Source of the DNA: a virus
Taxonomy: Duplodnaviria > Caudoviricetes
Virus record (IMG/VR): IMGVR_UViG_3300012344_000011
Coordinates: 75,825 to 139,824 of that record
DNA: 64,000 bases
Direction: 5' to 3' (one strand)
Shown here: positions 1 through 64,000 of the stretch, in pieces
Layout: the number at the start of each line of letters is the position of its first letter
Numbering within the stretch: position 1 is the stretch's first letter
Translations under genes and position numbers: made by a program
Notes under the pieces: generated by a model
What the model was told of the DNA's origin: nothing
Database searches by the model: none
The model's input: the letters and a program-made list of their open reading frames with translations, nothing else

Positions 1-3000
1 TCTTTTTTACCAGCACCTATTTGCGGCGATAGTATATATCCACCATCTTCATTAATATCTATTCCAACTCCATCTCAACCATTGATAGAAGCTAAAGAAT
101 AAACATTAGAAGTGAAACAAATTGGAACAACAAGCTCCGCAATTTGTTCATTTTTATCATCTAAGATTTTTATACTGATATTATTATTTGAATAATTAGC
201 ATCAAAAATTTCGTTAGGAATAACGTATATTTCTGATATAACCTCTTCATTATTTTCTTCTTTGAAAAACTGTGATAATACTCCAATATCAGCTAAACCT
301 AAGTTATATTGCTCAGTTTTTTCTATGAAATAGAAAGCACAATTCTTAATCAATACATCGTGCTCGTTTAATAGTTCTAATAAAGACTTTTCTTTTTCAT
401 CATCTTTTTTTAACTGACTTTTTATATTTTCTATCTTTGCTCGATAATAATCTAACTGTTGTTTTACAATAGGATAATTATTCTCATTATCGTTATTCTC
501 TTCTACTATTCCATTAAATTTTTCAAAAAGTTCTGTGCAAAGAAAATAACTTTTTATTTTTTCTATAACAACTTTTTCTCCATAAGCAAGTTCATCCTTA
601 CCAATGTTGACAGCTAACAGAGAAGTCTGTCCATTATTGATATATTTTCTTAGTTGATCTATACTATCAACACTTGCCCTGTTATAAGAAATACCTAATT
701 TACCTATATATTCAGAGCTTTCTTTATAGCTTGTCATCGTAGTAGAAAATTGATTTCTAATATTCTGTAATATATTATTTATTTTTTCAATTTCATTATA
801 TTCTGTCTCAATTTCATTTATCAAATCATTATATTGATTGTATATATCTGAAACAGAAATGTTTGACCATTTGAAAGCATTTTGTAAATAGAACTCTTGA
901 TATATCTTCTGAAGAAGGTCTCTTACAGTAGAAATCAAATCAGAAATATTTTTCTTTGAAGACAATAATTCTTTGAATTGTTCATTTATTCTTTCACAAT
1001 TTTGACTATCATCTTTCGCGATAATATTCTTGATACTGTTAATAAAATTATTGGCATTCTCTGCAATGTTGTCTAATTGAAGTTTTGTCCCGCCTTGTTT
1101 GCTATTTTTTGTAAAAGATATAGTAAAGTTTGGTCTTAAATAGCTTCCAGATTCTATTGGACCACTTTCAACGCTCCAAATAATTTTACTATTATTGAAT
1201 AAATTTTTATTCATTTTTAGCGCAACTCCAATAGAACTGTTGAATTGCGGGTTAGCATTGTCCGCATCATAAATAATATAATTTAGTGTTTTAGAATTTA
1301 CTAAATTGATTGGAGTACTCGAATAATTATAACCAAGGGAATATTTCAAAACAGGAATATTATAATAATTATAATATTTCTTTCCATCAAATTTTATTTC
1401 ACCTTTTACTGTTTGATAATTATAGAAAGCTCCACTTGCATTGTTCTTTGTAATTGCACCGGTTTCTTTCTTAATATCAAATTCTTTTACAGTTTGCGGC
1501 GAACCTTTTCCAAGAAAAGACCAAGTTTTAGAAAAATTCTCTGAAATGGGCTGAGTGTTTTGATATAAAGACATTTTTAGTGAAGTAAAATCAATAGAAG
1601 CATTTACATATAAACCATTGTTATCTTTTATATTCCATATGTCGCCATCTTCTTGTTCGATGAAGCATAATTTGTTATCATCTTCAGGAGAAAAGATTGG
1701 ACTAATTTTTGCAACAAAGTTTGTTCCATTTGTGCCAGGCTCACCAACTTTGCCAAAATAAAAATTAGTATCAGCTTTATAAATACTATCTTTGTAAACT
1801 ACTGTTGCAGTAATAACATTGTCAGTAGCTTCCATGTCATATTTTTCTTCAATTTGAAGAGGAAGAATTTTTCCATAGAATCTATTTTCATTTATGTTGT
1901 AGTCTGGTTTTTTGATCAAGCTTTTTCCTTGCGGCAGCTCCCAATAGTAAGTGACATCATCTAGAGACATTGGCTCATTAGTAGTAGGATCTCTAAATTC
2001 AATTTCAAGATTCTTTATTTCGAGTGGAGTCTTTTTCTTATCACTCGCGGGAGACATACCATTTTCATCATATTGAAAAACTTGATTTCCATTCTTAATA
2101 AAGACATAAGAATTTATTGATAGATTTGCCAAATTATTTGTTAGTGTAATTGAAGCAGAACCCCGCAAGCTATCATTCCTATAAACTTGACAACAATATT
2201 CTACATTTTCAGGTTTGACTTTTAAAATATTTCCATTTACACCTTTTATAAAACTAATTCCTTCTACCTGAGAAATTAGTCTTGCATAATCTGCTCTAAT
2301 AAGACTTTTATCTGAAACAGTTGTAGCTGCATCTAATTTAACTTTTTGTTCATTTTCTAGCTCTTCTTTTGTTTTTTCTAAGAGACAATATTCACCATTA
2401 TCGTCTCTCTTGGACCACACAAAACTAAATTCTGTGTCAGAGACATTATCTTCAAAAGAAGAGTCTTTGTCATTAATATAACAAGTCAGTATTGGAGAAC
2501 CATTACTTATATAGAAATTAGTGCCTTGACTACTTTTAATAGTAATATTATAACTATTAAAATTATTATAAACATTTATTGTATTAGCAATAGCTTTATT
2601 TTCATCGCAGACACAAACACACTTAATAGTATTTGTATTACTCTTACAATCATCAATGTTTAGAATAATTGTTTTTTCTTCTTGATTAATTTTTCTATAA
2701 CCAGAGCCAAGCCGCCCATTATAATCTACACTCTTGGAATTTATAGATACATCATTGATTCCCCAAATATATTGATTACAATTAGTTTCTTTATGATCTT
2801 TGAAAACATTTGCGGTCAATGTAATTTTATCATCTATTTTTTCAAAGGAATTTCCATTAGGAGAAGTAATTGAAACACAATATCCATCTTGATCAGAAGT
2901 CATCTTTGATAAAGCATATAATTCTAAATTATTGAATTTGACATATCCATAATCATCTTTTGTATCTTTTGTTACAAATCCAGAAGTATAAAGTAAAATA

Positions 3001-3749
3001 CTTTGAATATAATTGAACTTAACACCTTCAAAATTAAAAATTGCATATTGAGAAGAGCCATTATAGAATTTCATTGGATTACCAAGCATCTTTTCAGTGT
3101 TTAGAATATATGAAACATTAGATGTATTTTCTCCAATAGAGACATTCATAGTAATGATAATACCATAATCACCACTTGCGTTTGTTGCTAGATTTGTTAA
3201 GAAATTTGCTTTTATCAAAATAGAATCTGCATCATTCAAATTGTTTGTAAAAGACTTTTCATCTACGTCTACCCAAATAGGATTAGTATCTTCTTCGTCT
3301 CTATCTTTTTTATAACAAAAATTATAATTAGAAACTTTGTTACAATATAAAATTGAAGGGAAAGCAGTATAACTTCTATTGTCTGCGTCACTTCAAGTTT
3401 CTTTATTTATAATTATATTTCCACCAACTTTAGTATAATTTGATAGAATATTTGCGTTTGTTCGCTCTTCTTCTTGATCAAGAGGTGCAATCTCAGCTAA
3501 ACCGAGGATATATTTTACATTATCAAAATTACCTTGCGGGACTTGCACATAAACAAGATCGCCAATATTATATTTTTCAGAATTATTACTATAAGCTGCG
3601 ATTTGTCCGCCATTATAAGAAGCTGTATATTGATTGTCGCTTTGAACAGAAACAATTGATGCTTTGACCGTTTTATCACTGTTTGTGCCAGAGCTGTTTT
3701 CGCTAATAATTGACATAGCTTTTAATAGTGCTCCTGTATAATCTGCCAT
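1..3749 (-). CDS. Large baseplate/tail structural protein, 3' end beyond window; TGA=Trp at 3393 and 75
   Basis: ORFs 3393..3749 and 75..3239 are in one frame joined by TGA (KET-W-SDAD). The frame continues through TGA at 75 (SING-W-DGVGIDINEDGGYILSPQIGAGKK) to the window edge. Lies directly downstream of the tape measure. Confidence 0.8.
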
Positions 3750-3835
3750 TAAATCACCCCTTTTATCTCCTATAATTTTTTATATTTCTCTATATAATTA
3801 AAAAACAAATTATACTAATTACTGTCTTTCGCCCA

Positions 3836-3865
3836 ATAAAAAAGGAGGACTCATAAGAGTCCTCC
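3836..3865 (-). terminator. Intrinsic terminator after tape measure gene
   Basis: GGAGGACTC-TTAT-GAGTCCTCC followed by a T-run on the minus strand. Confidence 0.8.
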
Positions 3866-3871
3866 TAGATT

Positions 3872-6800
3872 TTAATAGTTGCGGTGTGCTGATTGATAAG
3901 CCATATCTGCGATATTAAGTAGAGCGTTTTCAATTTCAATAGAAGAAGTGACATTGGGGAAGTCAGCTTTTATTTCAACTCTTTGCTCAATAGTATCGCC
4001 ACCATTTGCTGCAAATAATTTGCTGTAGTCAGTAATATTATTACCTAGAATATTCTGCATTTGCCGCACTTGACTTACTATATCTAATAAGTTCTTAGTG
4101 TCAGTTGCGTTAAGAACAAGTTCTTTTTGGTGAAGAATTGCTAAACGACCTTCTTTTTCATCAATGCCGCCATTCCAAGAGCCAGTGTAACCGCCAGAGT
4201 CATATCTCTTAAATCTTGTATAATAATCAGTATCGTGCTTTCAATTATTCATTTTTATGAAGTATCTTACCAAGTCAACAAAACCAGAATAATTACCCCA
4301 CCATTCTGCGGAAGCAACACCAGCTAACCTATTTTCATAATCAGGATCATCATCATCATTACCATATGACGAATAGTTGCCCGCATTAACAATTGAACCT
4401 GCAATTGCTTCTGCCCATTCATAGTTAGATAATGAAGCAAGATCTTTATCACTAGACCATACTCTACCAGAAGCATAATTCTTGATTTCGCCAGGCATTT
4501 TATCTAAGCCACTTACAGAATTTAGCGCATCATTCGCAGTTTGAGATAATGTTTTGAACTCATTATTCAAATTATTGACAATTGTTGAGGCTTTGTTGAA
4601 CTGCGTCTGTAGCTGTTTAACAATTTCTTGAGCAGCCTTGGCCATCTCACTAGTGATTTCTATGCAAACTTCGTCAATGCTTTTCTTAAGAGAAATCAAA
4701 TCAGCTTCAAATTTTGGTGATTCAAAACTTAGATTGTTTATTTTACTCTGTAAAGAGAAGATGGAAGCTTCAATAGCTTTGACCTGTTGACTGCTAATAT
4801 TTGCATTACCACCAAGATCACCATAGATTGTATCTAATGTTTCCTTCATTTTAGTAGAATAATCAGTTAGGCTATTTTCTAAGGCATTTAACAAATCTCC
4901 ACTATATTTGTTATATTCATCTAATACACCTGTAGTACTTTGTTTGACCTGTCCCGCAAGATCGGTCATCTTAGTTGTTACTTCACCAATTTTAGTATTT
5001 GTATCATTTGCAAATAGCTGGAATCTTGAATCAATTTCATTGATAGTTTCAGTAGAATCAGTTTGCATTTGTTTATAAATACCAGTAAGTGATTCTGCAT
5101 TTTCATTGGAAATTGTTTCTGTAGACTGAGCAACCTGTTGTAAAATTTCTAAACTATAAGTTTTTATGTTTTCAGATTGACCAGCACTATACTCTCCAAG
5201 AGAAGCCATAACTTCTTGGATGCGGGCTTTGCGCTCTTCCGCATCAAGATTTGCATCTGTCCATATTTCAATAATTTTATCTCTTGCATTGGTAATTTCA
5301 GAAATTGTATTATTCTCTGAATCAAGGAGAGCTTGCTTAGCGATGTTATATGCATTAATTTGTGCATCTAATAAATCTTGTTGCTTTTGAGCTACATCTG
5401 ATTCATCTGCTGTATAAACATAACTATAGTTGCCACTAGCATCTCTTTGTAATCGCATTTTTGTTTTCGCAGATTGAGCATCTTGTAAAGCAATTTGTTT
5501 CTCTAGAACGCTTAGTTGTGCATTAGCATAATCTATGTCGGCTTGCGTTAACTTATCTTTTTCTCTTAGATAATCTAATTGATCGTTCATTTGAGCAGAG
5601 ATTTGTTGCTGAATGCCAGTATTTTTCTGCGCCGCATCATTCAACATCTTTTGATAAGAGAACTGCAACTTTTGAATGTTATAAGCTTTATTCATATCAT
5701 CTAAATGAGCTTCTTCATTGCGTTGCCGCATTTCCCACTGACTCTGCATCCAATCTACATCACCACCAAGAAGAGAATTGGCAAATTCATTAGCAGCTTT
5801 GTTAGCTTGAATTTCAAGCCTTTCAGATATTTTTTCCAAGAGAGATTGTTCAGTATCCATCTGCTCAGATTGGAGATCTGTAATTTTATCTTTTGCATCT
5901 TGTAGTGCCTCTTCGTTCTCTTGACTCCAATGAATATTAGCTTGTTTTGTTTCTTCTAATTTATCAACTATAGATTGCCAATAATTGATTCCAGAAGATA
6001 AAGCATCTAGTTGTCCGTTGTATGCGGAAACGGCCAAATCATTAGCTGACAATTGATAATCATAACCTTTTTCACCGTAGAAAAGAGAAATTTGTTCAGA
6101 TAGACTATCTATAGAATCAATCAATCTATCATAAGAATCAAAGCGTCTTGAAATAATATCTTCCGCAGTATCTATTGCATCAGAAATTACTTCGTTTAAA
6201 CTCTCAAAACTGTTTATAATAGATTCTGATACAGTCTGAACTCTATCCATTGCATCTTTAAGATTATCATATGCGGCTTGCGCGGTAACCTCAGAATATT
6301 CATCTGTACCTTGCTTGGCAATTGCTTCTTGCATTTGTTTTTGCGCTTCTTCAAGTTGCTGCAAAGCTATTAGCTGTGGAGAACTATAAGAAGCAGATTT
6401 ATACTCTGCATTATCTTTTTCTTGCGCAGCAACAGAACCAATCGCTCGCATAACCGCATCTACGAAATCATTATACCCAGCAAAATCTCGTAGAACGTAT
6501 TCTTTGTCTCTATCAGGGTTTGCAGTTAAGATACTTTTTACAGCTGCGTCATAAAGAGCTTGCGCTTCATCTTTTTTACCTTCTTTTAATAAGTCAACCA
6601 TTGTGTGGAAGTTACCTTTATCAAAGACAGGACCTATGTCTCCGCCGCCAATAGTGCTCCAATCTACATTTGGATCTTCTCTTGGACCTAATTGATTATA
6701 GATTTGATTTGCACCAGATTGCTCAAGAGCACTATCGAGTAATTTATCACGAGAAACTTGTTTATCAAGGCCAAGCATTTTCTTTACATCATCTTCTGTA

Positions 6801-9800
6801 ATGTTAGAGAATGTTTTTGTCTTACCGTTTCAATCTGTCATTTTTGCAGTAACACCAATAAGGTCTTTTATTGTGCCAGAAGCAGATTCTATTGCTGGTG
6901 TAAATCTTGTTGAGAGATTAGCTCCATTGTTTAAGAATTCAAATACTTTTTGATTAAACTCTCTAGAGTCTTTTATGGCATTGATCCATTCGTTTAGCAT
7001 ATCAGACAATGTATCAAATATTTTGTCATTTGTATCTTGAATATTGTCTACACCTTCACGAATTTCTTTCTCATAACCTTCTTGTTTATCAAGAAGATCT
7101 TGATAATTTTCCCAAGCTTCTTTGGCTTTATCCATATTATCTTTTGCATCAGACAAAGCATCATCAAATTCAGTTGTATCTTCATCATCTTTATGCTCGT
7201 TATAGGTGTCAACAGCGTCATTATAAGCCGCAACAAAAGCATCATAAATATCTTTTGCATTAATTATATTACCATCAATATCATATTGAAGTTCAATACC
7301 AACCATATCTGCATAGCCACGAATAGTTTTATTACCATACTCGTCTTCAGCTTGATTCTTTTGGATCTCTATTTGTTCTTTGGCGAGGTCAACTTCTTGT
7401 TGCTTTAACTTTAAATACTCTTCATAACTTTTCTTTAGTTTTTCAAGATTTTTTACTTTCTTTGAACCATATAATTCATCATCATATTCAGAAAGTACGT
7501 CTTGTTTTGCGGTGAGACGAGAAATTTTATTTTCTATCGGCTTAAATGGATCTCATTTACCTTTTTCAGCCTTTTTAGGTTTAGCAGCTTTTTTAGAACC
7601 GCCACCTCCGCCGCCGCCGCCACCTCCGCCGCCACCTTTATTAGATGAACCAACAGAACCGTTACCTGTGAATTTTATGCCGCCAGTGCCTTCACCAGTT
7701 TTAATCGCAGCTACTTTTATTGTTTCGTCAGGTACGGGTTCTTGTCTTGAGGTTACTTCTTCTTCAATATCATATGTGTCTGGATCAGATCCCGTCTTTT
7801 TAACTGTTTGATGCTTGTACGTAACTGTTTTGGTCTGTGGGAGGTGTGTATCTACTTCTTCAACCTCTGCTTCCATACCAACAGATGCAAGGAGGGCATT
7901 CATTTGATCAACACTCATACCTGTTGCTAAAGCTAGTTGATTTAATGAGTTTACCCAATTATTATACGCTTCTTGTGATTCAAATGCGCTTGAAACATCG
8001 TCTCCCGCTTGCAAACCAGCGGCAGCTATTTGATTAAATCCATCTATAACAGTTTGTTTATTTGAATCAAAATTTTGTAATGCAGTGTTCATTTCTGATA
8101 GACCTGGGTCTAATTGAATATCATCGTTTACTTTAAGACTTTCTTTAACGGAAGCAGCTATAGTTGAAGATTTTTCTAAATTTCCAACGACATCTTTTCC
8201 AACAGCAAATCCAAGTTGATTGATAGCTTCTTCAGACCCATCTGCGGCTTCTTGCAATAATTCCATATTTTTAGCAGAATCAAAGAATTCTTTTGATAAA
8301 TCTAAATCTTCAGATGTACCAACCAACTTAGCAATAGTTTTTTCTAATTGTTTCGTTACTTTAACATAATCTAAATCATATTTATTACTTTTTTTGAGAA
8401 TATCGCTTCATTCTTCTCAGTTTTTAGATAATTCTTCAACGCCTTGATTCATACGCTGGTTTTGAATCGCCAGGTTCCTCGCAGAAGTTGCATCTAAATC
8501 ATAGGCTTCTGCTAGAGCTTCGGCTTGCTCTACTACTTCATCATAGTTTAATTCATATTTTTCTGATTCAGATTTTGTAATTGTTTCGAGCTGCTTATTA
8601 TATTCTTGTTCAGTTGCTGCTTTTTGTTCTTCTGTTTCATCACCAGCGTCTGCTTCACGCTTTGCTGCTTTTAATTCATTGAAAGAATTGGCTTCAGAAA
8701 TTTTATCTGTTGCATCAGCAAATCCTCTGACATTTTCTGTTCCATTTTGTAAGGCAGCTATAAATTCATCTATTGTAGGATAAGTTTCAATCATTTTTGC
8801 TTGGAACCCATCAATATTGTTCACATAAGCTTGAAGCGCTGCCATTTTATCGTCAGCAGTTCCAGTCTCAGTATCTTTAAAACTTGAAATTTTAGAACTT
8901 AAGTCTTCAGCATATGGCTTTGATAAATCAACCATTTTAGAAGCAATAAGTTTATCCTTCATATAATCTGAAGAATAACCATCTTCTACAAGAGTTCTTT
9001 TACCATCTTCACCAATTTCATAGAATTCACCGTCAACGTATTCAATAGCATCGTCTAATTCTGCAAATTTTTCTTTTAAAACTTCATCTGAATAAGCATC
9101 AACTTCTTTCTCTGCTTCTTTGCGATACTCTCCTCCTTCTACCATCTTCTTAGCAACTGCACTTTGCACAATTTCTTGCCCAGTCGTACCAATGTTAGTA
9201 TAATTTTTATCATTACTCATCATTGAACCAACTTGAGCTTTTTGAATATTTTTTATTTGATTGTCTGTAGAAATGTAGTTTGCCCCAATTTTTTGTAGAT
9301 CGGAAAGGTCTTGACTAGAAAGCTCAGAATACATTTTGTTAAGTTTTTCTTTTGATATATCATAAGTTTTAGAACTATTCGCTTCTTTAAAAGCTTCAAG
9401 AGCTTCCTCGGTAGAAGTAAAACCTGTTTTTGACTCAGCAATAAATTTAGAAAAATCTTTAGTTATTTCATCTGCCGCTCTTTTATCTGATTGCTTTGAA
9501 TTTGATTCTCCATATCCGTGATTTACTGAGTCGTATAATGAATTAGAAATTTCATCGCCTTGCACTTTTGCTTTGCTCTCTAAGACTTTTATTTGTTCAA
9601 AAGCTACAGCGGCCTGAGCTTTCTGAAAATTATCGTTTGCTTTATTTGAAGCATATTTTTGAGCAGCAGTTGTGATTGATAACTCACCATTTTCGCCTGT
9701 TTCAAAAATTTCACCATCAAAATCTTCTAACAAATTTTTATAGTTATTATAAAAATCTCATGCATTCTTATTAGCTTTCTGAATCGCTTCAGAAAATTCT

Positions 9801-12800
9801 TCAGTACCTTTCGTTAACCCCTTAAAGGTGTCTTTACTATTTTTTAATGTATCAATTGAAGATTTCAAGTTTTCTACTTGAGTTTTGGCGTCGTCAAGAG
9901 TAGCTGAATAGTCAGAAAGATTACTTTTTGCTTTATCTAAGGCATCTGAATTTTTATTCAAAGCAGCATTTGTAGATTCTATATTTTTAGCAATCGCAAC
10001 GACTACGCCCGCAACAAGTGCAATAGCAGCAGCAGCAATGGCTATTTCTGGTAAAATGCCAAGTAGCACTGCTCCAAAATTAGAAAAAGCTGCTGTTAAA
10101 ACACTTATCGTTGTTCCAGCCGCACTACCGCCTGCTGCAATATTTCTCAAAGCAGTCCCTGTTGTAGTAACTGCTGCTGATACTCCGCCATTTGCTTTAC
10201 TAACAGCTTGGACGCTCTTTACATAAAGTCAATTTGCTACAGTTGCAGCTCCAGTGATAGCGACATCAGCCGCTTTTGCATCTCGTAAAGCTTTAAAAGC
10301 ATCAATAACAATGGGAAAGATCATAGATATAGCCATTAACGTTGGAAGAATTGCATCCCCAATATTTCCTTCTTGGATAGAAGAAATTGCTTCACCTATT
10401 GTGTCAAAAGCAAAAGCTAAAGAAATTGCATGTCCAACAGCTCTTGACAAAGAGTTTATCATAGACTCAAGCTTCATTCTTTCAACTTCAGCAGCAGACC
10501 TTGCTGTTGCTTGTTCTATTTCTTGCCAAGCTATACCAGCTTTTTCAGCAGCCTGCATGAACGCTGTTGTTAAAGCTTCGCTATTAGAAATTTCAGATTT
10601 TATCTTTGACATTATCTGTAAGTCTTCTGCATCTAATTGTTGCTTTTGTTTTATTTTTTGAACAATTGTCGCGAAGCCACCTGAGATTTTTTCTAATTGT
10701 GCATTTTGCATTTTTAGATTGTTTGCATTTTTTGACGAATTATAAGCTTCTTTAACAGCTTTAGCAATTTTCTTTCTTGCAGCCAACTCTTCTTCCGCAA
10801 ATGCAAGAGCAGTTTTATTTCTATTAAGCTCATCTTTATTTTGAATTGACGCAATTTTATTTTCATGAATTTGAGTTGCTTTTGCTTGTAATGCCGCATC
10901 AATTTTATCTGTATTCTGTCCTTTCGATCTAGCATCTTTCCTTTGCTGCTTAAGAACATTGGCTTCTTCGACAAGAAGCTGTCCTTCATTGATTAGAGTA
11001 TCACGCTTATCTGTTAAAACCTTTCTATTATCTTTTAAATCTTTAACCTTTTTTTCTTTTCTGCTAACACTAGAAGCTTCTGCTCCAACAGTTTGTGCAA
11101 CGATTTTCCCGCCACGCTCTTTTTCTGCGGCTTTTACTCTTTGTTCTTCAATCTTAATAGCTTCTTTATTTTCTTTGATTTGATTTTGAATTGCATCTGT
11201 TATATCGCCCTCTGCCACTTCAAGTTGACGAACACTTTCATATCTTTTTTGCTCTAATTGATATAGTTCATTTGCCATTTCTCTTGCACGGGTTTGAGAT
11301 TTCTCTGAAAGATTTGAATATACAGGAGCAACTCCAGACATAAACCTAGATGTTAAGCTGTTATTTATTTCGTCTATATTCTTAAAGCCAAGCATATCTG
11401 TAACAGCATTTAATCTTTTGGCGCTACTTGAATATGTTATAATACTAGAAATTGAATTTGCAATAGAAGAAATTTGAGAACTAATTTGTGAACTAAAAAC
11501 TCTAAAGAAACTTGCTCCAAGAATCTTTATGACACCATCTAATCCACCAGCTGCTTCAATCAATGCATTCAAACCATTCACAAGTTTTGTAACATCCTCA
11601 AGAACTGGTTCAACAGCATCTTGATTAAAAAGAGTCGTCATTACTTGTTCACCAGCAGCTTGCAAAGTTTTCATACGACCTTCAATACCAGATGCAAACT
11701 CTTCTTGCATAGCATCCATCATACCATCTGCACCCTGTGTAGCTTCTAAAGCTTTATCATAATACTCTTGATTATTCATCAAAGCGGCAAAACGATTATA
11801 TTGGAATTTACCAGCAACTTTTTCACCTACAGCAACCTTTTGAGTTTCACTTAAACCTTTCCAAGTATCTTGCAAGTCATGAAGAATCGCATCAAAACCA
11901 CGGAATTCACCCTGTGCATCTCTTACTTGAACTCCAATAGAACTCAATGCTTGAGCATATTCACCCTCAGCAATACCATCATCTGTTTTTCCGCTAGTCT
12001 TAATGTCTGCGAAACGTTGCATAATGGTTTTCATACCATTACCAATCTCTTCGGCACTCTGACGAGTAACAGATTGAATAGTGGCAACAGATGCAAGGAA
12101 CGTATCTTCAGTCGCTCCAACAGCAGAGGCAACAGATGCAGAACGCTGAGCTGCGGTCATTAGCTCACTGACATTAGAAGCAGTACTATTTGCTACATTT
12201 GCTAACTTATCTAGAGATTGGCTCATTTCATCAATTGAGAGTCCAAAAGCATTACGATATGCAGTAATTTGGTCTGAAGTTGTAGCACTATCTTGCTCAG
12301 AAACATTCGCTAATTTAATTGCTAAATCAGCCTGTAATTTTGAGTCAGAAAGAGAGAAGCCTTCTTGCGTGAAAACTTTAATTGCATTTGTATAATCAAC
12401 AGTCGTCGTCGCAAGTCCTTGAGCAGCTTTGTTCGCGTACTGGGCTAATTCTCGCATATTTTTCGCAGATGCTTGTGAAACCATCTGGATTTGCGTTAAG
12501 GATTCATCTAGTTTTTCCATATATCGAACTGCACCAGAAATACTACTAACTACTTCCTGAAAGATTCCAGCAGTAATGCCCCAACGAACAGTGTTTGAAA
12601 AAGTTGTAAAGACTTTTGACATAGTGGAATTTACAGTAACAGCATTTTTATTAATTGACATTAAGCTATTTGCTAGTGCAGCATTTGCTCTTTGTCCTTG
12701 TTCACCCATTTTTGATCATCTTGCTGCAATACCCTGTAAATTAGTGTCAGTCATTTTTAATGATGTATTCAACTTAGTCAAGTCTAAAGAATTTATTTTT

Positions 12801-13012
12801 GGGTTAAAAGCTTTCTTTAAAGCTACTTCAAGTTGATTGATTTCTTTAATTGACTGTTTTATTTCAGCTGGTTGCAAGCCAGTTATTTTAGTAGCATTAT
12901 TTGCGGTTAGAGTCGTTTTTAATTTAGTTAACTCATTTCGTAGTTGAGTAACACCACTTGCATCTAGAGTCGTTTTAATATTGTATACGATCTCATTAGA
13001 ATATTTGGAAAT
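3872..13012 (-). CDS. Tail tape measure protein, ~3046 aa with 8 TGA=Trp codons; probable ATT start
   Basis: Seven ORF-track fragments are in one frame separated only by TGA (12716, 10229, 9758, 8417, 8408, 7553, 6830, 4241). N-terminal TMP repeat domain (LDKLANVANSTAS...VAGKFQYNRFAALM), coiled coil, and C-terminal YDSGGYTGSW...LAILHQKELVLNATDT motif. Confidence 0.9.
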
Positions 13013-13029
13013 AAGTCATCACCACCGAT

Positions 13030-13827
13030 CTAACAGAATTGCCAGTGATATCCACCAGCAGTTTTTTGTTCATTAATACAACACTTAGAAACTCCTGCGC
13101 TTGATTTTAAGCCAATTGCTTTTGCAGCTTTGCACGCAGAAGAATAAACCATATTTGTTTCTATACATTTAACAGGCTTTGCTCAAGCACTATTTTGACT
13201 TAATTTTTCCTTATGCTCTTCAGAGAATTTTTTCCCATACATGGGATTATTTTCGCCACAATATTTTCCCATTTTACTTTCAGACAACTTCTGTCTATGT
13301 TCTTGAGATAATTTCTTCCCCTTTAAAGATTTGCCAAGTTTACGTATTTGTTCTCTCTGATTTTCTCTTAAACCAGAATCTCACTGCATTTTTGTGGTAG
13401 AACCACTTGGAAGAATCTCTATATTATTAGATTCACATGCTTTCTGAACGGTAATTGGAGCACAACGAAATTTTTCACAAACTGCTCTTTCAGATCCTAG
13501 CTCAATATAAGCTTGTGCCAGTTCCTGATACCTATATTTTAACCTTCCTTCTCCGCCGAGGGTCATATTATAGCCATTGTTACAACTATCTAAAAGAGAA
13601 ATTCAATAGCGTTCTTTCTTATTTAGCTCAGAATCATCGCAATGCTCTAATTCTTGAATTTCAAAATTTTCTTCGCCATATTTTCTCATGGCCTTGTAGA
13701 GATAGTATGGAACTCCATTTTTGGCGTTTCTTTTGTGCTCTTTAAATCTATGTTCTATAGTTCCCGCAGTTTGGCCAATATAAATTTTTCCTGTAAGAAC
13801 ATTTGTTATTTTATAGATACAGCCCAA
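13030..13827 (-). CDS. Free-standing GIY-YIG homing endonuclease with NUMOD repeats; TGA=Trp at 13603, 13381, 13183
   Basis: IYKITN..IYIGQT motif; KERY-W-ISLLDSCNNGYNMTLGGEG; GENNPMYGKK; C-terminal KTAGGYHWQFC then TAG. Confidence 0.85.
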
Positions 13828-13876
13828 AATATCACCATCCTCTCCTTGTTATCCTTTAATATGCATATTACAAGAT

Positions 13877-13916
13877 AAAAAAAATACCTCTATGACTTTT
13901 TAAAATCATAGAGGTA
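13877..13916 (-). terminator. Intrinsic terminator
   Basis: TACCTCTATGA...TCATAGAGGTA hairpin plus T-run on the minus strand. Confidence 0.7.
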
Positions 13917-13940
13917 AAATTATTATAAAATGTCCAAATG

Positions 13941-14420
13941 TTAGCCCGCATTATTCATGCCATATTTATCAGCTACATCCAATGCAGCTTGAATATCAAC
14001 ATCATTTTTTAGCATTTCTAATGATTGACCCATATTATCAGCAATGCTACTTGTAAACACTTGAAGAACGTCAACAATGCCACGTGCGGAATTACGATAA
14101 GTCATAAAATCTTCCAACCAAATACGTCCTTCTTCTGCTAGCGCATTTAGTTCATCACCATAGTCTTTAATCATAGTATCTACAACATCATCTTCAAGCA
14201 TTCTATCCCAAGCAACCATTGGTGAACCAGTGACTAGATCTTCGTCAATTTGCTCCCACATTTCAGGATATAATGCACGTGCCGCAAATACATATAAGGA
14301 TCTCACAAAGATAAATTGATTAACAAAGCCATCGTCTTCAGCCGCATCCATTGCATGACTAATAATATCATAACGCTCTTGGCTAGAGAGTTTATAAGCC
14401 TTTTCTTTATTAATATTCAT
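13941..14420 (-). CDS. Hypothetical protein, possible tail assembly chaperone
   Basis: Acidic helical ORF upstream of the TMP, with AGGAG RBS before MNINKEK and a TTGACA/TATAAT-type promoter at ~14451-14483. Function from position only. Confidence 0.55.
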   Translation of the reverse strand: MNINKEKAYKLSSQERYDIISHAMDAAEDDGFVNQFIFVRSLYVFAARALYPEMWEQIDEDLVTGSPMVAWDRMLEDDVVDTMIKDYGDELNALAEEGRIWLEDFMTYRNSARGIVDVLQVFTSSIADNMGQSLEMLKNDVDIQAALDVADKYGMNNAG

Positions 14421-14491
14421 TTTAACTCCTTTATAATCGTTCCGGAACAATTATATTATATATAAAAAACATTTGGCTGTCAAGAAAAATT

Positions 14492-15946
14492 TTAGACATT
14501 GTTAAACAAAGAAGCTAATTTTAAATTTATTTTAACTTCTGAAGCATAAACTTTTTCAATAGCAGGAATCGTTTTCGCAAGTCGATCTTCTATTACAATA
14601 TCTTTTTTTCTAAGGTTGCTATTTCCAACAGAAAGCTTGACCTGCTCTCTTAAAGAATAAAAATCAGTCTTAATTCCATTGATTGACATATAGGTTTTAA
14701 AATCATTCGTCATTTTTTTCAACAAATCATACAAAGAATAAATTTTATTATTGACTATAATAAGAGCTGCAAAATCAAGTTCTGCACCGCTACCAGATAA
14801 TGCGCGTAATGCAGCACTATATTTTCCATATTCAACCATTGTTCTTCAAGACTCTAAAGCTTTCCTATAAATAGAAGAGGCATTTCCTGTATCTCTTGCA
14901 CCCCAAACTGCTTCCCAATGTCTCTTGGAAGAATCTGATTTTTTTCCTGCTAAAGAGAATGCATCAGCAATATATCTACCAATATTATATCTTGAATGTA
15001 AATTATTAATATATCCTTTACCAGACAAAACTTCTTCTCGTTGAGCTAATTTTATAGATGCACCAAATCTATAACTAATTTCATTTTGGGTCCAAGTAAG
15101 TTCAATGTCTTCTTTTGCATCGTGACCATATAATTCTTTACCTTTTTGTCCTGTTTGTTGTGCGCTTACTATACCACCACTTGCGGAAAAAGCAGCGTCA
15201 ATTGCTTTTTTTCCTTCTGTGTCAAATTTATCTCTTGCTAGATTGATAGCGTGAGCCGCAACTGGTTCATACATTACACCCATAATAGCACTAAAACATC
15301 CTTGCACACTTTTTATTATACTATCAATTTCATCTTGTGAAGAGGGTTTCTCTCCTTTAGATATATTATCTAACTTATTAATATTTTCTCTAAGTCTAGA
15401 CACACTTTTTTTAACATTAACATCACTTATCTCAGATTCTAATCCAGAAATATAATAAGTATCTTTTTTAGTTTTTAGTATTTTTGAAATATTTGATGGA
15501 ACGCCAGTATATGCTTCTTTTAATGCGGCTATAGTAATATCTTTACTAAATTTACCTAAAACATCAATTGAAGATTGTAAATTTTCTCTAATGGTTCTAT
15601 TTATTTTTGCAGCTTGTTCAGGGATTTTTACTTCAATTTCTCCATCAGTCCTAAACCTAGAATTACCAAGACCTGCGCCAGTGTATAAACCAGTACTTTT
15701 ATTGCCACCATCTTTAAAATTCAAATTATTAATTTGTTCTATAATACTAGAACCAACTTGACCATTGGTAGAAAATGCTTCTAACAAACTTATTATTTTT
15801 TCATCCTTAATTCCAGTATTCTTATTATAAGCTCTAAACCTATTCAAAAATTCTTCTAGTATCTTTGTTTTAGCAGAATTTATGTCAAATATATAGGCAT
15901 TTGGTCCATCATAATTTTTTAAACTCCAGTGTATATAAGTAGTCAC
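14492..15946 (-). CDS. Hypothetical protein, ~484 aa; TGA=Trp at 14846
   Basis: 14846..15946 and 14492..14839 are in frame (KALES-W-RTMVEY); AAAGGAGG RBS before the GTG start. Confidence 0.7.
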
Positions 15947-15968
15947 GTTACCTCCTTTCCCCGCATAT

Positions 15969-15999
15969 AAAAAAAAGAGGAACTCACAAGAGTTCCTCT
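15969..15999 (-). terminator. Intrinsic terminator after tail tube gene
   Basis: AGAGGAACTC-TTGT-GAGTTCCTCT plus T-run. Confidence 0.75.
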
Positions 16000-16018
16000 C
16001 CTTTCTTGGATAAAATTA

Positions 16019-18030
16019 TTAAGCTTGATTCCATCCACTAACTTTAGTCTCATCAGCACCAGCGCCTTCACGACCATCTTCTGTTGTCTTAGCATCAGTA
16101 TGTCCTGAAGCACTTGAAATAGTATCAATAATATCAATGGCATAGAGAACCTTACCAGACTCACCACGGACCTTACCAAGAGTACAATCAATAGTAAAGT
16201 CAAATGTGGAGGGATCGCCAGTTGCAGCCATATTGAATGTAAAGTTACCCTGAATCTTACCTTTTGGAATAATGAATGTCGCAGGGAAGTCTTTACCAGT
16301 ACCTTCATCACGGAATAGGGTTTCAGCTTCAATATAGAAAGTACCACCAAAGTTTTCTGCATCAACAGTAAGAGTTGTTACAGGCATATCTGTTGTTGCA
16401 TAGCAGTCAACTAAGCAAGTACGTCCATTATATTTGGCAATATCTTTAACATTAGCGGGAGCAAGAGTTATTACTAAACCATCGGTAGTATTAGCAGTAA
16501 CATCATCAATTTCACCTTTACTAATATATTCAACAACGCCACTACCGTTATTATCTAAAATCATAGCATAAATTTGATACTCTTCTGAAGTACCAATAGT
16601 TAAATCTCCGCCTTCTACTTTAGCAGAATCAGCTACATAGATCTCATATCCAGTAAAATCGTCTGCTTTAACAGTAATTTTAGCACTTGTCACACCGCTA
16701 TCTCCAGAAGTAACATCTACAGTGCCCTCAAGCGTTAGGTGAACCTTCTTAGCCTTCTTTTCTTGGTTAACAACACCAGCGCCAGAAAGCATTGAGAAAG
16801 AAATTGGAGATAAAAGTGCTTCTGTAATTGTAAACGTTGCCGTTTTTTCACCTCGTTGTATTCCAATAAGTTCGTTACTCTCATTGCGTTCTCTCATGAA
16901 CTGCTGCACCTTTATTTATACGTGCAGATTAGACTATATCTTCATCCTGCTTTGCAGGAGTTTCGCACTTCGACCGCACTTGCGGCCTACGTCCCTGTGG
17001 ACTAGTCGTTGAACCTTCTTTGTTTTAAACAATTCTCTCGTTGAGTTATTTTTTGTAAATTATTCAAATGATTATTAGATGGGTTTCCATCAATATGATC
17101 AATGACAAAGCCATCTAAATCAAAATCATTATGAAAAGTACAATAAACAAGTCTATGCACATAGTAATGTTTTTTATTATTAAAACTTACTCTAACATAT
17201 TTTTGGTTTTTATCTAAATATAACAACCTATTGGTTTTATTATTTTTTACTCTACCAAAAGATGAAACCGAGTACATATTGTTCTCTTGGAAAACCATTC
17301 ATTCTTCACCTTCTAAGTTTTCTAGGTGATACCTAGGAGGTCTTGGGTTATGCTTTTTTATAGCTTTATGTTCTGCGCAATTCTCTTGCGCATCAACCCA
17401 TTTTAGGTTTTCTTTCTTATTATTCAATTTATTTTCATCTATATGATGAACATATGGTAAATTTTTTAGGTTTGGAATAAAATATTCAGCAACAAGTCTA
17501 TGAGCATAAACCATTTTAGATAATTTCCTTTTAGATGTTGAAACCTTATCTTGAATAGCTAATGCATACACTTTATAACCTGTATTATCTATTTTTCCTT
17601 TTAAAAATCTAGATGTTTTTTTACTATATAATCTACCATCAGAATAAATCAAATAATCTGAATCTTCTTTTAATTGTTTAAAATCAAAGCTTGGCTGCTG
17701 ATTGTCTTGCATAAAACCTCCTTTATTTCATACTCAATATAATATAACATAAAAAAGTCTTTTGTCAAGAGTTCCCAGCAATTCACGAAATTTTTCTATA
17801 GCGTATTACTACGCTACCTGAGCTAGTGTAAAACAATCCCAGGCAATTAGACGAGCATTACCACGCCCACCTTGCGCGTAGACTGTGGTAGTTGCGACTT
17901 CCATATTAGAAGCTGTTGCTGTATCAATATAAAGGCAAGGCTGATATGGCTCAAAGTGTTGAGAGCCAATGTCCATCGCTGCTAAAGGACGAAAAGTAAC
18001 ATTAGCAATATCGCGTACACCAAATCGCAT
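16019..18030 (-). CDS. Major tail tube protein split by a group I intron (exons ~17836-18030 and 16019-~16852)
   Basis: Exon 1 MRFGVRDIANVTF...AQGGRGNARLIAW joins GEKTATFTITEALLSP...IPKGKIQGNFTFNMAATGDPSTFDFTID; position in the tail module. Confidence 0.8.
16853..17835 (-). mobile_element. Group I intron in tail tube gene, carrying an HNH endonuclease
   Basis: P GAATTGCTGGGAA, Q AATCAGCAGCC, R GGTTCAACGACTAG and S GAAGATATAGTCT in order. Junction uncertain by 1 nt. Confidence 0.85.
17002..17712 (-). CDS. Intron-encoded tandem NUMOD4/HNH homing endonuclease; TGA=Trp at 17299
   Basis: AHRLVAEYF..VHHIDENKLNN; GEE-W-MVFQENNMYSVSSFGRV (NUMOD4 EEW); VHRLV..IDHIDGNPSNNHLNNL. Own promoter (TTGACA ~17768) and AGGAGG RBS inside the intron. 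Confidence 0.85.
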
Positions 18031-18174
18031 ATTTTTTCCTCCTTAAAAGAAAATAAATTATAACTTATTTTTTAAGATTTTTAATATTATAATATCCTTG
18101 TAATCAAACAGACACGCGCTATCCATTTGACTCTTATATATATAAACTAGATTAAGGCACATCTAGATTATAAA

Positions 18175-18924
18175 CTAATAAATGTTTGCAGACCAATCGT
18201 CAGGTTCTTCCATTTTTGAAACATCCATCATTGGAGTAGTAGAAACCTTCTGATATAAATCACTGCTAACTTTTTTCCAATAACGATTAAAAGCATTCTG
18301 TAATTGAAAAGGAGTATAATTATAAAGTATGTTTATATCCATATTCATTCCAATAGAAAGAATAGAAGTATAAGAACCAAATAAAGTTGCTTTCTCTGAC
18401 TCTTGCGGTCCAGATTTCATAGCCTGGATCTTTTCGTGAGCTTTCTGAAACTTTTTAGCCAACTCCGCAGCTTTACCATTTACAGGATTATAATCTTTGC
18501 CACCTGAGCCAATTAAAAATAAATTCTTAATAACTTCTTTAAAAGCTTCAACATTGAATGGATTGATCATACCGACCCGTTTATCTTCTTGTTTAAATTC
18601 AATATCCTCTTCAATATTTACTTCGTAATTAGGAAAAACTAAAATAAAAAATTTATCGATACTTTCTTTTAAAAAACCATCTTGTCGCATCAAAGCAACA
18701 TAAATCTGATAATCTGTATAATTATTCAAATCAGGATTACCTTCTTTGATTTTTTCAATATGTGATTCTGGTTTTCCAAGAAAGTTCGCAGCTAATAAAA
18801 AATCACTTTCTCCAAAAGCAACAATCTGTTTTATAGAAGGCTGAATTGCAATAATATTGCAAGCCTTAATAGGAACAGGCTGTCCACTCAAATATAAAGC
18901 AATATCGTCTCCTTTTAACGCCAT
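18175..18924 (-). CDS. Tail-module hypothetical protein
   Basis: Intact 249-aa ORF with GAGGTG RBS; position. Confidence 0.6.
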   Translation of the reverse strand: MALKGDDIALYLSGQPVPIKACNIIAIQPSIKQIVAFGESDFLLAANFLGKPESHIEKIKEGNPDLNNYTDYQIYVALMRQDGFLKESIDKFFILVFPNYEVNIEEDIEFKQEDKRVGMINPFNVEAFKEVIKNLFLIGSGGKDYNPVNGKAAELAKKFQKAHEKIQAMKSGPQESEKATLFGSYTSILSIGMNMDINILYNYTPFQLQNAFNRYWKKVSSDLYQKVSTTPMMDVSKMEEPDDWSANIY

Positions 18925-18935
18925 TTATCTCACCT

Positions 18936-19532
18936 CTATTGGGGAGTGTAAATGTCTTCAAATTTTTCTTCATCATCAGAGCCATGTGTGGCAATGTATC
19001 TTAATATCATACCACCCCAGTTTTCATCAAGTACAACTTGTGAAGCGCCCATAAATTGAAGTGTTCCAATTCCACTTAGCCGACTTTCATTGAGAATACC
19101 ATCAATGTATCCAGCAATTTGATGCGGCCGCAGCTTATAATCATCTAGCTCCCATTCATCAAGATGACATAGAATTGTAAAATTAATAGTACAATCACGA
19201 TACTGCGCATTAGAAGTTGGAATAAAATCGTCAAATTCTAGGAGAATAGAAGATTTAATATATTCATGATTTCCAAATTGAAATCTTGGAACAGTGCTAA
19301 TATATTGTTCTTCTTTTAGTTTTTTAAGATTAAAATTATCAATAATCTTTTGATATTCAGGATTATCGCCTAAACAATCAGGTTTATTAATAATCAATAA
19401 TCTTTTTAACATATCGCTGTAAGGACGACTTTCAATAAACAGCTTCCTTAAAATTGTTTCAGTATCTTTCTCGCAAGAGAGGAAACTTGCTTTAAAATCT
19501 TTAGGAAGCATTCTACTTCTTATAGTTGGCAT
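18936..19532 (-). CDS. Putative tail completion/terminator protein
   Basis: 198 aa, LRPHQIAGYIDGILNESRLSGIGTLQF; upstream of tail tube. Confidence 0.55.
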   Translation of the reverse strand: MPTIRSRMLPKDFKASFLSCEKDTETILRKLFIESRPYSDMLKRLLIINKPDCLGDNPEYQKIIDNFNLKKLKEEQYISTVPRFQFGNHEYIKSSILLEFDDFIPTSNAQYRDCTINFTILCHLDEWELDDYKLRPHQIAGYIDGILNESRLSGIGTLQFMGASQVVLDENWGGMILRYIATHGSDDEEKFEDIYTPQ

Positions 19533-19541
19533 AATCCCTCC

Positions 19542-20423
19542 TTACAAAGATAATATATTAATAGGAAGAGTAAATTTCTCTTCGCCTACAGAATAAACTA
19601 AGCTAAAAGAACCTGTGCGGCCAGTGATAATCTCAAGTCTACAAGTTCCATTTTCTTGCTTCAAAATTTCTGCGCAAGAAGGATCACTAATGGAATACTC
19701 TCCGCCCGCAATATCAATAGTGTAAGCTTGAATATCATATGGATATACATTAGTTTCTCCTTTGATATCATAGGTTGGAGGAGCAACTTCAATGATTTCT
19801 GGTATATCCTCTGTAATACTATCAAAATATTCATTTACTTCTAATTCAATTATGCCCGGAACAGTAATAGAATCTACAACTTTTATTTGCCAATTATGTC
19901 CGTTAAGTTTGATTATAGTAAATCTATTAAAGTAGTCTAAGGTCTCTTGGGTTCTTTTTATATATACAGTACCAGAGTAGTTCAAATCATTCCAATTTAC
20001 ATTTTGCTTCAAATTTCATCTAATAGCAGTCTCTATTGGACCTTGAAAATAAACCCAATAGGCATTGTCATTGATAGTTAGCTGATATCGACAACGAATA
20101 ATTTCTGCTCTTAGATAAGCAATCTCTGTTAGAATTGGTAAATATACCATCCAAGTCGTATCATCATCAATACATCGAAAGGTATCACCAGATTGCAAAT
20201 TATATTTGAACTCTACTGATACATATTTTTTATCATAATCTGGTTTCAAATTATTTGTATTAATAAGACACTGACAATGAGTGCCATTTTCTAATTCAAT
20301 TTCTCTTGAATTATAATCATTTTTCAAAGCCGCTAAAAAAGAATTAAGTTTTTGTTTCTTTATACGACCAAGATTATTTCCACCTGCATAGTCAATTCTT
20401 GTTTTCAAGGTAGCTAAAGACAT
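19542..20423 (-). CDS. Putative head closure/neck protein; TGA=Trp at 20016
   Basis: Two ORFs in frame: GPIETAIR-W-NLKQNVNWNDLNYSG; GAGGTG RBS before MSLATLK. Confidence 0.7.
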
Positions 20424-20434
20424 TCTTATCACCT

Positions 20435-20746
20435 CTAAACAATTTCTTTTTGAATACTTTGCACTATTGAGCAGCATTCAAAAATTGCTCTGCGGAATAA
20501 TATAAATTCAATCTCATTCTTTGTACTATATAATCCTTGCAGTTTTGCAAGTAAAGTAAAATATTTTTCATTTTTAGGAAACAATGAAGCTAAGCCCGCG
20601 ACCTCAATAAGAATCGTCTCTAATGGCTTTACCCAATCTTCCCCTTCTTCGTTTGCGGGAAGCAAGCGAAAAATTTGATTTGTTAATCTTCTTAAATTAG
20701 AGCATAATACCTCATTGTCTACATTATTATTATAAATCGTTTCCAT
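20435..20746 (-). CDS. Hypothetical neck-region protein
   Basis: 103-aa ORF starting immediately after the upstream gene's TAA. Confidence 0.65.
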   Translation of the reverse strand: METIYNNNVDNEVLCSNLRRLTNQIFRLLPANEEGEDWVKPLETILIEVAGLASLFPKNEKYFTLLAKLQGLYSTKNEIEFILFRRAIFECCSIVQSIQKEIV

Positions 20747-22314
20747 TTAGTTAACCTCCATTATTTTACTGAAGGTTGATTTAAAGCTACCGTCTTTACC
20801 AATCTCTCTGCGGCAATATAGCCTTTGTAAATGAAAACCTCTAGATTCATATTCTTTTTTCATAGCAACAAGTTGTTTGATGTGACTAGCTTGACTTGTA
20901 AATTTAAAATCTGCATTTGTTATCCTATAAGCTTTTTATCTTATAGCTCTTATGCTTCCTATTCGCATAAGGTCGGCATATCTTTTTACCCTTTTGGGGT
21001 ATTCAGTCTCGTGGGATATTTATCTTTTTGGCTGTATTTTTCTAGATATTCAAAATATCTTTTCTTTTTCCTTGGTAAAGAAATATAATCATTATCATAA
21101 AAAATTTTACCTAAAGTAAAACTATCTTTTTTGTTATAAGTCATATAATAAGCATTATGTTTATGTCTTTCATCTACATGAATATTCCTCAATGTAACAG
21201 AATAATTTTCACTTAAAAAAATATTTATATCTTCTAATAAAGATCTACTTGCACAGACTATATTCATTCTAACTCTTTTTTCTTTTTTAAGCTCATATAA
21301 ACTACCATCACCATCAAAGAAACCTCTAATAAAATCTATTTTATACTCAAATGGTAAATCAGGTATTCTCTCTAATTTGAAAGTTTTGTTACTCACAATA
21401 CCATAAGATTCCATCGTTTTTCTAATTTTTTCAGAGGTAAAAGCTAATGAAACGTAAGGATGTCCATTCGTTGATAGATACTCATGAATTTCTCCTGCAT
21501 ATTGAAGTTCATTCTTTATCGTTTCAAGCAAATCTTTATCTTTTTTTTGTAAAGATAATATAACTCTATTTTGTGCACCTCTGGTTGAAGGCAAATAACC
21601 ATCAGCCGCATACATACCCAATAACCAAGCTCCATTATGACTTTCAAAATTATAGTTATCATTAATAGAGAATTTTCTCAAATCAGGTTTAAGTCTATTA
21701 CCAACGGCTCTAGCTTCTGCGGCATTCCTGATATATACGTTATTTTCTTTTAGAATATTCTTTACTTTTTCTTCACCAAAAGGTAGACTCAGTTCTTTTA
21801 CGATTCTTGTTCTACCATATTTTTTATTTTCATATAAATCAATGATTTTGTCTTGTAGCTCTTTTGGAACTGTTATTTTTGCCATAAAAGTTTTTCTCCT
21901 ATGCTCTGCACGTGTCAATGCTTTTAAACAAAGACTTCCGTTCGGGTTAGCATCTCAGCTTTCCTGTTTTTACTGAAATTATATTTATTTATTTCTAAAT
22001 AAAAGGACCAGACTCGATCCGCTATATTTTTGTCTAACATTATCAACTGTTGCTAGTTGATAACCAATCCACTCCGCAATCATATATTGACGAATAATCA
22101 TCATTTCTTCTGTTGTTAAATCATCATCAAATTCACGACTGTCTAAGTCAACTTCTAATAGATTTTTATTCTTTGGAAATTCAAAGGATGGGAGTGCTGC
22201 TAATAGAATTTCATCTAGGATTTGTTTGGTATCTTCTTCTGTAAGTTCAAGATACATATCATCAGTGATTCCAGCTAGGAAGAAGTCCTCCATTTCATCA
22301 AAAGATGTAGCCAT
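20747..22314 (-). CDS. Putative head-tail connector split by a group I intron (exons 22017-22314 and 20747-20913)
   Basis: Splicing GGAT|CAGAT restores RQKYSGSDFKFTSQASHIKQL...IMEVN-stop. Confidence 0.75.
20914..22016 (-). mobile_element. Group I intron carrying a LAGLIDADG endonuclease
   Basis: 5' exon ends in U with P1 GGAT/GTCC, P10 TCTG/CAGA, terminal G at 20914; core GAAAGCTGAGATGCTAACCCG, GAGACTGAA, AAGATATGCC. Confidence 0.85.
20986..21888 (-). CDS. Intron-encoded double-motif LAGLIDADG homing endonuclease
   Basis: AWLLGMYAADGYL and FIRGFFDGDGSL motifs; likely start MAKITVP after an AGGAG RBS. Confidence 0.85.
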   Translation of the reverse strand, partial: FMAKITVPKELQDKIIDLYENKKYGRTRIVKELSLPFGEEKVKNILKENNVYIRNAAEARAVGNRLKPDLRKFSINDNYNFESHNGAWLLGMYAADGYLPSTRGAQNRVILSLQKKDKDLLETIKNELQYAGEIHEYLSTNGHPYVSLAFTSEKIRKTMESYGIVSNKTFKLERIPDLPFEYKIDFIRGFFDGDGSLYELKKEKRVRMNIVCASRSLLEDINIFLSENYSVTLRNIHVDERHKHNAYYMTYNKKDSFTLGKIFYDNDYISLPRKKKRYFEYLEKYSQKDKYPTRLNTPKG

Positions 22315-22330
22315 TACACACCTCCCTATA

Positions 22331-22888
22331 TTACTCTTCTACCCTACGAACCTTCCCCTGTTCTTTCTCTGTAGAACCAACTCTGCGGCCAGTAGGTTTA
22401 TTTTCTTTGACCTCTTGGTCATCTTGTTTTGACTGCTCAATTAAATTAATCATAGAAGTAATGTTTCTACCAGTAGCCTTTGTGATTGCGTCTCGTTTTG
22501 CTACGTCATTAAGTTTCATCTGAACAGCTTTAGATACGATCATATCTACAATACCTTCTGGGGCAAAATCTAAAGCATCTTTAAGCGCGTCTAAAGAACC
22601 ATAAATAAGAATCGCCTCAACATCTTTTTCTGTCCAATTATATTCATGAGCTAATAGATCATCACTGATACCAAATTCTTTTGCTAGCTCCGCATTCTTA
22701 ACACTAAGACATTCATCTAAAAGAACACCGCCGCCTTTAGTGTAATGTAATGCGCGTAGCTCAGCCGCACTAACTTTTACAATAGCTTGACCAGGAAGAA
22801 CTCTACGTTTACCTTCATAAGAAATATACCCAACAGTATGATCAGTTAAGTTCTGAATCTCAATCAATTCATTATCATCAACAGCCAT
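22331..22888 (-). CDS. Hypothetical virion-associated protein
   Basis: 185-aa ORF with AAGGAG RBS directly after the capsid gene. Confidence 0.6.
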   Translation of the reverse strand: MAVDDNELIEIQNLTDHTVGYISYEGKRRVLPGQAIVKVSAAELRALHYTKGGGVLLDECLSVKNAELAKEFGISDDLLAHEYNWTEKDVEAILIYGSLDALKDALDFAPEGIVDMIVSKAVQMKLNDVAKRDAITKATGRNITSMINLIEQSKQDDQEVKENKPTGRRVGSTEKEQGKVRRVEE

Positions 22889-22907
22889 TTTTATCTCCTT
22901 TTATCTC

Positions 22908-22936
22908 TAAAAGGGAGGAACGTTATTGTTCCTCCC
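22908..22936 (-). terminator. Terminator after major capsid gene
   Basis: GGGAGGAAC-AATAAC-GTTCCTCCC-TTTT. Confidence 0.7.
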
Positions 22937-22948
22937 CATTATTTTTAA

Positions 22949-24046
22949 TTATTGCCAAGTAGACTCTGTATTACGAGTACTCTTCTTGAGGTTGCTATTC
23001 TTGTAAATACCAATCCAAACTAACTGACCAAGAGAAGCAATAGTACCAACGCCAACCTTAGTGTAAGTCTGAATCTCGCGGCTCCAGTCATCAGTCTGAT
23101 TTTCTACTTCGCGAACCTGAGTCTGACCCTCAAAAACAATCTTAACAGGTTTTTCAGAACCAGTAGGAATTAGGTAAGCTAAGGAAGGATCAACAACCTT
23201 CTCTGCATTAGCATCGCCAATGCCATAAACTAGAGACTGATCAAGAATAATTACATTGTGGCCCTTATACTGACCAAGCCAGTTCTTATTCCAAAGCTCA
23301 TTCTTCATTTCATTAGACATACGAGCATCAGAAGGAATCATCTTGTTAGCAAATTCCTGTGTGCAGTAAATGGTAGCCTTACCATATGTATCAACAATTG
23401 CAAGTAACTCGTCCATAGTCTCTTCATCAAAGCCAGCAAACGTAGCCTTGTTAGCCGCAGGCAAAGAAGAAACCATAGAAGCTAGAGCCTTAATAATCTC
23501 CTGGTAAATTAGTTCATCAAGACCCTCTAACATTAGAGTTGTAAACTCAGAGAACTCCCAACGACCATCAAGGAATTCCTCAAAGCCGATGCGGGCAGCG
23601 CCACCGATAGCACTCGTCTTAATATCAATCTCAGCACCATCAAGCATGAATGTCTCATAACGACCAGCTAAACCGACCTTAGAAACGAAAGACTTAGCAC
23701 GTCTCTTGGACATTTCAGTAACCTTGATACGATAATGGTAAGTATCACCCTGGGGAACAGTAACAGTATCAGCAAACTGTTCGTACTGTGCTTCAACACG
23801 AGGAGGAAGAACTTCATCAATTGTCTGCTCAATAATAGCGAAAATTGTATTCTGATTCTCCTTATAAGCACGATAATTAAACTTATCATTAACATGTGTT
23901 AATGCCTTGAACTGATCACGAAGAGCAGCATTTAATTTCTCACTAGAGTAATTCTCGCCGTTGTAAGAGAAGGCAACGGGAGCATTTTTCTTTGCAGACA
24001 TTGCCGCAACAGATAACTGCTTAGCAGTTTCAAAATCAAAACTCAT
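22949..24046 (-). CDS. Major capsid protein
   Basis: 365 aa, IFAIIEQTIDEVLP..AIGGAARIGFEEFLDGR; strongly biased codon usage; follows scaffold and decoration genes and precedes a terminator. Confidence 0.8.
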   Translation of the reverse strand: MSFDFETAKQLSVAAMSAKKNAPVAFSYNGENYSSEKLNAALRDQFKALTHVNDKFNYRAYKENQNTIFAIIEQTIDEVLPPRVEAQYEQFADTVTVPQGDTYHYRIKVTEMSKRRAKSFVSKVGLAGRYETFMLDGAEIDIKTSAIGGAARIGFEEFLDGRWEFSEFTTLMLEGLDELIYQEIIKALASMVSSLPAANKATFAGFDEETMDELLAIVDTYGKATIYCTQEFANKMIPSDARMSNEMKNELWNKNWLGQYKGHNVIILDQSLVYGIGDANAEKVVDPSLAYLIPTGSEKPVKIVFEGQTQVREVENQTDDWSREIQTYTKVGVGTIASLGQLVWIGIYKNSNLKKSTRNTESTWQ

Positions 24047-24068
24047 TATTATTTCCCTTCCTTCCTAA

Positions 24069-24599
24069 TTAAGCTTCAACGACTTCTAGTTTTACGCCAG
24101 GCTCACCATCGGGCATGGTGTAAACTTTAATAACCTGTAAAGCAACGGGAGCAGTAGCGGCAGCAGCCTTCTTTAATATACCACCCTCACCAACAGTAAC
24201 ATAATCACCAACAACGACAGGAAGCTCAGCCGCATTAGCAAAGCAGTTGGTTGTAAAAGTGTCACCAACAACGAGTTTGATAATGCGAGGAACCATTACG
24301 CCATCAACAAAACGGCTCTCCTCCATTGCGTAATCTTTATGAGCCTGCTTGCGCTCGTCATAAAGCTTCTCTTCATTAAACACCATCCAAGCATTCTTAA
24401 GCTCTTTGGCAAGCTCAAGACAACCCTTAGCCGCATCACGAACAACAAACTGACCGTTCATTAAAGCACCGTCAGCAGACTCTCGAATAGTAGTCTTTGC
24501 CGCATCGCTTAAAGGTAAGTCACCACGCACTTGACCAGTACGAGGAGCAGATAGGAAATTAGGCTCTACATAGCCGTAGCCACTTCTAAAATTAGCCAT
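24069..24599 (-). CDS. Putative capsid decoration/stabilising protein
   Basis: 176 aa between scaffold and capsid; GYGYVEPNFLSA..VGDTFTTN..YTMPDGEPGVK. Confidence 0.65.
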   Translation of the reverse strand: MANFRSGYGYVEPNFLSAPRTGQVRGDLPLSDAAKTTIRESADGALMNGQFVVRDAAKGCLELAKELKNAWMVFNEEKLYDERKQAHKDYAMEESRFVDGVMVPRIIKLVVGDTFTTNCFANAAELPVVVGDYVTVGEGGILKKAAAATAPVALQVIKVYTMPDGEPGVKLEVVEA

Positions 24600-24637
24600 T
24601 ATAACTTATCCCCTTTCAAATATTCTAATCAATTTTC

Positions 24638-26062
24638 TTATTTTGTAGCGCGGAGTGCTTTAACAATAGCCGGCACGTCCGTCATGTCAACTGCTGAGTC
24701 TAAAGAGAAAGTCGTAATAGGACTTGCTTCTTTTTCAGGCTCAGTCTCAGCCTCACCTGTAATCGTTGAAAAATCAACATTCTTATTTACATAAAGTAAA
24801 GCTAACTTAGATTCAATTTCAGATAAAGAGTATTTAGACTTATTCTTAATAATTTCTGCTTTATCTTCATCACTAAGCATATGATATTTAGCAATCAAAG
24901 CATCTTTTTGCTCATTCTCAATACCAAGCTTAAAGCTACGTAAAGCTTCAAGTTCAGAATTTGCTTCAGCTAACTGTGCTTCAATTAAGCTATAATTATT
25001 TTTAAGTTCAGCAAACTGTGTTTCTAATTCTTCTAGACTATGATTTGCGGAAGGCTTCTTTTCATCATCGTCATCGTCAGAATTTTCTGGCTCTTCGTCA
25101 GAATCTTCTTCCTCTTCATCTTCCTTCTTGTCTAGAGCGAAACTGTCCCCAGAGTCACCAACATCACCAGCATCAGCTGCTTCGCTAGATTCACCAGCAT
25201 CGCTAGTCTCGTCAGCTTCGTCCGCAACTTCAGCGTTTTCCTCTTCTGCCATAGGATTAACTTCAACTGGCTCGTCCGCAGGTTTCTCTTCAATTTCCAA
25301 GAGAGAACTATCAACATTGCTGTTACGCTTAATCTCTAATTCTGGATCCATCGTTATCCCTCCTTCACTATACTGTAAAGCTTCTTTTAATTCATTCATC
25401 ATTGTAAATAATGTATTCATAAACAAGGAGTTATCACAAGAAAAATTCTTGCTAACATTCTTTTCTGTTACAGAAGCTCCTTCAAAGCAGGGTTCAACAT
25501 CAGAACCTAATATACACAATTTACTAAACGTTGCATCATTAATTATAAAAAGTTCAACACCAGAATTATAATTTTCTGCCCATTCTCCATCTAAACTTTG
25601 TGAGTCTAATTCCATTGATTGCGGCATACCCTCTTCAAGGACCTTAGCAATCTCAGGAAATTGACCTGTCCAAAGATAACCTTCTGTCATAAGATATTTT
25701 CTCTCTACCTCATTACCAAATCTATCGGTATCAGTGAAATCTTTGAACCAAACCTTAGCATTAGGAGCAACAAAACCATATGGTTGTGTTTTGCAAGAAA
25801 ATTTAATTTCTCCATCCTCAATAGTGATTACCTCACCATGATCTCCAAAGTCGTTTTTTTCTTTTATAAAAGCTGCGACAATAGGAGTCCCAGGGAGAGA
25901 ATTTGCCATATTCTTAGCTACTTCCTCTGTGATATAAGAACCATTGCGATTCTCTCCCACATAGAGTACCTTGATCTCACATTGAGAAATTAATGGATTA
26001 TAGGGTTGAATGTTAATAAATTGCGGTGCCGCAATAGTCTCAACAGACTGATTTCTTAACAT
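24638..26062 (-). CDS. Prohead protease/scaffold protein
   Basis: N-terminal globular domain (YVGENRNGSYI..GYLWT..QSMEL..LCILGSDVEPCFEGA) plus acidic coiled-coil C-terminus; between portal and capsid. Confidence 0.75.
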   Translation of the reverse strand: MLRNQSVETIAAPQFINIQPYNPLISQCEIKVLYVGENRNGSYITEEVAKNMANSLPGTPIVAAFIKEKNDFGDHGEVITIEDGEIKFSCKTQPYGFVAPNAKVWFKDFTDTDRFGNEVERKYLMTEGYLWTGQFPEIAKVLEEGMPQSMELDSQSLDGEWAENYNSGVELFIINDATFSKLCILGSDVEPCFEGASVTEKNVSKNFSCDNSLFMNTLFTMMNELKEALQYSEGGITMDPELEIKRNSNVDSSLLEIEEKPADEPVEVNPMAEEENAEVADEADETSDAGESSEAADAGDVGDSGDSFALDKKEDEEEEDSDEEPENSDDDDDEKKPSANHSLEELETQFAELKNNYSLIEAQLAEANSELEALRSFKLGIENEQKDALIAKYHMLSDEDKAEIIKNKSKYSLSEIESKLALLYVNKNVDFSTITGEAETEPEKEASPITTFSLDSAVDMTDVPAIVKALRATK

Positions 26063-26078
26063 CTAATCTCACTTTCTT

Positions 26079-27668
26079 TTATCCACTACTCTCAATATTT
26101 CGTAGTGTTTTTTCAGACTTTTCATCATCTGGTTTTGGCGGTCGTCCTCCCTGATTGTCACTGGATGGCAAACCGGTCTTTTGCTTTTCATCATTATCAT
26201 TAGTGGATGCCTTATTTCCACTCATGGTAGATGACATTTGCGGCGGAACAAATAAATCATTGAGATCCATTATTTGATTCTCAAAAACGGCTGTTGCAAG
26301 AATGTCTGATTGAGAGTGTCCAAGAGCAACTTGAGGTAATAATTTGGAAAAACCAAGTTGTGTTTGTTCTTTGTAGATTTTAGAGAGATCTTTATAATTG
26401 TAAATTGTTGTTGGTAACATACCAACACAATACTTTAGTCTTTTAGCATTCTTATTGAAAGGAGCTAAAAGTCTCTCAGTATAATCCGCAAACTGTGATA
26501 ATAAATCATTCATTGTTGCTTCGTCATTTGCAATTGATTTATCTAACGCCGTCTGCCCATCTGTATTGAATTGCTTTTGGCTAACGCCAGCTTCATTATA
26601 AAGTGAGCGTTCAACTCTTTCAAGTTCATCAATAGACGAGGCATTACCTTTATCAGCTAAATCCGCAACATCAACATCCGCAAACGTTGTCAAAACATCA
26701 AGTCCAATAGCATCACCAACCATATTTACTACGTTGTTATGTAATGCATTAGCTTCTGCCACATCGAAGATTAAATCTCCATTTTTGTCAATTGGCATTT
26801 TCTGTATGATAAGTTTGAGAAGTTGTTGCTGCATTTTAACTTTGTCTAACTGCTTGGCTTCTTCCAAGTCTAAAATTGCGGGAATAACTGAAATGAATAG
26901 CGGCGCGTCACTACCACTTAAGTTAAACTTCACAGTTTTTGACGGATCTAATAGAAACCAACCAGCTTCATCGCCATTGAAATCTTTTTGCAAAGAACCA
27001 TTCTTATAGGCGATATAAGCTTTTTGAAATTCTTTAGGGAAACTCTTCAAAACTTTTAATCTGTAGATGTTGTCCGTAAAGCAAGCATCAAAAAACTTAA
27101 TATTAAACTCCACCGCCGCTATGCCGTTAACTTCATATCTTGAACGGCAGTAGTCGGCGGGTAGTTTCTGCAAATAAACGGCTGTTGGCTCATCAATAAT
27201 ATAGCCATAATAGCAGCCTTGTTTGATAACATCTAAAGCATATCTTCCAAAATTTCTCTTTAGTTTACAGTTATCTAAGTATGTACTAGCCTTCATCCAT
27301 CCTTCAATGACTTTCTCATCTTTTACTCTTTCATCATACCTATGTGGGGTTATGAACCAGTCATATCTGTATAGATAAGCCATGTAACGGCAAAGTCTTC
27401 CGTAGATACCACTTCTTAAAGCAAAGTATTCAGAAATACGTCTAAGCTCTGACACATTATTATTGTCAATTGCTCTTTCAATATCTTTTCTATCATATTT
27501 TCTCTTTCGTGTAGAACCTAGATAGTCGCTTACAATAGAAGAAGTAAGACTACCATTCAAAGACGATTGGCCTACCTTGATTTTGGAAAAATCAAGAGTG
27601 GCCTTCGTTGCTGTTGATTCGCTCTGAAGTCTAAAATCTCTTTGACTTCTATCTCTCAAAGTAGCCAA
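26079..27668 (-). CDS. Portal protein
   Basis: 529 aa after terL; C-terminal GGRPPKPDDEKSEKT tail typical of portals in this gene order. Confidence 0.8.
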   Translation of the reverse strand: MATLRDRSQRDFRLQSESTATKATLDFSKIKVGQSSLNGSLTSSIVSDYLGSTRKRKYDRKDIERAIDNNNVSELRRISEYFALRSGIYGRLCRYMAYLYRYDWFITPHRYDERVKDEKVIEGWMKASTYLDNCKLKRNFGRYALDVIKQGCYYGYIIDEPTAVYLQKLPADYCRSRYEVNGIAAVEFNIKFFDACFTDNIYRLKVLKSFPKEFQKAYIAYKNGSLQKDFNGDEAGWFLLDPSKTVKFNLSGSDAPLFISVIPAILDLEEAKQLDKVKMQQQLLKLIIQKMPIDKNGDLIFDVAEANALHNNVVNMVGDAIGLDVLTTFADVDVADLADKGNASSIDELERVERSLYNEAGVSQKQFNTDGQTALDKSIANDEATMNDLLSQFADYTERLLAPFNKNAKRLKYCVGMLPTTIYNYKDLSKIYKEQTQLGFSKLLPQVALGHSQSDILATAVFENQIMDLNDLFVPPQMSSTMSGNKASTNDNDEKQKTGLPSSDNQGGRPPKPDDEKSEKTLRNIESSG

Positions 27669-27677
27669 TGTCCCTCC

Positions 27678-28046
27678 TTAATAACTATTTATCAAGTTCA
27701 TTAGATAATCATAACTTAGCTTATTCTCTTCTGTAAAAGGAATCGTAATAAGTTTTAAGTTATGGTCTAAACAGTATTTTCTTTTTTTAGCATCATTATG
27801 CTGTTGACGATAAAGTCCTTTTGCCCCACCAAATTTGGGAATGGCCATATAATGTTGCCGTCCATTATATTCTATCAAGCAATCAAGATTTCCATCATCA
27901 TCAAATAAAGCGAAGTCAAACCGCAAATGCTTACCATTCTCTGCGGTCAAGTCATCAAATATATATTCTTCTTCAAAAGGAATATTTCCATATTCTAAGT
28001 AAGAATGAATCTTTCTTTCGCCTTCACTAGACAGCAAATCAATCAC
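27678..28046 (-). CDS. Vsr/DUF559-like PD-(D/E)XK endonuclease
   Basis: SEGERKI..LRFDFAL..LIEYNGRQHY..DAKKRKYC..LITIPF. Confidence 0.7.
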   Translation of the reverse strand: MIDLLSSEGERKIHSYLEYGNIPFEEEYIFDDLTAENGKHLRFDFALFDDDGNLDCLIEYNGRQHYMAIPKFGGAKGLYRQQHNDAKKRKYCLDHNLKLITIPFTEENKLSYDYLMNLINSY

Positions 28047-28133
28047 CTCCTTTAGAGAAGCAATAAACTTCTTTGTCTATTTGTATATAAAAATAGCAAA
28101 GATTGAATAATATTGTTTTGTCCATATTTTTTC

Positions 28134-31100
28134 CTAATTTTTAGATCCAATTTTAGTGAACAAAGTCATAGCACTCAAATCTCTACTTGCTCTTCCTTTT
28201 CCTTTGTCCTCTTGGAGCTTGCAATAATAAAGACCATAAATCAAAGCAGATACTTTATCGTGCTTGATTTTTGCGTTTGCGGGCTTGAGGATAATAGTTT
28301 GTCCCTCAGATTTATCAACCAAATTGGCAAGCTGTTCCCGCAATACATTAGTAAGAACAAAAGGCTTGAGGTATTCATTTCTTTTTTCAATAGACATTTT
28401 TTGCCCACTACTTTGAGACATAAGTTTGTTTTTAGCAATACTATCATCAATTAAGAATTTTAGTTTACCATGCTGCATCTGCGTTTGGCAATAAGAATAC
28501 ATTTCAGAGTTGAGAGTAGCGTTTGCCCGCATTAGATACATCGCATTATGAATAGTATCTGGCGTCTCAAAGTTTTTATATTTTCTTCTTCCTGTTTTAG
28601 GATCTGGATCATCGTTGATAACACCTCAGTTATATAAGACTTCTCCTGTTTGCGGATCTACTTGATCTGTTACTAAGAAGTCTACTAGACCTGTACCTAA
28701 GCCATTAGCGTCAACCACTGCTACTTTACAGCGGTACTGTTGGAAAATTTGTTTGATTCTAATTGCTTGTTGTCCAAAGTGTTCCGCATCAATTGTATAA
28801 ATATTCACAATTTTTTTGATTGGTACGCCTGTCAAAGATGGCATTACTTTGATCACTAAAATTTCAGTCGTACAATTGAAACGACCAACATCAACGCCCA
28901 AGAGGTAGTATATCTTAGGAGTGTTTTTACCCGAAGGAGTATATTCAGGTAAGTTGATAATGCGGTTGCGGTCAAACACTTCTGTACTAAAGAATGCGGC
29001 TTCCACATCTCCTGCTCAATTAGAGTTATATTCTCTTTCAAATGTTGCTTCATTGAACGTCATATAATCCAATATTTCTATTGGTACTGACTATCTCTTA
29101 CTTAATATTATATTAAGAAACCCTTTTCGAAGCACTTCTCACTAGTGCCCCTACTTCTGTAAACCAGAATAGTCGATACAGCTTCAATTATTCTTCATAT
29201 TTTTATAAATATGAAGAATAAAAGCTTGCCACGGGATTACCATATCATAAAGACTTAGGCTTCCCCGTTAGCTTATTTTAGTAAATAAACCCCGCTGAGA
29301 AACGGAAAAAGTTTTTAGGGCGCGTTCTTCTTTCACCCTCAAGTTTGAGGTCGCTAACGAAAGAGCCAGAGATAAGCTTTTCCGCAACTGGGATTCTCCA
29401 GTCTCCACCAAAAACAAAAGCCTGATCTGGTCTAGCAACCATTTGACACAACATTTGAATTAGTCTATCATAAGCATAAGTATTCTTATATCCCGCAGAC
29501 GTAACAAAAGTTTGCGCTTGGTTCAAAATTTCATTTTCATCTACACTTCCGTCTGGAAGTCTTCTAGAAACATTAAGAGTAGGAATAATAACTTGCTGTA
29601 GCATATCTTGGTCTAATGTTGCAGCTTCTTCCATCACATATATTCTACGTAAATCGCCAATTTACGCACGTTTTTAACTGCTGCATATCACTATGCAGAT
29701 TAGACTATATCTTCTTATATTTATAATATAAGTTCCCTTTTTCCACTATCAGTGGCTTATAGTGTACGATTTTCATCTAGTCGTTGAACCTTTTGCTATC
29801 CGCAACTTGGCTGCTGATTGTCTAATCTGTTTACTTTTTGAACTATCACGCTTACCATTTCTAGTTACGTTGTAGTGTAAACAGTCCTAAAGAGTTTCCA
29901 GCAATTAAGGGAATTTATTGAGCTGAGCTGATGGATAATGTTAACCCAGCTTGAAAACGACGTCCTCTTGTTTTATCAGAGCACGCAACATTTTCTATTG
30001 TTGAACCATTTTTAAAAGTATAAATTACGCTATCTTTTGTTTGTCTTGTGCGGACGGTGCCCATTCCACGTGTATCCCAAATAACTTCTTTTGAGAAAGC
30101 TGGAATAAGTTTACAAATTTCTGAAATTTTGTCACTCAAAATTGATGCTGACTGTTCCTTCAGTTCTGTTATCGCAAAGGCTTTTTATCCTTTACTTCTT
30201 ATACTTTTTTTCGTATAAGCTCGGCATATCTTTTCTTCCTATAAAGCAATAGGAGTCGCGGCCTCTTGGTAGGATTATATCTTTTCACCTACTATGCTCT
30301 GCCCCTGACTGTAGTTCCTACAGCCTTCGGTTCGGGTTAGCGTCTCAGCCTTCCCGCTTAGTTCCGCGATTTATTTTTACTAAATTACTTTAGTAGAGGG
30401 CAAGTTTAGTATTTTGACATTCTTTATAATTCAAATATTTTTGATATTTTCTATCTAAATAAACAGTTGTATCACTATAAATCAAATCTAAAAAAGCATT
30501 GATTTTTTCTTTATCTCCAGTTTGTATTCTATATGCTCCATCAGGTTTTTCATAATGAACTGGATATAATGAACAATTTTCAAATAAACCAACTTGGTTT
30601 TTCAACCCTTTCAAAAAATCTTGACTACCTAAAATATTCATTCCTAGCTTATTTGCATACCAGAAAGAGCCATCTCCATCAAAGTATCCTCTAAGAAAAG
30701 GTGCTAAAAAATTATTTGGAACTTGTTCTTCATTAGGAAAATTTTAGAATAAGACTTCTACGTGATACACATCCTAGCTTTACTAAGTCTTGATTTATTG
30801 TTTTATTTTTGAATTGATAACGAAAACCACTAAGATTTTCTCTATGATATATTTTATTGTTTCTTCCAATAAAATTTTTGAATTTGACAAGATGAAAATA
30901 ATCTTGCTCTTGTAGAGTTAGTTCAATACCATAGTCATAGTTTTTCCATTATGAATATATCCATCTGCTTCTAAGAATCCAAGTCAATAAGCTTTTTCTT
31001 CATTATCAATTATCTTGAATTTATTTTCATCAAAAAACAATCTAAGCACTCCCTTCACTGTCTATATATTTTTACCCTCAGCAACAGTGAACAAGTGCGC

Positions 31101-31412
31101 ACCTGGATACAAGATTGCTTTTATCATTAGCGACATGACAGAAAGAAATGACTTAGAATAAGCACGGCAGAAAACCGCATATGAATACTTGTGCCGCATT
31201 ATCGCCCGCAATGTAAGTCTTTGAAAAAAGAAAAAGTGGAAAGTGTTGTCAGGATTGAGACTGCATAAATAATCTATGAATCTGTCTGGGTATACTCTCC
31301 AATAGGCAATAGCATCTCTAAATTCATCTAAGTGTTGTAGAAGTAAATCTTCTGTAATCTCAATTTCATAATTGTCTGGATTTTGATTTTTCAGTAAATC
31401 TTTTAGCGCCAT
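28134..31412 (-). CDS. terL: Terminase large subunit, ~594 aa; exons 31074-31412, 29944-30160, 29335-29636, 28134-29060; TGA=Trp at 29016 and 28626
   Basis: Spliced protein has RAYSKS (Walker A variant), AEG|KEQSA, RGRRFQAG-L|MEE (Walker B), VTSAGYK, LEG|TFNEATFEREYNSN-W-AG, LGVDVGR, VVDANGLG and HDKVSAL. Confidence 0.92.
29061..29334 (-). mobile_element. Group I intron 3 of terL, no ORF
   Basis: P1 AGGGT/GCCCT with U.G, P10 GAACG/CGTTC, terminal G; core AACGGGGAAGCC, AATCCCGTGG, TATCGACTA, GAGATAGTC. Confidence 0.88.
29637..29943 (-). mobile_element. Group I intron 2 of terL, no ORF
   Basis: P1 AGCTGGGT/GCTCAGCT, P10 TCCATCA/TGATGGA, terminal G; core AATTGCTGGAAA, AATCAGCAGCC, TTCAACGACTA, AAGATATAGTCT. 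Confidence 0.9.
30161..31073 (-). mobile_element. Group I intron 1 of terL with a decayed LAGLIDADG gene
   Basis: Exon ends GGT, intron ends ...AACTG before AAG GAA CAG; core GCGGGAAGGCTGAGACGCTAACCCG and AAGATATGCC. Confidence 0.88.
30390..31040 (-). pseudogene. Frameshifted LAGLIDADG homing endonuclease
   Basis: EEKAY-W(TGA 30984)-LGFLEADGYI and FLRGYFDGDGSF, with frameshifts in an A5 run (~30943) and a T4 run (~30740). Confidence 0.75.
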
Positions 31413-32638
31413 TATTCAATCTCACCTGCCAACCGCATCGCTTCTTCCTCAATTTCATTTTCAAGATAACGAGAAAATTCTTCTGCCTCTTGATCTGTTA
31501 AGCAATTTGCTTCAGCTTCATCTGCTTGAGAAAGAATGAAGTCATCGTCTAAGAGATTGTCTTTTTGCTGCTGTTCTTGCTGTTGCTGCTCAAGCTTGTC
31601 GATATAAGATTCAATTAGATTACCAAGACCAAGCTCTTTCGTAACAAGATTGTAATTGTATTGCTTCATATCTTTGATACAGAAATCAATTTTATCTTGC
31701 GGGTAGTCATCTGGATTAGGAATATTGGGAATAATGCCACCCTTCTTCTCAACCAAGAAAACCAGCTGTCCAATAGAATCGAAGTCTTTTTGTTGATTTT
31801 CTTTATTTTGTGCTTTGGTTAGATTAGCTGATTTCCGCAATGAATCATAGGTAGAAGAGAAAGATTTATATGCGTTAGTGTCTCCTACTGTTAATGCTTC
31901 ATTCATTTTTAGATAGACTTGACAGATTTGCCGCACTACTGCTTTACTGTCTACATTGAGATCAAACGTTTGTTCGTAATCATGATACATCTGTTCCATT
32001 GACAACCACTGAGAAGGTTTATAATTATCACCCCATTTAGTCGCCATTTCAATTTTTTCATCTGCGGTCAAAGAGCTTAAAATTTCTTTTTCTCTTTCTT
32101 CTTTAGCTTTTTCCGCAGAAGTGTCTGAGAAAGTATATTCTTTTTCAGTATGATCTATACCTCTAGAGAGAGGGTTCAGAGTATTGAACTCTGCCTGAGA
32201 AATTTCTCCCGCGTCTAATTTCGTTTGAAGTTCCATAAATTCTTGTTGAGCTTCTTCTGAATTGACTGCGGCTTGTTTCTCAAGGCTTTTCTTAGTGCGC
32301 TCTTCTTCCAAGAGAGCAAGTTTGACTGTATCTGAGTAATTGTATTTTAGATATTGCGTCATATTCATCATCCGCAAATATCTGCCAAGGACTGATGCAC
32401 TTCCAAAAGAAAGCGGATTTTTGTCATAGGCTTTTTGCGCTTCATCTTTCCAAACTTTTTCAATATAAGGAACATCAAATTTTTCTAAGATTCATTTGAA
32501 AGTTTCAGGCTCGTCATTTTTTATATACATGGTTAGGCAACTTTTGCAAACAGGAAAGCGTGTGTGTTCACGTGTCATAAAGAAGTCTTTTTCAGGACGC
32601 TCTCTGCCGCATTGGTTGCAAACAATTCTTTCAGCCAT
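31412..32638 (-). CDS. Putative terminase small subunit with N-terminal Zn finger; TGA=Trp at 32492
   Basis: ATG at 32638 after AGGAGG; CNQC..CKSC; PETFK-W-ILEKFDVPY in frame with 31412..32377; stop overlaps the terL start. Confidence 0.7.
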
Positions 32639-33715
32639 TTATTCCTCCTTTGCTACTTGATTGCGGCAACACTTGCAAGCGGAATAATATCCATCTTTAG
32701 TTGTGTTTTTGCCAAAGAAGTAAGGATGCATTGGCTTGGATTTGCCGCACTTGCTACATTTTTTCCATTCTGTTGGGCGATGGGCAGAATAGTACCAAAG
32801 TACCCAGTCTTTGCGGGCTTGCTCTGCGATTAGTTTAGGAATGCGTTGACGCCAAATTGAAGAATAATATTGCTCACTATGTTCAATGCCGTCCAGCCGC
32901 ATCCTTTCTTGAATTTCTCTATTGGAAATGCCATCTGTCTTTCATAGGATTAGGTTGTAGTAGGGTGAGTCTTGCGGGAATAGCTTTGATATTAGATCTT
33001 CTAGTTCAATAAGCATTCACCGCACATCATTGGATAAGTGTTCATATGTGTCTTGTTTCAATTGAGAATAATTGCAGAGGAGATATGAAACGTGATCAGG
33101 CTCCAAGAGAGAAAGTTGAGAGTCAATAATAAGAGAACCATCTGGCCGCATCGTAATTTTTTCAGAGATCTCAGCGCAACGATCATTGAGGTTGACTGGT
33201 TTAGCGGTTGTAGAAGGCGTTCCCTTGAGGGATGCGCGAGTAAGGTATAGCTGTTGCCATTGTTCAACTATTTGTTTTTTGATTGAATATTTGCGGCTGC
33301 CCTTACTTTTATTTGCCATTGATGTAAGAGATTGAATGGTTGCGTACTGCTCTTTGAGTTGCGGGAAAGTCTCCAGTTCTTCTTTTGTAATTTTTTCTTT
33401 ACGATCTAAGAGTTGGTTCTTATCATTGTTGATAAGAGAGTGAAGACCATCTTCACCATTCTCAAGAGCATCTATCATTCCTTCGTATGAAGTTTGTCTT
33501 TTATTGATAGTAATTTCTCTATTCTTGGTAGTGATAGAATATTTAGTGTTACGTTCTTTTTTTGTTTGAGTTTTATCAGATATAAAGAGAAGGTAATTTG
33601 ATAAATATTCTAAGAGGTAAGGTGTAAGTTCTTCCTCTGGGGTTTTTGAAATGAAGTTTTCTACTTTTTTGACTCGCTCTTGCGGATCAGTGATTGAATA
33701 ATTTAGATAAAACAT
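32639..33715 (-). CDS. Putative DNA-binding protein with HTH-like region and C-terminal Zn ribbon; TGA=Trp at 33017 and 32942
   Basis: NDVR-W-MLIELEDL..LIL-W-KTDGISNREIQ joins the two ORFs; CSKC..CKCC. Confidence 0.7.
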
Positions 33716-34297
33716 TTATTCCTCCTTTACTACAATAAGTATAACACAACAGGTAGGAGGCTGTAAAGAAAATTTATAGACAAAAATAAAATTTTTTGTT
33801 ATTTTAAAAAGTTATTGGAAATTTTTTATACTTTTATTTTTTGTCTTTCATAAGCTATGTTTTAAAATTGCTTTTGGAAATTTTTTGAAATTGTATAATC
33901 CATATGTTACATTTTGAAATTGCTTTTGGAAATTTTTTGTGCGTGGTAAAAGACATTTACAAAAAAATAAAAATTCTGTCCTGATACACACCCCCTCGGT
34001 ATATAATATCATAGAGCACATATGCTTACAATCAAGAAATGCGATAATTAGCTTGCCATTGTATGTATCGTCTCGGAGAAATAATGGCAATCATCTAACA
34101 CCCCCGTCTACAAGGTTTATGCAATAGTTACCTTTGCTTGGCAAGTACAGCACAGTCCAGTAATAAAACACCTCCGACACCACTTGTATGTCCAAGAGAA
34201 AAGGGTAGATGTGCGGCAATAGCTCTAAGATGTAATGTGCAGTACATATGCTCTCTTTCTTTACATATTCATCTATCGCCGCAAGCATAAAGTGTCC

Positions 34298-34372
34298 GGT
34301 CGCGTGCGGTGTACGCGACCGAGTTTGCCATTGACAAACTCGGAAAAATTTTTGTCTAAAAAATTTTTTCGG
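34298..34372. repeat. Three abutting inverted repeats
   Basis: GGTCGCGTGC/GTACGCGACC, CCGAGTTTG/CAAACTCGG, CGGAAAAATTTT/AAAATTTTTTCG. Confidence 0.7.
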
Positions 34373-34393
34373 TGAGTGGCATTGATCGTCCCA

Positions 34394-34540
34394 TTACCGT
34401 TCACCGATTATTTGCTACCGTTCACCGATTACCGTTCACCGATTATTTGCTACCGCTCACCGATTACCGTTCACCGATTATTTGCTACCGCTTACCGATT
34501 ACCATTCACCGACAATTCACTACCGTTCACCGATTCGCTA
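34394..34540. repeat. Heptamer tandem array (~21 units) with a 35-bp higher-order unit
   Basis: TTACCGT TCACCGA TTATTTG CTACCGY TCACCGA repeated about four times. Confidence 0.9.
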
Positions 34541-34789
34541 TTGACAACCAGCTATTGAACACACAATGTCACGCGCCGCCAAGCGTTTCTCTGTCGCTTA
34601 CCAGCTGCCCTCCTTTGTCGCTTGCTGACTAGGTGAGTTGTGTGGGTTGTGTGGAGAGTGCTTGACTGTGCTTACCTTTAGTGGTATCATGTAGTTGAGT
34701 GCTTTATTGATGATGAATGCACGCTCATCTAAAGCGTCCAATGAGGGCGAAATATTATCGCACCCATGAGAAAGATTGTCAAGAAAAAT

Positions 34790-35142
34790 TTTGTGGAGAT
34801 TATGTGTAGACTATGTGTATTTATTGTGTGCCTATTGTGTAGATTGTGTGTATTTATTGTGTAGACTATGTGTAGTTGTTATGTTTATTATGTGTAGAAA
34901 CTATCCAATGAGGGCGAAATATTGTAACACGCACCAAGGAAAAAGTCAAGAGATTTTCTCAACTTTTTTATGTAGATTCTATGCATTTATTGTGTTTGTT
35001 CTATGTACTTATTGTGTAGCTATTATGTTTATTCTATGTAGACTATGTGTAGTTATTATGTTTATTATGTGTAGCTATTGTGAGTATTGTATGTGATTAT
35101 TGTGTTTATTATGTGAAGTTATTATGTAGGTTATGTGTAGAT
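34790..35142. repeat. Degenerate ~11-bp periodic GT-rich arrays in two blocks
   Basis: TTATGTGTAGA CTATGTGTATT TATTGTGTGCC TATTGTGTAGA... Confidence 0.85.
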
Positions 35143-35526
35143 ATGTAACGTGAGCTTGGTAAGTGGACGAAATATTGTAGCACACGCCAAGAAAAAAGTC
35201 AACAACAAATTAGAAAAAACAAAGAAAAACTTTTTGCATTTATTTTGTTTCTAAGGGTTGATCACTTTGCCCAAGTGTGATACCATTAGACTGATACTCT
35301 TTTTTGCTCCGCGCGGGAATTTATCTTTAGTTTTTGTATTAGAAAGAAGAAAAGACTAATTGTGATTTTTTGTGAAAGAAAAATATTTTTAAGATTTTTA
35401 TTTGACTTTATGGTACAATGAAAGGTTAGCACAATTTTCAAGGGAATAGCAATTTGCCGCAATTATTTGTTGACTAAACAAAAAAATAGTAGTATAATTA
35501 AGCTTGAAAGATAAAGGGGTGAAGAA

Positions 35527-35976
35527 ATGGAAGAACCTATTGTTTATGTGCTTGTTGGTTGCCCTGCTTGCGGCAAGTCTACTTTTGCAAAAAGCTTTGA
35601 TAATGATACTATCGTTATTTCATCTGATGCTATTCGTGAAGAACTCTATGGAGACGAAGCAATTCAAGGAAACGGCAACGAAGTTTTTGGCTTATACTAT
35701 GATCGTGCAATTGCCGCTATTGAAGATGGCTACAATGTAATTCTTGACGCTACAAACGTAACGCGCAAAGCAAGAAAGAATATTTTCTCTACTTTTGGAA
35801 AGAGTAATATTGACTGTAAATTTGTTGCAATTTGTTTTGAAAAAGAGCTTGATGTTTTGCTAAAACAAAATGCAGGAAGAGCAAGAAAAGTTCCTAGAGA
35901 AGTAATTGAAAGAATGTATAATAATTATGTGCGCCCGGTAGAGCAAGAAGGGTTTGACAGAATAGTTTTTATGTAG
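35527..35976 (+). CDS. AAA_33 / polynucleotide kinase-like P-loop kinase
   Basis: VGCPACGKST, ISSDAIREEL, ILDATN, terminal EGFD. Confidence 0.85.
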   Translation: MEEPIVYVLVGCPACGKSTFAKSFDNDTIVISSDAIREELYGDEAIQGNGNEVFGLYYDRAIAAIEDGYNVILDATNVTRKARKNIFSTFGKSNIDCKFVAICFEKELDVLLKQNAGRARKVPREVIERMYNNYVRPVEQEGFDRIVFM

Positions 35977-36440
35977 TGAAATATTGTAACACTCTAGCCA
36001 AAATGCTTAGAGTTGGGCGAAATTATACCACGCACGCTAGAGAAAATCAAGAGAAAAGATAAAAAAGTTTTTTATTTTTTAGTATTGACACGTTATGCCT
36101 GATACTGTATCATGTACTTGTACCCAAGAGAAAGTTGTTTATTCTGCTTATGCGGCAATTGAAACTTGTTTTGAAGTACCTGAAAAGTATGAGTTTTACT
36201 TCAACAAAGATTCTATTGATTGGACAGACGAAGAATACAAACTTTGGAAAGAAACAGACTTTGATTGTTGGGTTGAAGATGCATTCTATGAGAATGCAAA
36301 AATCAAATCTGTTTTGCCCGAAGATTATGCTCTAGAAGAAGTCGTTGTTGAATAAAAGATAAAAAGTTTTCAGAAACCTCTTGCAAGAGCAATGGGTTTC
36401 TGTTATACTAAAGAAGTAATCAAGAGAAAGGAAATGACAA

Positions 36441-36629
36441 ATGATTAGAAAGATAAATTATTATGATACTTTGCTTGAACTGTTCCCTGACCACGAAGAT
36501 GCTCTAGAGCTTTATTTCAAACTCACCTCAGGAAGCGACTTGGAAAAAGCAAATGATATTTGTTGGTACTATTGCGGAATGGACTTTTGGCAAGTGCTAG
36601 AAGAAGATAAAGTTTGTTTCAATGACTAA
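36441..36629 (+). CDS. Small hypothetical early protein
   Basis: Own promoter (TTGCAA..TATACT) and AGAAAGGA RBS. Confidence 0.55.
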   Translation: MIRKINYYDTLLELFPDHEDALELYFKLTSGSDLEKANDICWYYCGMDFWQVLEEDKVCFND

Positions 36630-37328
36630 GCAAAACTAATTGTGTGGAAAATGTGCAGGAGAAAATTCTCTTGCACCTGACCGCGCATTATGGTATTATG
36701 TAGGTGTCGAAAGGAGATAGGAAATTGAGAAATTGAAAAGACATAGAAACGGGGATTGTACTTAACCAAAGGGTATTGCGAGAGAGCGTAGTCCGTCCTA
36801 AAAAATAAGAAGATTTTATGTAGACTATTGACGCTTCGCGCTATCTCTGCTACGCAGAAAAAACTTCTATTTTCCTATTGCATTTGTCTATTGGATAATG
36901 TAAAATGTAACTGTACCCAAGAGAAAGGGAAAATGGATACTGTTATTTGTCCTAAGTGCGGCAAAGAAGTAAGAATGAAAGCACGACATTATTTTAATGC
37001 CTAAGTTTTCTAAAAACTTTTAGAAGTTTTCCTTGCAAGAATAAAAAGTTTCTGTTATACTAACAGTATCAGAAAGAAAAGGGAAAAAATGAAACAAGGT
37101 TTTACGCTTCAAATTCTTGACAAGAGCGGTTGTGCTATTCGCCGCAAATGGTTCTTGACTGTTAGCGCGGCTAATGCTTGGCTAGATTGGCAATACCCGC
37201 ACAGAGATGAGCTAGGATATTCAATTGAAATTTTCTATGACTAGAAAAATCAAAAAAAACTTTTAGAACCCCTTGCACAAGCAAGGGGTTTTTGCTATAC
37301 TAATAGTGTCAGGTAAGAGAAAGAGGAA

Positions 37329-37628
37329 ATGAAAATGACCAACGAAAAGCACGAAGTAACGAATACCCGCTTTGCGGACAATGCTAAAAGCACTTGGGAA
37401 CTTGTTTGGGAAAATTTGCAATTACTTTGCTTAGGGTTGACTATTGCAGGGCAAATTCTTATTGGTGGTTCTTATGTAATTGGGCAAGGCATTTGGCTAG
37501 TTTCTAATGTAATTTGCTTGACCCGTGATTTTGTTCTTCGCCGCCCGATGGCTGACAAAGTAAAGAATGCAGTACTAACCGCAATTACACTAACACTAGT
37601 TATCAATTACTTTTTGGGGATTTTTTAA
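37329..37628 (+). CDS. Small membrane protein
   Basis: Three hydrophobic segments; own promoter and GAGG RBS. Confidence 0.6.
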   Translation: MKMTNEKHEVTNTRFADNAKSTWELVWENLQLLCLGLTIAGQILIGGSYVIGQGIWLVSNVICLTRDFVLRRPMADKVKNAVLTAITLTLVINYFLGIF

Positions 37629-37835
37629 ATCCCCTCTTTTTCATTATCGTGTTTAACAAAGTAAGCGTGAATAGGCGAAAAATTATACACCCGCAACCGT
37701 AAAAAAGTCAAGAAGAATTTTTAAAAATTTTCAATTATTTTTTATTTCCTAAAATATTTTATGTTACAAAGATAGTTGTTGACAAAGAAAAATTATCTGT
37801 TATACTTAAAGAGTAATCCAAGAGAAAGAGAAAAG

Positions 37836-38294
37836 ATGAAAGCGATTTATTTTGATATGGACGGCACTATTTATGACCTTTACAGTGTAAACAATTGGCT
37901 TTGTTTATTGGAAAATGAAAATGAAATTGCTTATTCATGCGGCAAACCGCTCTATGATATGGTTGCTCTTAATGCTCTATTGGAGGAATTTGTCTCTATG
38001 GGCGTTACTATTGGAGTCATTACTTGGAACGCAATGAATGGTAGTAAAGAGTTTGGCAAACGTACCCGCGCAATTAAGAAACAGTGGATTGAAAAGAATT
38101 TGCCTTGTGTTAGTGAATTTCATTGTATCAAATATGGCACACCAAAGCAAAGTGTATGCAAAGTAAAAAAGTCTATTCTTATTGACGATAATGCGGAAGT
38201 ACGCGCTGTTTGGAACGGTGAAACGATTGATGCAAACAAAAATATCATGAAAGAGTTAAAAAAACTTCTTGCACTCTTAAAAGAAACGTGCTAA
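37836..38294 (+). CDS. HAD-superfamily phosphatase / 5'-nucleotidase-like
   Basis: IYFDMDGTIYDL motif I and SILIDDN motif IV; TTGACA-N17-TATACT promoter. Confidence 0.8.
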   Translation: MKAIYFDMDGTIYDLYSVNNWLCLLENENEIAYSCGKPLYDMVALNALLEEFVSMGVTIGVITWNAMNGSKEFGKRTRAIKKQWIEKNLPCVSEFHCIKYGTPKQSVCKVKKSILIDDNAEVRAVWNGETIDANKNIMKELKKLLALLKETC

Positions 38295-38333
38295 AATAAC
38301 CTTGTTGGAAAGATAAGAGAAAGGAAACCAACA

Positions 38334-38516
38334 ATGCGTGACCCTGAAAGAATTGACAAGTTTTGCGAAGAGCTTGCGGTGCAATGGCACAAAGTACCTG
38401 ATTGGCGTTTTGGGCAATTGATTAATAACGTTATCGGAACAATGGCAAAGAAAGATATTTTCTTTATTGAAGATGATGAAATGATAAGTTTCTTTGAAGA
38501 TTATTTCAAGGAATAA
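38334..38516 (+). CDS. Small conserved phage protein (YihD/DUF1040-like)
   Basis: MRDPERID...W..VPDWRFGQL. Confidence 0.6.
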   Translation: MRDPERIDKFCEELAVQWHKVPDWRFGQLINNVIGTMAKKDIFFIEDDEMISFFEDYFKE

Positions 38517-38670
38517 AAAGAGCGGGTATTGCTTAAGCAATATCCGCTTTATTTTTTCATAACTAACTAAAACACCAAGGCAGGGCGAAAAAATTATATC
38601 ACACCTGAGAAGAAAAATCAAGCAAATTCTAAAAAATTTTTGAAAAATTTTTTGTTCCTGAAATAGATCG

Positions 38671-39826
38671 TGTTACGAAAATATTTTTAGTAACACTGAG
38701 AAAGCTATTGACAAGGCTACTAAGATTTAGTATTATACATAATGTAAGTTAGCCAAGAGAAAGGAAAAAAGATATGGCTACTAAGAACGCACCTGTTGTA
38801 ATGATTGAGGTTGACGGCGTAGAAGTACGCTTGACGAACGCGCTAATGATGGAATACGCAGTTGACGCCTTGCGCAAGGTTGACGCACCTGAAGCAGTGA
38901 TTGAAAAGGCTACTATGCACCTTGCACAGTTGACCAAGGGAAAGAGTGGAGAAAAGAAAGAGACTGAAAAGCATAAGGAAAATGTAGCTCTTGCAAAGCG
39001 TATTCTTGCGGCTATGCCTGATAGTGAACCTGTTACGGGTGCTTGGATTGTGGAGAACGTGGAAGGCGTTGTTTCTTCGCAACGTTGTACTGCTATTATG
39101 AAAATTCTTGTTGAAAATGACCTGGTGGTGAAAATTCCTAAAGTGGAGGGTAGCCGCTTGGGTTATCAAAAAAAGTAAAAATTAAGTGAAAGCTTGCGGG
39201 CGGGGTAGCGAAAGCGCCCTGCCTGGGCGAAAAATTATACTACGCCCGCCGCAAAAAGTCAAGAGTTTTTTTTGAGAATTTTTATTTGTGTTTTTTTCCT
39301 GAAAAAATTTTTTCTAAAAGTTCTTGCTTTCTCTTGGGCGTTGTGGTAGAATGTAAGGATCGTCGATTGCGGCTGGTGTTACGATTTTAGGGATCGTAAC
39401 ATGTGAGGTTTCTGTGAAGGAGAAATTTTTTGAGAAAGTTCTTGCAATTAGATATGACCCATGGTATCATGTATCTAGAAACAAACAAGGACAACGCGCA
39501 GCCTCTCGCGGAAGCGGTTAGGGAAGTCTGTCATTTTTTTTATGTAGATTTTATGTTTTTTATGTGTACCTATTTGTGAATGTTTTGTGAAGATTCTTCA
39601 TTCGTGGTTGACAAGCTACCCCTAGTTGGGCGAAAAATTATAATACGCGCCTTGAAAAAATGCAAGAACTATTTTTACAAATTGAGAAATTCTTATTTTG
39701 CCCACATGTTACGTTTTCAACGATCGTAACAAGTGTTACGTTTTCAACGATCGTAACATGTTACAAAACATAGCATATTTTATATTACAAACTACGATCA
39801 GTGTTACGAAAAAACTTTTAGTAACA
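38671..39826. promoter_or_regulatory. Five TGTTAC-N13-GTAACA operator-like palindromes
   Basis: At 38671, 39377, 39707, 39734 and 39802; two lie 12 bp upstream of TTGACA -35 boxes. Confidence 0.75.
38774..39178 (+). CDS. Winged-helix DNA-binding protein, paralog 1
   Basis: ENVALAKRIL..PVTGAWIVENVEGVVSSQRCTAIMKILVE..KIPKV..GY. Confidence 0.65.
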   Translation: MATKNAPVVMIEVDGVEVRLTNALMMEYAVDALRKVDAPEAVIEKATMHLAQLTKGKSGEKKETEKHKENVALAKRILAAMPDSEPVTGAWIVENVEGVVSSQRCTAIMKILVENDLVVKIPKVEGSRLGYQKK

Positions 39827-39900
39827 TTGAAAAAAGTATTGACACCAAAGCGCAAACGGCTATAATGAATAATATCAGTTAGCGAAGAGAAAGCAGAACC

Positions 39901-40602
39901 ATGAAACCCTATGTAGTAATTGACACGGAGACCGCGCCTGAGCCTTGGTTTGATAAAAACCATATGGACAAGACTTCACTTGTCTATGATTTGGGCTATA
40001 TCATTACAGACGGGGAAACCGTCTTGTGCGAGCGTTCGTTTGTTATCGCGGAAACTTTCTATAATGACGCAATGATGAATAGCGCATATTTTGCGGACAA
40101 GCTTCCGCAATATCGCACGGGACTTGGTAAAGAGTGGGAAGTTGTTTCATTCTTGACCGCTTGGGAAACCGTTAAAAACGACTGCAAAGAGTTTGGCGTA
40201 AAAGACGTTTACGCCTATAACGCAAGGTTTGACCGCAACGTTCTCAATCATACGATTGAAACCTATTCCAAAGGTTTTGTGAAGTTCTTTTTTCCCTATA
40301 AACTTCGCATTAAGGATATATGGACAATGGCGGGAAAAACAATTTGTGCAACAAAGAAGTTCGTTAAATATTGCGTTGAAAACGGTTATATGACGGACAA
40401 GGGAAACCCAAGCACGAACGCAGAAATTGTGTATCGCTATATAACGAAAGATAGCGAATTTATTGAGGCTCATACTGCCCTGCAAGATGCAATGATTGAA
40501 AATGAGATATTGAAGAAAGTTCGCAAGCGTCACCAAAAGACGGACACTAAGCCGAACGGTACGGGATGGCGCGCTGCAAGTACCATAAAAAAGAGCCTAT
40601 AA
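39901..40602 (+). CDS. DEDDh 3'-5' exonuclease
   Basis: VIDTETA, AYNARFD, HTALQDAMIE. Confidence 0.85.
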   Translation: MKPYVVIDTETAPEPWFDKNHMDKTSLVYDLGYIITDGETVLCERSFVIAETFYNDAMMNSAYFADKLPQYRTGLGKEWEVVSFLTAWETVKNDCKEFGVKDVYAYNARFDRNVLNHTIETYSKGFVKFFFPYKLRIKDIWTMAGKTICATKKFVKYCVENGYMTDKGNPSTNAEIVYRYITKDSEFIEAHTALQDAMIENEILKKVRKRHQKTDTKPNGTGWRAASTIKKSL

Positions 40603-40928
40603 GAAAATAGGGGTTGCTTCAAAAAGAAGCAACCCCCCGCCCAAGAGAAAAGAGGAAAATATGTTTTGCCTAAGTGATATTTATAACCGTCTTGACCCCG
40701 CTTGGTTTGATAGTAAAGACGCGCTAATTGCGGAAATTGAAGCACTCAAGCAAGAGGGTTATTCAATGAGCGAATTTGAGATTTATGTACCTTGCTCAAT
40801 AGAAAAATTCTTGAGTTTGTCGTAAAAAAGTCTTGCACCAAGTATCAACCTATGTTATCATGTTAGACAACAAGGGATAAGAAAACACCACGAACGCGCT
40901 TTCCCTTGAGCGCAAGAAAGAGGAAATT

Positions 40929-41303
40929 ATGGCCATGAACACTGTAACCCGCATTGACGTTTTGACCGCTATCATTGCCAAGGATTGGGACTTTTTGAGC
41001 AGTGAAGACGCGCAAACCGTAGCAAGCAAGATGCTTGCAAGCCTTGAGAAAGCACGTGACAAGGCGGATAAAAAAGCGACAACCCCAAGTAAAGCGGCTT
41101 TGGAAAACGAAAAGCTTGCCCATGACGTTGCAATGATTATGCCTGAAAATGAGATAGTTTTGACCTCTTGGATTATGGAACGTGTGAAGGGGATTGCGAC
41201 CCCGCAAAAATGCACTAAGGTTATGGCGGTACTCATCGCAAAAAATCGCGTTGAAAAAATCGCGAAAGTGAAGGGTAAGTATGTAGGTTACAAATTGATT
41301 TAG
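40929..41303 (+). CDS. Winged-helix DNA-binding protein, paralog 2
   Basis: PSKAALENEKLAHDVAMIMPENEIVLTSWIMERVKGIATPQKCT. Confidence 0.65.
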   Translation: MAMNTVTRIDVLTAIIAKDWDFLSSEDAQTVASKMLASLEKARDKADKKATTPSKAALENEKLAHDVAMIMPENEIVLTSWIMERVKGIATPQKCTKVMAVLIAKNRVEKIAKVKGKYVGYKLI

Positions 41304-42167
41304 TGTAACACTTACTCAATGAGTAATAGACTTCCTAGCAATAGGAAGTCTATTATTTTTTACAAAAAGTTGTTGACAGTCTAAGAGTGAACTGGTAAAA
41401 TTCCGCCCGCCTGTGGTCAAGTGCTCGTAGCAAGATAGAAAACGGCTTTCCAAGAGAAAGAGAAGAGAACAAGAACATTTGTTTCTATTGGAGAAATCCT
41501 GAAACACTATATAGCCTATTGGAGAAAGTGCGGCTAATAGCTTATACAAAATTCACGATCATCACTAATAATTCACAATTGAAAAACAATACAAATAATT
41601 CACAATTGAAAATTTTTGAAAAAAGTTCTTGACACTCCTTATAGAGTAGTGGTAAAATCTCGCCCGCCCAGGATCACATAACCCAGCGCGGGCGTGTTCA
41701 TTATATCACACCCTTGTAAAAAAGTCAAGCAAATTTTTTCAACAACATAAAAAACACAAATCCCAAAAATATTAAGTTGTGTAGATTTTGTGTTTTTTGT
41801 GTAGATTTGTGGTTATCAACACAGTTATCAACAGTGTTAGTAACTTTATCAACAGGTGTTAGTAAAAAATTATCAACAGTGTTGATAACTTATTTGAAAC
41901 TATTGAGATTTTAATTGTGTTTTTTTGTGGTCTTTTGAGCGTAGCGATCAAAGGAGGGCGAAAATTATACCACACCCGCCAAGAAAAGTCAAGAGGTATT
42001 TTTAAAAATTCACAATTTCTTCACATTTTCTGTTTTCCACAATTTGTTGAAAACTTGTTGAAAACTTTTTCAACAGTGTTAGTAATTTTTTCAACAGCTG
42101 TTGAAAATTTATCAACAAAAAAAAGCATCCCTATTTTTAGGGATGCTAGTAGTTCGGCAACTCTGTT

Positions 42168-42434
42168 TTATAGTTTTCTATGTGCGGCGGCTGTTAGTAG
42201 TTGTACTCCGCTCCATGTGAGTGCAACCTTGCGCCCGTTGATATGGTGAGCATCATACCCGCTAAACCTTGCGCGCTGTTTAGACGTTGCTTTTGCGTAT
42301 GCAATAGCACGATGCGTTTTGTAACGCCTACCAAAAAGGGTAATTGTACTGCCCTCCTTGTAGGGGTTAAAACACCCTCTACGGGTGTAACCTGTTTCGT
42401 AGAATGCTACACCGTCAAGAATTGCAAATGGCAC
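42168..42434 (-). CDS. Small HNH-like nuclease
   Basis: KTHRAIA..DAHHING....GVQLLTAAAH; the conserved Asn appears to be missing. Confidence 0.5.
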   Translation of the reverse strand: MPFAILDGVAFYETGYTRRGCFNPYKEGSTITLFGRRYKTHRAIAYAKATSKQRARFSGYDAHHINGRKVALTWSGVQLLTAAAHRKL

Positions 42435-42504
42435 CTAAAACACCCCCCTAGAATCGCTCCTGAATAGTATCAGGGCAGTTTTACCACGTGCCCGGGTGGG
42501 TTGA

Positions 42505-42891
42505 CTAAATCAGTTTATAGCCAACATACCCCTTTTGGAAGTTAGGCACTTTTTCCACGCGCCCCTTTTCTAGCAACACGCGCATAATAGCGGTGCACTT
42601 TTGGGGGGTAGTAATGCCTTTAACATGTTCCATGACCCATGAAGTCAAAACAGGCTCACCCTCAGGCATGACCATGGCAACTTCATGAGCAAGTTGACTG
42701 TTTTCAATAGAAGCCTTGGACGGCTTTTTATCAGGCTTTTTGCTCAAAGAAACCAACATCTTTTGTGCAACTTCCACGTATTCAGACGCGGGTAAAGCAG
42801 TAAGTTCGGCTAACATGTTTTCAGCTTCCAAAAGTTCAAAAGCTTTAACAGCCAACTCAATCATTGCAACGCGTGTAACAGTCTTTTTCAT
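42505..42891 (-). CDS. Winged-helix DNA-binding protein, paralog 3
   Basis: Close to 40929..41303 (PSKASIENSQLAHEVAMVMPEGEPVLTSWVMEHVKGITTPQKCT..YVGYKLI); GAGAAAGG RBS before MKKTVTR. Confidence 0.7.
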   Translation of the reverse strand: MKKTVTRVAMIELAVKAFELLEAENMLAELTALPASEYVEVAQKMLVSLSKKPDKKPSKASIENSQLAHEVAMVMPEGEPVLTSWVMEHVKGITTPQKCTAIMRVLLEKGRVEKVPNFQKGYVGYKLI

Positions 42892-43562
42892 GGTAGAACC
42901 TTTCTCGCCCCTGTCAGGCGGCGGGGCTGATACGTGGTGTTTGCCTGACAACAACCATTATCCACGGCGCAATACTTTTTGCAACTCGCGTCTGACCTGG
43001 GGCTTTAGACAAAATGCCTGGTCAGAAGCTCAAAAAAAATTCTAAAAAAAAGTTTTCAACACAAGAAAAAAGTTCTCCATAATTTATTGAAAATTTGTTG
43101 AAAACATTATCAACAGCTTATCAACACGTTATTAACGCTGTTAACAATTTTCAACAGCTGTTGAAAAGTTTCAACACTAGGGTAGAGTTACCAACACGTG
43201 TCGATAAGTTTTCCACAAGTTATCAACTTTTCAACAGTATAAGGCTCAGCGCTGGAATCTGGCGATTCCAGCGATTTTTGCGCTGCTGTCAACCAGATTT
43301 TTTGTATAGGCCTATAGGCGCGAATCTCTAGATCTTGAAATCCCAAAACAAATCCCTTCTGTCAAGTTTTTTTTTTTTTTTTAGATATTCAGAATAATTA
43401 TACCACATTTTTGTCCAATAGTCAAGCAAAATATAAAGCTAACACCGCAAATCTTTATAAAAACTATACAATTGTGCGGCAAACTGTCAAGAAAATTTAT
43501 AAAACAGCACAAAAATTACATAAAATAAATCTTTTTTATTCTTATTTGAGGATAATCCGCAT

Positions 43563-43597
43563 AAAAAAAAAGACCTAGGGACACCACACCCTAGGTC
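43563..43597 (-). terminator. Intrinsic terminator
   Basis: GACCTAGGG-loop-CCCTAGGTC followed by a long T-run. Confidence 0.8.
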
Positions 43598-43628
43598 ATT
43601 AAGAAGAGAAAGGAAGGACGAAACCAGC

Positions 43629-44018
43629 TTATGCCTTAGGCTTACGCTTTTTAGACAAAGTGATTTCATACGTATCGTCACCAACTGTAAAACTAACAAT
43701 ACGTTCTACATTAGTAATTGTCACATTATCAGTATTATCAATATCCAAGAGACAAGAATAAAGAGATTGGATCAGCTCTCGTTTGACTTCATCGGGCTGA
43801 CGTTTGCGGCTAGAAGGCTTTTTATTTACAATACCTTCTTGAGCAACTACAAGCTCTGCCGCATACTCATCTTCTTGCATATATCCATTTTCAAAAAGCC
43901 ACTGATCAATGGCGGCTTTGGTGCTGCCCAGCGCATTACGCTTAGTTTTTAGCTCGTTATCAGGAATGTCAACCTTAGTACCTGTTTGGGAGTAGCTCTT
44001 TGGAAGTGTATACAGCAT
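43629..44018 (-). CDS. Hypothetical protein with basic C-terminus
   Basis: 129-aa ORF, RKRQPDEVKRELI..ITNVERIVSF..LSKKRKPK. Confidence 0.6.
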   Translation of the reverse strand: MLYTLPKSYSQTGTKVDIPDNELKTKRNALGSTKAAIDQWLFENGYMQEDEYAAELVVAQEGIVNKKPSSRKRQPDEVKRELIQSLYSCLLDIDNTDNVTITNVERIVSFTVGDDTYEITLSKKRKPKA

Positions 44019-44094
44019 ATGTTATACTCTTTTCTATGTTGAAAGGTGGTGCGGCAGACCTGCCCGCTGCCGCTCGGGAGTTACTAAGTAACCT

Positions 44095-44466
44095 TTAGGC
44101 GATAACGTAAGCGTTAGCTCCTTTACCATTACCTTCGATCTTGATAGCAAGATCCTGCTTTACCAAACCACGCAAACGAGCAGAAGCCTTCTGAGTAGAT
44201 ACACCCATTGCTTCACCTACAGCCTTAGCGGTGTAAGCTGCTCCATCCTGAGCCAGGAAAGAGAGGATAGCCTTGTCAAGCTCAATATCCTCAGGCTTAG
44301 GCGCTGCCTTGGTCTTAGACTTGGAGTGAGTCATTGCTTTACGCTCAAGCAAGAATGCCTTAGCATCTGCTACAGTGAAACCCGGGATTGCCTGCGGCTC
44401 ACGTCCTTCCAGCAAATCAACGGTTGCCTGGAACTTCATTGCGAGGGTGATCGTCTTATCTGCCAT
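44095..44466 (-). CDS. Winged-helix DNA-binding protein, paralog 4
   Basis: YTAKAVGEAMGVSTQKASARLRGLVKQDLAIKI. Confidence 0.7.
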   Translation of the reverse strand: MADKTITLAMKFQATVDLLEGREPQAIPGFTVADAKAFLLERKAMTHSKSKTKAAPKPEDIELDKAILSFLAQDGAAYTAKAVGEAMGVSTQKASARLRGLVKQDLAIKIEGNGKGANAYVIA

Positions 44467-45313
44467 ATCTGGCTCCTTTTCTGCGCATCTGCGCTGTCTC
44501 GTTTGGTTGGCTCAGCCCTTTGCCTTGCTCAACCGGGAGGACTTCCCAATCCGTCTTCCCTTTCTTATATTAATATTATATCATATTTTCAAAGCTGTTG
44601 TCAACCAATTTCTTTAGGCTGGCTCAGCTCCAAGAGAGAAGTAAGTAAGGAAAGGAAATAACTCTTTATCTCTCTCAACCTTACCTTTATACTATATCAT
44701 AAATGCGGGCCGGCTGTCAACTAATTCTCTAAGACGCCCGGCCGCAAAAGCTAAAACCGCATTTCAATATATAAAAACTAAAATTCAAATTTCAGATTTG
44801 AAAATAAAAACTAAAATTCAAATTTGAAAATGAAAATTCAAAAATGAAAATTGAATTTCGGGAATGAAAATTGTAGTTAGGATTCCTAAAATTTCTTGAC
44901 AAAAATGAATAATTTTTCAAAAATGTAAAAAAGTGGTATCAAAAAGCATATTTCACCTATTGTTTTGTTCCACCAAAAAGCATCTTTCACCTATCATTTT
45001 TTTTTGATACCCGAGATTTCGGGAAAATAGCTATTTTTAGCTCTTCTCCTGTCTCAGAGTTCATCACTACAGCCTGGATTTCGGATGCTTGTCCCTGTGA
45101 ATTGCGGCACAGCTGACCCGGAAATCTGAAGAACGCCCGGCCGCATCCACAAAAATTTTTTGACAAAATTGAATAATCCAAAGCGTACAATTTTCAAATA
45201 AGAAAAAAAACTTTTTTAGCTTCAAGCTACCTTTTACTTACCTCTTGGATAGCTAAAAAATATCGAACAAATGTATGCTAAAAACATAACTTTAGCTCTC
45301 CTATTTTTCCATT

Positions 45314-45829
45314 ATAGGCATTTACACAGGAATCGCTTTTTACGCTCATTTCAGAGCTTCTTTTAGCTTGAAAAAAGCTTGATTTTAGCTTGCTTTTTTA
45401 AAGATGCTCACAATTTCCAGAGAATTTTTTTTAGCTTTTTACCCAAGCATAAAAGCTACCTTGACTAAGCGAGTTTTGCGTCAGCAAAACGAAGCGTAGT
45501 AGCATTGAGCGAACGGAACGCAGTGTAGCGAGCGATAATGCTACTAAGGAGCGCAGCGTTAGCGTAGCTCCAAGCGCACCCTTAATGCTTAGCATAATGT
45601 AGCTTTTAGCATAGTATAAAATAGCTTATCCAAGTTAGCTAAAAATAGCTGCTAAAAATTATGCTAAAAATCTATGCTAAAAGCTTAAAAGAAGCTCTGA
45701 AAATATCCTCTCATAGACATTTACACACAAGTCGCTTTTTACGCTCATTTCAGGCTTGATTTGCATATGAAAAAAGCATCATTTTTAGCTTGATTTTTCA
45801 AGGGGCGCCAAATTTCCAGAGAATTTTTT
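45314..45829. repeat. ~115-bp imperfect direct repeats flanking an ssi-like multi-hairpin element (45463-45575)
   Basis: CATTTACAC..TCGCTTTTTACGCTCATTTCAG..TTTCCAGAGAATTTTTTT at ~45314 and ~45713; hairpins GTTTTGC/GCAAAAC, TAGTAGCATT/AATGCTACTA, GGAGC/GCTCC. Confidence 0.7.
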
Positions 45830-46139
45830 TATGCTTGGAGCCTGAGCGAGATTTCCCTGCTAAAAAGTGAACCCCTTGACAAGCTGTAAATATAGTCACT
45901 CTCACACCAAACTATAAAGTATGAAACAAGCTATTTGTTACCATCTTCCTTACGCCTATAAGCATTGATACAGAAGCCTACACATTCTCGCACAAAGGTT
46001 GGCACAGTAACACCCTTTTTACCTGCCCAGTACGACCACAGCTCTTTTAGCTCAGGTGTAACTGGTACGCTCACTCTTTCAGTATACTCTGTCGCCATAA
46101 AAATTTCCTTTCACAAAAATGAAAATCCCAATTATCTAT

Positions 46140-46377
46140 TTATAGAAGTATAAATTTATTATATACAACTATTATACTATTATATAATTATTATACTACT
46201 ATATATATAACTAATATACTATTATATAAATATACTAAAATAAAATTCTATATCTTATTATTTATTATATTTATATTATTTATATTATTTCTCCCTTGAT
46301 TATCAAGACAAGATTGTCTTGATTATCAAGACAAGATTCCCTTGATTATCAAGATAACCCTTATCTTGATTATCAAG
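46140..46377. other. Probable replication origin: AT-rich tract plus four palindromic iterons
   Basis: CTTGATTATCAAG at 46295, 46318, 46341 and 46365 (23/23/24-bp spacing) beside a ~150-bp nearly pure A/T tract. Confidence 0.7.
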
Positions 46378-46711
46378 ACAACCCATTTTTTCCGTTACGA
46401 AAAAAGTTATACCAAGGCGTTCCTTCAACTTGCACTAAGTAACCTTTCTCAATAAGCTTCTTCACCGCATTCTTATAAGCACTTTCACCCAAGCCAATAT
46501 GCTCGCTTACATCAGCTTTACTTAATCCAAATTGATAACCATTAGCATTACATGCTATATACTGCCATAGCATATAAGCATTGCCACCTAAATCCCGCAT
46601 AACCGCAAAACACAAATCATTGTTCTCTGAAAAGAATGGAGCTTCAACTCTGCTAGGAGAATGCACGTTGATACCAATTTGATTGTTATATAATTTTACC
46701 ATTGGTATCAC
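46370..46711 (-). CDS. HTH protein, candidate replication initiator
   Basis: AYMLWQYIA..LSKADVSEHIGLGESAYKNAVKKLIEKGYL; ends TGA-TAA inside the iteron at 46365. Confidence 0.6.
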
Positions 46712-47148
46712 CTATCTAGAAAAAAATTTTTTTCTCCATAACTCACCGAAACTCAACCAAGTCCTTACCCCTGCTTATAACTAACGCTATACACTACTCT
46801 ACACCCATGCATTATCACCAACTTACAATGCAACCGCATTACCCACTTATATGCCGCAATATCTGCCAATCGCACCGTGCCGCACTCCTCAAGCTCTTCA
46901 CCAGTATCAGCTACACATACCATATACATAAGCATTCTCCTCTAATCATACGATCGGCATAACTTCACGCCTGCGCCTTCTTCTTCCATTTTAGGGTTGT
47001 AGTACCAGCGGTTGAAACTGCTTATGCAACCGTTGCAGAGGTGCTTTTTGTGACCAAAGCAATAGAATATTTTCGGGTGTCGCAGGAAGTATGCCATCAT
47101 GTTCAACTCCACACCTATCGCATCTGTAGACTCTCGTTTAATCACCAT

Positions 47149-47538
47149 CTAGATCAACTTAAAGTCATCATCATTATAAGCAGGACGAGAAGTAATTTCA
47201 CCCTTCCCCGCATACTCTTCTCTTGCTATTGGAGCTTTCCAATCAGGATATTCCCAACCAAAGTGCTCCCTCAACTCATCTTTATACTCACCCGCATCAA
47301 CGATCCCACGATAATAATAATCAAGAACCGCCATTACGAACTCATCTTTCAACATAGCAGTAACGTTATCCCACTCAACTGCTACCCTCTCATAAGCATC
47401 GTCTTTCAAAACAGGAACATCTCCTTTAGGAAACTTTACAATTCCATCATCAGAAAACCACAGGTTCCGCAGCACAGTACCAACTACATCATCTAAGTCA
47501 ATACCCAGGTCATAAAAATCAGCAAAATCAATTACCAT
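47149..47538 (-). CDS. Hypothetical acidic protein
   Basis: ORF with GGAG RBS before MVIDF. Confidence 0.5.
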   Translation of the reverse strand: MVIDFADFYDLGIDLDDVVGTVLRNLWFSDDGIVKFPKGDVPVLKDDAYERVAVEWDNVTAMLKDEFVMAVLDYYYRGIVDAGEYKDELREHFGWEYPDWKAPIAREEYAGKGEITSRPAYNDDDFKLI

Positions 47539-47936
47539 TGCTTCTCTCCGTTCACATAAGCGCACATATAATCATAATAACCATCTGAACGCTCTCACCA
47601 CACTTGAACTTCACAACCATAATACTCACTAGAAACTTCAGTATCATAATAATACTTATACTCGTCTAATGCTTCGCCGCACGCACAGTCATCATTCGCA
47701 ATACAGGTAAGATACATATCGTTCCCTTTCCCTTTCCCTTTACAAGTATATTATACCATATTTTCCTACCTGCCGTCAACTAGTAATGATCACTATCCCT
47801 ATAACCATCAATATCAAGGTTTACTTCGTGATACTCTTTCATGAGCATTTCCATTGCAACTACAAAACTCATTGCTATCCACACAAGATTCATAATGCTC
47901 AAATTGTGACCTTCAAATAACTTCAATATTTACACA

Positions 47937-48167
47937 TTACTTACTTCTATATCTCTGAAAATCAGCCCAATTATCATAGTCTTCTTTTACAATCTCATCT
48001 TTATAATCTGCAATGTCCCAGCTTTCATTCATCTTTTTATACCCATTTCCAACAGGCAAGTCTTCTGTTCCCTTCAATTGCGATCGCCGCAATTTGCGGT
48101 TGAACAGCTTTTTCAATTCCTTATCTCCTGCACACTGGAATCCTTTGCGGTAGCTGCGGCTCATCAC
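47937..48167 (-). CDS. Small basic hypothetical protein
   Basis: MSRSYRK..NRKLRR..GYKK...SWDI; AAAGGAG RBS. Confidence 0.55.
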   Translation of the reverse strand: MMSRSYRKGFQCAGDKELKKLFNRKLRRSQLKGTEDLPVGNGYKKMNESWDIADYKDEIVKEDYDNWADFQRYRSK

Positions 48168-48211
48168 TATCTCCTTTCACTTGTCTCTTGGACTATATAT
48201 TTTACAAAAAT

Positions 48212-48631
48212 TTAACAATCAAATGCAATACAAACCATTACTTCACCAGGCTTTACATACCAAAGACCATAGATCTCAAGCACAAACCGCATCTGATCAA
48301 TCCAAGGCGCAAGCAAATTCTCACCTTCATAGTCAAGAGCTTCATCAGTCTTAGCCAGAGCTACAAGCTCACACCAATCAAACCAAGAGTGCTTGTAAGT
48401 CCAATAGTCTCCCTCATAAAGATGATAAGCCTTAGACTCAACAGGCATATCCTCCCACATACCTCGGCAATCAAGTCCTTCAAGTACATCAAACAAATCA
48501 TAATTGCGATCATTGTAAGGAGCATAACCAGTGCGATCTTCCATCTTACCATTCACCATAGCATAGATCTTCAACTCTTCCCAACCGGTCTCAGTCTTTG
48601 CAAAAATCTGAGTATGAATATCAACGCCCAT
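48212..48631 (-). CDS. Conserved phage hypothetical protein
   Basis: MGVDIH..DRNYDLFDVL..RG...D..HSWF pattern. Confidence 0.55.
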   Translation of the reverse strand: MGVDIHTQIFAKTETGWEELKIYAMVNGKMEDRTGYAPYNDRNYDLFDVLEGLDCRGMWEDMPVESKAYHLYEGDYWTYKHSWFDWCELVALAKTDEALDYEGENLLAPWIDQMRFVLEIYGLWYVKPGEVMVCIAFDC

Positions 48632-49001
48632 TATTCTACTTCCTTCCAACCCTTCTTATACTTTGATTTGCGGCTATACTTAGTCTTTCCATGAATACCA
48701 TACCCGCAAGCAAAACCATTCCATTTAGGTTTGCGGAAATCGAACATTTGTTCACTAGTAATTACATACTTTTTACTCTTTGACATAACATACCAGCTTT
48801 CTCTCTTGGAAGATAATGTTCACAATGAAGCTTCACAGAAAAACAATCATCACATTCAGGCAGGTTATCAAACAATTCAATATAATCGTCCAGCAATCCA
48901 CAGACATCTTCATGAATACAAGTTTCACATTCCATACTTGTCCTCTTTTCTCTTCTCTATCATACTAATATTATAACATATTTTTATACCTGCCGTCAAG
49001 C

Positions 49002-49039
49002 AAAAAAAATGGGAGCTAGCATTTAGAACACTAGCTCCC
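49002..49039 (-). terminator. Intrinsic terminator
   Basis: GGGAGCTAG-loop-CTAGCTCCC-A-T8. Confidence 0.75.
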
Positions 49040-49221
49040 GGTTACCCTATAACATAATTTCAAATGGAGTAAACGATAGTAAAAGGAAATATATAGGGCA
49101 AATTCAAATCTTTTATTTTATAGTCAAGAACTTGAAAACTTGACTAACAGAGAGGAAAAGTTGTGGGAGGTTGCCCGCCTCTTGCTTCAGGTCATAGGTA
49201 GCGTTCTGCCGCACTTATCTT

Positions 49222-49524
49222 TCACCAACTCTCAGTATAACCATAATGAGAAAGCAACTGACGAATATTGTCTGCTCCAACAGGATTCATACTATGAATA
49301 TGAAAAACACTCATAGGAATATCATTACTTACAATATACTTTGCAATATCATACCCAGAAACAGTAGACCCAAGATCATGATCAAAGTCAATCCCAAAGC
49401 TGGTTTCAGTTTTCCAGCATTCATCTATAAGACTTTTCATCTGTGCAGCAGTTCTTACAAGAATTGCTTTAAACCCAATAGGTACTTCTCTTTCATCGTC
49501 AAGATAAAACCAAAGCATTATCAT
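49222..49524 (-). CDS. Cyclic-phosphate-processing receiver domain protein
   Basis: FYLDDEREVP..DFDHDLG..SGYDIAKYIV..IHSMNPVGADNI signature. Confidence 0.75.
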   Translation of the reverse strand: MIMLWFYLDDEREVPIGFKAILVRTAAQMKSLIDECWKTETSFGIDFDHDLGSTVSGYDIAKYIVSNDIPMSVFHIHSMNPVGADNIRQLLSHYGYTESW

Positions 49525-49527
49525 ACC

Positions 49528-49791
49528 TCACTCATAGTCCCAGCATGCTTCTTGATGTTCTTCCTCTAGAATTGCATCTGCTTCTGTTGGATAGAAGAAC
49601 TCTTTGCGGTGAAACACCCAATCATAAGCAGGTTCAGCACCAGTAAGCCGCAACAGAGTCAACATATCTTGAACAGCAGGATCAAGGATGTTACCATAAG
49701 AATTAAGAATCTCACAGATACGCATCTTCGCGTATCCATTCTTAAAGTTGTCTGCAATTTCGACATAGCGCCGCAACATATAATCAACCAT
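49528..49791 (-). CDS. Hypothetical protein
   Basis: 87 aa, own promoter and AAGGAG RBS; ends in a TGA overlapping the next gene's GAGGT RBS. Confidence 0.55.
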   Translation of the reverse strand: MVDYMLRRYVEIADNFKNGYAKMRICEILNSYGNILDPAVQDMLTLLRLTGAEPAYDWVFHRKEFFYPTEADAILEEEHQEACWDYE

Positions 49792-49883
49792 TCTTAACTC
49801 CTTTTCTCTTTCTCAACAATAATATTATACCATATTTATTGCCCTACTGTCAAGAAATTCTCTAAACTACTAGGAGGAAACTC

Positions 49884-51353
49884 CTAGTAGTTTACCTTTT
49901 CATTGATATAATCAATGATATCCCAACAACCATTCTCCTTCATATTGATGAAATCGAACACCTTGTTTCCAAGAGAAGTCAGAAGTACAACATCCTTGTC
50001 CTTGGGATCGCATACCTGAGTATGGTAGTTACCAAGATCAAATGAATAAACCTTGCTCTTACCATACTTAGCGCTATAAGTCTTATAGGAATCAAAACCA
50101 TTATGCAAATAATAGTAATCACTTCCCATAATCTGCATATCACTGATAATGAAGATGCGGGAATAGCTCTTCTTAAGAAGAGCAAAAGCCGTTCCAATGA
50201 CAGTGCCATAGCCGCATCCATCATTCTTAGCAAATGCTTCGATCATCTCAAAAACATTTTCAGAAGTATAGCCAATTGCCCACTCTGCATTAGTGCCAAA
50301 CTTGACAACATCAACCTTACCAAGATTCTTCAAAGCCAATGCTACTGCAAACACAGCTCCAGCTTCCTTGATACTGATGACACTGTTCTTACTGATAGGA
50401 TCTTCCATAGACCCGGACACATCAAGTAAAACAGCACTGTTACCATCAAAAGAAGGAACATTATCTATCGAAACAGAGAAAGCATATCCCAAAGACTTCG
50501 TAATCTCCTCATCACAGAGACCACTCTTTACTAGAGTCTTATAGCAAGTATAAATCTGATAAGGGAAAACCAAAGACTTCTTGATGGCTTCTGCGTTACA
50601 TAGCTGATCGCAAAGAACCTTAGTATAAGGAATCTTAACGATCTTTGGCAAGAACTCCATAGTCTGTAAAATATTGCGCACATTCCGCAAAAGAGCTAAA
50701 TATCCCAACTTCTCTTCTGCCAAAAGTTCACACCAAGCATAACCCTTTTCTTCTTCACTCTTGGATACACTGATACGCTGCTCCCAAGTTTCACACTTAG
50801 GTAGCACACCATTCTTATAAGCACAAATAGCAGAAGAAGTAGCATGGCAAATATTAATGCAATCAAACATATTATATACCTTACCACTCAACTTATACTT
50901 ATCAATGCTGTACGCTCCAAGAGAAGAAAGATAATCACCGCAGCCTCTTACAAGCGCGTGGCTACGCTTCTGACCCAAGGCATCGACAGCCGCAAAAATC
51001 TCTGCGACATCATCTGCACGATGACAAAAATTCTTATAGAACTGACGCTTGCGGTCGAAGCTCTTATCATTGAGCCACGCAGCCGTCATCTGCGAAATAG
51101 AACGCATACCAAGTTCATTGCGGGCATACACAGTTGCCTTCGCAATAAACTCATAACCATATGCCTTTGCCATCTTAGCAGTTAGATCAAAATAACGAAC
51201 CATCTGCTTTTCCGCAGGCTCATAGTAACGATCTTCTACCATACAACTACAAAGACAATTGAACCATTCCTCGGTGAGATCCTTTACAAAAACTTCGCCG
51301 CCTTCATAGGAAACAACATTAGAATACTTAGCTTCGTTACGATTAAAATTCAT
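49884..51353 (-). CDS. Ro60/TROVE + vWA RNA-binding protein (Rsr-like)
   Basis: TROVE: YEGG, YARNELGMRS, RADD, TWE, LGYLALLRNVRNI, VFPYQIY. vWA MIDAS: LLDVSGSM, GT, ISDMQ. Confidence 0.88.
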   Translation of the reverse strand: MNFNRNEAKYSNVVSYEGGEVFVKDLTEEWFNCLCSCMVEDRYYEPAEKQMVRYFDLTAKMAKAYGYEFIAKATVYARNELGMRSISQMTAAWLNDKSFDRKRQFYKNFCHRADDVAEIFAAVDALGQKRSHALVRGCGDYLSSLGAYSIDKYKLSGKVYNMFDCINICHATSSAICAYKNGVLPKCETWEQRISVSKSEEEKGYAWCELLAEEKLGYLALLRNVRNILQTMEFLPKIVKIPYTKVLCDQLCNAEAIKKSLVFPYQIYTCYKTLVKSGLCDEEITKSLGYAFSVSIDNVPSFDGNSAVLLDVSGSMEDPISKNSVISIKEAGAVFAVALALKNLGKVDVVKFGTNAEWAIGYTSENVFEMIEAFAKNDGCGYGTVIGTAFALLKKSYSRIFIISDMQIMGSDYYYLHNGFDSYKTYSAKYGKSKVYSFDLGNYHTQVCDPKDKDVVLLTSLGNKVFDFINMKENGCWDIIDYINEKVNY

Positions 51354-51380
51354 ACTTTTTCTCCTTCAAAATAAAAAAAA

Positions 51381-51459
51381 TGGAGCGGATATACTATATA
51401 AAAGACTACAATTAATAATTCATTCTCTAAGAAGTAAGCCTTTTATCCATCACGCTCCA
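51381..51459 (-). ncRNA. Y-RNA-like unit 5, short loop, followed by U8
   Basis: TGGAGCG-TGATGG-ATAAAAGGCT-TACTTCT..AGTCTTTTAT-ATAGTATATC-CGCTCCA. Confidence 0.7.
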
Positions 51460-51463
51460 ACCT

Positions 51464-51591
51464 AACTCTTGGAAATCATTAAGAGACGCTTGTGCTCTAC
51501 CCATTGAGCTACCTGACACCGCAGGATTGGACTCGAACCAATAACCTTTTCTTTATAAATAGAAGTAAGTCTCTTAACCATCACAAAAGTT
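51464..51591 (-). ncRNA. Y-RNA-like unit 4 with permuted tRNA-mimic domain (YrlA-like)
   Basis: Shared scaffold enclosing T arm ATTGG-TTCGAGT-CCAAT, closed acceptor CCTG/CAGG, then D arm TAGCTCAATGGGTAGAGC. Confidence 0.8.
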
Positions 51592-51595
51592 CCTT

Positions 51596-51681
51596 GCATT
51601 AGCGGAAACCATATAAAAGACGTAAGTTTTGGGTCTAAATATAATTTTTAGAAGTAAGTCTTTTATCCATCACGCTATTGC
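51596..51681 (-). ncRNA. Y-RNA-like unit 3, short loop
   Basis: GCAATAGCG-TGATGG-ATAAAAGAC-TTACTTCT..GTCTTTTAT-ATGGTTTC-CGCTAATGC. Confidence 0.7.
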
Positions 51682-51690
51682 TTTTACTTT

Positions 51691-51802
51691 TAGCTAATCT
51701 TGAAAATCACTAAAAGGCAATACGCTCTAACCCATTGAGCTACCCGCTGGAAAGGAGTCGAACCAATATCTTATTAGCCTTTCAACAATCACAAAATTAC
51801 TA
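51691..51802 (-). ncRNA. Y-RNA-like unit 2 with permuted tRNA-mimic domain
   Basis: TAATTTTG-TGATTG-TTGAAAGGC..GGTTCGACTCC..GGTAGCTCAATGGGTTAGAGC..GCCTTTTAG-TGATTTT-CAAGATTA. Confidence 0.75.
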
Positions 51803-51888
51803 TATTTGCTGGAAATTATACAAAAGACTTGTTATTTGATCTCATACCATAATTTTAGAAGTAAATCTTTTGTCCGTCACAGCATATA
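51801..51888 (-). ncRNA. Y-RNA-like unit 1, short loop
   Basis: TGCTG-TGACGG-ACAAAAGAT-TTACTTCT..GTCTTTTGT-ATAATTTC-CAGCA. Confidence 0.7.
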
Positions 51889-52000
51889 AGTGACACCTGA
51901 ATTCGTGGCAGGTGCGAATAGTTTTGATTTTGAGCAGACTATAAACTGCGGTTCCACGAAACCCGATATATAAAATCAATTCCCTTGACCTTATACATAT

Positions 52001-52030
52001 ATTATAACATATTTATTGAACGGTTGTCAA
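52001..52030 (-). promoter_or_regulatory. Consensus extended -10 sigma70 promoter for the Y-RNA array/Ro60 unit
   Basis: TTGACA..TGTTATAAT. Similar promoters precede most units between 43 and 59.5 kb (~44604, 47779, 48999, 49852, 54931, 56197, 56496, 59401). Confidence 0.75.
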
Positions 52031-52037
52031 CAAATTT

Positions 52038-52832
52038 TTATTTATATATCTTATTATATGCTTTTAGTATATCTTGTTGCCCTATCCATGCATTTTTCCC
52101 ATTAACAGATGATAAAAAATTAAAATGTAAATTTTGAAAACGTTGTTTTAAAATATCAACATCTATATTTGATTTAATATAGTGTTCTGCCTTAGGGTTT
52201 GTAATCTCTCGAAGTTCTTTTACTTTTCCAGAATTTCCGTTAATACTAAAGTTTGCAGTAGTATCACCTCGGGGCAAAAAAGAAAAATCTTTACTTGGTA
52301 GCTCTTTAACTTGTCTTAAATTAATTTCACTATCTTGCTTTGTCCATACATAAAAACTACAAGGAACATAATACTCTTTATTATCTTCAGTAATAAAAAC
52401 AGATGATTGCAAAGGATGTTCCACAATTAATTTCCAATCCTCTGGAAATAATGATAAAGATTGATTAGTTAATTTGCTAAAGGTGTTAGGCAGAATAAAA
52501 GCAATCGTCTCTGCGCCAATATTTTGAGCATGTTTAATAAATTTTTTAGCTAATTGACTTCGCTTACCGAAAGGAGGATTCCCAATAACTAAAATATGTT
52601 GTTTATTGGTAATAGGTTGTACTAAAAACCAATCTTTTTGAATAATGTCAGAGTGCTCAGGCTCAATGTCATAGGCAATACAATTATTTAATTGTGAACT
52701 AAATGCTCCATTGCCCGCACTCGGTTCAATAATACAATCATAATCATTTATGTTAGGAACTAACGCAATACATTTTTGAGCATTATCATTGGTCGTATAA
52801 TATTTATCTATACTCAAATTCAAATCACCCAT
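52038..52832 (-). CDS. Amino (likely N6-adenine) DNA methyltransferase
   Basis: DKYYT, IIEPSAGNGAF (motif I), VIGNPPFG (motif IV). Confidence 0.85.
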   Translation of the reverse strand: MGDLNLSIDKYYTTNDNAQKCIALVPNINDYDCIIEPSAGNGAFSSQLNNCIAYDIEPEHSDIIQKDWFLVQPITNKQHILVIGNPPFGKRSQLAKKFIKHAQNIGAETIAFILPNTFSKLTNQSLSLFPEDWKLIVEHPLQSSVFITEDNKEYYVPCSFYVWTKQDSEINLRQVKELPSKDFSFLPRGDTTANFSINGNSGKVKELREITNPKAEHYIKSNIDVDILKQRFQNLHFNFLSSVNGKNAWIGQQDILKAYNKIYK

Positions 52833-52843
52833 TTTTCTATAAA

Positions 52844-53447
52844 TTATCTATAAAGAATTTCTTCTTTTAAATTAGCATCTAAATATAAATCGTACCAACG
52901 TTTAGTTGTTGTATTTTTCATATTATATACGTCAATTGTAATAGAAAATTCTTTATTCTGGTTGTTCTCATTGGCTTTTTTTGTTCCGTGAGTATAACTA
53001 CCCACATTCTCGATTTCTTTTAACATTTCATCTTTAGTCAGAACAAAGAAAACACTTTTATCAATATCATTTTCATTAATATAAAAACAATAATAAAAAT
53101 CAATATTCTGCCAAGGTCTTATTTGACGAATATTTAATTTTTCGTCCTTGTTTGTAAACGAAGTTTTAAATTCATAATAATTATCGTTATTATCTTTAGC
53201 GTCTCCTTTATTAAAAGAAGCTGACACTGGTTGGTAATTCATTTTTTTGCATAAAAATTTTTCTACCAATGGAGCCTTCTTTTGAGTTGATAAAGAAGAA
53301 ATTAATGTATAAAAACTATATCCGTCTGTTATTTCATAAACATTGGTGTTTAAATCTTCTTCTGAAAATTGATGTATAAGAGAATCTATTTTTTGTACTT
53401 TTTTTTAGAGTTACAAGGTTTTGCTTTTGAATTTCAGCTATTAACAT
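52844..53447 (-). pseudogene. Putative restriction endonuclease frameshifted in an A8 tract (53399-53406)
   Basis: GDAKD..YYEFKTS PD-(D/E)XK-like motif. The ATG at 53447 is out of frame with the body across A8. Adjacent to the MTase. Confidence 0.55.
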
Positions 53448-53527
53448 AATTATAATTATACCTTTTCATTATTTTTATGGACGTCGAGGACGTATCTTAT
53501 CACTTGGCAACAGTCTCATTAGTTATA

Positions 53528-54184
53528 CTAATTAAAATATTCCCAGTGATAACCTCCGCAAGTTTTTCTCTTTCCTTTACAACAAGCAGAAATATGAGAT
53601 CTACATTCAGTAGTTGAAGATTTATTATTATCTACAAGCCATCTAGCTGCTTCACTAGTAGAATTAAAAACTAAATTTTCTTCAATACAACGAACCTTAA
53701 TTGGAGAAGCAATAAGACCTTGTCTTGATAGCTCTGACGAATAATATCGTTTTTTCCAATCAACATTATCTCTATACTGAGAAACGATATTTTTAATGGA
53801 ATCAATAGAACAATCAAGAATTTTTGCAATCTCTGAACTAGTTAAAGATGTTGTATCATATAATTTCAAAACTTTCTTGTAATTTATTAAAGTTTTTCCA
53901 TCTCCACCCATCGTAGCATTATAACCATCATTATAAGAATTATAATATTTTATCCAATATTTTTCTTTTTCAGATGCTTCGTCACTAGAACATTCTTCTA
54001 TGATAGAAATATAAAAATGATCCTCTCCATATTTTGATATTGCGTTATAAAGAGGACGTTTTTCTTTTCTATTTTTTTTACTATCAGCGCAATGTTCTTT
54101 GAATCTCTTTTCAACAGAAAAATTTGTTTTTCCAATATAAACTTTATCATTTATGTCGTTTTCAATTTTATAAATGTATGCCAA
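53528..54184 (-). CDS. GIY-YIG homing endonuclease with NUMOD1
   Basis: YIYKIEN..VYIGKT, EKYWIKYYNSYNDGYNATMGGDG, KTCGGYHWEY. Confidence 0.85.
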   Translation of the reverse strand: MAYIYKIENDINDKVYIGKTNFSVEKRFKEHCADSKKNRKEKRPLYNAISKYGEDHFYISIIEECSSDEASEKEKYWIKYYNSYNDGYNATMGGDGKTLINYKKVLKLYDTTSLTSSEIAKILDCSIDSIKNIVSQYRDNVDWKKRYYSSELSRQGLIASPIKVRCIEENLVFNSTSEAARWLVDNNKSSTTECRSHISACCKGKRKTCGGYHWEYFN

Positions 54185-54222
54185 AATTAATCAGCTCCTT
54201 TTTATATTAATATGATTCAATT

Positions 54223-54275
54223 TATTGCATTAGTATAAAACAGACACGCCACGTGAAGGCTGCAATATTGTGTCC
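54223..54275 (-). ncRNA. Minimal HDV-like (theta) ribozyme at the tRNA-Met 3' end
   Basis: P1 GGACAC/GTGTCT (G1.U), P2 TATTGCA/TGCAATA, P3 GCC-TTCACGT-GGC, J4/2 CTAA. Confidence 0.85.
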
Positions 54276-54347
54276 TCGCGGGAGGTGGAATCGAACCACC
54301 ATATCATAGCTTATGAGGCTATTGAGTTACCAGTACTCTATCCCGCG
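54276..54347 (-). tRNA. tRNA with CAT anticodon (Met; Ile2 not excluded), no encoded CCA
   Basis: CGCGGGA/TCCCGCG, ATAGC-CTCATAA-GCTAT, GGTGG-TTCGATT-CCACC. Confidence 0.9.
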
Positions 54348-54348
54348 A

Positions 54349-54424
54349 TGGTGCCTTCTGTAGGACTTGACCTACACTCCTCGGTTTAAGAGACCGCCAC
54401 TTTGACCAATTAAGTTAAGAAGGC
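54349..54424 (-). tRNA. tRNA-Lys(CTT) with a 6-nt T loop
   Basis: GCCTTCT/AGAAGGC, CGGT-CTCTTAA-ACCG, ACCA end. Confidence 0.8.
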
Positions 54425-54433
54425 ATAATAAGC

Positions 54434-54496
54434 TTTGCTCCCTCTCGAACTATTAAACACTTGATTAACAGTCAAGCCTGAGTACAAGGGAGTAAA
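54434..54496 (-). pseudogene. Armless tRNA-Asn(GTT)-like element
   Basis: TTTACTCCCT/AGGGAGCAAA stem plus GCTTGA-CTGTTAA-TCAAGT arm; D and T stems absent, GTTCGA remnant. Confidence 0.55.
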
Positions 54497-54627
54497 AATT
54501 ATTGTGGGTCAGATTTGCATATTCGGCACTGACCCGTTGCAAGTCTCCTTTTCTTGCGCCCCGATTCACGACATTAGCCTTTGTCCAATCAGTGTTACCG
54601 TCCTAGTGGCTAATTCAGGCAACCGCT

Positions 54628-54888
54628 TGGTTCCTTGGGTGGGACTCGACCCACGACTAAAAGATTACTTTAGTACATCGCTTTCGCATTGTAGTCCGGA
54701 CTTTCTCTTCTTCCTCTTGGGAAGTCCCGTGTAAAGTCTCTACACATAGTATCTTAAAAATACCTTGCTCGAGATTAGCATATGTTTCCACTTAGCCTTC
54801 CCCGAATTAACGGGATTTTCATTACATATCGCTGCATAATGCTACTAATTACTAAAAATCTTCTACGCTACCACTGCGTCACCAAGGA
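54628..54888 (-). tRNA. tRNA-Lys(TTT) interrupted by a group I intron
   Basis: 5' half TCCTTGG-TG-ACGC-AGTGGTA-GCGT-A-GAAGA-TTTT; 3' half TAA-TCTTT-TAGTC-GTGGG-TCGAGT-CCCAC-CCAAGGA-ACCA. Confidence 0.85.
54668..54854 (-). mobile_element. Compact 187-nt group I intron in the anticodon (position 35/36)
   Basis: AATTCGGGGAAGGCT (P), GCTAATCTCGAGC (Q), GTAGAGACTTT (R), AAGAGAAAGTCC (S), terminal G. Confidence 0.8.
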
Positions 54889-54939
54889 ATTTAATAATAA
54901 TATTATAACATATTATTTATTCTTTTGTCAACAAAATCT

Positions 54940-55650
54940 TTATACCGACCCAATAGAAGAGATAAGAGAACGAGCAACTATTTCGTGAAGAACTCGCGGC
55001 AAAAGCTCTGAAACAAACTTGTCGTTACCCAGCTCTTCTTCTTCAATAGCATCACGATTATTCATAAAATCATCATATATAGCATCAGCTATATCAACTC
55101 TTCCTTCTATAAAAGAAGAAAAATTCTCAGCATCAATTTCTGTATAACCAGTGCTAAAGCAATCTTCAAATGAAGCACCTGCCGCAACCTTCTCAACCAT
55201 TTTACATAAACGATCAATCTCTGCGACACAAACATTAGCTTTTCTTGGATAACTTCTTGCATAACAACGATTGGTATCAATAAAAGCAAACAACTGTTCC
55301 ATCATTAGCGCCTTGTCAGAAAAAGCAATCTCAGAATTATACTTCTGCAAAGTATTCCATTGAGCAGAATACATAGGATTGATAACAATATCCTTCTCAA
55401 CAAGGGTCATTAAAGAAAGAAACTCCTGATCACGAAGAAGGTCTATATATTCTCGAAGATCAACAATTTCACACCACATACCATCTTCAAAGATATTACT
55501 ATTCTCGATCATATGTTCTCCATCAAGCAAATCTTGCAGAGTAGGAATAACAATCAGCTTGCCGCACCCATCAATTACAGAGAAGCAAAGCCAATCACGA
55601 TAATCAACAATAGAACGAAGTTCATCAATCTTTGCGGCATAATTACTCAT
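54940..55650 (-). CDS. Degenerate nucleotidyltransferase-like protein
   Basis: LIVIPTLQDLL..DLREYIDLL..INPMY..W..L..EIA resembles phage nucleotidyltransferases, but no GS..DxD motif is visible. Confidence 0.4.
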   Translation of the reverse strand: MSNYAAKIDELRSIVDYRDWLCFSVIDGCGKLIVIPTLQDLLDGEHMIENSNIFEDGMWCEIVDLREYIDLLRDQEFLSLMTLVEKDIVINPMYSAQWNTLQKYNSEIAFSDKALMMEQLFAFIDTNRCYARSYPRKANVCVAEIDRLCKMVEKVAAGASFEDCFSTGYTEIDAENFSSFIEGRVDIADAIYDDFMNNRDAIEEEELGNDKFVSELLPRVLHEIVARSLISSIGSV

Positions 55651-55830
55651 TTTCAATCCTTTTCACTACATCTTCAAAACTTGGAATTACAAATTTTTCT
55701 TTTATCTTATTACTAAGAAAAAAATCGAAAGACTCTTGACAAGAATCAGACCATTCATCATAATCAACCAAACAAAGGAAACCATTGAGTTTATTCATAT
55801 AATTCTGCATTCTATTACCTTTCTATTGGT

Positions 55831-55888
55831 AACTCAATTTCAGTAAAAACAGGACACACCACGTGAAGGTATTGAGTCAAAGTGTCCC
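55831..55888 (-). ncRNA. Minimal HDV-like (theta) ribozyme at the tRNA-Ser 3' end
   Basis: P1 GGGACAC/GTGTCCT, P2 GACTCAAT/ATTGAGTT, P3 ACC-TTCACGT-GGT, J4/2 CTGAA. Confidence 0.85.
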
Positions 55889-55889
55889 G

Positions 55890-55975
55890 CAGAATCTACC
55901 AGAATCGAACTGGCACTAGGTTATTCACCTAGGAAAGCTTAGCAGGCTTCTGCGCTACCATTACGCCAAGATTCC
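55890..55975 (-). tRNA. tRNA-Ser(GCT), no complete encoded CCA
   Basis: GAAGC-CTGCTAA-GCTTT, long variable arm CTAGGT/ACCTAG, G73. Confidence 0.9.
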
Positions 55976-55982
55976 ATTTAGC

Positions 55983-56069
55983 TGGTGCAAGCAAAGAGAT
56001 TCGAACTCTCAATCCACAACGGGCGCTTGATTTTGAGTCAAGATTGTATGCCAATTCCAACACGCTTGC
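55983..56069 (-). tRNA. tRNA-Leu(CAA)
   Basis: CTTGA-CTCAAAA-TCAAG, long variable arm, ACCA. Confidence 0.92.
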
Positions 56070-56210
56070 ATAATTATATTATACCATATTTACATAGCTG
56101 CTGTCAACCACTTTCTCTTGGAGGGAATGAATTTTAACTTTCATTCTTCCCTTACTGACAAATATATATTATATCATATTTACATAACTATCGTCAATAA
56201 GTATTTTATA

Positions 56211-56285
56211 TGGTGGTTCTGAGAAGAGTTGAACTTCTGTTTAGCGCTTATCAGGCGCTTGTACTAACCATTATACGACAGAACC
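56211..56285 (-). tRNA. tRNA-Ile(GAT)
   Basis: AGCGC-CTGATAA-GCGCT, ACCA. Confidence 0.92.
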
Positions 56286-56377
56286 AAAGGCTGAAGCACT
56301 TTAGTGACTCAGACATTGTGCTTCATATATACTTAGCTGCTTTTGAGTCTTATCGAACAAGTATGCAGCAACCTTGT

Positions 56378-56455
56378 TGGTGTCCCTGGCAGGATTCGAA
56401 CCTGCGCCCCACTGTTTAGAAGACAGTAGCTCTAATTCCACTGAGCTACAGGGAC
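56378..56455 (-). tRNA. tRNA-Arg(TCT)
   Basis: ACTGT-CTTCTAA-ACAGT, GCAGG-TTCGAAT-CCTGC, ACCA. Confidence 0.93.
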
Positions 56456-56556
56456 TTAATAATAATATTATAATATATTTTTTATTCTTTTGTCAAGAAA
56501 TTTTCTTTATAAAAACTTAATACATCAAGACCAAGAGAATCATCTAAAATCATATC

Positions 56557-57114
56557 TCAAGCATTCTTGCGGGCAGCTGCTCTATTTATAGTCTCTCGAT
56601 GAATAGACTGTATCTTAGATACAGCACCATTCTTTATAAGAGTCTTTAGAGAAATTGGCTTATAACCAATTACATTTGCCGCAAAATTCTTATGATAGCG
56701 ATCGTTTTTCTGCCATTGAGAATGATCATGTCCATGAAAATTCACAACAAAATCAAGTCCCTGAATAGGCTCGTGAGAAAGAAGAATCTTCTCTGCGATC
56801 ATAAGAGGTCCATCATAAACTTCATCAAAGACTTCAAGATACTTAGCCTTGGCTTCATCATCATGATTACCCTTGATCAATACCTTGTAAGCCTTAATTC
56901 GCTTTGCTACTTCAAGATCACCAACATCACCCAATAGAACAAGAGTATCATTCTTATGAGCAATTTTGTTTATGATAGCAAGCTGCTGTTCTGCGGGAAT
57001 CCAGTTCTTGTCCATCAACTTACAGTCCGCATCATTGAAATGCGTATCAGAGAAGATGTAAACAGAACCCTTTTCAGCCCACTTCTGAAACGGTGCATAT
57101 AACATATCAATCAC
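56557..57114 (-). CDS. Calcineurin-like metallophosphoesterase
   Basis: SDTHF, LGDVG, KGNHD, SHEP, HGHDH; start position approximate. Confidence 0.85.
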   Translation of the reverse strand: MIDMLYAPFQKWAEKGSVYIFSDTHFNDADCKLMDKNWIPAEQQLAIINKIAHKNDTLVLLGDVGDLEVAKRIKAYKVLIKGNHDDEAKAKYLEVFDEVYDGPLMIAEKILLSHEPIQGLDFVVNFHGHDHSQWQKNDRYHKNFAANVIGYKPISLKTLIKNGAVSKIQSIHRETINRAAARKNA

Positions 57115-57140
57115 ATTTACATCTTCTCCAATCAAAATAA

Positions 57141-57476
57141 TTAGGCTAGGCAATCAATATGATGACGCAAGAACGCACGATTCATATCACCCATTACTAC
57201 CATTTCAACAGTATCGAAACGAATTTGACCAGTAATTCCCATACCAGTCTTGTTAAGATAATCAAAAGCTTCCTTCTCTAGAACACCACGAAGCTGCTTC
57301 TCAGAATCAGTTTCACTCATTTCGTCTACAAAACGAATGCGAATAAAGACAAGTTGATCATCGTCATAAGCAACTGCATCAATATTCTCACTTACAACCT
57401 TGTCAACGATTTCATATCCACGCTTCTCAAGAAAAGTAATCGCCGTGCGCAAACCCCTAGAATAAAGATTTTCCAT
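57141..57476 (-). CDS. YraN/UPF0102-like nuclease-fold protein, catalytic ExK lost
   Basis: FLEKRGYEIV..IDAVAYDDDQLVFIRIR..IRFDTV..RAFLRHHI. Confidence 0.65.
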   Translation of the reverse strand: MENLYSRGLRTAITFLEKRGYEIVDKVVSENIDAVAYDDDQLVFIRIRFVDEMSETDSEKQLRGVLEKEAFDYLNKTGMGITGQIRFDTVEMVVMGDMNRAFLRHHIDCLA

Positions 57477-57544
57477 ATTCTCTTCTTTCTCTTGTCTCTC
57501 AACCTTATACTAATATTATAACATAATTATTAGTCTGTTATCAA

Positions 57545-57901
57545 CTAAAACTCTTCAACCATATGGCATAAACATTTTTTCTCAGATTTATAACAATATT
57601 GTAACAGTTCTATAATCTTGCGGTCATGCATGTCTCCGTTCCAAAAGACAATAACAGCGTCTGCGGCATCCACCATTTCTTCATAACAAACAGAAACAGC
57701 TTTCTTACCAAAGATATTCCAATTAGGTTCAAAAACCAAACACTCTAATCTATTTGTTTTTGCCCATTTTTCTACCATATCATTTACAGTAGAAGTAATG
57801 ATAGCGCCGCAATGATTGGGATTAATAAATACAGAAAAATCTATAGACGAAAGATTATCACTATATATCACTGTTACTATTGGTTTTTGACTAAAAGGCA
57901 T
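57545..57901 (-). CDS. SLOG-family (YspA/DUF2493-like) protein
   Basis: EKWAK..FEPNWNIFGKKA....EMVDAADAVIVFWNG. Confidence 0.6.
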   Translation of the reverse strand: MPFSQKPIVTVIYSDNLSSIDFSVFINPNHCGAIITSTVNDMVEKWAKTNRLECLVFEPNWNIFGKKAVSVCYEEMVDAADAVIVFWNGDMHDRKIIELLQYCYKSEKKCLCHMVEEF

Positions 57902-58112
57902 GGGACGGTTCCATCTCAAGACGCATGTCGTCTTTAACTTCTCTAAAAGTTTTTCCAGTAATAGCACTAAATATATAAATTGCCGTTCCAAGACTACCAA
58001 AAAATTCATCGTCATTAAGGTCAGCTTCCATTAAATCCTTAGAAATATATGGCATTAATGTCTCATAAATGGTATTTGCAACATAATCATATTGCTCTTC
58101 TGTTATTTGCAT
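57891..58112 (-). CDS. Small hypothetical protein with a tandem paralog upstream
   Basis: AGGAG RBS; MQITEEQYDYVANTIYETLMP. Confidence 0.6.
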   Translation of the reverse strand: MQITEEQYDYVANTIYETLMPYISKDLMEADLNDDEFFGSLGTAIYIFSAITGKTFREVKDDMRLEMEPSHAF

Positions 58113-58155
58113 AAAATCTCCTGAACTTTGTAATTATCACCATTGCGATTGGTTT

Positions 58156-58395
58156 TTAATTATGAATCCATTTAGAAACTATATTTTTCATAAGTTCATC
58201 AGACATATCTTTCATAATTTCATCATAAGTTTTTCCAGTAATAACATTGAACATATAAATTGTCGTTCCAAGGCCAGCGTTATATTCCTGGTCACTAATA
58301 TTAGCTTTTGTTAGACGACCTAAGACACGCGGCATTAACGTTTCATAAATAGTCTCTGCTGCACAATCATATTGTTATTCTGTTATCCCCATCAT
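58156..58395 (-). pseudogene. Tandem paralog of 57891..58112 with a nonsense TAA at codon 7
   Basis: MMGITE*QYDCAAETIYETLMP..LGTTIYMFNVITGKTY. Confidence 0.7.
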
Positions 58396-58405
58396 ATAAT
58401 TTCTC

Positions 58406-59131
58406 CTAAACCTTATAAAGAACATTATAAAGACCAATCATGCGGCTGTCAAGATCCTCAGACCACTGTTGATCAAAATGCATATGACCGTGTACCCAAA
58501 CATCAAAGTCCAACTCTTTACGAAGAATCTCAAGATACTTTTCACCGCAAGTTCGTATATAACGATCAAGGAGGAAAGGCAACATTTCTTTGACCAAAAC
58601 AGGTGCTTCGTGAGTAACAATCAGATCAAAATGTTCTTTATCATGCTCTGCCATAAAATCAAGACACGCATCAATGTTGACTACTTCTTGCGGCCACCAG
58701 TTGATTCCTTCAGTGCGCCATTTCTTATCATGACTCTCCGCACCATTGATACACAAAATATGTTTACCATCAATATCAAGCGTAGCAATAGTGTCTATAA
58801 TATAGATATTCTCAAAAGTAGTACCCATATAAGTGCATTGCCACATAGTACCACTATTCAAAAAATCAGGAGTACAATGCGGCATAGCTTCATAAATAGG
58901 ATAGCACTCGTGATTACCAAGCACAACAATAGTTTTCCAAGGCTTAGAATTTAGCCAATTCAAACGATAGTAATCCTCTTCACTATCACCGTGCCAGTCC
59001 CAGATAACACCAAAGTCACCTGCAATAATAACATAATCTTCAGAAGTTAGCTTTCGCATTTCCGGACTCTGGTTATAAGAGAAAGCTTCAAAGACTTCCC
59101 CGTGAATATCTCCATGACAATAAATTGCCAT
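58406..59131 (-). CDS. Calcineurin-like metallophosphoesterase
   Basis: GDIHG, AGDFG, LGNHE, THEAP, HGHMH. Confidence 0.88.
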   Translation of the reverse strand: MAIYCHGDIHGEVFEAFSYNQSPEMRKLTSEDYVIIAGDFGVIWDWHGDSEEDYYRLNWLNSKPWKTIVVLGNHECYPIYEAMPHCTPDFLNSGTMWQCTYMGTTFENIYIIDTIATLDIDGKHILCINGAESHDKKWRTEGINWWPQEVVNIDACLDFMAEHDKEHFDLIVTHEAPVLVKEMLPFLLDRYIRTCGEKYLEILRKELDFDVWVHGHMHFDQQWSEDLDSRMIGLYNVLYKV

Positions 59132-59148
59132 TTTTACCTCCAATTGTA

Positions 59149-59364
59149 TTATACAAAAAAACTTTCTTCGCCACTAGTTGCGAAATCTTCACAGACCTGT
59201 TGAAACTGGCTGTCAAGATAAGTTGCACACATCCAAGCACGATAAATAGCTTCAAATGCTTCATGAATACTAGCTTCAGGAGCAACTTTAATAGTAATAT
59301 CAGTATCTTTCATATCATCAAAAATCAACTTAATCATTTCAATTTCCTTATCTCTCAACTTCAT
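59149..59364 (-). CDS. Small hypothetical protein
   Basis: ORF downstream of a consensus promoter; start uncertain. Confidence 0.45.
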   Translation of the reverse strand: MKLRDKEIEMIKLIFDDMKDTDITIKVAPEASIHEAFEAIYRAWMCATYLDSQFQQVCEDFATSGEESFFV

Positions 59365-59488
59365 TAATAATATTATAGCATATTTATTGCTCATTTGTCA
59401 ATCAAAACATTTTATAATATTATTCTAAAAATTTTATCTTCTCAACCCTTCTTTTATAATTATACAATTTTTTATATTTTTGTCAAAT

Positions 59489-59523
59489 AAAAATAAGGGA
59501 GACTACTATAAAGTAATCTCCCC
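59489..59523 (-). terminator. Terminator of the tail-fibre operon
   Basis: GGGAGATTA..TAGTCTCCC-TTATTTTT. Confidence 0.7.
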
Positions 59524-59529
59524 AAAATT

Positions 59530-59634
59530 CTAGCTTGCGGCTAATAGCTTAGCCGTAGCTTCCCTCCAACGATCAGGAACTTCATCAATAGTCATTTTCC
59601 CAATCTTGATTCTATAAGCGTAAATTTTTGCCAT
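59530..59634 (-). CDS. CD1375/XkdX-like 34-aa protein, absent from the ORF track
   Basis: MAKIYAYRIKIGKMTIDEVPDRWREATAKLLAAS. Confidence 0.75.
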   Translation of the reverse strand: MAKIYAYRIKIGKMTIDEVPDRWREATAKLLAAS

Positions 59635-59635
59635 A

Positions 59636-59878
59636 TTACACTCCTTTTGCGGCAACTAGCTCACCAAGCTCAGCAACCGCATCTACAATATCGTTGATCA
59701 TAGTTTTTTGCTCTTCAAAATCTACTGGAAGATTATGAAGAAAATCTCTTTGCTGCTTGATCGCAATATCGCCTTTACGAATTTGACTTACTACAATGTC
59801 TGTTTCATCGTTATAATCAAATTCTTGAACTTTAGTTGTTCCATCAGGATAAGTCATTACAACTTTGATTGTTTCCAT
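59636..59878 (-). CDS. Putative tail fibre assembly protein
   Basis: C-terminal DIVDAVAELGELV helix before the CD1375-like gene. Confidence 0.55.
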   Translation of the reverse strand: METIKVVMTYPDGTTKVQEFDYNDETDIVVSQIRKGDIAIKQQRDFLHNLPVDFEEQKTMINDIVDAVAELGELVAAKGV

Positions 59879-59897
59879 AAGCTATTTCCTCCAATCT

Positions 59898-62867
59898 TTA
59901 TTTCTTCCAATAGGTCGAACTTTTATATCGTCCATTACTGTCTGTTACATATATATGTAAATCAGTATCATGTAACTGTCCCGCACTATCACTAACATAA
60001 ACAACATTTTGAACAGGGTTACCAGTTGCATCAAATAACGCAAAGTCAAAACACGCAGGTTTCTCATAATCATTCTTTGCTTCTGTTGGACTAGCACTAA
60101 AATTCTTATTGAAATAGTTATTTTTCTTTGCCTTTACTATAAGAGTAATAGACGTATCAATCATTGCTTTTGTTATAAGACAAGTATTTGTTGTACTTGC
60201 AACAGTCGGAGGCCTATTTTGAGATAGTCTATACTCCCAAGTATAAGTCAATGTAGCATTATTAGGATTACTAACAACAGCTGTTAGAATTTGTCCAACA
60301 ACATTCTTACCACTAATACTTGCACTACCAGTCAAAGTACCTTTGTTTAGTATAACAGGAATGGTAATTGATGCCGCATTACAGTTATTTGTTGCGGGCA
60401 CAGATACAAGAAGTTCACTCTCTGTACCATAAGTAATACCAGTTATCTTAAAGCCAATATCAGTATTTGCGGGTGCATTATTATCTATTACTTCAACACT
60501 AAAGTTTGCAGTATTTTTACTGGTAGCAGATACTCCACCAGGATTTTGTGCACAATGAGCATAGAAAACAAAAGAAGTTGTCGGATAAGTCATTGTAATG
60601 GATGAAATACTTTCTCCACCAGATGATCGCAATTCAATAACAGAATCTGCTTTATTGATGGTTACTTTGCTAAAATAAGTAGGTGAAATAGCATTATATT
60701 CAGTAGTACTATCACACTTATACCAAACATAATAATCTGCGGCTTCACTTACAGTAAGTTCTTCTACTGTTTCAAACCACCCAATAGTAGGTTGTGTTGT
60801 AGAGCTAGCAGAAAGAGAGAAATAAACTTTGCCGTTTCCAGTGTGAGTATAAGAATTTATTACCTGATGTTTAGCTCCATCATAAGTAATATTACTCATC
60901 AGACTAAGCGTAACTTTTTGCGTTCCTTTTCCAATAGAAGTAGATAAGTATCCTTGTCCTGGCGCATAAGTAGCATTTCCCGCAGTCTTCCACCATACAT
61001 AATAAGTACCAACATTCTTGGCAGTTACATTAGAATAAGTAACCCAAGTAGAAGGTGCGGTTGATGCGCTCGTAGTTACACCAGCTGTAACTGCACCATA
61101 CGTAGTAACAACGGTGCTAGAATTGATTAATTGCTGATTACTTCCAGTATATTTTAGTCCAGTTTTTACACTAAATGGCGCAACAGCATCTTTTCTAACA
61201 GCTATAGTAAAGTTTCTTTCAATTTTAAAGAATCTTCCTGTAGAAGGATATGTCATTGTAACGGTAGTAGTCTTTGCGGTGCTTGTGCTAGTTGCGGCAG
61301 CCATCACTTTACCGTCACTTGACACTGAAACAGTTGCTACGTTAGCTGTGCCATAAGTAATCGTTGGGTCAACATTCTTGATATAAAAACTAAGACGATC
61401 TTTCTGAGCAGAAACATAAGCGAATCTAATATACTTTGCGCCTGTTGGAGCAGTTGCAATAATCTTGCTACCAGCCGCAACGCCATTCACGTGAATTGTT
61501 CTCTTGCTATTGGCTGTAGTAGAGTCATATACAATATTACCGCTATCATCATAAGCAACACACTGTAGCCAACCACTATAAGCATTTGCGGCAGAACATT
61601 GAACTTCTATTTTCTCACCTGCGAAGCAAGGAATTCTTTGAGAGATACAATATCCAGTTGTATCATTAGTCTCCCCCGCGCCCTTTTTATAATATGTACC
61701 ATTAGTACCATATCTTGTTTTTAGAACACTATTAGTCATACTAATAGGAATGCTCATATCTTTGACAATACCAATTTGTTTAGAACTACTTTTTGGCGTA
61801 AGGTAGTATGTAGTATTGCTTTGTACTGTATTAGATGGAGACAAAAGTTCTGCCTTTAGAGTAATATTTTCAGCCATTCTTGGAAACAATATATTTCCAA
61901 GTTCAGCTTGATTAGAAAAAGTATTATCGCCGCAATCTTCATTTACACCAGAGAGGTATTGCTTTACAGTATTATTGTTACTATCCTTCTTATTGACATA
62001 CCAACCCGCGAATATCTTACCAGTTGGTGCTATTGGATTTGCGAAGCTTTTTCCATATAAAACATTATAACTTGTTGGATTAGAACTATTATTAGTTGCT
62101 CCGTTTAGATTATAAGAAATAGTATAAGAAACTGGATCGTATCTAAATTCAAAACCAGCGTCACTTGTTCCTTGTGTGTAAGTTGTTCCTAACGCCTTAT
62201 CCGCAGCAGCACCATAGTCATGATATGAATTTCTTAATTGAAAACCTTTTAGATTTTGAATACTAATGGCTAAACTAGAGTCAATTTTTCTAGACTGTCC
62301 TTTTTTAAGAGTAAAGCTAGTTGTATTTAGCTGGAAAGCCGTTTTATTCCAGTTATTACCTTCATTTTTTTCAAAACCAAAAGCATAGTGATCAATGGTT
62401 TTTACATATGAAGTATTAGACTTCGCAGGAATTGTCAATCCAAAAGAAATATCATTATCACCCACATTACCATAAAAATAGTTATAAGCATTATGATAAT
62501 AAATTCTATAAACAATAGTTTTATCTGTTGATTCTCTTTGATAAGTTCTTGTTCCAAAGTCGTCAATTTTAAAAGTACCTGCGGTTGGTGCTGATTCATA
62601 GTTATAAAATGAATCTATAATCCAAGAACCTTCGTCTCCAGAAGGTTCAGTCAAAGTTTCTTCAAAATATCCACCATAGTTATTTGTTGGATAACTTGAA
62701 TCACCTTTATCATAACGATAAATAATAGGTGTAATTTTGACAGTATCAGCGGTTATTTCTTCTTGCCAGTCAATGCCAAAAGCTAAGCAGCATTCAGAGC
62801 CATCTTCCAAATAATATCCGCTATCATCTAATGCACCATATGGTGCAGCAGAATACCAAGCACTCAT
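59898..62867 (-). CDS. Host-recognition/fibre protein with InlB B-repeat, Ig-like and MBG-like domains
   Basis: YTISYNLNGATN..NPTSY..GKIFAGWY; NVATVSVSSDGKV; LKYTGSNQQLI and ITYDGAKHQVI repeats. Confidence 0.7.
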   Translation of the reverse strand: MSAWYSAAPYGALDDSGYYLEDGSECCLAFGIDWQEEITADTVKITPIIYRYDKGDSSYPTNNYGGYFEETLTEPSGDEGSWIIDSFYNYESAPTAGTFKIDDFGTRTYQRESTDKTIVYRIYYHNAYNYFYGNVGDNDISFGLTIPAKSNTSYVKTIDHYAFGFEKNEGNNWNKTAFQLNTTSFTLKKGQSRKIDSSLAISIQNLKGFQLRNSYHDYGAAADKALGTTYTQGTSDAGFEFRYDPVSYTISYNLNGATNNSSNPTSYNVLYGKSFANPIAPTGKIFAGWYVNKKDSNNNTVKQYLSGVNEDCGDNTFSNQAELGNILFPRMAENITLKAELLSPSNTVQSNTTYYLTPKSSSKQIGIVKDMSIPISMTNSVLKTRYGTNGTYYKKGAGETNDTTGYCISQRIPCFAGEKIEVQCSAANAYSGWLQCVAYDDSGNIVYDSTTANSKRTIHVNGVAAGSKIIATAPTGAKYIRFAYVSAQKDRLSFYIKNVDPTITYGTANVATVSVSSDGKVMAAATSTSTAKTTTVTMTYPSTGRFFKIERNFTIAVRKDAVAPFSVKTGLKYTGSNQQLINSSTVVTTYGAVTAGVTTSASTAPSTWVTYSNVTAKNVGTYYVWWKTAGNATYAPGQGYLSTSIGKGTQKVTLSLMSNITYDGAKHQVINSYTHTGNGKVYFSLSASSTTQPTIGWFETVEELTVSEAADYYVWYKCDSTTEYNAISPTYFSKVTINKADSVIELRSSGGESISSITMTYPTTSFVFYAHCAQNPGGVSATSKNTANFSVEVIDNNAPANTDIGFKITGITYGTESELLVSVPATNNCNAASITIPVILNKGTLTGSASISGKNVVGQILTAVVSNPNNATLTYTWEYRLSQNRPPTVASTTNTCLITKAMIDTSITLIVKAKKNNYFNKNFSASPTEAKNDYEKPACFDFALFDATGNPVQNVVYVSDSAGQLHDTDLHIYVTDSNGRYKSSTYWKK

Positions 62868-62914
62868 AAATTACACCTCCTCAAAATTCAAAATTATTTT
62901 CATATATATCGCTC

Positions 62915-63076
62915 CTAAACAGTCACGATATAAATTGTGTTCGGGTCTGGCGTTGAAGGTTTTGCAGAAACAATTTTTATTGGGAGGACTTCATTTCCAT
63001 TTATTTGCATAGACCCAAATACTTTTACATTGATTTCATTGGTTGTTTCTTTTCCAATATTCAAATCTGTTGCCAT
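62915..63076 (-). CDS. Small fibre-associated protein, 53 aa
   Basis: ATG overlaps the upstream TAA; ends PSTPDPNTIYIVTV. Confidence 0.55.
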   Translation of the reverse strand: MATDLNIGKETTNEINVKVFGSMQINGNEVLPIKIVSAKPSTPDPNTIYIVTV

Positions 63077-63324
63077 TAATTATCACCTTCTACCCATACA
63101 TTCCCAGAACTATCTACTTTCCATATATATTTTATTCCATCAATCTTAAGCCAAAAAGTACTCGTACCAGTGGAGGGGATAGGAATTTCTATCCCCGGCA
63201 CATTTACAGTAATTTCAATATCTTTATCTGAATACTTGTTAGCAACATTGAAGGTATATACTTGAGTAGGTTTTTCCTGAGAGATGCTTTCCTCCCACTT
63301 TGTTTTTCTTTGTAAAAAACCCAT
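63076..63324 (-). CDS. Small fibre-associated protein
   Basis: 82 aa, GGAGG RBS. Confidence 0.55.
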   Translation of the reverse strand: MGFLQRKTKWEESISQEKPTQVYTFNVANKYSDKDIEITVNVPGIEIPIPSTGTSTFWLKIDGIKYIWKVDSSGNVWVEGDN

Positions 63325-63349
63325 TTTTAATATCCTCCAATATCATTGA

Positions 63350-64000
63350 TTATGCTAAAGTATAACTACCAGTATATGCGGCAAGACCAAATGTCACATT
63401 GCCAGTTGAAATAGTACTAGGCGTTCCTTCAATTATACCAGCTTCAATATAACCAGCAGTCTTTGTAATAGTATGAGCAATTTGACCAGAAGCAGAAGTA
63501 GAAAGTTTTACTGTACCAGTCGTTCCATCATAAGAGCCAGCTACTACAGAAGGAGCAGTAATACCAAGAGTAGAGCTATCTTTAATAACACAAGATACAG
63601 CACCAGCATTGATAACAGCAGTACCAGAAGCACTTACAGGTGCGGAAGCAACAGTATCATCAACCTTGACAAAACCTTTAGTTGTGATCTTACCGCCAAT
63701 AGAAGCGCTACCAGACATGGCAATTTCATATTTGCCACTAGTATTATTCTTCTTGATGGTAGAACCAGTAACAGTAATGCTACCGCTATTGACGGCAGCT
63801 ACACCAGTACCAACTAAAGCAGGAGCTTGTGCATCAGTAACAGTTACAGGATAGTAAGAAGTAGCGGAATTTGAAGTTGTCGTGCCAGCCGCGACCCAGC
63901 CATCACCAGTACTTACCTTACCAGAACCAGTCATTGTAACATAAGCACCACTAGTAGGTTTAGTCGTAACAGCTGCCCCAAAAGTAACACCAGTAGCAGA
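63350..64000 (-). CDS. Thr/Gly/Ser/Ala-rich tail fibre-like protein, 5' end beyond window
   Basis: Frame open to the window edge; beta-rich repeats. Confidence 0.65.
   Translation of the reverse strand, partial: SATGVTFGAAVTTKPTSGAYVTMTGSGKVSTGDGWVAAGTTTSNSATSYYPVTVTDAQAPALVGTGVAAVNSGSITVTGSTIKKNNTSGKYEIAMSGSASIGGKITTKGFVKVDDTVASAPVSASGTAVINAGAVSCVIKDSSTLGITAPSVVAGSYDGTTGTVKLSTSASGQIAHTITKTAGYIEAGIIEGTPSTISTGNVTFGLAAYTGSYTLA

Follow-up and report, generated by a model that had tools for sequence, protein, structure and literature searches.

In the tailed phage studied here (G000; genome 139.8 kb, 34% GC), UGA is very likely read as tryptophan through a code change that the phage itself carries inside a host using the standard code. 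The window that we analysed is the right-hand 64 kb of this genome, and G000 was compared with four related IMG/VR phages, G001-G004. A preliminary description had read TGA as Trp throughout the morphogenesis module; that meaning of the codon is supported by the relatives, by a column of the terminase large subunit (TerL) and by a GIY-YIG paralog.

All 22 positions in the window that had been listed as recoded are in-frame TGA codons on the minus strand. Taking TGA as sense joins fragments into long frames, including those of a 3001-aa tape-measure protein and a 2104-aa tail protein (full gene at genome 73259-79573), and smaller joins arise at 14492-15946, 19542-20477, 28134-29072, 31412-32638 and 32639-33715. 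The features outside terL are as follows:

1..3749, minus strand, 5' 3.7 kb of the tail protein gene (PHROG 3267 'tail protein'), TGA at 3393 and 75
3872..12877, minus strand, tape-measure gene of 3001 codons, TGA at 12716, 10229, 9758, 8417, 8408, 7553, 6830 and 4241
13030..13827, minus strand, GIY-YIG/NUMOD3 homing endonuclease gene (Pfam GIY-YIG, NUMOD3), TGA at 13603, 13381 and 13183
14492..15946, minus strand, gene for a 484-aa protein, family unassigned, TGA at 14846
17002..17781, minus strand, HNH/NUMOD4 homing endonuclease gene (Pfam HNH_3, NUMOD4), TGA at 17299 (GEE-W)
19542..20477, minus strand, gene for a 311-aa virion-module protein, TGA at 20016
20435..28046, minus strand, head block of 7.6 kb, no in-frame TGA, every Trp codon TGG
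26079-27668, minus strand, portal gene in the head block, named from annotated relatives
31412..32638, minus strand, gene for a 408-aa protein (PHROG 3314), TGA at 32492
32639..33715, minus strand, gene for a 358-aa protein whose C-terminus is HNH-like (PHROG 5767, sigma-factor label), TGA at 33017 and 32942

The tape-measure frame contains 8 TGA but no TAA or TAG, against 164 and 199 TAA+TAG in the other two frames of that stretch, and its 8 TGA and 17 TGG codons are exactly the figures given before. Its orthologs are open over 2858 aa in G001 and 2811 aa in G004, with 16 and 24 aligned TGA codons, respectively. Among ORFs of at least 100 codons, we scored the frame as still open when it ran for at least 60 further codons past the stop. 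Genome-wide, this was the case after TGA in 21 of 52 ORFs versus 12 of 138 after TAA or TAG, and at window positions 1-34000 in 10 of 19 versus 3 of 29; the open tape-measure and post-TGA frames far exceed chance.

Sequencing error is an unlikely source of these codons, because independently assembled relatives have TGA at the same positions (20016 is TGA in 4/4). It is hardly credible that the TGAs are true stops, lying in genes broken by decay or misassembly or separating fragments with occasional readthrough, even though one homing-endonuclease ORF really is decayed by frameshifts and one gene may end at TGA. Conserved frames are interrupted by TGA only, never by TAA or TAG, the sequence before and after the TGAs is homologous in one frame, and true stops would destroy the essential TerL and tape-measure genes. 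At 3393, 4241, 6830, 9758 and 10229, in poorly conserved sequence of the tape-measure and tail genes, the relatives have non-Trp codons opposite TGA, and homology continues in the same frame on either side. The claim that true stops are only TAA or TAG is correct for the stretch but may fail elsewhere for one gene, at genome 15330-15584 on the minus strand, whose candidate TGA stop lies in an ATGA overlap. TGA is otherwise almost absent as a stop genome-wide, early genes included. This near-absence in early genes would also be explained by a code-4 host.

A codon-level comparison of G000 with the four relatives, in true reading frames, indicates what the codon means. Opposite the TGA codons of G000, the relatives have TGA 37 times and TGG 9 times (46/81), with Tyr (6) and Phe (3) among the commonest residues after that, as they also are opposite TGG. 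At the TGA columns of the relatives, G000 has TGG 107 times and TGA 37 times (144/248, against a background W frequency of 0.7%), whereas Ser occurs 10 times, Gly 6 times and Cys never. The TGG columns of G000 likewise pair with TGG (273), TGA (107), TAT (26) and TTT (26), and TGA therefore behaves like TGG. Individual sites include position 75, with TGA opposite in G001; 13603, with TGG opposite in G001; 14846, with TGA opposite in G004 and homology on either side, in a gene whose G004 ortholog has 7 TGA versus 2 TGG; 32492, where G003 has TGG and the other three relatives TGA; 33017, with three TGA and one TGG; and 32942, with three TGA and one TAT. The HNH/NUMOD4 gene has no ortholog among the four relatives. 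The paralog control proved stronger than claimed, since not only 13603 but also 13381 and 13183 stand opposite TGG-encoded W residues of the gene at 53531-54184.

The TerL evidence comes from a gene that is split into four exons in G000 but uninterrupted and collinear in G001. The ORF at 28134-29072 is the last of these exons, which corrects the preliminary description:

31071..31412, minus strand, TerL exon 1, ATG at 31412
30179..31070, minus strand, third terL insertion, with a frameshifted LAGLIDADG endonuclease ORF, TGA 30984 in its first motif
29942..30178, minus strand, TerL exon 2, 85% identity to contiguous G001 TerL
29638..29941, minus strand, ORF-less group I intron, boundaries approximate (Rfam RF00028, 70.8 bits, 29681-29953)
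29335..29637, minus strand, TerL exon 3, 84% identity to contiguous G001 TerL
29061..29334, minus strand, ORF-less group I intron, boundaries approximate (Rfam RF00028, 50.1 bits, 29068-29357)
28134..29060, minus strand, TerL exon 4, the nuclease half (PHROG 5909 terminase large subunit), TGA at 29016 and 28626

The intron at 29638..29941 has a megablast match to the nrdE region of Staphylococcus phage Twort at about window 29813-29907, and that at 29061..29334 is missing from G001. The third insertion matches no Rfam intron model but is presumably an intron as well; three-frame translation shows its LAGLIDADG ORF to be frameshifted, and where the ORF keeps a single frame in G002, G000 changes frame near 30740. 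Among TerL homologs drawn from a library of 1.84 billion proteins, 85 of 96 out-of-clade sequences (89%) have W at site 29016 (EYNSN-x-AG), which is kept as TGA in three relatives. At 28626, the homologs have F (39), Y (24), L (23) and W (13). Aligning the TGA columns to homologs, which had been proposed as a check, gave Trp enrichment with the four relatives and at TerL site 29016. Of the motifs thought to fix Trp, the terL site is borne out; the LAGLIDADG site at 30984 lies in a decayed ORF.

These columns also bear on code 25, in which TGA would encode Gly and the host would be one of the Absconditabacteria or Gracilibacteria. Such phages are known from oral as well as gut metagenomes (Borges et al., bioRxiv 10.1101/2021.08.26.457843), and ORF structure alone does not separate code 25 from code 4. 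Gly, however, stands opposite TGA in only 1/81 and 6/248 cases, under its 5% background, and the TerL columns hold W, F and Y, with Gly once among 122 residues at 28626 and not at all among the homologs at 29016. The published code-25 phages are recoded in most genes, unlike G000 (Borges et al.), and this reading has next to no probability.

A search of the full genome for tRNA(UCA), also suggested earlier, found one gene in G000 (97 nt, discriminator G73, genome 51418-51514, 24.3 kb upstream of the window) and one each in G001-G003, all of 97 nt. In these three relatives, the tRNA directly precedes a gene of 178 aa and the endolysin, all on one strand. The stems of the copies vary with compensating changes, but the U-C-C-A of the loop in the long extra arm is invariant, and this conserved U-CCA loop copies the tRNA-Trp anticodon loop. 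Among distinct IMG/VR tRNA-like genes that combine a long extra arm with this UCA anticodon arm, 34 of 72 have xUCCAxx in the hairpin loop of the extra arm. Judging from the meaning of the codon, the phage tRNA(UCA) would be charged with Trp.

The Sec/Ser-type body of this tRNA suggests a different reading, namely that TGA encodes Ser, selenocysteine or Cys and that the Trp signal merely reflects TGG-to-TGA mutation. This sole UCA tRNA shares its anticodon, G73 and long extra arm with tRNA-Sec and the long-armed allo-tRNAs, as type-B phage copies do the 8-bp acceptor stem into which they fold (Mukai et al., PMC5389517). The best Rfam model for both tRNA types is tRNA-Sec, and G73 and the long arm are features used by SerRS, whose substrates include long-armed G73 tRNAs with 8/4 and similar shapes (PMC5389517). 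In contrast to tRNA-Sec and allo-tRNAs, the phage tRNAs score below the Rfam threshold (42-45 bits; threshold 47), and their arm is not generic, given the Trp-like loop. Neither Ser, Gly nor Cys gives a signal at TGA columns in the four-relative comparison, with Ser and Cys at or below background where Trp codons predominate; the distant TerL homologs have W at 29016, and up to 24 TGAs per gene exclude SECIS-dependent insertion. A Ser, Sec or Cys meaning is accordingly very improbable, and we retain Trp.

The distribution of TGA over gene modules speaks to whose code this is. Counting TGA/TGG codons in late versus other genes (Fisher test), we obtained 89/32 versus 11/125 in G001 (74% versus 8% TGA, p=5e-29), 35/24 versus 9/73 in G002, 31/24 versus 7/61 in G003, 62/22 versus 2/10 in G004 and 38/148 versus 16/176 in G000 (20% versus 8%, p=1e-3). 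Late genes of the four relatives are thus about 55-75% TGA, and their replication genes are kept in TGG. G000 has about 405 Trp codons, of which about 67 (about one in six) are TGA, and these cluster in homing-endonuclease genes (13 TGA and 14 TGG) and in tail, packaging and lysis-adjacent genes; outside the stretch, TGA also occurs in RecJ, DNA methylase, RuvC and homing endonucleases. Recoding throughout the morphogenesis module consequently stands for the tail and packaging genes but not for the TGA-free head block, and replication genes are recoded too. Head-block orthologs in the relatives have 0-2 TGA apiece, and the 365-aa gene at 22949-24046 uses only TGG in 5/5 genomes.

It is unlikely that the host itself uses code 4, as in Mycoplasmatales or Entomoplasmatales, so that the phage shares its code and tRNA(UCA) is merely supplementary. 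Such a host would fit the scarcity of TGA stops in early genes as elsewhere, the sense TGAs in RecJ, methylase and RuvC, and the aligned Trp sites of G004, which are mostly TGA. A host-wide code, on the other hand, would not split one genome as in G001; a 34% GC genome at equilibrium under code 4 should have TGA dominant everywhere, yet TGG makes up 83% of Trp codons here; and one gene apparently ends at TGA in an ATGA overlap. The endolysin, accompanied by a lysis cassette, is a peptidoglycan hydrolase with an ELLD domain, the second domain of its orthologs being GH25-like or ricin-like. Its homologs occur in Eggerthellaceae, Collinsella and Lachnospiraceae genomes, that is, in walled standard-code Actinomycetota and Bacillota, and not in wall-less Mollicutes. 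Known free-living code-4 bacteria are without a cell wall. The module split, the tRNA(UCA) of the clade and the endolysin homologs all favour phage-level recoding, as first proposed, and the host is probably a walled gut or rumen bacterium with the standard code.

Under phage-borne recoding, the host TrpRS would charge the phage tRNA(UCA) with Trp, with the U-CCA loop of the extra arm possibly serving as its handle, and the charged tRNA would compete against host RF2 at UGA. Genes containing TGA would yield full proteins only after tRNA(UCA) had accumulated, so that tail, packaging and endonuclease proteins may be delayed or throttled relative to replication proteins. Any such timing role would be weaker in G000 than in its relatives, because its late bias is modest and its endolysin and head genes have no TGA.

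The account of TGA-recoded phages with which we compare this clade is a preprint, of which a journal version reportedly came later. Phage-borne TGA recoding is known already from the 'Agate' phages (code 4) of animal and human guts, the analysed lineage of which has a genome of about 127 kb and predicted hosts in the Firmicutes (Borges et al., bioRxiv 10.1101/2021.08.26.457843). Agate and the present clade share a large genome, TGA at Trp positions, a TGA suppressor tRNA and few TGA stops; in both (Agate by published description), the structural and lysis modules are recoded, the replication genes are standard, and a group I intron endonuclease and a tail protein favour TGA. Unlike Agate, G000 shows only light recoding (TGA at 20% of the Trp codons in late genes), has a TGA-free endolysin, and carries its tRNA(UCA) apart from the lysis genes. 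The TGA-recoded 'Jade' code-change operon (tRNA-UCA, TrpRS, RF1) resembles the arrangement in G001-G003 (Borges et al., Fig. S6 legend), but the genome search found neither a TrpRS-type synthetase nor an RF1 (RF-1-domain) protein in this phage. Organisms of NCBI code 4 (Mycoplasmatales, Entomoplasmatales and their viruses) likewise read UGA as Trp with a UCA-anticodon tRNA; their reassignment is host-wide with TGA the main Trp codon, whereas in this phage TGA is a module-biased minority and a peptidoglycan hydrolase is needed.

The portal protein shares 37% identity with that of phAss-1 and 33% with those of Enterococcus phage EF1-like phages, and the hosts of the portal relatives are Enterococcus, Bacillus and Clostridioides. 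These siphoviruses, phAss-1 (proposed Phassvirus) and the EF1-like phages, have similar genome sizes of about 136-142 kb and form a monophyletic group inside which stop-codon recoding recurs (PMC10607447). Both phAss-1 and its kin read TAG as Gln by tRNA(CUA) and the EF1-like phages show no recoding, while G000-G004 read TGA as Trp.

The window is the final 64 kb of one 139,824-bp contig of the phage under study, G000, which has a GC content of 34% and is estimated to be 96% complete. The G000 portal protein shares 69–72% identity with six IMG/VR contigs and 59% with a seventh, and it is 37% identical to that of the gut phage phAss-1, in which it is TAG that is read as Gln, and 33% identical to those of the 140-kb Enterococcus EF1-like siphoviruses. 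Megablast against GenBank phages matched intron and endonuclease fragments only, and the major capsid protein was not recovered by Pfam, PHROGs, and PDB sequence searches. The comparison set comprised the rest of the G000 genome and four related IMG/VR phages, of which G001 spans 140.7 kb and G002, G003, and G004 are fragments of 47–65 kb.

All 22 positions between 75 and 33715 at which the preliminary description placed an in-frame TGA carry this codon on the minus strand, and the gene fragments join when TGA is taken as sense. The tape-measure gene then forms a single frame of 3001 codons with 17 TGG and 8 TGA, exactly as counted before, and with neither TAA nor TAG; the two other frames of the same stretch contain 164 and 199 TAA plus TAG codons. 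The coding density by greedy ORF packing was higher with TGA as sense (84.8%) than under the standard bacterial code, table 11 (79.0%), yet it also reached 82.6% with TAG and 87.4% with TAA as sense, and such a measure is uninformative in an AT-rich genome. A code-independent readthrough-extension test, which scores whether the frame remains open for at least 60 codons past the terminator of long ORFs, was therefore used instead. Over the whole G000 genome, the frame stayed open beyond 21 of 52 long ORFs ended by TGA versus 12 of 138 ended by TAA or TAG.

The five genomes were translated in all frames with X at TGA and then aligned, and the best-scoring frame was kept for each region, which removes shadow frames, whose pairings are TGA with TGT, TTA, and TCA. 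In the codon alignments to the relatives, the partner of a G000 TGA is TGA (37) or TGG (9) in 46 of 81 columns. Conversely, G000 has TGG (107) or TGA (37) at 144 of the 248 in-frame TGAs of the relatives. The TGG codons of G000 are paired with TGG 273 times, TGA 107 times, and TAT and TTT 26 times each; the partner profiles of TGG and TGA are similar, so the two codons behave alike. Other residues at the 81 and 248 columns, namely Gly (1 and 6), Ser (1 and 10), and Cys (1 and 0), were at or below background. For the last exon of the large terminase (TerL), we searched 1.84 billion representatives with HMMER and re-aligned the homologs with X at the TGA sites. Site 29016 is W in 85 of 96 homologs outside the clade, and site 28626 is occupied by F, Y, L, or W. 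A reading of TGA as Gly (table 25) was rejected, as Gly showed no enrichment in the codon columns and accounts for 1 of 122 residues at site 28626 and none at site 29016.

The homolog columns are thus enriched in Trp, as anticipated, and the motifs proposed to fix this residue fared differently. The terL motif is borne out by site 29016, and the NUMOD4 site 17299 agrees with the E-x-W sequence at the start of that family. The internal control, a GIY-YIG homing endonuclease gene (13030-13827) aligned to its paralog (53531-54184), is correct and in fact covers every one of the three TGAs in the gene, not 13603 alone, each matching W in the paralog. The third motif, the LAGLIDADG site 30984 (KAY-W-LG), belongs to a decayed gene. 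Judged from these alignments, TGA in the conserved genes of G000 is Trp, and the original observation appears real and correctly interpreted.

The decayed gene became apparent from the anatomy of terL (28134-31412, minus strand), which consists of four exons by comparison with the uninterrupted gene of G001.

Exons of terL in G000, by alignment to G001 (approximate window coordinates)
31412-31071, minus strand, TerL exon
30178-29942, minus strand, TerL exon
29637-29335, minus strand, TerL exon
29060-28134, minus strand, TerL exon

Two of the insertions are ORF-less group I introns recognized by Rfam, and the other, of about 890 bp, showed no intron fold by Rfam. Site 30984 is located inside this insertion, where the surrounding endonuclease ORF has two frame changes in G000 but is intact in G002.

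TGA is not used evenly. The whole G000 genome has about 67 TGA versus 338 TGG codons, and outside the window TGA occurs in RecJ, a DNA methylase, RuvC, further homing endonucleases, and the tail genes where they run on upstream. The statement that TGA is read as Trp throughout the morphogenesis module holds for the sites themselves but not for the head block (20435-28046), which is without any TGA. Two endonuclease-like genes in the head/packaging block (20986-21918 and 27678-28046, both minus strand), with PHROG hits to 4645 "endonuclease" and to an HNH/homing-endonuclease family, also lack TGA, in contrast with the other homing endonucleases of G000; the homing endonucleases of the genome hold 13 TGA and 14 TGG codons in total. 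Elsewhere in the window, a 148-codon ORF (15919-16365, minus strand) lies in another frame over the 3' 350 nt of the gene for a conserved 296-aa virion protein (16019-16909, minus strand) and enters the start of a 484-aa gene; it may arise by frameshifting or be there by chance.

Every true stop had been said to be TAA or TAG. This applies to all the conserved genes, but the some 150 genes of G000 include about one clear candidate for a TGA stop (genome 15351), along with a few ambiguous near-terminal TGAs. The early-region gene in question (L001:15330-15584, minus strand) seems to end at this TGA in an ATGA overlap with the start of the next gene, which is a hint that UGA termination is still possible. 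In G001 and G002 the homologs run one residue further, to TAA or TAG, and the gene that follows has an in-frame TGA in common with G001. UGA may therefore be both stop and sense in neighboring genes here.

The clearest answer to whether the code belongs to the phage or to its host is the partition of TGA between gene modules across the clade, where the late genes (in G001, the tail, tape-measure, packaging, and lysis genes) are set against all others.

TGA/TGG codon counts in late and other genes of the five genomes, with Fisher p
G000: late 38/148, other 16/176, p = 1e-3
G001: late 89/32, other 11/125, p = 5e-29
G002: late 35/24, other 9/73, p = 1e-9
G003: late 31/24, other 7/61, p = 4e-8
G004: late 62/22, other 2/10, p = 2e-4

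The share of TGA is 20% in late versus 8% in other genes of G000, and 74% versus 8% in G001. If the host itself used code 4 (TGA as Trp) and the phage shared it, one genome would not be divided into TGA-rich late genes and TGG-rich other genes; the split within genomes supports the recoding at the phage level that was favored from the outset. The base context after TGA was also considered as a sign of RF2 avoidance and set aside, since the signal in G000 is weak (p = 0.03) and the relatives show none (p = 0.4). In a clade of heavily recoded phages, G000 is recoded lightly, with TGA at 20% of late-gene Trp codons compared with 55–75%, and may capture the gain or loss of a code in progress.

The lysis cassette of G000 bears on the same alternative. 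The N-terminus of its endolysin is an ELLD amidase-like domain, which in the orthologs is accompanied by GH25-like or ricin-like domains.

Endolysin genes of G000 and relatives (segment:coordinates)
L003:15783-16748, minus strand, endolysin of G000
L021:15925-17634, ortholog in a relative
L036:6743-8455, ortholog in a relative
L033:10402-11415, ortholog in a relative

Profile matches to the ELLD domain came from Eggerthellaceae, Collinsella, Lachnospiraceae, and comparable gut and rumen bacteria that have walls and the standard code, and none from Mollicutes; the domain is widely shared, and the matches are no host assignment, but they would exclude the classical code-4 hosts. A search of genome contigs with the single endolysin gave no match. 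Trp in the endolysin gene is spelled by 10 TGG and no TGA codons in G000, and by 6 TGA versus 2 TGG in G001 and G002.

TGA-to-Trp recoding by phages has already been described, and G000 is a further case of the same strategy. Borges et al. (bioRxiv 10.1101/2021.08.26.457843) reported TGA-recoded "Agate" phages, the analysed lineage having about 127 kb and predicted Firmicutes hosts, with recoding in structural and lysis genes and none in replication genes, a preference for TGA in a group I intron endonuclease and a tail protein, suppressor tRNAs, and few TGA stops in close standard-code relatives. Everything seen in G000 fits these phages, which it resembles in its genome size, its code, the gene bias of TGA, and its intron endonucleases. 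G000 likewise combines in-frame TGA aligned to Trp, the surrender of TGA as a stop, late-gene enrichment, and a tRNA(UCA). Published proteomic validation to date concerns TAG-to-Gln phages (PMC9523058). In practice, standard-code gene callers shred the tape-measure, tail, terminase, and endonuclease genes, and G000 and its IMG/VR relatives need table 4. The clade, with one lightly and four heavily recoded genomes, is well resolved and strengthens the case for a late-gene change in the meaning of UGA among phages of standard-code gut bacteria; the members have replication genes in standard coding in common, a suppressor tRNA lies beside the lysis genes, and comparison of the members offers a natural series for stop-codon capture gene by gene.

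The less ordinary element of G000 is the decoy-like arm of its tRNA(UCA). The proposed search of the full genome, run with ARAGORN, recovered one such tRNA outside the window (genome 51418-51514, L003:11418-11514, plus strand), and G000 encodes neither a release factor nor a TrpRS-type synthetase, so that charging by the host TrpRS is our working inference. The tRNA has 97 nt, G73, and a long extra arm. One ortholog each is present in G001, G002, and G003, the bodies being of two types, with a 7-bp acceptor and 5-bp T stem or with an 8-bp acceptor, and stem differences between the copies are compensated. In G001–G003, a small ORF, tRNA(UCA), a gene of 178 aa in which a TGA is conserved, and the endolysin follow each other on a single strand, and the lysis genes begin about 0.5 kb downstream of the tRNA. 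The two are apart in G000, where tail-fibre-like genes and a homing endonuclease intervene and the tRNA is on the other strand.

A long-armed tRNA with G73 has a shape suggestive of Ser or Sec (PMC5389517), from which TGA might be read as either, but the codon alignments contradict both meanings. The tRNA-Sec model (Rfam RF01852) scored best yet remained below its 47-bit gathering threshold (44.8 bits in G000 and 42.0 bits in G001). With Trp as the preferred meaning, the extra arm itself is suggestive: its 7-nt loop is GUCCAAA in G000 and G003, which nearly copies the anticodon loop of tRNA-Trp, and CCCUCCACAA in G001 and G002, U-C-C-A being invariant. In IMG/VR, 72 distinct long-armed UCA tRNA-like genes were found that share this anticodon arm, and 34 of them have xUCCAxx in the hairpin loop of the extra arm. 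It is quite possible, although we would stop short of calling it probable, that the UGA decoder is a long-armed tRNA rather than a mutated tRNA-Trp, in which the arm acts as a second, conserved tRNA-Trp anticodon hairpin; the UCA anticodon would read the codon, and the decoy CCA loop, jointly with G73, would draw the host TrpRS. No description of a decoy-type extra arm was found in the literature searched. If confirmed, this tRNA may explain how Trp identity is kept on a UCA anticodon, which would be useful for genetic-code engineering, and the decoy loop would amount to a naturally occurring means of uncoupling decoding from aminoacylation identity.

Three other tRNA-like genes were observed. 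Rfam places a tRNA at 54352-54424 (minus strand) that is absent from the ARAGORN calls; its anticodon reads by eye as CUU (Lys), the anticodon stem has a G-A mismatch at its top, and the gene lies within a cluster of Met, Lys, Ser, Leu, Ile, and Arg tRNAs (54275-56455). G000 also has an odd 86-nt tRNA(CAU) whose extra arm is long (L001:6950-7035, minus strand), and G001, as well as G003, has a tRNA-like gene (L024:6206-6277, minus strand, in G001) to which ARAGORN gives a two-base anticodon.

Follow-up and report, generated by a model that had tools for sequence, protein, structure and literature searches.

Organisms with code 4, such as Mycoplasma and Spiroplasma, have no RF2 and never use UGA as a stop. 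For TGA-recoded gut phages of the 'Agate' type a late-gene code-switch model was proposed in which the lysis genes are stressed; in a standard-code relative TGA is the stop of 4 out of 146 genes (Borges et al., bioRxiv 10.1101/2021.08.26.457843). In the gut phage phAss-1 (Phassvirus; OQ749652; PMC10607447) the recoded codon is TAG.

The phage described here is a siphophage and falls into the published class of gut phages with a recoded stop codon. Its IMG/VR record comprises 139,824 bp (CheckV 96% complete); the window, i.e., the whole stretch of DNA under study, is the right-hand 64 kb of it. Genes are labelled early or late on the basis of promoter motifs and gene content. A relative of about 70% identity, G001, served as a second lineage for comparing TGA and TGG. 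It is a clear further instance of a trick already described for phages rather than a new one, and a well-resolved case of one genome apparently written for two decoding regimes. From the sequence comparisons we consider it likely that early genes follow the standard code and that TGA-bearing genes are translated later, dependent on a tRNA(UCA). Genomes of this sort are mis-annotated under either single code.

TGA in the late genes and its putative decoder

Under code 4 fragmented minus-strand open reading frames merge into long ones, and greedy ORF coverage increases from 80.7% to 86.4%. Tail proteins of 2104, 1579 and 1081 aa become full-length, as does a 3001-aa tape measure protein (TMP) at 3872..12877 (minus strand; Pfam PhageMin_Tail, 2e-26). 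Genome-wide, 50 positions carry UGA as a sense codon for Trp. They fall into genes for the tail, for packaging and for homing endonucleases, plus a few genes of the replication block; in the first three categories about one fifth of the tryptophans are written TGA. Counted on code-4 ORFs the window contains 21 sense TGAs, every one below 34 kb. The original prediction had arrived at 22. Its tallies for the TMP (8), terL (2), a terS-like gene (1) and an upstream regulator (2) are right, and the baseplate/tail gene (2) and a neck gene (1) carry TGA as it stated, yet it overlooked two homing endonucleases (GIY-YIG with three, HNH with one) and a 484-aa gene with one.

The window begins with the C-terminal 1249 codons of the 2104-aa tail/baseplate protein (3..3749, minus strand; code-4 ORF, phrog_3267 tail protein), which has TGA at 75-77 and 3393-3395. 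The eight TGAs of the TMP are at 4241-4243, 6830-6832, 7553-7555, 8408-8410, 8417-8419, 9758-9760, 10229-10231 and 12716-12718, and all segments between them score as coding. In the GIY-YIG homing endonuclease (13030..13827, minus strand; phrog_314, 1.5e-49, residues 1-264) they occur at 13183-13185, 13381-13383 and 13603-13605, and codon 75 aligns with W in phAss-1. A 484-aa tail-module protein (14492..15946, minus strand) has a single one at 14846-14848. The sense TGA of the HNH homing endonuclease (17002..17712, minus strand), at 17299-17301, corresponds to W in 19 of 19 aligned homologs; two more TGAs upstream precede the true start. The tube-like ORF (16019-16909) uses TGG only. In the head module (17809..27668, minus strand), comprising the portal (26079-27668), the putative capsid (22949-24046) and others, the sole TGA is at 20016-20018 in the neck-region gene (19542-20477, minus strand). 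Minus this gene, the head module and the tube-like ORF together have 0 TGA and 25 TGG, which bears out the prediction that capsid-module and tail tube genes of this genome are confined to TGG.

The terL gene (28134..31412, minus strand) has four exons (31412-31071, about 30160-29942, 29637-29335 and 29060-28134), separated by introns at about 31070-30161, 29941-29638 and 29334-29061. Rfam group I intron models match at 29068-29357 and 29681-29953, and the exons are collinear with terL of phAss-1 and with that of G001, which is uninterrupted. Thus, three group I introns are the main cause of the fragmentation and hide this gene beyond the effect of recoding. The introns had been missed initially, as had the sense TGAs in replication-block genes outside the window. 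Exon 4 carries two sense TGAs (28626-28628 and 29016-29018).

Upstream of terL, a 408-aa gene (31412..32638, minus strand; phrog_3314, 9e-47), the terS-like gene of the original prediction, has one sense TGA at 32492-32494, a codon which the alignment with phAss-1 spans. The late minus-strand block opens with the gene of a 358-aa sigma-like protein, labelled sigma factor in PHROGs (32639..33715, minus strand; phrog_5767, 1.4e-34); Pfam lent no support to the sigma-factor label. The PHROGs match is a single stretch, residues 16-353, running across both TGAs (32942-32944 and 33017-33019), and the gene is recoded in both lineages.

The alignments show that TGA encodes Trp at conserved W sites of late, packaging and endonuclease genes. 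Compared with the TAG-recoded phAss-1, six of ten TGAs align with a Trp encoded by TGG, and both terL sites are among them. The tail-protein TGAs coincide with W at 6 of 6 sites in the closest homolog and at 5 of 6 in two more distant ones, where W in these three database homologs may itself be a translated TGA. G001 has TGA nine times and TGG once at our TGA sites, and TGA 35 times and TGG 108 times at our TGG sites.

The putative decoder, tRNA(UCA), is located 24 kb left of the window (genome 51418-51514). It is the only UCA tRNA of the genome; the tRNA cluster within the window (Met, Lys(CUU), Ser, Leu, Ile, Arg; 54275..56455, minus strand) has no UCA anticodon. The gene lies in the RuvC operon, downstream of RuvC; a perfect sigma-70 promoter precedes it by about 2 kb. 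The tRNA has 97 nt, a long variable arm, a 6-bp anticodon stem, discriminator G73 and an encoded CCA. The loop of its variable arm, GUCCAAA, is a copy of the tRNA-Trp anticodon loop. A TCCAAA loop is common to five other long phage tRNA(UCA) genes, with a near-copy in a sixth, and is missing from tRNA-Sec-like genes at contig ends. One of the phAss-1 suppressor tRNAs, of 88 nt, has an extra-arm loop which reads like a Gln anticodon loop. G001 also carries a tRNA(UCA). Neither an RF gene nor a TrpRS gene was found in the genome.

TGA as a stop in early-like genes

Below 34 kb the genes of the window have 22 TGA and 74 TGG, beyond 34 kb 0 and 73 (Fisher p=2e-6); as predicted, genes at 35-59 kb are devoid of internal TGA. 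Genome-wide, the share of TGA among Trp codons is 26/129 in tail genes, 6/40 in head and packaging genes, 11/29 in endonucleases, 6/99 in replication genes and 1/109 in early-like genes. Usage per class is far from uniform (late 32/169 vs early-like 1/109, p=6e-7). The block which is essentially free of sense UGA is the one with consensus host-type sigma-70 promoters. It covers the window beyond 34 kb and genome positions 1-15 kb, presumably continuous past the contig end; ten perfect (12/12) sigma-70 promoters lie in 33-64 kb vs one in 1-20 kb.

Four genes of this block end at UGA, all four as originally described. TGA stops are otherwise rare: TAA (86) and TAG (33) close all other well-scoring ORFs. 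Since TGA closes only about 5 of 125 genes overall, the statement that early genes still stop at TGA refers to a handful of genes. A 112-aa HTH protein (46373..46711, minus strand) ends with TGA and TAA in tandem; TAA directly follows 2 of 5 TGA stops vs 4 of 120 other stops (p=0.018). The cREC_REC (cyclic-phosphate receiver) protein (49222..49518, minus strand; Pfam PF20274, 5e-18) ends at TGA 49222-49224, and its homologs of about 100 aa have the same start and end positions. Its extension would meet a second TGA ten codons on and contains a hairpin with a T-rich tail. An 87-aa ORF (49528..49791, minus strand), with a perfect sigma-70 promoter at 49853-49824 (minus strand), terminates at TGA 49528-49530, overlapping the GAGG ribosome-binding site of the next gene; its homologs, of 81-87 aa, stand alone, and none of them crosses the junction to that gene. 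A calcineurin-like phosphoesterase of 198 aa (56557..57153, minus strand) ends at TGA 56557-56559. Among 24 aligned homologs, most have their C-terminus only a few residues from this TGA, and three are longer with unrelated tails. A perfect TTGACA-18-TATAAT promoter for tRNA-Arg (56467..56496, minus strand) sits within the 24-codon read-through extension. The in-frame consequences of read-through had been foreseen correctly, i.e., fusion of the 49528-49791 ORF to the cREC gene and an extension of the phosphoesterase, which amounts to 24 codons.

For three of the four ORFs homolog C-termini coincide with the TGA. Judged by these homologs, at least three early-like proteins naturally end at a TGA, and the central claim of the original prediction, that TGA is used in two ways, as Trp at conserved W sites and as real end of early-like genes, is upheld. 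The protein ends, together with promoter and terminator inside the read-through tails and the comparison of two lineages, constitute evidence which reaches somewhat beyond ORF lengths.

A simple partition into early and late genes, as initially proposed, did not survive. The split is graded, not binary, because TGA is also required as Trp in the replication block outside the window, namely by RecJ, a DNA methyltransferase and RuvC, and RuvC is located in the very operon of tRNA(UCA). Further, TGA occurs at 0 of 10 Trp codons of the endolysin-like gene and is absent from the holin-like genes, these being weak annotations; an adjacent 178-aa ORF with one TGA is the sole recoded member there.

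Proposed roles of timing, gating and drift

G001 is more heavily recoded. TGA accounts for 58-76% in its late genes vs 15-20% in this phage; the counts are 58 TGA and 28 TGG in late genes, 6 and 75 in replication genes. Its TMP likewise has TGA, and the orthologs of the 2104-aa tail/baseplate protein, of the 408-aa gene and of the sigma-like gene have 12, 3 and 6 TGA next to 3, 1 and 2 TGG, respectively. The sigma-like regulator thus contains two UGAs here and six in G001. In late genes over half of the aligned Trp sites read TGA in G001 where TGG stands here, whereas its early orthologs have TGA at 0 of 22 aligned Trp sites. The two lineages show selection keeping TGA out of early genes while late genes interchange the two codons freely, which supports a time-dependent decoding.

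Two-regime decoding would probably proceed as follows. Early genes would be translated under the host's standard code. Subsequently tRNA(UCA) would accumulate from the RuvC operon and compete with host RF2, and only then would full-length products of TGA-bearing genes appear, among them the sigma-like protein, terL, the TMP and the large tail proteins. Suppression would have to reach a very high efficiency, because a single TMP has eight UGAs and G001 late genes reach 58-76% TGA. UGA-ended early genes would then be read through, with a tandem TAA or a second TGA limiting the damage.

On another reading the TGAs regulate nothing. In an AT-rich genome TGG may drift to TGA once a suppressor tRNA exists; selection would clear TGA only from genes in which its decoding is poor, being expressed before the tRNA has accumulated, or is costly, coding for very abundant proteins, and the pattern would be a by-product of timing. 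We give this view somewhat less than an even chance. It accommodates the interchange of TGG and TGA between lineages at different levels and the fact that the highest TGA fraction (38%) is found in dispensable homing endonucleases. The sequence context agrees with it as well. A purine follows 19 of 21 TGAs in the window (A 11, G 8, C 1, T 1) and 43 of 49 genome-wide, so the purine bias reported initially is real; its special significance is largely lost, since purines follow NNA codons in general at 72.8% vs 60% for NNG, and the excess is mostly a generic NNA codon-pair effect. Drift alone does not predict that TGA is the first Trp codon in 15 of 22 TGA-bearing genes (10.3 expected, p=0.014), that TGA is enriched within the first 120 codons (17/49 vs 21/115 for TGG, p=0.027), or that both lineages have TGA in the gene which opens the late block. 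These signals are weak, and the TGA-first bias supports gating only weakly.

One may speculate that tRNA(UCA) operates a gate of two layers. It would license the sigma-like late regulator, and then the packaging and tail proteins, whose first Trp codon, preferentially UGA, would make ribosomes abort early; the capsid-shell genes would be kept UGA-free for yield, and back-up stops would let UGA-ended early genes survive the switch. We regard this as doubtful.

Still less probable is that the number of UGAs tunes stoichiometry, with low-copy late proteins gated and high-copy virion proteins written with TGG. The head-module and tube-like genes, at 0/25 TGA vs 32/144 in other late genes (p=0.005, a post-hoc grouping), fit such tuning, and in the heavily recoded G001 the orthologs of capsid, scaffold and 22331, and only these, are also TGA-free (0/6; chance about 0.001). 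G001 speaks against it in the remaining head and tube orthologs, which carry TGA (TGA, TGG): portal (1, 2), tube-like (1, 0), neck-region gene (4, 1), 18936 (2, 0), 18175 (1, 1) and 21985 (1, 0). Moreover, the portal is itself a 12-copy protein, and tail and head-plus-packaging genes have similar TGA fractions (20% vs 15%, p=0.64). In crAss-like phages the tail tube gene is preferentially recoded (Borges et al., bioRxiv 10.1101/2021.08.26.457843). The predicted gating of low-copy proteins as such is not supported in G001; the idea holds for capsid-shell genes only and fails for portal, tube and neck genes.

A host which itself reads UGA as Trp would make this a plain code-4 phage, its TGA stops being Trp codons followed by short tails. 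The rarity of TGA stops next to 86 TAA and 33 TAG suits this notion. It is very improbable and was rejected as a uniform explanation: TGA is found at protein ends, where most homologs of three genes terminate, and is unevenly used across classes; a perfect promoter and a terminator hairpin fill the supposed coding tails, tandem TAA is enriched after TGA, and the avoidance of TGA by early genes in two lineages is left without a reason. That UGA specifies selenocysteine or serine can practically be dismissed: the long variable arm of tRNA(UCA) and its best Rfam match, tRNA-Sec (RF01852, 44.8 bits vs 36.2 for the general tRNA model), are outweighed by a score below the cut-off of 47, a 7/5 acceptor/T fold with CCA instead of the 13 bp of tRNA-Sec, the tRNA-Trp-like loop, and TGAs which align with conserved Trp and interchange with TGG.

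Comparison with known recoded phages

The TGA-to-Trp reassignment by tRNA(UCA) is shared with code 4 of Mycoplasma and Spiroplasma and their phages; unlike there, UGA ends early genes here and is excluded from early coding sequence. The crAss-like phages, an unrelated podophage lineage, also have genome blocks of standard and reassigned code (Mgcod, bioRxiv 10.1101/2022.06.29.495998). In the present phage the partition is not clean because its replication block mixes TGA-bearing and TGA-free genes.

With phAss-1 this phage has in common a human-gut siphophage genome of about 136 kb, a TMP of about 3000 aa, recoded late genes and suppressor tRNAs. The sequences are distant (portal 37%, terL about 39% identical), and phAss-1 reassigns TAG to Gln (code 15), whereas TGA to Trp is used here. 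Membership in Phassvirus or the 'Caudoviricetes code 15 clade' was considered and rejected, leaving a distant relative only: the genome has no CUA tRNA, and TAG closes 33 ORFs.

The likeness to the Agate clade is confined to the size of the genome, its code and the pattern. This phage and the Agate phages alike are large gut phages of the Firmicutes type which decode TGA as Trp and carry a suppressor tRNA(UCA); TGAs pile up in structural genes and spare the core of the replication machinery, recoding shows a preference for an intron or homing endonuclease gene, and TGA is nearly abandoned as a stop (their 4/146, here about 5/125). As proposed by Borges et al., early genes appear compatible with the standard code. 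Departing from their model, the endolysin-like gene is unrecoded and RecJ, methyltransferase and RuvC are recoded. Going beyond it, the TGA ends of early genes are backed in this phage by the ends of homologs and by an embedded promoter and terminator.

Extent of in-frame TGA and the terL introns

The window is positions 75825-139824 of a single contig of 139,824 bp with a completeness of 96% (CheckV, IMG/VR record). Similarities of the portal, terL and tape-measure proteins place the phage with large siphophages of Firmicutes type, phAss-1, a TAG-recoded human-gut phage (portal 37% identical), being its nearest named relative. IMG/VR holds closer relatives (portal 59-72% identical), and codon-level comparisons were made with one of these, G001, whose whole genome comprises 140,682 bp with about 70% nucleotide identity across alignable parts. 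As queries against IMG/VR the TROVE protein returned no relatives and the tape measure a single distant one. Both contig ends (window 63350-64000; genome, i.e., whole-record numbering, 1-1645) are inside minus-strand ORFs of similar Gly/Ala/Ser/Thr-rich composition, whose frames do not meet precisely. A break of the assembly within a repetitive gene is probable, in a genome that is circularly permuted or close to complete.

Below 34 kb the minus strand is fragmented under translation table 11; the fragments merge under table 4. Positions 3872-12877, the tape measure, then form one reading frame of 3001 aa that contains a PhageMin_Tail domain and 8 TGAs, and genome-wide greedy ORF coverage increases from 80.7% to 86.4%. 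By coding scores of segments, profile hits and alignments with homologs, 21 TGAs of the window and 50 of the genome are sense codons. Genes below 34 kb have 22 TGA and 74 TGG codons, genes above 34 kb have none against 73 TGG (p=2e-6), in agreement with the original observation that recognisable genes at 35-59 kb are devoid of internal TGA. The head module uses TGG only, bar one neck-region gene. The genes predicted to carry TGA were named correctly; missing from the list were a 484-aa tail gene with 1 TGA and two homing endonucleases with 3 and 1.

Most of the fragmentation of terL (28134-31412, minus strand) stems from group I introns, of which there are three (about 31070-30161, 29941-29638 and 29334-29061, minus); two of them score above the Rfam cut-off. 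Exon joins were set by collinearity with the terL of phAss-1 and the uninterrupted terL of G001; both terL TGAs are in exon 4. The first intron carries an endonuclease-fragment ORF (30390-30641). Elsewhere, a group I intron-like match at 54675-54864 (minus; 46.3 bits, just below the cut-off of 50) is flanked by a GIY-YIG endonuclease gene and the tRNA cluster.

TGA as a tryptophan codon and the tRNA genes

The strongest evidence that TGA encodes tryptophan is the codon-level comparison with G001. At TGG sites of the phage G001 has 108 TGG and 35 TGA, at TGA sites 9 TGA and 1 TGG; thus, the two codons act as synonyms. The TGA of the HNH endonuclease is aligned to tryptophan in 19 of 19 homologs. 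In a 1579-aa tail protein all six TGAs face tryptophan in the closest homolog and five of six in two more distant homologs, some of these tryptophans possibly being translated TGAs themselves. When aligned with phAss-1, 6 of 10 covered TGA sites, including both in terL, are TGG-encoded tryptophan, a rate in line with that of the phage's own TGG codons.

The only tRNA(UCA) of the genome is located 24 kb to the left of the window, directly after a RuvC-like gene (genome 51418-51514). Including a long extra arm it measures 97 nt, and it reaches 44.8 bits against Rfam tRNA-Sec, below the cut-off of 47. The CCA end is encoded and the discriminator base is G. A reading of UGA as selenocysteine or serine was rejected because TGA occupies conserved tryptophan positions, swaps with TGG, and the acceptor and T stems of the tRNA are of the ordinary 7/5 type. 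The 7-nt extra-arm loop, GUCCAAA, copies the tRNA-Trp anticodon loop. The TCCAAA loop is also present in five other long phage tRNA(UCA) genes of IMG/VR (contigs L011, L014, L028, L037 and L083), and a further one (L049) has the near-copy TCCATA. tRNA-Sec-like genes at contig ends lack the TCCAAA loop and are probably host selC genes at prophage borders. In phAss-1 an 88-nt tRNA-Sup(CUA) (62445-62532; L009 12445-12532) has an extra-arm loop CUCUGAA which resembles the anticodon loop of tRNA-Gln (CUG); it may be the TAG/Gln counterpart of this two-armed design. No release factor or TrpRS genes were found in the genome.

Further tRNA genes were noted in passing. A tRNA-Lys(CUU) at window 54352-54424 (minus; Rfam, 60 bits) and a weak tRNA(UGU) at genome 7797-7867 were matched by Rfam and missed by ARAGORN. 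An 86-nt tRNA beyond the window (anticodon CAU; genome 6950-7035, minus) has a long variable arm, an unusual body for a Met/Ile-type anticodon.

TGA in putative early and late genes

We infer from promoter motifs that the block above 33 kb comprises early genes. The window has ten perfect TTGACA-N16-18-TATAAT promoters above 33 kb and one in the first 20 kb. The former include, on the minus strand, those at 52030, 49853, 44604, 59486, 59401, 58452, 56496, 56107 and 54931, and on the plus strand that at 39839. An extended -10 TG is present in several of them; many further 11/12 matches above 33 kb often also have an extended -10. The gene content fits an early assignment: small ORFs, a tRNA cluster, a Ro60/TROVE protein, cREC, phosphoesterases and an RNA ligase. 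The Ro60/TROVE-vWA protein, the cREC receiver, the RNA ligase and phosphoesterases resemble an RNA-repair set (window 49222-51353 and genome 3931-5778), all within the TGA-free early-like block. The motif CAAGAGAAAGGAAA, which resembles a ribosome-binding site, is found upstream of small plus-strand ORFs between 36400 and 41000, preceding starts at 36441, 37329, 38334, 38774, 39901, 40661 and 40929.

Across the genome TGA/(TGA+TGG) is 26/129 in tail genes (G001: 35 TGA, 11 TGG), 6/40 in head plus packaging genes (G001: 23 TGA, 17 TGG), 11/29 in homing endonucleases (not applicable in G001), 6/99 in the replication block without endonucleases (G001: 6 TGA, 75 TGG), and 1/109 in the early-like minus-strand block (G001: no TGA at 22 aligned Trp sites). 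The late and early fractions differ at p=6e-7, with clearly unequal TGA use across gene classes. The lone early-like TGA is in a small gene bordering the replication block and is kept in G001. Four apparent TGAs in early G001 orthologs are artefacts or belong to the border gene. TGAs upstream of 44095-44466 (two in the G001 ortholog) were rejected as conserved coding sequence; they belong to a translated sigma-70 promoter (TTGACA read as L-T, TATAAT as Y-N), and the promoter upstream of 44466 is kept in G001. Over half of the Trp sites aligned in late genes have flipped between the two phages, as opposed to none of the 22 early sites. Thus, one can conclude that selection keeps TGA out of early genes.

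In the replication block TGA is carried by RecJ, a DNA methyltransferase, RuvC and one unannotated ORF; profile alignments of the former three run across their TGAs. No TGA is present in topoisomerase, ligase, primase, either half of the polymerase or NrdD. The DNA polymerase (genome 36924-42760, plus, outside the window) consists of two ORFs of 447 and 660 aa split by an HNH endonuclease gene and another TGA-bearing ORF, probably by insertion of an intron or homing element.

All four ORFs predicted to end at TGA are present, on the minus strand: 46373-46711 (HTH), 49528-49791 (87 aa), 49222-49518 (cREC) and 56557-57153 (phosphoesterase). The comparison of homolog C-termini comprised the latter three, because the TGA-TAA end of the first makes its result trivial. 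Ends coincide with the TGA, in the phosphoesterase mostly so: most of its homologs stop no more than a few residues away. For the 87-aa ORF, homologs end at TGA 49528; those of cREC are stand-alone proteins of about 100 aa which start at ATG 49518 and end at TGA 49222. None of the homologs compared bridges the junction of the two. cREC has a GAGG ribosome-binding site overlapping the stop of the 87-aa ORF, a hairpin with a T-rich tail is 3' of the cREC stop, and the 24 codons past TGA 56557 contain a perfect tRNA-Arg promoter. G001 has no orthologs of the four ORFs, only a weak phosphoesterase paralog. Gene 46373 shares its TGA-TAA end with a single gene beyond the window; of the 5 TGA stops 2 are followed by such a tandem stop, versus 4 of 120 other stops (p=0.018). 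TGA stops are rare since the remaining well-scoring ORFs end in TAA (86) or TAG (33). A code-4 host, for which these stops would be plain tryptophan codons, was rejected as improbable: most homologs of three genes end at TGA, a promoter and a hairpin are in the would-be tails, and early genes avoid TGA.

Codon context, copy number and known systems

A purine follows TGA in 19 of 21 window cases, compared with 19 of 22 in the original count. The excess over TGG is real (88% versus 63%, p=0.0006), yet mostly a generic effect of NNA codons, after which purines occur genome-wide in 72.8%, versus 60% after NNG partners. The residual (88% versus 72.8%, p about 0.01-0.02) is modest, and the +4 purine as a mark of selection for suppression was largely rejected. 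TGA gating of low-copy proteins fails as a rule, as TGA is present in the portal, tube-like, neck and several head genes of G001. Both phages lack TGA only in the capsid, scaffold and 22331 orthologs (0/6 in G001, chance about 0.001). The first Trp codon is TGA in 15 of 22 TGA-bearing genes versus 10.3 expected (p=0.014), which hints weakly at design. At the head of the late block, gene 32639-33715 has 2 TGAs in the phage and 6 in G001. Its label as a sigma factor stems from PHROGs only; Pfam and PDB sequences gave no matches, and a single-sequence AlphaFold model was poor (pLDDT 53).

Late-gene recoding of stop codons with suppressor tRNAs was reported by Borges et al. (bioRxiv 10.1101/2021.08.26.457843), together with early genes compatible with the standard code, divestment of the recoded stop and preferential recoding of intron endonucleases. 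The timed two-code model originally predicted is their model. Multi-code genome blocks (Mgcod, bioRxiv 10.1101/2022.06.29.495998) and the phAss-1 group (PMC10607447) are likewise published. What is added is detail only: direct evidence that TGA truly ends some early genes, a test of selection across two lineages, a generic cause for the +4 bias, and bounds on the copy-number idea. In the rarity of its TGA stops the phage is like the standard-code Agate relative of Borges et al. (bioRxiv 10.1101/2021.08.26.457843).

Follow-up and report, generated by a model that had tools for sequence, protein, structure and literature searches.

How is a tRNA whose 3' end has been released by a self-cleaving ribozyme made ready for CCA addition? 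This step goes unexplained in the paper that described theta ribozymes in gut phages (Kienbeck et al. 2024; PMC10879173): it is silent on the removal of the cyclic phosphate, and the word "cyclic" is absent from its text. The window that we analyzed, a 64,000-nucleotide stretch (positions 75,825 to 139,824) of the phage record IMGVR_UViG_3300012344_000011, had been proposed in a first-pass annotation to encode a self-contained tRNA maturation and repair pathway between its positions 49,222 and 59,131, in which phage enzymes would heal RNA ends made by ribozymes and by defense nucleases. The premise of that proposal, that a 2',3'-cyclic phosphate must be removed before CCA can be added, we judge to be sound.

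Predicted theta ribozymes follow the two tRNA genes without CCA

Nine tRNA or tRNA-like genes are found in the 139.8-kb genome, and seven of these encode CCA. The only two without it are tRNA-Met(CAU) (54276..54348, minus strand; supported by ARAGORN, Rfam, and sequence) and tRNA-Ser(GCU) (55889..55975, minus strand). A tRNA that we read as Lys-CUU (54352..54424, minus strand; anticodon loop CUCUUAA) has an encoded CCA and scores 60.2 bits against the Rfam tRNA model, with no call by ARAGORN at that position. The tRNA-Leu(CAA), tRNA-Ile(GAU), and tRNA-Arg(UCU) genes (55983..56455, minus strand) each encode CCA as well, and have promoter-like TTGAC-N17-TATAAT boxes upstream. The UCA suppressor-like tRNA of this genome likewise has an encoded CCA, and no ribozyme.

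Because an Rfam search with E values up to 1 found no HDV-type family, the ribozymes were demonstrated with a purpose-built covariance model, R1, which was seeded only with 12 relatives from other phages. A scan of the whole genome with R1 returned one match behind tRNA-Met(CAU) (54223..54275, minus strand; 54 bits, E = 1.6e-10), one behind tRNA-Ser(GCU) (55830..55888, minus strand; 29.4 bits, E = 1.2e-4), and zero further matches, which bears out the claim that theta ribozymes are present on exactly the two CCA-less tRNAs. In the alignment of the 12 relatives, 97.2% of the cells of a nested double pseudoknot (P1, P2, and P3) are paired, as compared with 37-57% in slid controls, and double changes are seen at 11 of the 15 pairs. 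The two window copies, for their part, differ from each other by compensatory changes in P1, P2, and P3: the Met copy has P1 GGACAC/GTGTCT, P2 TTGCA/TGCAA, and L3 TTCACGT, and the Ser copy has P1 GGGACAC/GTGTCCT and P2 ACTCAAT/ATTGAGT. A G1·U wobble occupies the cleavage site in all 12 seed sequences and in both window ribozymes. The catalytic C is at the first position of J4/2, where the window copies read ACTAA (Met) or ACTGA, and their P4 is reduced to a short loop (L4 TTTTATA or TTTTTA). The cleavage site is offset from the tRNA 3' end by 0 nt in the Met copy, in which G1 directly abuts A73 and the cut falls after A73, and by +1 nt in the Ser copy, in which the cut leaves G73-C74.

Judged by sequence and covariation, both elements are theta, or minimal HDV-like, ribozymes, and they are predicted to self-cleave. 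They resemble the published examples (PMC10879173) in having a minimal HDV-like double pseudoknot without P4, a G1·U cleavage site no more than 1 nt from the tRNA 3' end, CCA-less tRNAs of which tRNA-Met is a typical partner, and a DRB0094-like RNA ligase in the same genome. Theta phages were reported there to be enriched for a DRB0094-type ligase and a tRNA nucleotidyltransferase. Unlike the published cases, the ribozymes here are on ordinary Met and Ser tRNAs, while the UCA suppressor-like tRNA goes without one, and our profile searches found no CCA-adding enzyme in this phage (see below).

The neighboring genes resemble RNA end-healing and repair genes

Several of the gene identities that had been proposed were upheld by profile and structure searches, and others were upheld in part. 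The cyclic-phosphate-processing receiver protein, cREC (49222..49524, minus strand), matches PF20274 at 68.6 bits, well above the cut-off of 27. Its activity is predicted: the literature proposes that cREC resolves cyclic phosphates and connects it with RNA ligases (PMC7824862, PMC9503650), and the family is described as experimentally uncharacterized (PMC9503650). A Ro60 homologue with TROVE and vWA domains is also present (49884..51353, minus strand; PF05731, 42.2 bits; phrog_850, E = 1.3e-28). Two YrlA-like (Y RNA) modules are found upstream of it (51494..51795, minus strand); the Y RNA half of the Ro60/Y RNA claim is weak, as these score 32.1 and 31 bits (E ~1e-3) against an RF02553 gathering score of 69. 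The arrangement is like that of bacterial Ro60/YrlA (PMC4201824) in its TROVE and vWA protein and in the Y-RNA-like elements that immediately precede this gene on its own strand, but differs in being phage-encoded, in the low Y RNA scores, and in showing no association with theta ribozymes.

Both of the metallophosphoesterases that had been claimed are well founded, with PF00149 scores above the cut-off and intact metal-binding motifs. The first, of 198 aa (56557..57153, minus strand; PF00149, 24.5 bits), is a second phrog_547-type paralogue (E = 2e-25) that keeps all of the motifs DTH, GD, GNHD, and GHDH; its sole match in a PDB sequence search was an uncharacterized Aquifex protein. The second, of 245 aa (58406..59143, minus strand; PF00149, 48.6 bits), is of the phrog_1649 type (E = 1.8e-23), and the same PDB search gave no match. 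The 198-aa gene overlaps its upstream gene by 13 nt and shares an operon with a small UPF0102 (YraN)-like protein (57141..57476, minus strand; PF02021, E = 4.9e-4, below cut-off). The SLOG (YAcAr/DprA-like) assignment (57545..57901, minus strand; phrog_289, E = 4.6e-6) stands despite a sub-threshold Pfam YAcAr score (15.4 versus 28.2), since a protein-atlas structure match reached a TM of 0.91 to YAcAr/DprA-like clusters, 75-100% of which carry YAcAr. The ORF is 156 aa long with a likely start at residue 39, and a homologue adjoins a phosphoesterase in another theta phage. Elsewhere in the window is a Pnkp-like P-loop polynucleotide kinase (35527..35976, plus strand; AAA_33, 76.8 bits; TIGR04075 kinase part, E = 3.5e-18). 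It had been paired with a HAD phosphatase, of which neither the profiles PF13419, PF12689, and PF08645 nor a regular-expression search for HAD motif I gave any trace.

Interspersed in the region are genes for a GIY-YIG endonuclease and a methyltransferase-like protein, together with several ORFs that have no assigned function. Megablast found nothing among GenBank phages that matched the region. A 264-aa gene (52038-52832) considered as a nucleotidyltransferase was rejected as methyltransferase-like.

An RlaP-like protein without catalytic motifs

The nucleotidyltransferase-like gene of the first-pass annotation encodes a 238-aa protein (54940..55656, minus strand) whose fold agrees with that description and whose active site does not. 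It is a divergent homologue of the RlaP family, members of which add 1-2 nucleotides to damaged RNA 3' ends (PMC12776372). Nineteen distant homologues were aligned with it, and PF10127 matches 13 of the 20 alignment members; the window protein itself falls under the Pfam threshold. An AlphaFold model made with the alignment (pLDDT 89.4) has ANT(4'), nucleotidyltransferase-like 3c18, and HalB as its best Foldseek matches (probability 0.97-1.0, TM ~0.38), and points to a nucleotidyltransferase (Pol-beta) fold. This fold and a C-terminal helical domain are shared with RlaP (PF10127; PMC12776372). Homologues in related phages keep GSxNYGL...SDxDxK and have RNA ligase genes adjacent, whereas in the window copy a 12-residue deletion takes out the GS motif, and DGCGK stands in place of DVDTK, with loss of the second catalytic Asp. 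Because the GS motif is deleted and DxDxK is changed to DGCGK, we predict that the protein is catalytically inactive. The same form, GS-less with DGCGK, is seen in the alignment in a relative at 90% identity, and a 76%-identity relative has a similar length only. An RlaP homologue that lacks its active site, and whose length is conserved in relatives as distant as 76% identity, poses a small puzzle in its own right.

We searched six frames of the 96%-complete genome for a CCA-adding enzyme with PF01743 and PF01909 and found no match; the same profiles found their families in 10 of 14 and 12 of 14 control genomes, respectively. Since neither a HAD phosphatase nor a CCA-adding enzyme was found, the gene set is not self-contained.

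Predicted repair genes are scattered in this genome and clustered in its relatives

The opposite end of the genome record encodes a DraRnl-like RNA ligase (PF21189 and PF09414; TIGR02306, 73.8 bits). Directly after it, outside of the window, is a third phosphoesterase, which is the genome's best phrog_547 match (E = 1.2e-43). PF09414 also matches at genome position 21.4 kb, where the protein is an ATP-dependent DNA ligase and was rejected as an RNA ligase; a search for RtcB found none. The kinase, metallophosphoesterase, and RNA ligase of a Pnkp-type heal-and-seal system are all present as predicted genes. Familiar examples of such systems are T4 Pnkp/Rnl and bacterial Pnkp, which combines kinase, metallophosphoesterase, and ligase domains. 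The phage genes are like these (PMC7824862) in comprising a Pnkp-like kinase, calcineurin-type phosphoesterases, and an ATP-dependent RNA ligase that are neighbors in relatives, and unlike them in being separate, scattered genes with a ligase of the DraRnl type.

Among these parts, the sole adjacent pair in this genome is the ligase with one phosphoesterase, and full clusters appear in relatives. One other theta phage encodes a kinase, RlaP, ligase, and phosphoesterase within ~4.2 kb; another encodes a phosphoesterase, RlaP, and cREC within ~1.9 kb; and a third, RlaP, cREC, and a kinase within ~2.1 kb. Kinase and phosphoesterase genes are also neighbors in six further loci. Homology and these conserved neighborhoods support the view that the window genes are RNA end-healing or repair genes, although every enzymatic activity and substrate is one that we infer. 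We favor, at somewhat better than even chances, a reading of the locus as an accessory "RNA maintenance" region in a large phage, with a generic RNA-repair and anti-defense kit beside ribozyme-processed tRNAs. Set against it are the spread of the parts along the record, where they do not share one operon, the lack of a catalytic motif in the RlaP homologue, and the prediction of a different function, the degradation of nucleotide signals, for SLOG, cREC, and phosphoesterases.

That last point underlies an unlikely alternative, that cREC, SLOG, and the metallophosphoesterases act in counter-defense by binding or destroying nucleotide second messengers (ADP-ribose derivatives and cyclic nucleotides), unrelated to tRNA ends. 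Such activities are what comparative-genomic papers (PMC7824862, PMC9503650) predict for cREC, for the SLOG proteins of viruses, and for calcineurin-type phosphodiesterases like T5 A1. The SLOG gene shares a small operon with the YraN-like and phosphoesterase genes, and many phages that lack theta ribozymes carry the same genes. However, three other phages have cREC in an RNA-repair context, directly next to RlaP, the Pnkp-like kinase, or a phosphoesterase, and the scanned ORFs showed no NAD-linked partner such as a Nudix, Macro, or sirtuin protein.

Predicted repair genes are not significantly enriched in theta phages

To judge co-occurrence, we compared 26 theta phages with 23 size-matched, tRNA-bearing control phages, with shared ancestry uncorrected. 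No gene was significantly enriched in the theta phages (p = 0.085 to 0.38), and the expected co-occurrence proved weak. With ancestry uncorrected, the phosphoesterase phrog_547 was found in 15 of 26 versus 7 of 23 (p = 0.085, not significant); cREC in 8 of 26 versus 4 of 23 (p = 0.33); and Ro60, which shows no association with the other parts, in 1 of 26 versus 3 of 23. In a separate count, made after identical ribozymes had been merged by eye, phrog_547 was found in 22 of 32 versus 7 of 23 (p = 0.007). A first control set, viral contigs matched by chance by a 14-base pattern, had given 13 of 17 versus 1 of 19 for the phosphoesterase. We rejected it as evidence because it held mostly smaller phages, unmatched to the theta set and not picked for tRNAs, and because the strongly matching gene is the orthologue of the out-of-window phosphoesterase rather than of the window's two.

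These counts bear on whether the enzymes mainly serve to finish ribozyme-cut tRNAs, removing the 2',3'-cyclic phosphate that stands in the way of CCA. The chemistry demands such a step, on which the theta paper says nothing. The tRNA array has a phosphoesterase gene that ends ~100 nt upstream of it, the RlaP-like gene is flanked by the two tRNA clusters that bear theta ribozymes, and theta phages have phrog_547 about twice as often as the controls do. Yet, in addition to the enrichment values above, three complete theta genomes have neither cREC nor the phrog_547 phosphoesterase, three near-complete phages without a theta ribozyme encode close homologues of the phosphoesterase (53% identity), 3' end maturation needs neither a kinase nor a ligase partner, and a CCA-adding enzyme was not found with PF01743 and PF01909. 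We regard such a dedicated role as improbable, and slightly more so the idea that a phage phosphoesterase (a metallophosphoesterase or cREC) is a licensing step, with the cyclic phosphate blocking CCA addition until the phage enzyme is made. Least probable is incidental proximity in a variable accessory region that collects unrelated small genes, tRNAs, a homing endonuclease, and a methyltransferase: the intervening genes, the promoter-like boxes of the tRNA clusters, and a theta ribozyme-phosphoesterase distance of 5 to 34 kb in relatives would fit it, but the same genes recur in varied combinations as tight clusters in distant phages.

Discussion

The general repair kit that we favor would work as follows. 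The tRNA genes would be driven by their own promoters, and the theta ribozymes would release the 3' ends of the two CCA-less tRNAs, on which a 2',3'-cyclic phosphate should remain. The cREC, two metallophosphoesterases, SLOG, inactive-looking RlaP homologue, and Ro60/Y RNAs may be part of a dispersed heal-and-seal kit, which would also take in the Pnkp-like kinase elsewhere in the window and the DraRnl-like ligase and third phosphoesterase at the other end of the record. Its main job is probably the repair of tRNAs and other RNAs cut by host defense nucleases. Opening of the cyclic phosphate that the ribozymes make may be a further task of one of its phosphoesterases, after which the host would have to add CCA. 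The first-pass claim that these enzymes heal both kinds of ends thus keeps the repair-gene nature of the set and loses a dedicated link to the ribozymes, with healing of ribozyme-made cyclic phosphate ends by phage enzymes a plausible activity.

Many theta phages carry predicted end-healing enzymes that could process cyclic-phosphate tRNA ends. Because these enzymes are neither universal in theta phages nor specific to them, the question narrows to whether a host enzyme acts alone or together with a phage phosphoesterase. The locus supplies candidate proteins for a first biochemical test of cREC. If the doubtful licensing reading were true, the phage would time when theta-cut tRNAs become usable, and in recoded relatives the same step would time suppressor tRNA activation.

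Theta ribozymes lie beside the two tRNAs without an encoded CCA

The virus record is 139,824 bp long and an estimated 96% complete, with the window forming its right-hand 64 kb. Every gene from 49 to 63 kb of the window is carried on the minus strand, and no near-identical relative of this region was found among GenBank phages. We found six tRNAs at 54.2-56.5 kb using ARAGORN and Rfam, and read a seventh from the sequence at ~54.6-54.9 kb. This last tRNA is split (54628-54905, minus strand), consisting of two halves around ~190 nt and ending in CCA; within it, Rfam detected no group I intron at E values up to 1. Two group I introns do reach the Rfam gathering score elsewhere in the window, at 29068-29357 and 29681-29953 (minus strand; 50.1 and 70.8 bits). 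A nearly identical promoter-like motif of ~45 nt, TTGACAAAAGAATAAA.AATAT.TTATAATATTATTATTAA, precedes tRNA-Arg and the split tRNA (56456-56500 and 54890-54935, minus strand), and tRNA-Leu is preceded by two related TTGAC...TATAAT boxes.

CCA is encoded in five of the seven window tRNAs and is missing from tRNA-Ser(GCU) and tRNA-Met(CAU). Immediately 3' of tRNA-Ser(GCU) is the element GGGACAC...CCTTCACGTGG.GTGTCCT (55830-55888, minus strand), and an element of the same kind, GGACAC...CCTTCACGTGG.GTGTCT (54223-54275, minus strand), is found 3' of tRNA-Met(CAU). Both fold as minimal HDV-like (theta) ribozymes that place a G1·U pair at the site of cleavage, have a short U-rich loop in place of P4, and put the catalytic position at the C within ACTGA/ACTAA. 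The two copies share the L3 sequence TTCACGT and differ in P3 (ACC/GGT or GCC/GGC), while P2 differs wholly in sequence between them yet retains complementarity in each. The predicted cut falls after A73 in tRNA-Met and after G73-C74 in tRNA-Ser.

Because no Rfam model detects these two ribozymes, relatives were gathered by a pattern search of viral contigs. Among 12 relatives, 97% of cells in the P1/P2/P3 structure pair, compared to 37-57% in slid controls, and 11 of its 15 pairs show two-sided changes. When a covariance model built from these 12 foreign sequences was run on the genome, it returned exactly two matches, Met (54 bits) and Ser (29.4 bits); a single L3/P3 subtype underlies this model, which may overlook ribozymes that diverge from it. 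Beyond the window the genome carries two more tRNA-like genes, both long-armed, one a CAU tRNA and the other a UCA suppressor-like tRNA. Since both encode CCA and neither is accompanied by a ribozyme, the first-pass annotation's claim that theta ribozymes occur on exactly the two tRNAs lacking CCA is true genome-wide. The UCA tRNA (UGA suppressor type with a long variable arm; genome record 51418-51514, plus strand) is not unique to this genome: a related phage has a similar tRNA within its own array.

Repair-type proteins and the nucleotidyltransferase-like gene

The first-pass annotation had placed these tRNAs in a possible self-contained maturation and repair pathway, and several of the proteins it named are indeed present. 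The cREC protein (49222-49524, minus strand) matches PF20274 clearly at 68.6 bits, both metallophosphoesterases (56557-57153, 198 aa, and 58406-59143, 245 aa; minus strand) score above the Pfam cut-off and keep their metal-binding motifs, and a Pnkp-like kinase is encoded at 35527-35976. The SLOG protein is likewise real: its predicted structure matches YAcAr/DprA-like clusters with a TM score of 0.91, and it likely starts at residue 39 of a 156-aa ORF. A search for the proposed HAD phosphatase, using three HAD profiles and a scan for motifs, found none. Of the claimed Ro60/Y RNA pair, the protein stands, as a 489-aa TROVE and vWA protein homologous to Ro60, and on the RNA side there are two YrlA-like matches just upstream, which at 31-32 bits fall well below the gathering score of 69. 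Under code 4 (TGA = Trp), an 87-aa ORF and the cREC gene join as one 215-aa frame (49144-49791, minus strand). Two tandem paralogous small ORFs of 73 and 59 aa (57891-58335, minus strand) separate the SLOG gene from the 245-aa phosphoesterase; they are ~44-52% identical and match no family.

The nucleotidyltransferase-like gene is a more complicated case. The 264-aa gene at 52038-52832 was rejected for this role, as its product is methyltransferase-like, with an NPPF motif. It (phrog_5172/799) adjoins a 141-aa ORF without a family match (together 52038-53269, minus strand), and the two may form a modification/nuclease pair that has no part in tRNA processing. The actual candidate is a 238-aa gene between the two tRNA clusters. 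Its product has no Pfam match of its own, and an exhaustive HMMER search recovered 19 distant homologues; of the 20 aligned sequences, 13 match PF10127 (RlaP). AlphaFold, given the homologue alignment, produced a confident model (pLDDT 89.4), the best PDB matches of which are Pol-beta-type nucleotidyltransferases. An RlaP-like homologue is present, but its catalytic motifs are lost: in the alignment, 12 residues bearing the GSxNYGL motif are missing from the window protein, and the family's DxDxK reads DGCGK in it. The motif-deleted form is also seen in a relative at 90% identity, a relative at 76% identity is of similar length, and the motif is intact in homologues from three other theta phages. 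RlaP enzymes add 1-2 nucleotides to damaged RNA 3' ends (PMC12776372); judging from its sequence, the window copy probably cannot. Two profiles found no CCA-adding enzyme in the genome. Lacking such an enzyme, the set is not self-contained and must leave CCA addition to the host.

An RNA ligase outside the window and repair gene clusters in relatives

At the left end of the genome record, outside the window, we found a DraRnl/DRB0094-type RNA ligase and phosphoesterase pair (3931-5742, minus strand; loci L138/L139). The 413-aa ligase contains PF21189 (PHA02142 OB fold) and PF09414 (RNA_ligase), and scores 73.8 bits against TIGR02306, under the cut-off of 151. Directly after it is the genome's third metallophosphoesterase, of 183 aa, which is the genome's best match to the phosphoesterase family phrog_547 (E 1.2e-43 vs 5.8e-27), ahead of the two window enzymes. 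If the genome is circularly permuted, the pair lies ~10-20 kb from the tRNA island. Another PF09414 match was rejected as a DNA ligase, and RtcB is absent from the genome.

We compared relatives by tblastn of the window proteins against fetched loci. In distant theta phages, the same genes occur in tight clusters at ~25-50% identity. One such phage encodes kinase, RlaP, ligase, and phosphoesterase on one strand within ~4.2 kb, another has phosphoesterase, RlaP, and cREC in ~1.9 kb, and a third has RlaP, cREC, and kinase in ~2.1 kb. At six further loci, the kinase and phosphoesterase genes are adjacent, effectively a Pnkp in two pieces. Comparative genomics has described heal-and-seal RNA-repair systems with the architecture of these clusters, in which the predicted roles are the opening of cyclic phosphates for cREC and the restoration of lost nucleotides ahead of ligation for RlaP (PMC7824862, PMC9503650).

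Co-occurrence with theta ribozymes

In a first comparison, of 17 theta-bearing records with 19 records matched by chance by the search pattern, strong phrog_547 matches were found in 13/17 and 1/19, and cREC in 3/17 and 1/19, respectively. We distrust this contrast because the controls were mostly smaller phages, unmatched to the theta set and not selected for tRNAs. A further sample, drawn independently from records no shorter than 77 kb, comprised 23 new theta-bearing records and 26 chosen only for a CCA-encoding tRNA; three of the latter had a theta match and were moved, giving 26 theta-positive and 23 theta-negative records. Here, the phrog_547 phosphoesterase was present in 15/26 and 7/23 (p = 0.085), cREC in 8/26 and 4/23 (p = 0.33), either one in 18/26 and 11/23 (p = 0.15), RlaP in 12/26 and 7/23 (p = 0.38), the DraRnl-type ligase OB domain in 9/26 and 3/23 (p = 0.10), and Ro60 in 1/26 and 3/23 (p = 0.33). 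Pooling theta records, with identical ribozymes merged by eye and shared ancestry uncorrected, gave 22/32 and 7/23 for the phosphoesterase (p = 0.007).

Both the phrog_547 phosphoesterase and cREC are missing from three complete theta genomes. Conversely, the phosphoesterases most similar to the ligase-linked one (53% identity) belong to three near-complete phages with no theta match, and a 354-kb phage without a theta match encodes three cREC proteins and both phosphoesterase types. The enzymes are thus not required for theta ribozymes, nor are they confined to theta phages, and what survives of the expected co-occurrence is at most a ~twofold enrichment, in samples that are small and phylogenetically dependent and include many incomplete records. 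A near-identical HDV-like element, GCACTC...CCTTCACGTGGCGAGTGT, recurs in ~100 kb phages (loci L014, L018, L020, L030, L033, L034, and others) with no adjoining tRNA and a theta model score of 35-41 bits; strong phrog_547 and cREC matches were absent from all three of the phages carrying it that were searched.

A general RNA-repair kit is the favoured reading

The chemical premise of the first-pass annotation is established: on cleaving, HDV-type ribozymes leave the upstream RNA with a 2',3'-cyclic phosphate, and a 3'-OH is what CCA-adding enzymes require. The bacterial Pnkp metallophosphoesterase domain takes cyclic phosphates off RNA, as does the HD domain found in the CCA-adding enzyme of E. 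coli. The paper describing theta ribozymes does not discuss cyclic phosphate removal before CCA addition (PMC10879173), a step that a phage phosphoesterase could fill. A serious rival reading is that cREC, SLOG, and the phosphoesterases would destroy nucleotide signals. The gene partners (kinase, ligase, and RlaP) are of the kind used to repair breaks, not to trim 3' ends. Because of these partners, and because the distribution of the genes does not single out theta phages, we favour the reading that they would make up a general RNA-repair and anti-defence kit, with the healing of ribozyme-made ends as a possible secondary use.

Follow-up and report, generated by a model that had tools for sequence, protein, structure and literature searches.

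Two short folds on the minus strand of a tailed-phage genome, Rz1 and Rz2, are very probably self-cleaving ribozymes of the minimal HDV-like, theta class, and their sequences would place them in a sub-type whose P1.1 element carries a U21·U39 mismatch. We infer self-cleavage from published in-vitro theta activity (PMC10879173) together with the known chemistry of HDV-like ribozymes. What is new here is the U·U sub-type; tRNA-linked theta ribozymes, including those in a minority of TGA-recoded phages, are already published, and the finding mainly confirms the published theta system in one more phage.

The window, i.e., the whole 64,000-nucleotide stretch of DNA that was analyzed, is the last 64 kb of a 139,824-bp IMG/VR virus record with a GC content of 34% and a completeness of 96% (CheckV). 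The record is placed among the tailed phages by its IMG/VR virus entry and by PHROG matches, including a weak large-terminase match. Its tRNA region lies on the minus strand between 56500 and 53500, where ARAGORN predicted tRNA-Arg(UCU), Ile(GAU), Leu(CAA) and Ser(GCU) as well as a CAU tRNA. The features that matter for what follows are:

56078..56107, minus strand: sigma-70-type promoter, 12/12 by consensus match
55889..55975, minus strand: tRNA-Ser(GCU) (Rfam 54.7 bits; ARAGORN)
55830..55888, minus strand: Rz2, putative minimal HDV-like (theta-class) ribozyme, 59 nt (descriptor; covariance model, 34.1 bits)
54940..55810, minus strand: orf55 (55810-55643) and orf238 (55656-54940), from the ORF list
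54902..54931, minus strand: sigma-70-type promoter, TTGACA-18 nt-TATAAT, 12/12 by consensus match
54424-54352, minus strand: tRNA-Lys(CUU), added by Rfam, with CUU read in the anticodon loop
54276..54347, minus strand: tRNA(CAU), elongator Met or Ile2 type (Rfam RF00005, 63.3 bits; ARAGORN)
54223..54275, minus strand: Rz1, putative minimal HDV-like (theta-class) ribozyme, 53 nt (descriptor; covariance model, 53.8 bits)
53528..54184, minus strand: GIY-YIG homing-endonuclease-like gene, 218 aa (Pfam PF01541, E 6.5e-13; ORF list)

Three perfect sigma-70-type promoter matches and one of 11/12 were found on the minus strand. Behind the promoter at 54931-54902 lie, in order, a split tRNA-Lys, a 200-nt spacer RNA, tRNA-Lys(CUU), tRNA(CAU), Rz1 and the GIY-YIG gene, while the unit behind the promoter at 56107-56078 comprises tRNA-Leu(CAA), tRNA-Ser(GCU), Rz2, orf55 and orf238. 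The tRNA(CAU) has a C1-G72 pair, lacks the three G-C pairs that mark the anticodon stem of initiators and ends at A73, with CCA not encoded; tRNA-Ser(GCU) has G73 at 55890 and an encoded C74 at 55889, the full CCA being absent. The GIY-YIG gene has a TTG start 38 nt past Rz1 and an AAAGGAG Shine-Dalgarno, and the first ATG of the orf55/orf238 unit, also with a Shine-Dalgarno, is found 19 nt past Rz2. A terminator scan returned no terminator-like site. No Pfam or PHROG family was matched by orf55 or orf238, no relatives of orf238 were found in IMG/VR, and megablast of 53000-57000 against GenBank phages gave no match.

Both elements follow the segment order of published theta ribozymes, namely P1, J1/2, P2, P3, L3, P3', P1', P1.1', L4, J4/2 and P2'. 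In that order Rz1 consists of GGACAC, AA, UAUUGCA, GCC, UUCACGU, GGC, GUGUCU, GU, UUUAUA, CUAA and UGCAAUA, and Rz2 of GGGACAC, UU, UGACUCAAU, ACC, UUCACGU, GGU, GUGUCCU, GU, UUUUA, CUGAA and AUUGAGUUA. The elements lie as follows:

54275-54270 with 54247-54242, minus strand: P1 of Rz1
54267-54261 with 54229-54223, minus strand: P2 of Rz1
54260-54258 with 54250-54248, minus strand: P3 of Rz1, GCC/GGC
54257-54251, minus strand: L3 of Rz1, UUCACGU
54241-54240, minus strand: P1.1 partner GU of Rz1
54239-54234, minus strand: L4 of Rz1
54233-54230, minus strand: J4/2 of Rz1, CUAA, with the proposed catalytic C at 54233
55888-55882 with 55857-55851, minus strand: P1 of Rz2, 7 bp
55879-55871 with 55838-55830, minus strand: P2 of Rz2, 9 bp
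55870-55868 with 55860-55858, minus strand: P3 of Rz2, ACC/GGU
55867-55861, minus strand: L3 of Rz2, UUCACGU
55850-55849, minus strand: P1.1 partner GU of Rz2
55848-55844, minus strand: L4 of Rz2
55843-55839, minus strand: J4/2 of Rz2, CUGAA, with the proposed catalytic C at 55843

P4 is absent from both. An earlier note on this DNA had described two minimal HDV-like folds with the same L3 and compensatory P2 and P3, and these folds are indeed present at the coordinates above: P2 is changed at 6/7 aligned pairs and P3 at 1/3, every change is compensated, and L3 stays the same. P1 is closed by a G1·U pair in each (G54275·U54242 in Rz1, G55888·U55851 in Rz2), as it is in 22/23 rows of an alignment with relatives; the remaining row was misregistered by MAFFT and shows the G·U when segmented by itself. 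The first base of J4/2 is the sole C between P1' and P2' in Rz1 and Rz2, and the column of this C is conserved across the 23-sequence alignment.

With A73 (54276) as the last base of tRNA(CAU) in the Rfam tRNA model, G1 of Rz1 falls at 54275. The same model ends tRNA-Ser at G73 (55890), and C 55889 and then G1 of Rz2 (55888) follow, so that G1 is offset from the discriminator by 0 nt in Rz1 and by +1 nt in Rz2. These tRNA ends agree with the placement given earlier, in which G1 directly followed A73 of the CAU tRNA and G73-C74 of tRNA-Ser.

At only 53 and 59 nt, and with scores under the Rfam thresholds, both matches might be suspected of a chance similarity to the HDV-like motif. At gathering thresholds Rfam found no ribozyme; its model RF02682 (HDV-F-prausnitzii) gave Rz1 18.4 bits (E = 3, threshold 44), and Rz2 was unmatched by the Rfam HDV-type models at E up to 10. 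Nested-only minimum free energy folding recovered P1 and P3 at an energy close to that of shuffled sequences (z about 0), since P2 is a pseudoknot and cannot be scored in this way. Against this stands, first, that a loose descriptor matched Rz1 and Rz2 and nothing else on either strand of the 139,824-bp genome, and each of the two falls precisely at the 3' end of a tRNA. Second, we carried out an IMG/VR scan anchored on the L3 core alone (CCTTCACGTGG, a gap, TGTT), which returned at least 117 loci. P1, P2, P3 and a C at the catalytic position were found together at 20 of the 120 anchored sites listed (window included), while shuffled flanks gave an expectation of 0.005 passes per 120. Third, in the 23-sequence alignment 95.5% of cells were paired, compared with 37-52% in slid controls, and both sides changed in 12/17 pairs. 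Since the members of this alignment had been chosen by a pairing descriptor, the covariation count is circular by itself, and a covariance model was therefore built from 17 ribozymes of other phages only; the L3-anchored test and this model are the only tests here that are free of circularity. The model gave Rz1 53.8 bits (E 4.6e-12) and Rz2 34.1 bits (E 1e-6), the next-best match in the window reaching 16 bits, and it had no match in the remaining 76 kb of the genome. Chance similarity is excluded by the anchored test and the covariance model, and we give it practically no credence. The exact shared core including P1' was also tried as a query and set aside; it matched one coding sequence by chance (L001) and one relative that has a P4 (L002).

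The tRNA ends are themselves informative. CCA is encoded by 8/8 of the tRNAs found in the genome without a ribozyme (Arg, Ile, Leu, Lys(CUU), the split tRNA ending at 54634, UCA and two of the early region) and by 0/2 of those with one; a random draw of two tRNAs from the ten would give such a split with odds of 1 in 45. According to PMC10879173, no more than 4.5% of the tRNAs linked to theta ribozymes encode CCA. What is directly observed here is the fold with its covariation, the exact place of each element and this CCA contrast. Together with the phage context, the architecture, the position at tRNA 3' ends and the missing CCA support the theta identity that had been suggested before.

The earlier description of the phage as TGA-recoded and of the partner tRNAs as ordinary also holds up. 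On the minus strand between 58 and 97 kb of the genome, reading TGA as sense joins the sequence into frames of 900-3,066 codons with scattered internal TGAs, and TAG and TAA do not behave like TGA in those frames. A Pfam GIY-YIG domain runs across a TGA at 13033-13848, and this TGA aligns with a Trp of the paralogue encoded at 53528-54184. These observations support the reading of TGA as Trp in the virion module. Neither partner, tRNA(CAU) or tRNA-Ser(GCU), is a suppressor. The ribozyme-linked tRNA(UCA) for which a genome search had been proposed did not turn up: the genome's tRNA(UCA), which has a long variable arm (genome 51418-51514), encodes its CCA and is followed by no ribozyme.

As to enzymes that might act on a cleaved tRNA end, no PF01743 CCA-adding enzyme, RtcB or Terminase_6N was found in the genome. 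It does contain a DRB0094-like RNA ligase, as a weak match below the family cut-off, a second RNA ligase, and two metallophosphoesterases (56557-57153 and 58406-59143) close to the tRNA genes. PMC10879173 reports the DRB0094-like RNA ligase gene family as enriched in theta-carrying phages. We regard these ligases and phosphoesterases as candidates for end healing only.

We then consider P1.1, in which two L3 bases of published theta ribozymes pair with two bases after P1' (PMC10879173). In Rz1 and Rz2 this element is UC/GU, i.e., the C22-G38 pair is kept and the second pair is a U21·U39 mismatch. This mismatch had been overlooked in the earlier note. Among approximately 205 theta and minimal-drz rows available from the supplementary tables of PMC10879173, P1.1 is CC/GG, TC/GA, GC/GC, AC/GT or TC/GG only; mismatches do occur in P1 and P2 of published rows. 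Since P1.1 is complementary in all of these roughly 205 rows, the published descriptor appears to require a paired P1.1, the exclusion of U·U being judged from these rows. The sequences TTCACGT, Rz1 and Rz2 were unmatched in the available supplements of PMC10879173, where sequences are mostly segmented by vertical bars, which defeats phrase matching.

To sample P1.1 openly, IMG/VR was scanned with positions 21 and 39 unconstrained, giving 80 loci among the matches listed. These matches contained 41 unique complete folds, 21 with CC/GG, 18 with UC/GU, one with GC/GC and one with UC/GA; U21 was almost always found together with U39, and neither C21/U39 nor U21/G39 occurred among the matches listed. 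An alternative P1.1 register, A23-C24 with G38-U39, was rejected because members with U at position 23 (L112, L049) keep U39. L4 of the UC/GU group is 5 nt long (UUUUA, UUAAA, UUUCA), a length shared by published GC/GC theta rows, which are its nearest described relatives in the available tables of PMC10879173. Among the matches listed, a tRNA 3' end (ARAGORN) lay within 1 nt of 12/18 unique UC/GU ribozymes, the partners being Ser, Thr, Gln, Leu, Arg and Cys tRNAs, and the GC-G1 junction of Rz2 was kept in three other phages, there on tRNA-Ser(UGA). Suppressor tRNAs were not enriched at UC/GU ribozymes (2/22 loci vs 1/19 for CC/GG, among the matches listed). A scan of bacterial and archaeal genomes matched only tRNA-rich contigs of gut MAGs, which are probably phage DNA, and indicated no clear host.

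On this sequence evidence UC/GU looks like a recurrent state and not a private defect, and the U·U form would be an overlooked sub-type that the published motif, as far as its available rows indicate, appears to exclude. If published searches do demand complementarity in P1.1, as it appears, a sub-type accounting for nearly half (18/41) of the unique folds among the IMG/VR matches listed would escape them. Theta ribozymes and their partner tRNAs may then have been undercounted, with a bias towards Met, Leu and suppressor tRNAs; among the matches listed, the partners of the U·U sub-type are chiefly Ser, Thr, Gln, Arg, Leu and Cys tRNAs. A broader proposal, which we put forward tentatively and with some doubt, is that U21·U39 marks a large tRNA-linked theta branch that escapes the published descriptor and equals CC/GG roughly in frequency among IMG/VR folds of the UNCACGU type, and in which the weak P1.1 may tune the speed of cleavage. 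If so, tuned cleavage could set the split between tRNA release and mRNAs with a 5'-OH and a ribozyme cap at tRNA-to-mRNA junctions.

In HDV ribozyme mutagenesis a weaker P1.1 lowers activity, and only one standard P1.1 pair, C22-G38, is left here. One could thus suppose that Rz1 and Rz2 are decayed or strongly attenuated theta relatives in which U·U stops useful cleavage and host RNases make the tRNA 3' ends; the roughly 205 available rows of PMC10879173, with complementary P1.1 only, would fit such a loss. However, random decay would not explain why U21 and U39 co-occur (18 UC/GU vs 1 UC/GA among the matches listed), why the remaining fold covaries perfectly across many phages, or why G1 stays exactly at tRNA ends. 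Both tRNAs are also without CCA, as expected if they are processed by the ribozyme. We therefore consider decay or strong attenuation unlikely and retain the reading of Rz1 and Rz2 as probably active ribozymes.

If the ribozymes are active, the promoter-driven tRNA array would be transcribed on into the protein-coding genes, and each ribozyme would fold into a nested double pseudoknot. The C that opens J4/2 (54233 in Rz1, 55843 in Rz2), together with Mg2+, would catalyse attack by the 2'-OH of the nucleotide before G1, cutting the RNA 5' of G1 during or soon after transcription. The released tRNA(CAU) would have A73 as its last base and the released tRNA-Ser(GCU) C74, both bearing a 2',3'-cyclic phosphate, and the downstream mRNA would start with a 5'-OH and retain the folded ribozyme as a leader. 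Healing of the tRNA end and addition of CCA would have to follow, through host enzymes or phage phosphoesterases. In this scheme the cut itself, the healing of ends and whatever it might do to the stability or translation of the mRNA are inferred steps.

Each ribozyme has a promoter-driven tRNA array before it and an mRNA after it, so that cleavage should also create an mRNA 5' end. For the GIY-YIG mRNA a new 5' end at G1 of Rz1 is plausible, given the 12/12 promoter at 54931-54902, the negative terminator scan and the TTG 38 nt past Rz1; it is likewise plausible that the orf55/orf238 mRNA begins at G1 of Rz2. A start codon 19-38 nt downstream of both elements and the GUUUU(U) directly after P1' could also be expected of structured RNAs that do not cleave, such as protective or translational mRNA leaders, or pause or termination signals after tRNA arrays. 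Yet a single conserved C in J4/2 and an invariant L3 are features of a catalytic core that neither a leader nor a terminator needs, and no terminator was detected. Moreover, a place between tRNA array and mRNA is frequent among the relatives without being the rule for all: several have a ribosome-binding site and an ORF within 22-38 nt of the ribozyme, and in three relatives another tRNA, and not a gene, comes 5-9 nt after the same fold. A non-cleaving role is accordingly quite improbable in our view. With a ribozyme placed exactly on CCA-less tRNAs that end an array and an mRNA coming next, the dual tRNA 3'/mRNA 5' role of a cleaving ribozyme is directly testable.

Among known systems, the protein RNase Z cleaves precursors of CCA-less tRNAs immediately 3' of the discriminator, and the 3'-OH that it leaves can receive CCA at once. 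Rz1 and Rz2 appear to do the same job, but a ribozyme-made end would be a 2',3'-cyclic phosphate and would need healing first. The HDV-like ribozymes at the 5' ends of R2 and L1Tc retrotransposon RNAs (PMC3774820, PMC4035085) cleave the co-transcript, freeing the downstream RNA with the ribozyme as its 5' leader, and an R2 figure legend points out nucleotides by which the pairing of P1.1 or P3 is broken in some of the R2 ribozymes. Unlike Rz1 and Rz2, these ribozymes belong to eukaryotic mobile elements and have a full P4 and a long J1/2, and their upstream product is rRNA or flanking RNA instead of a tRNA to be matured (PMC3774820, PMC4035085). Minimal HDV-like ribozymes such as drz-Mtgn-1 also have, by their description, an HDV-like core without P4; they were described without a tRNA context, and PMC10879173, citing its ref. 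18, reports that they came to light in metagenomes and that their assignment to tailed phages followed later. The closest likeness is to the theta ribozymes of gut Caudoviricetes (Kienbeck et al. 2024, PMC10879173), which have the same element order as Rz1 and Rz2. In place of the two complementary pairs of theta P1.1 (NC with GN; PMC10879173), Rz1 and Rz2 have U21·U39. Shared with the theta description in that paper are a P1 of 6-7 bp starting from G1·U, a P3 of 3 bp, an L3 of the form U-N-C-N-C-G-Y, the absence of P4, and a J4/2 of C-N-R-A with optionally one more base (CUAA in Rz1, the 5-nt CUGAA in Rz2); one published row (T, GC, .., GC, TTTTA, CTGA) has a 5-nt L4 as in Rz2. TGA recoding, seen in this phage, occurs in 6% of the genomes with tRNA-linked theta ribozymes reported there, and, as here, the published cleavage sites lie within +/-5 nt (mostly +/-1) of the 3' end of a CCA-less tRNA.

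The tRNA region on the minus strand carries four near-perfect sigma-70 promoters, each matching the consensus at 11-12 of 12 positions with a spacer of 18 nt, and from these matches the region is predicted to be driven by four sigma-70-type promoters. Downstream of promoter 56197-56168 lies a short hairpin-forming stretch that is not a tRNA. The features, with window coordinates, are as follows.

56467-56496, 56168-56197, 56078-56107 and 54902-54931 (-): sigma-70 promoters, by consensus match
54634-54888 (-): split tRNA in two halves, with acceptor UCCUUGG/CCAAGGA, D arm, T arm and encoded CCA
54425-54633 (-): G+C-richer spacer of ~200 nt between the split tRNA and tRNA-Lys(CUU)
54352-54424 (-): tRNA-Lys(CUU), Rfam 60.2 bits, not called by ARAGORN

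The tRNA at 54352-54424 was assigned to Lys(CUU) from its anticodon loop, CUCUUAA; its T loop lacks one base, and the gene includes the CCA end. The split tRNA is interrupted in the anticodon loop by an insert of ~190 nt, and would have a Lys(UUU) loop if the terminal-G rule were applied. No match to the Rfam group I intron model was obtained there at E up to 10. The spacer gave no Rfam match and holds no long ORF on the minus strand, and its folding energy showed only a slight gain over shuffled sequences (z -1.6).

Outside the window, the genome (whole-record coordinates) encodes a tRNA(UCA), two RNA ligase candidates and a further tRNA call.

51418-51514 (+): tRNA(UCA), G73 followed by an encoded CCA
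21435-22025 (+): PF09414 RNA ligase
6950-7300 (-): 86-nt tRNA-Met call by ARAGORN, not confirmed by Rfam
4513-5700 (-): RNA ligase candidate of the DRB0094 family, by a weak match under the cut-off (38.9 and 35.3 bits)

This tRNA(UCA) type, 94-97 nt with a long variable arm and labeled SeC by ARAGORN, was found again in several unrelated IMG/VR phage contigs (L002:747-842, L003, L138). The DRB0094 family is enriched 140-fold in theta-carrying phages (Kienbeck et al. 2024, PMC10879173). The tRNA-Met call is preceded by ~250 nt of non-coding, G+C-richer sequence, and 6950-7300 may be a further structured RNA.

Contig L002 also carries a fold related to Rz1, the predicted theta-class ribozyme after tRNA(CAU).

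L002:3026-3101 (+): HDV-like fold with a full P4 hairpin, and with P1, L3 and the UC/GU P1.1 state as in Rz1

ARAGORN called no tRNA adjoining it. A near-identical fold (e.g., L019:3083-3149) is shared by seven contigs (L012, L019, L034, L055, L080, L086 and L103), in which a tRNA-Leu(UAA) lies 180-420 nt away. This fold has L3 UUCACGU, an L4 of 18-21 nt and CUUC instead of CUAA, and may represent either a ribozyme that has diverged or an artefact of the descriptor.

Endonuclease genes, group I introns and a Ro60-like locus were also identified within the window.

13033-13848 (-): homing-endonuclease gene (GIY-YIG/NUMOD3), TGA in frame at three positions
17005-17805 and 20989-21969: HNH and LAGLIDADG endonuclease genes, close to the preceding gene
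29068-29357 and 29681-29953 (-): group I introns, Rfam 50.1 and 70.8 bits
49884-51353 (-): Ro60-like gene with TROVE and VWA domains
51518-51749 (-): tRNA-like RNA (ARAGORN, intron mode), just upstream of the Ro60-like gene

One TGA of the GIY-YIG gene aligns with a Trp of its standard-coded paralogue (53528-54184). The ORF adjoining the two introns (28137-29090) gave a weak large-terminase PHROG match. Bacterial Y RNAs are tRNA-like and encoded beside Ro-protein (rsr) genes, an arrangement that the putative tRNA-like RNA and its neighboring Ro60-like gene appear to recall.
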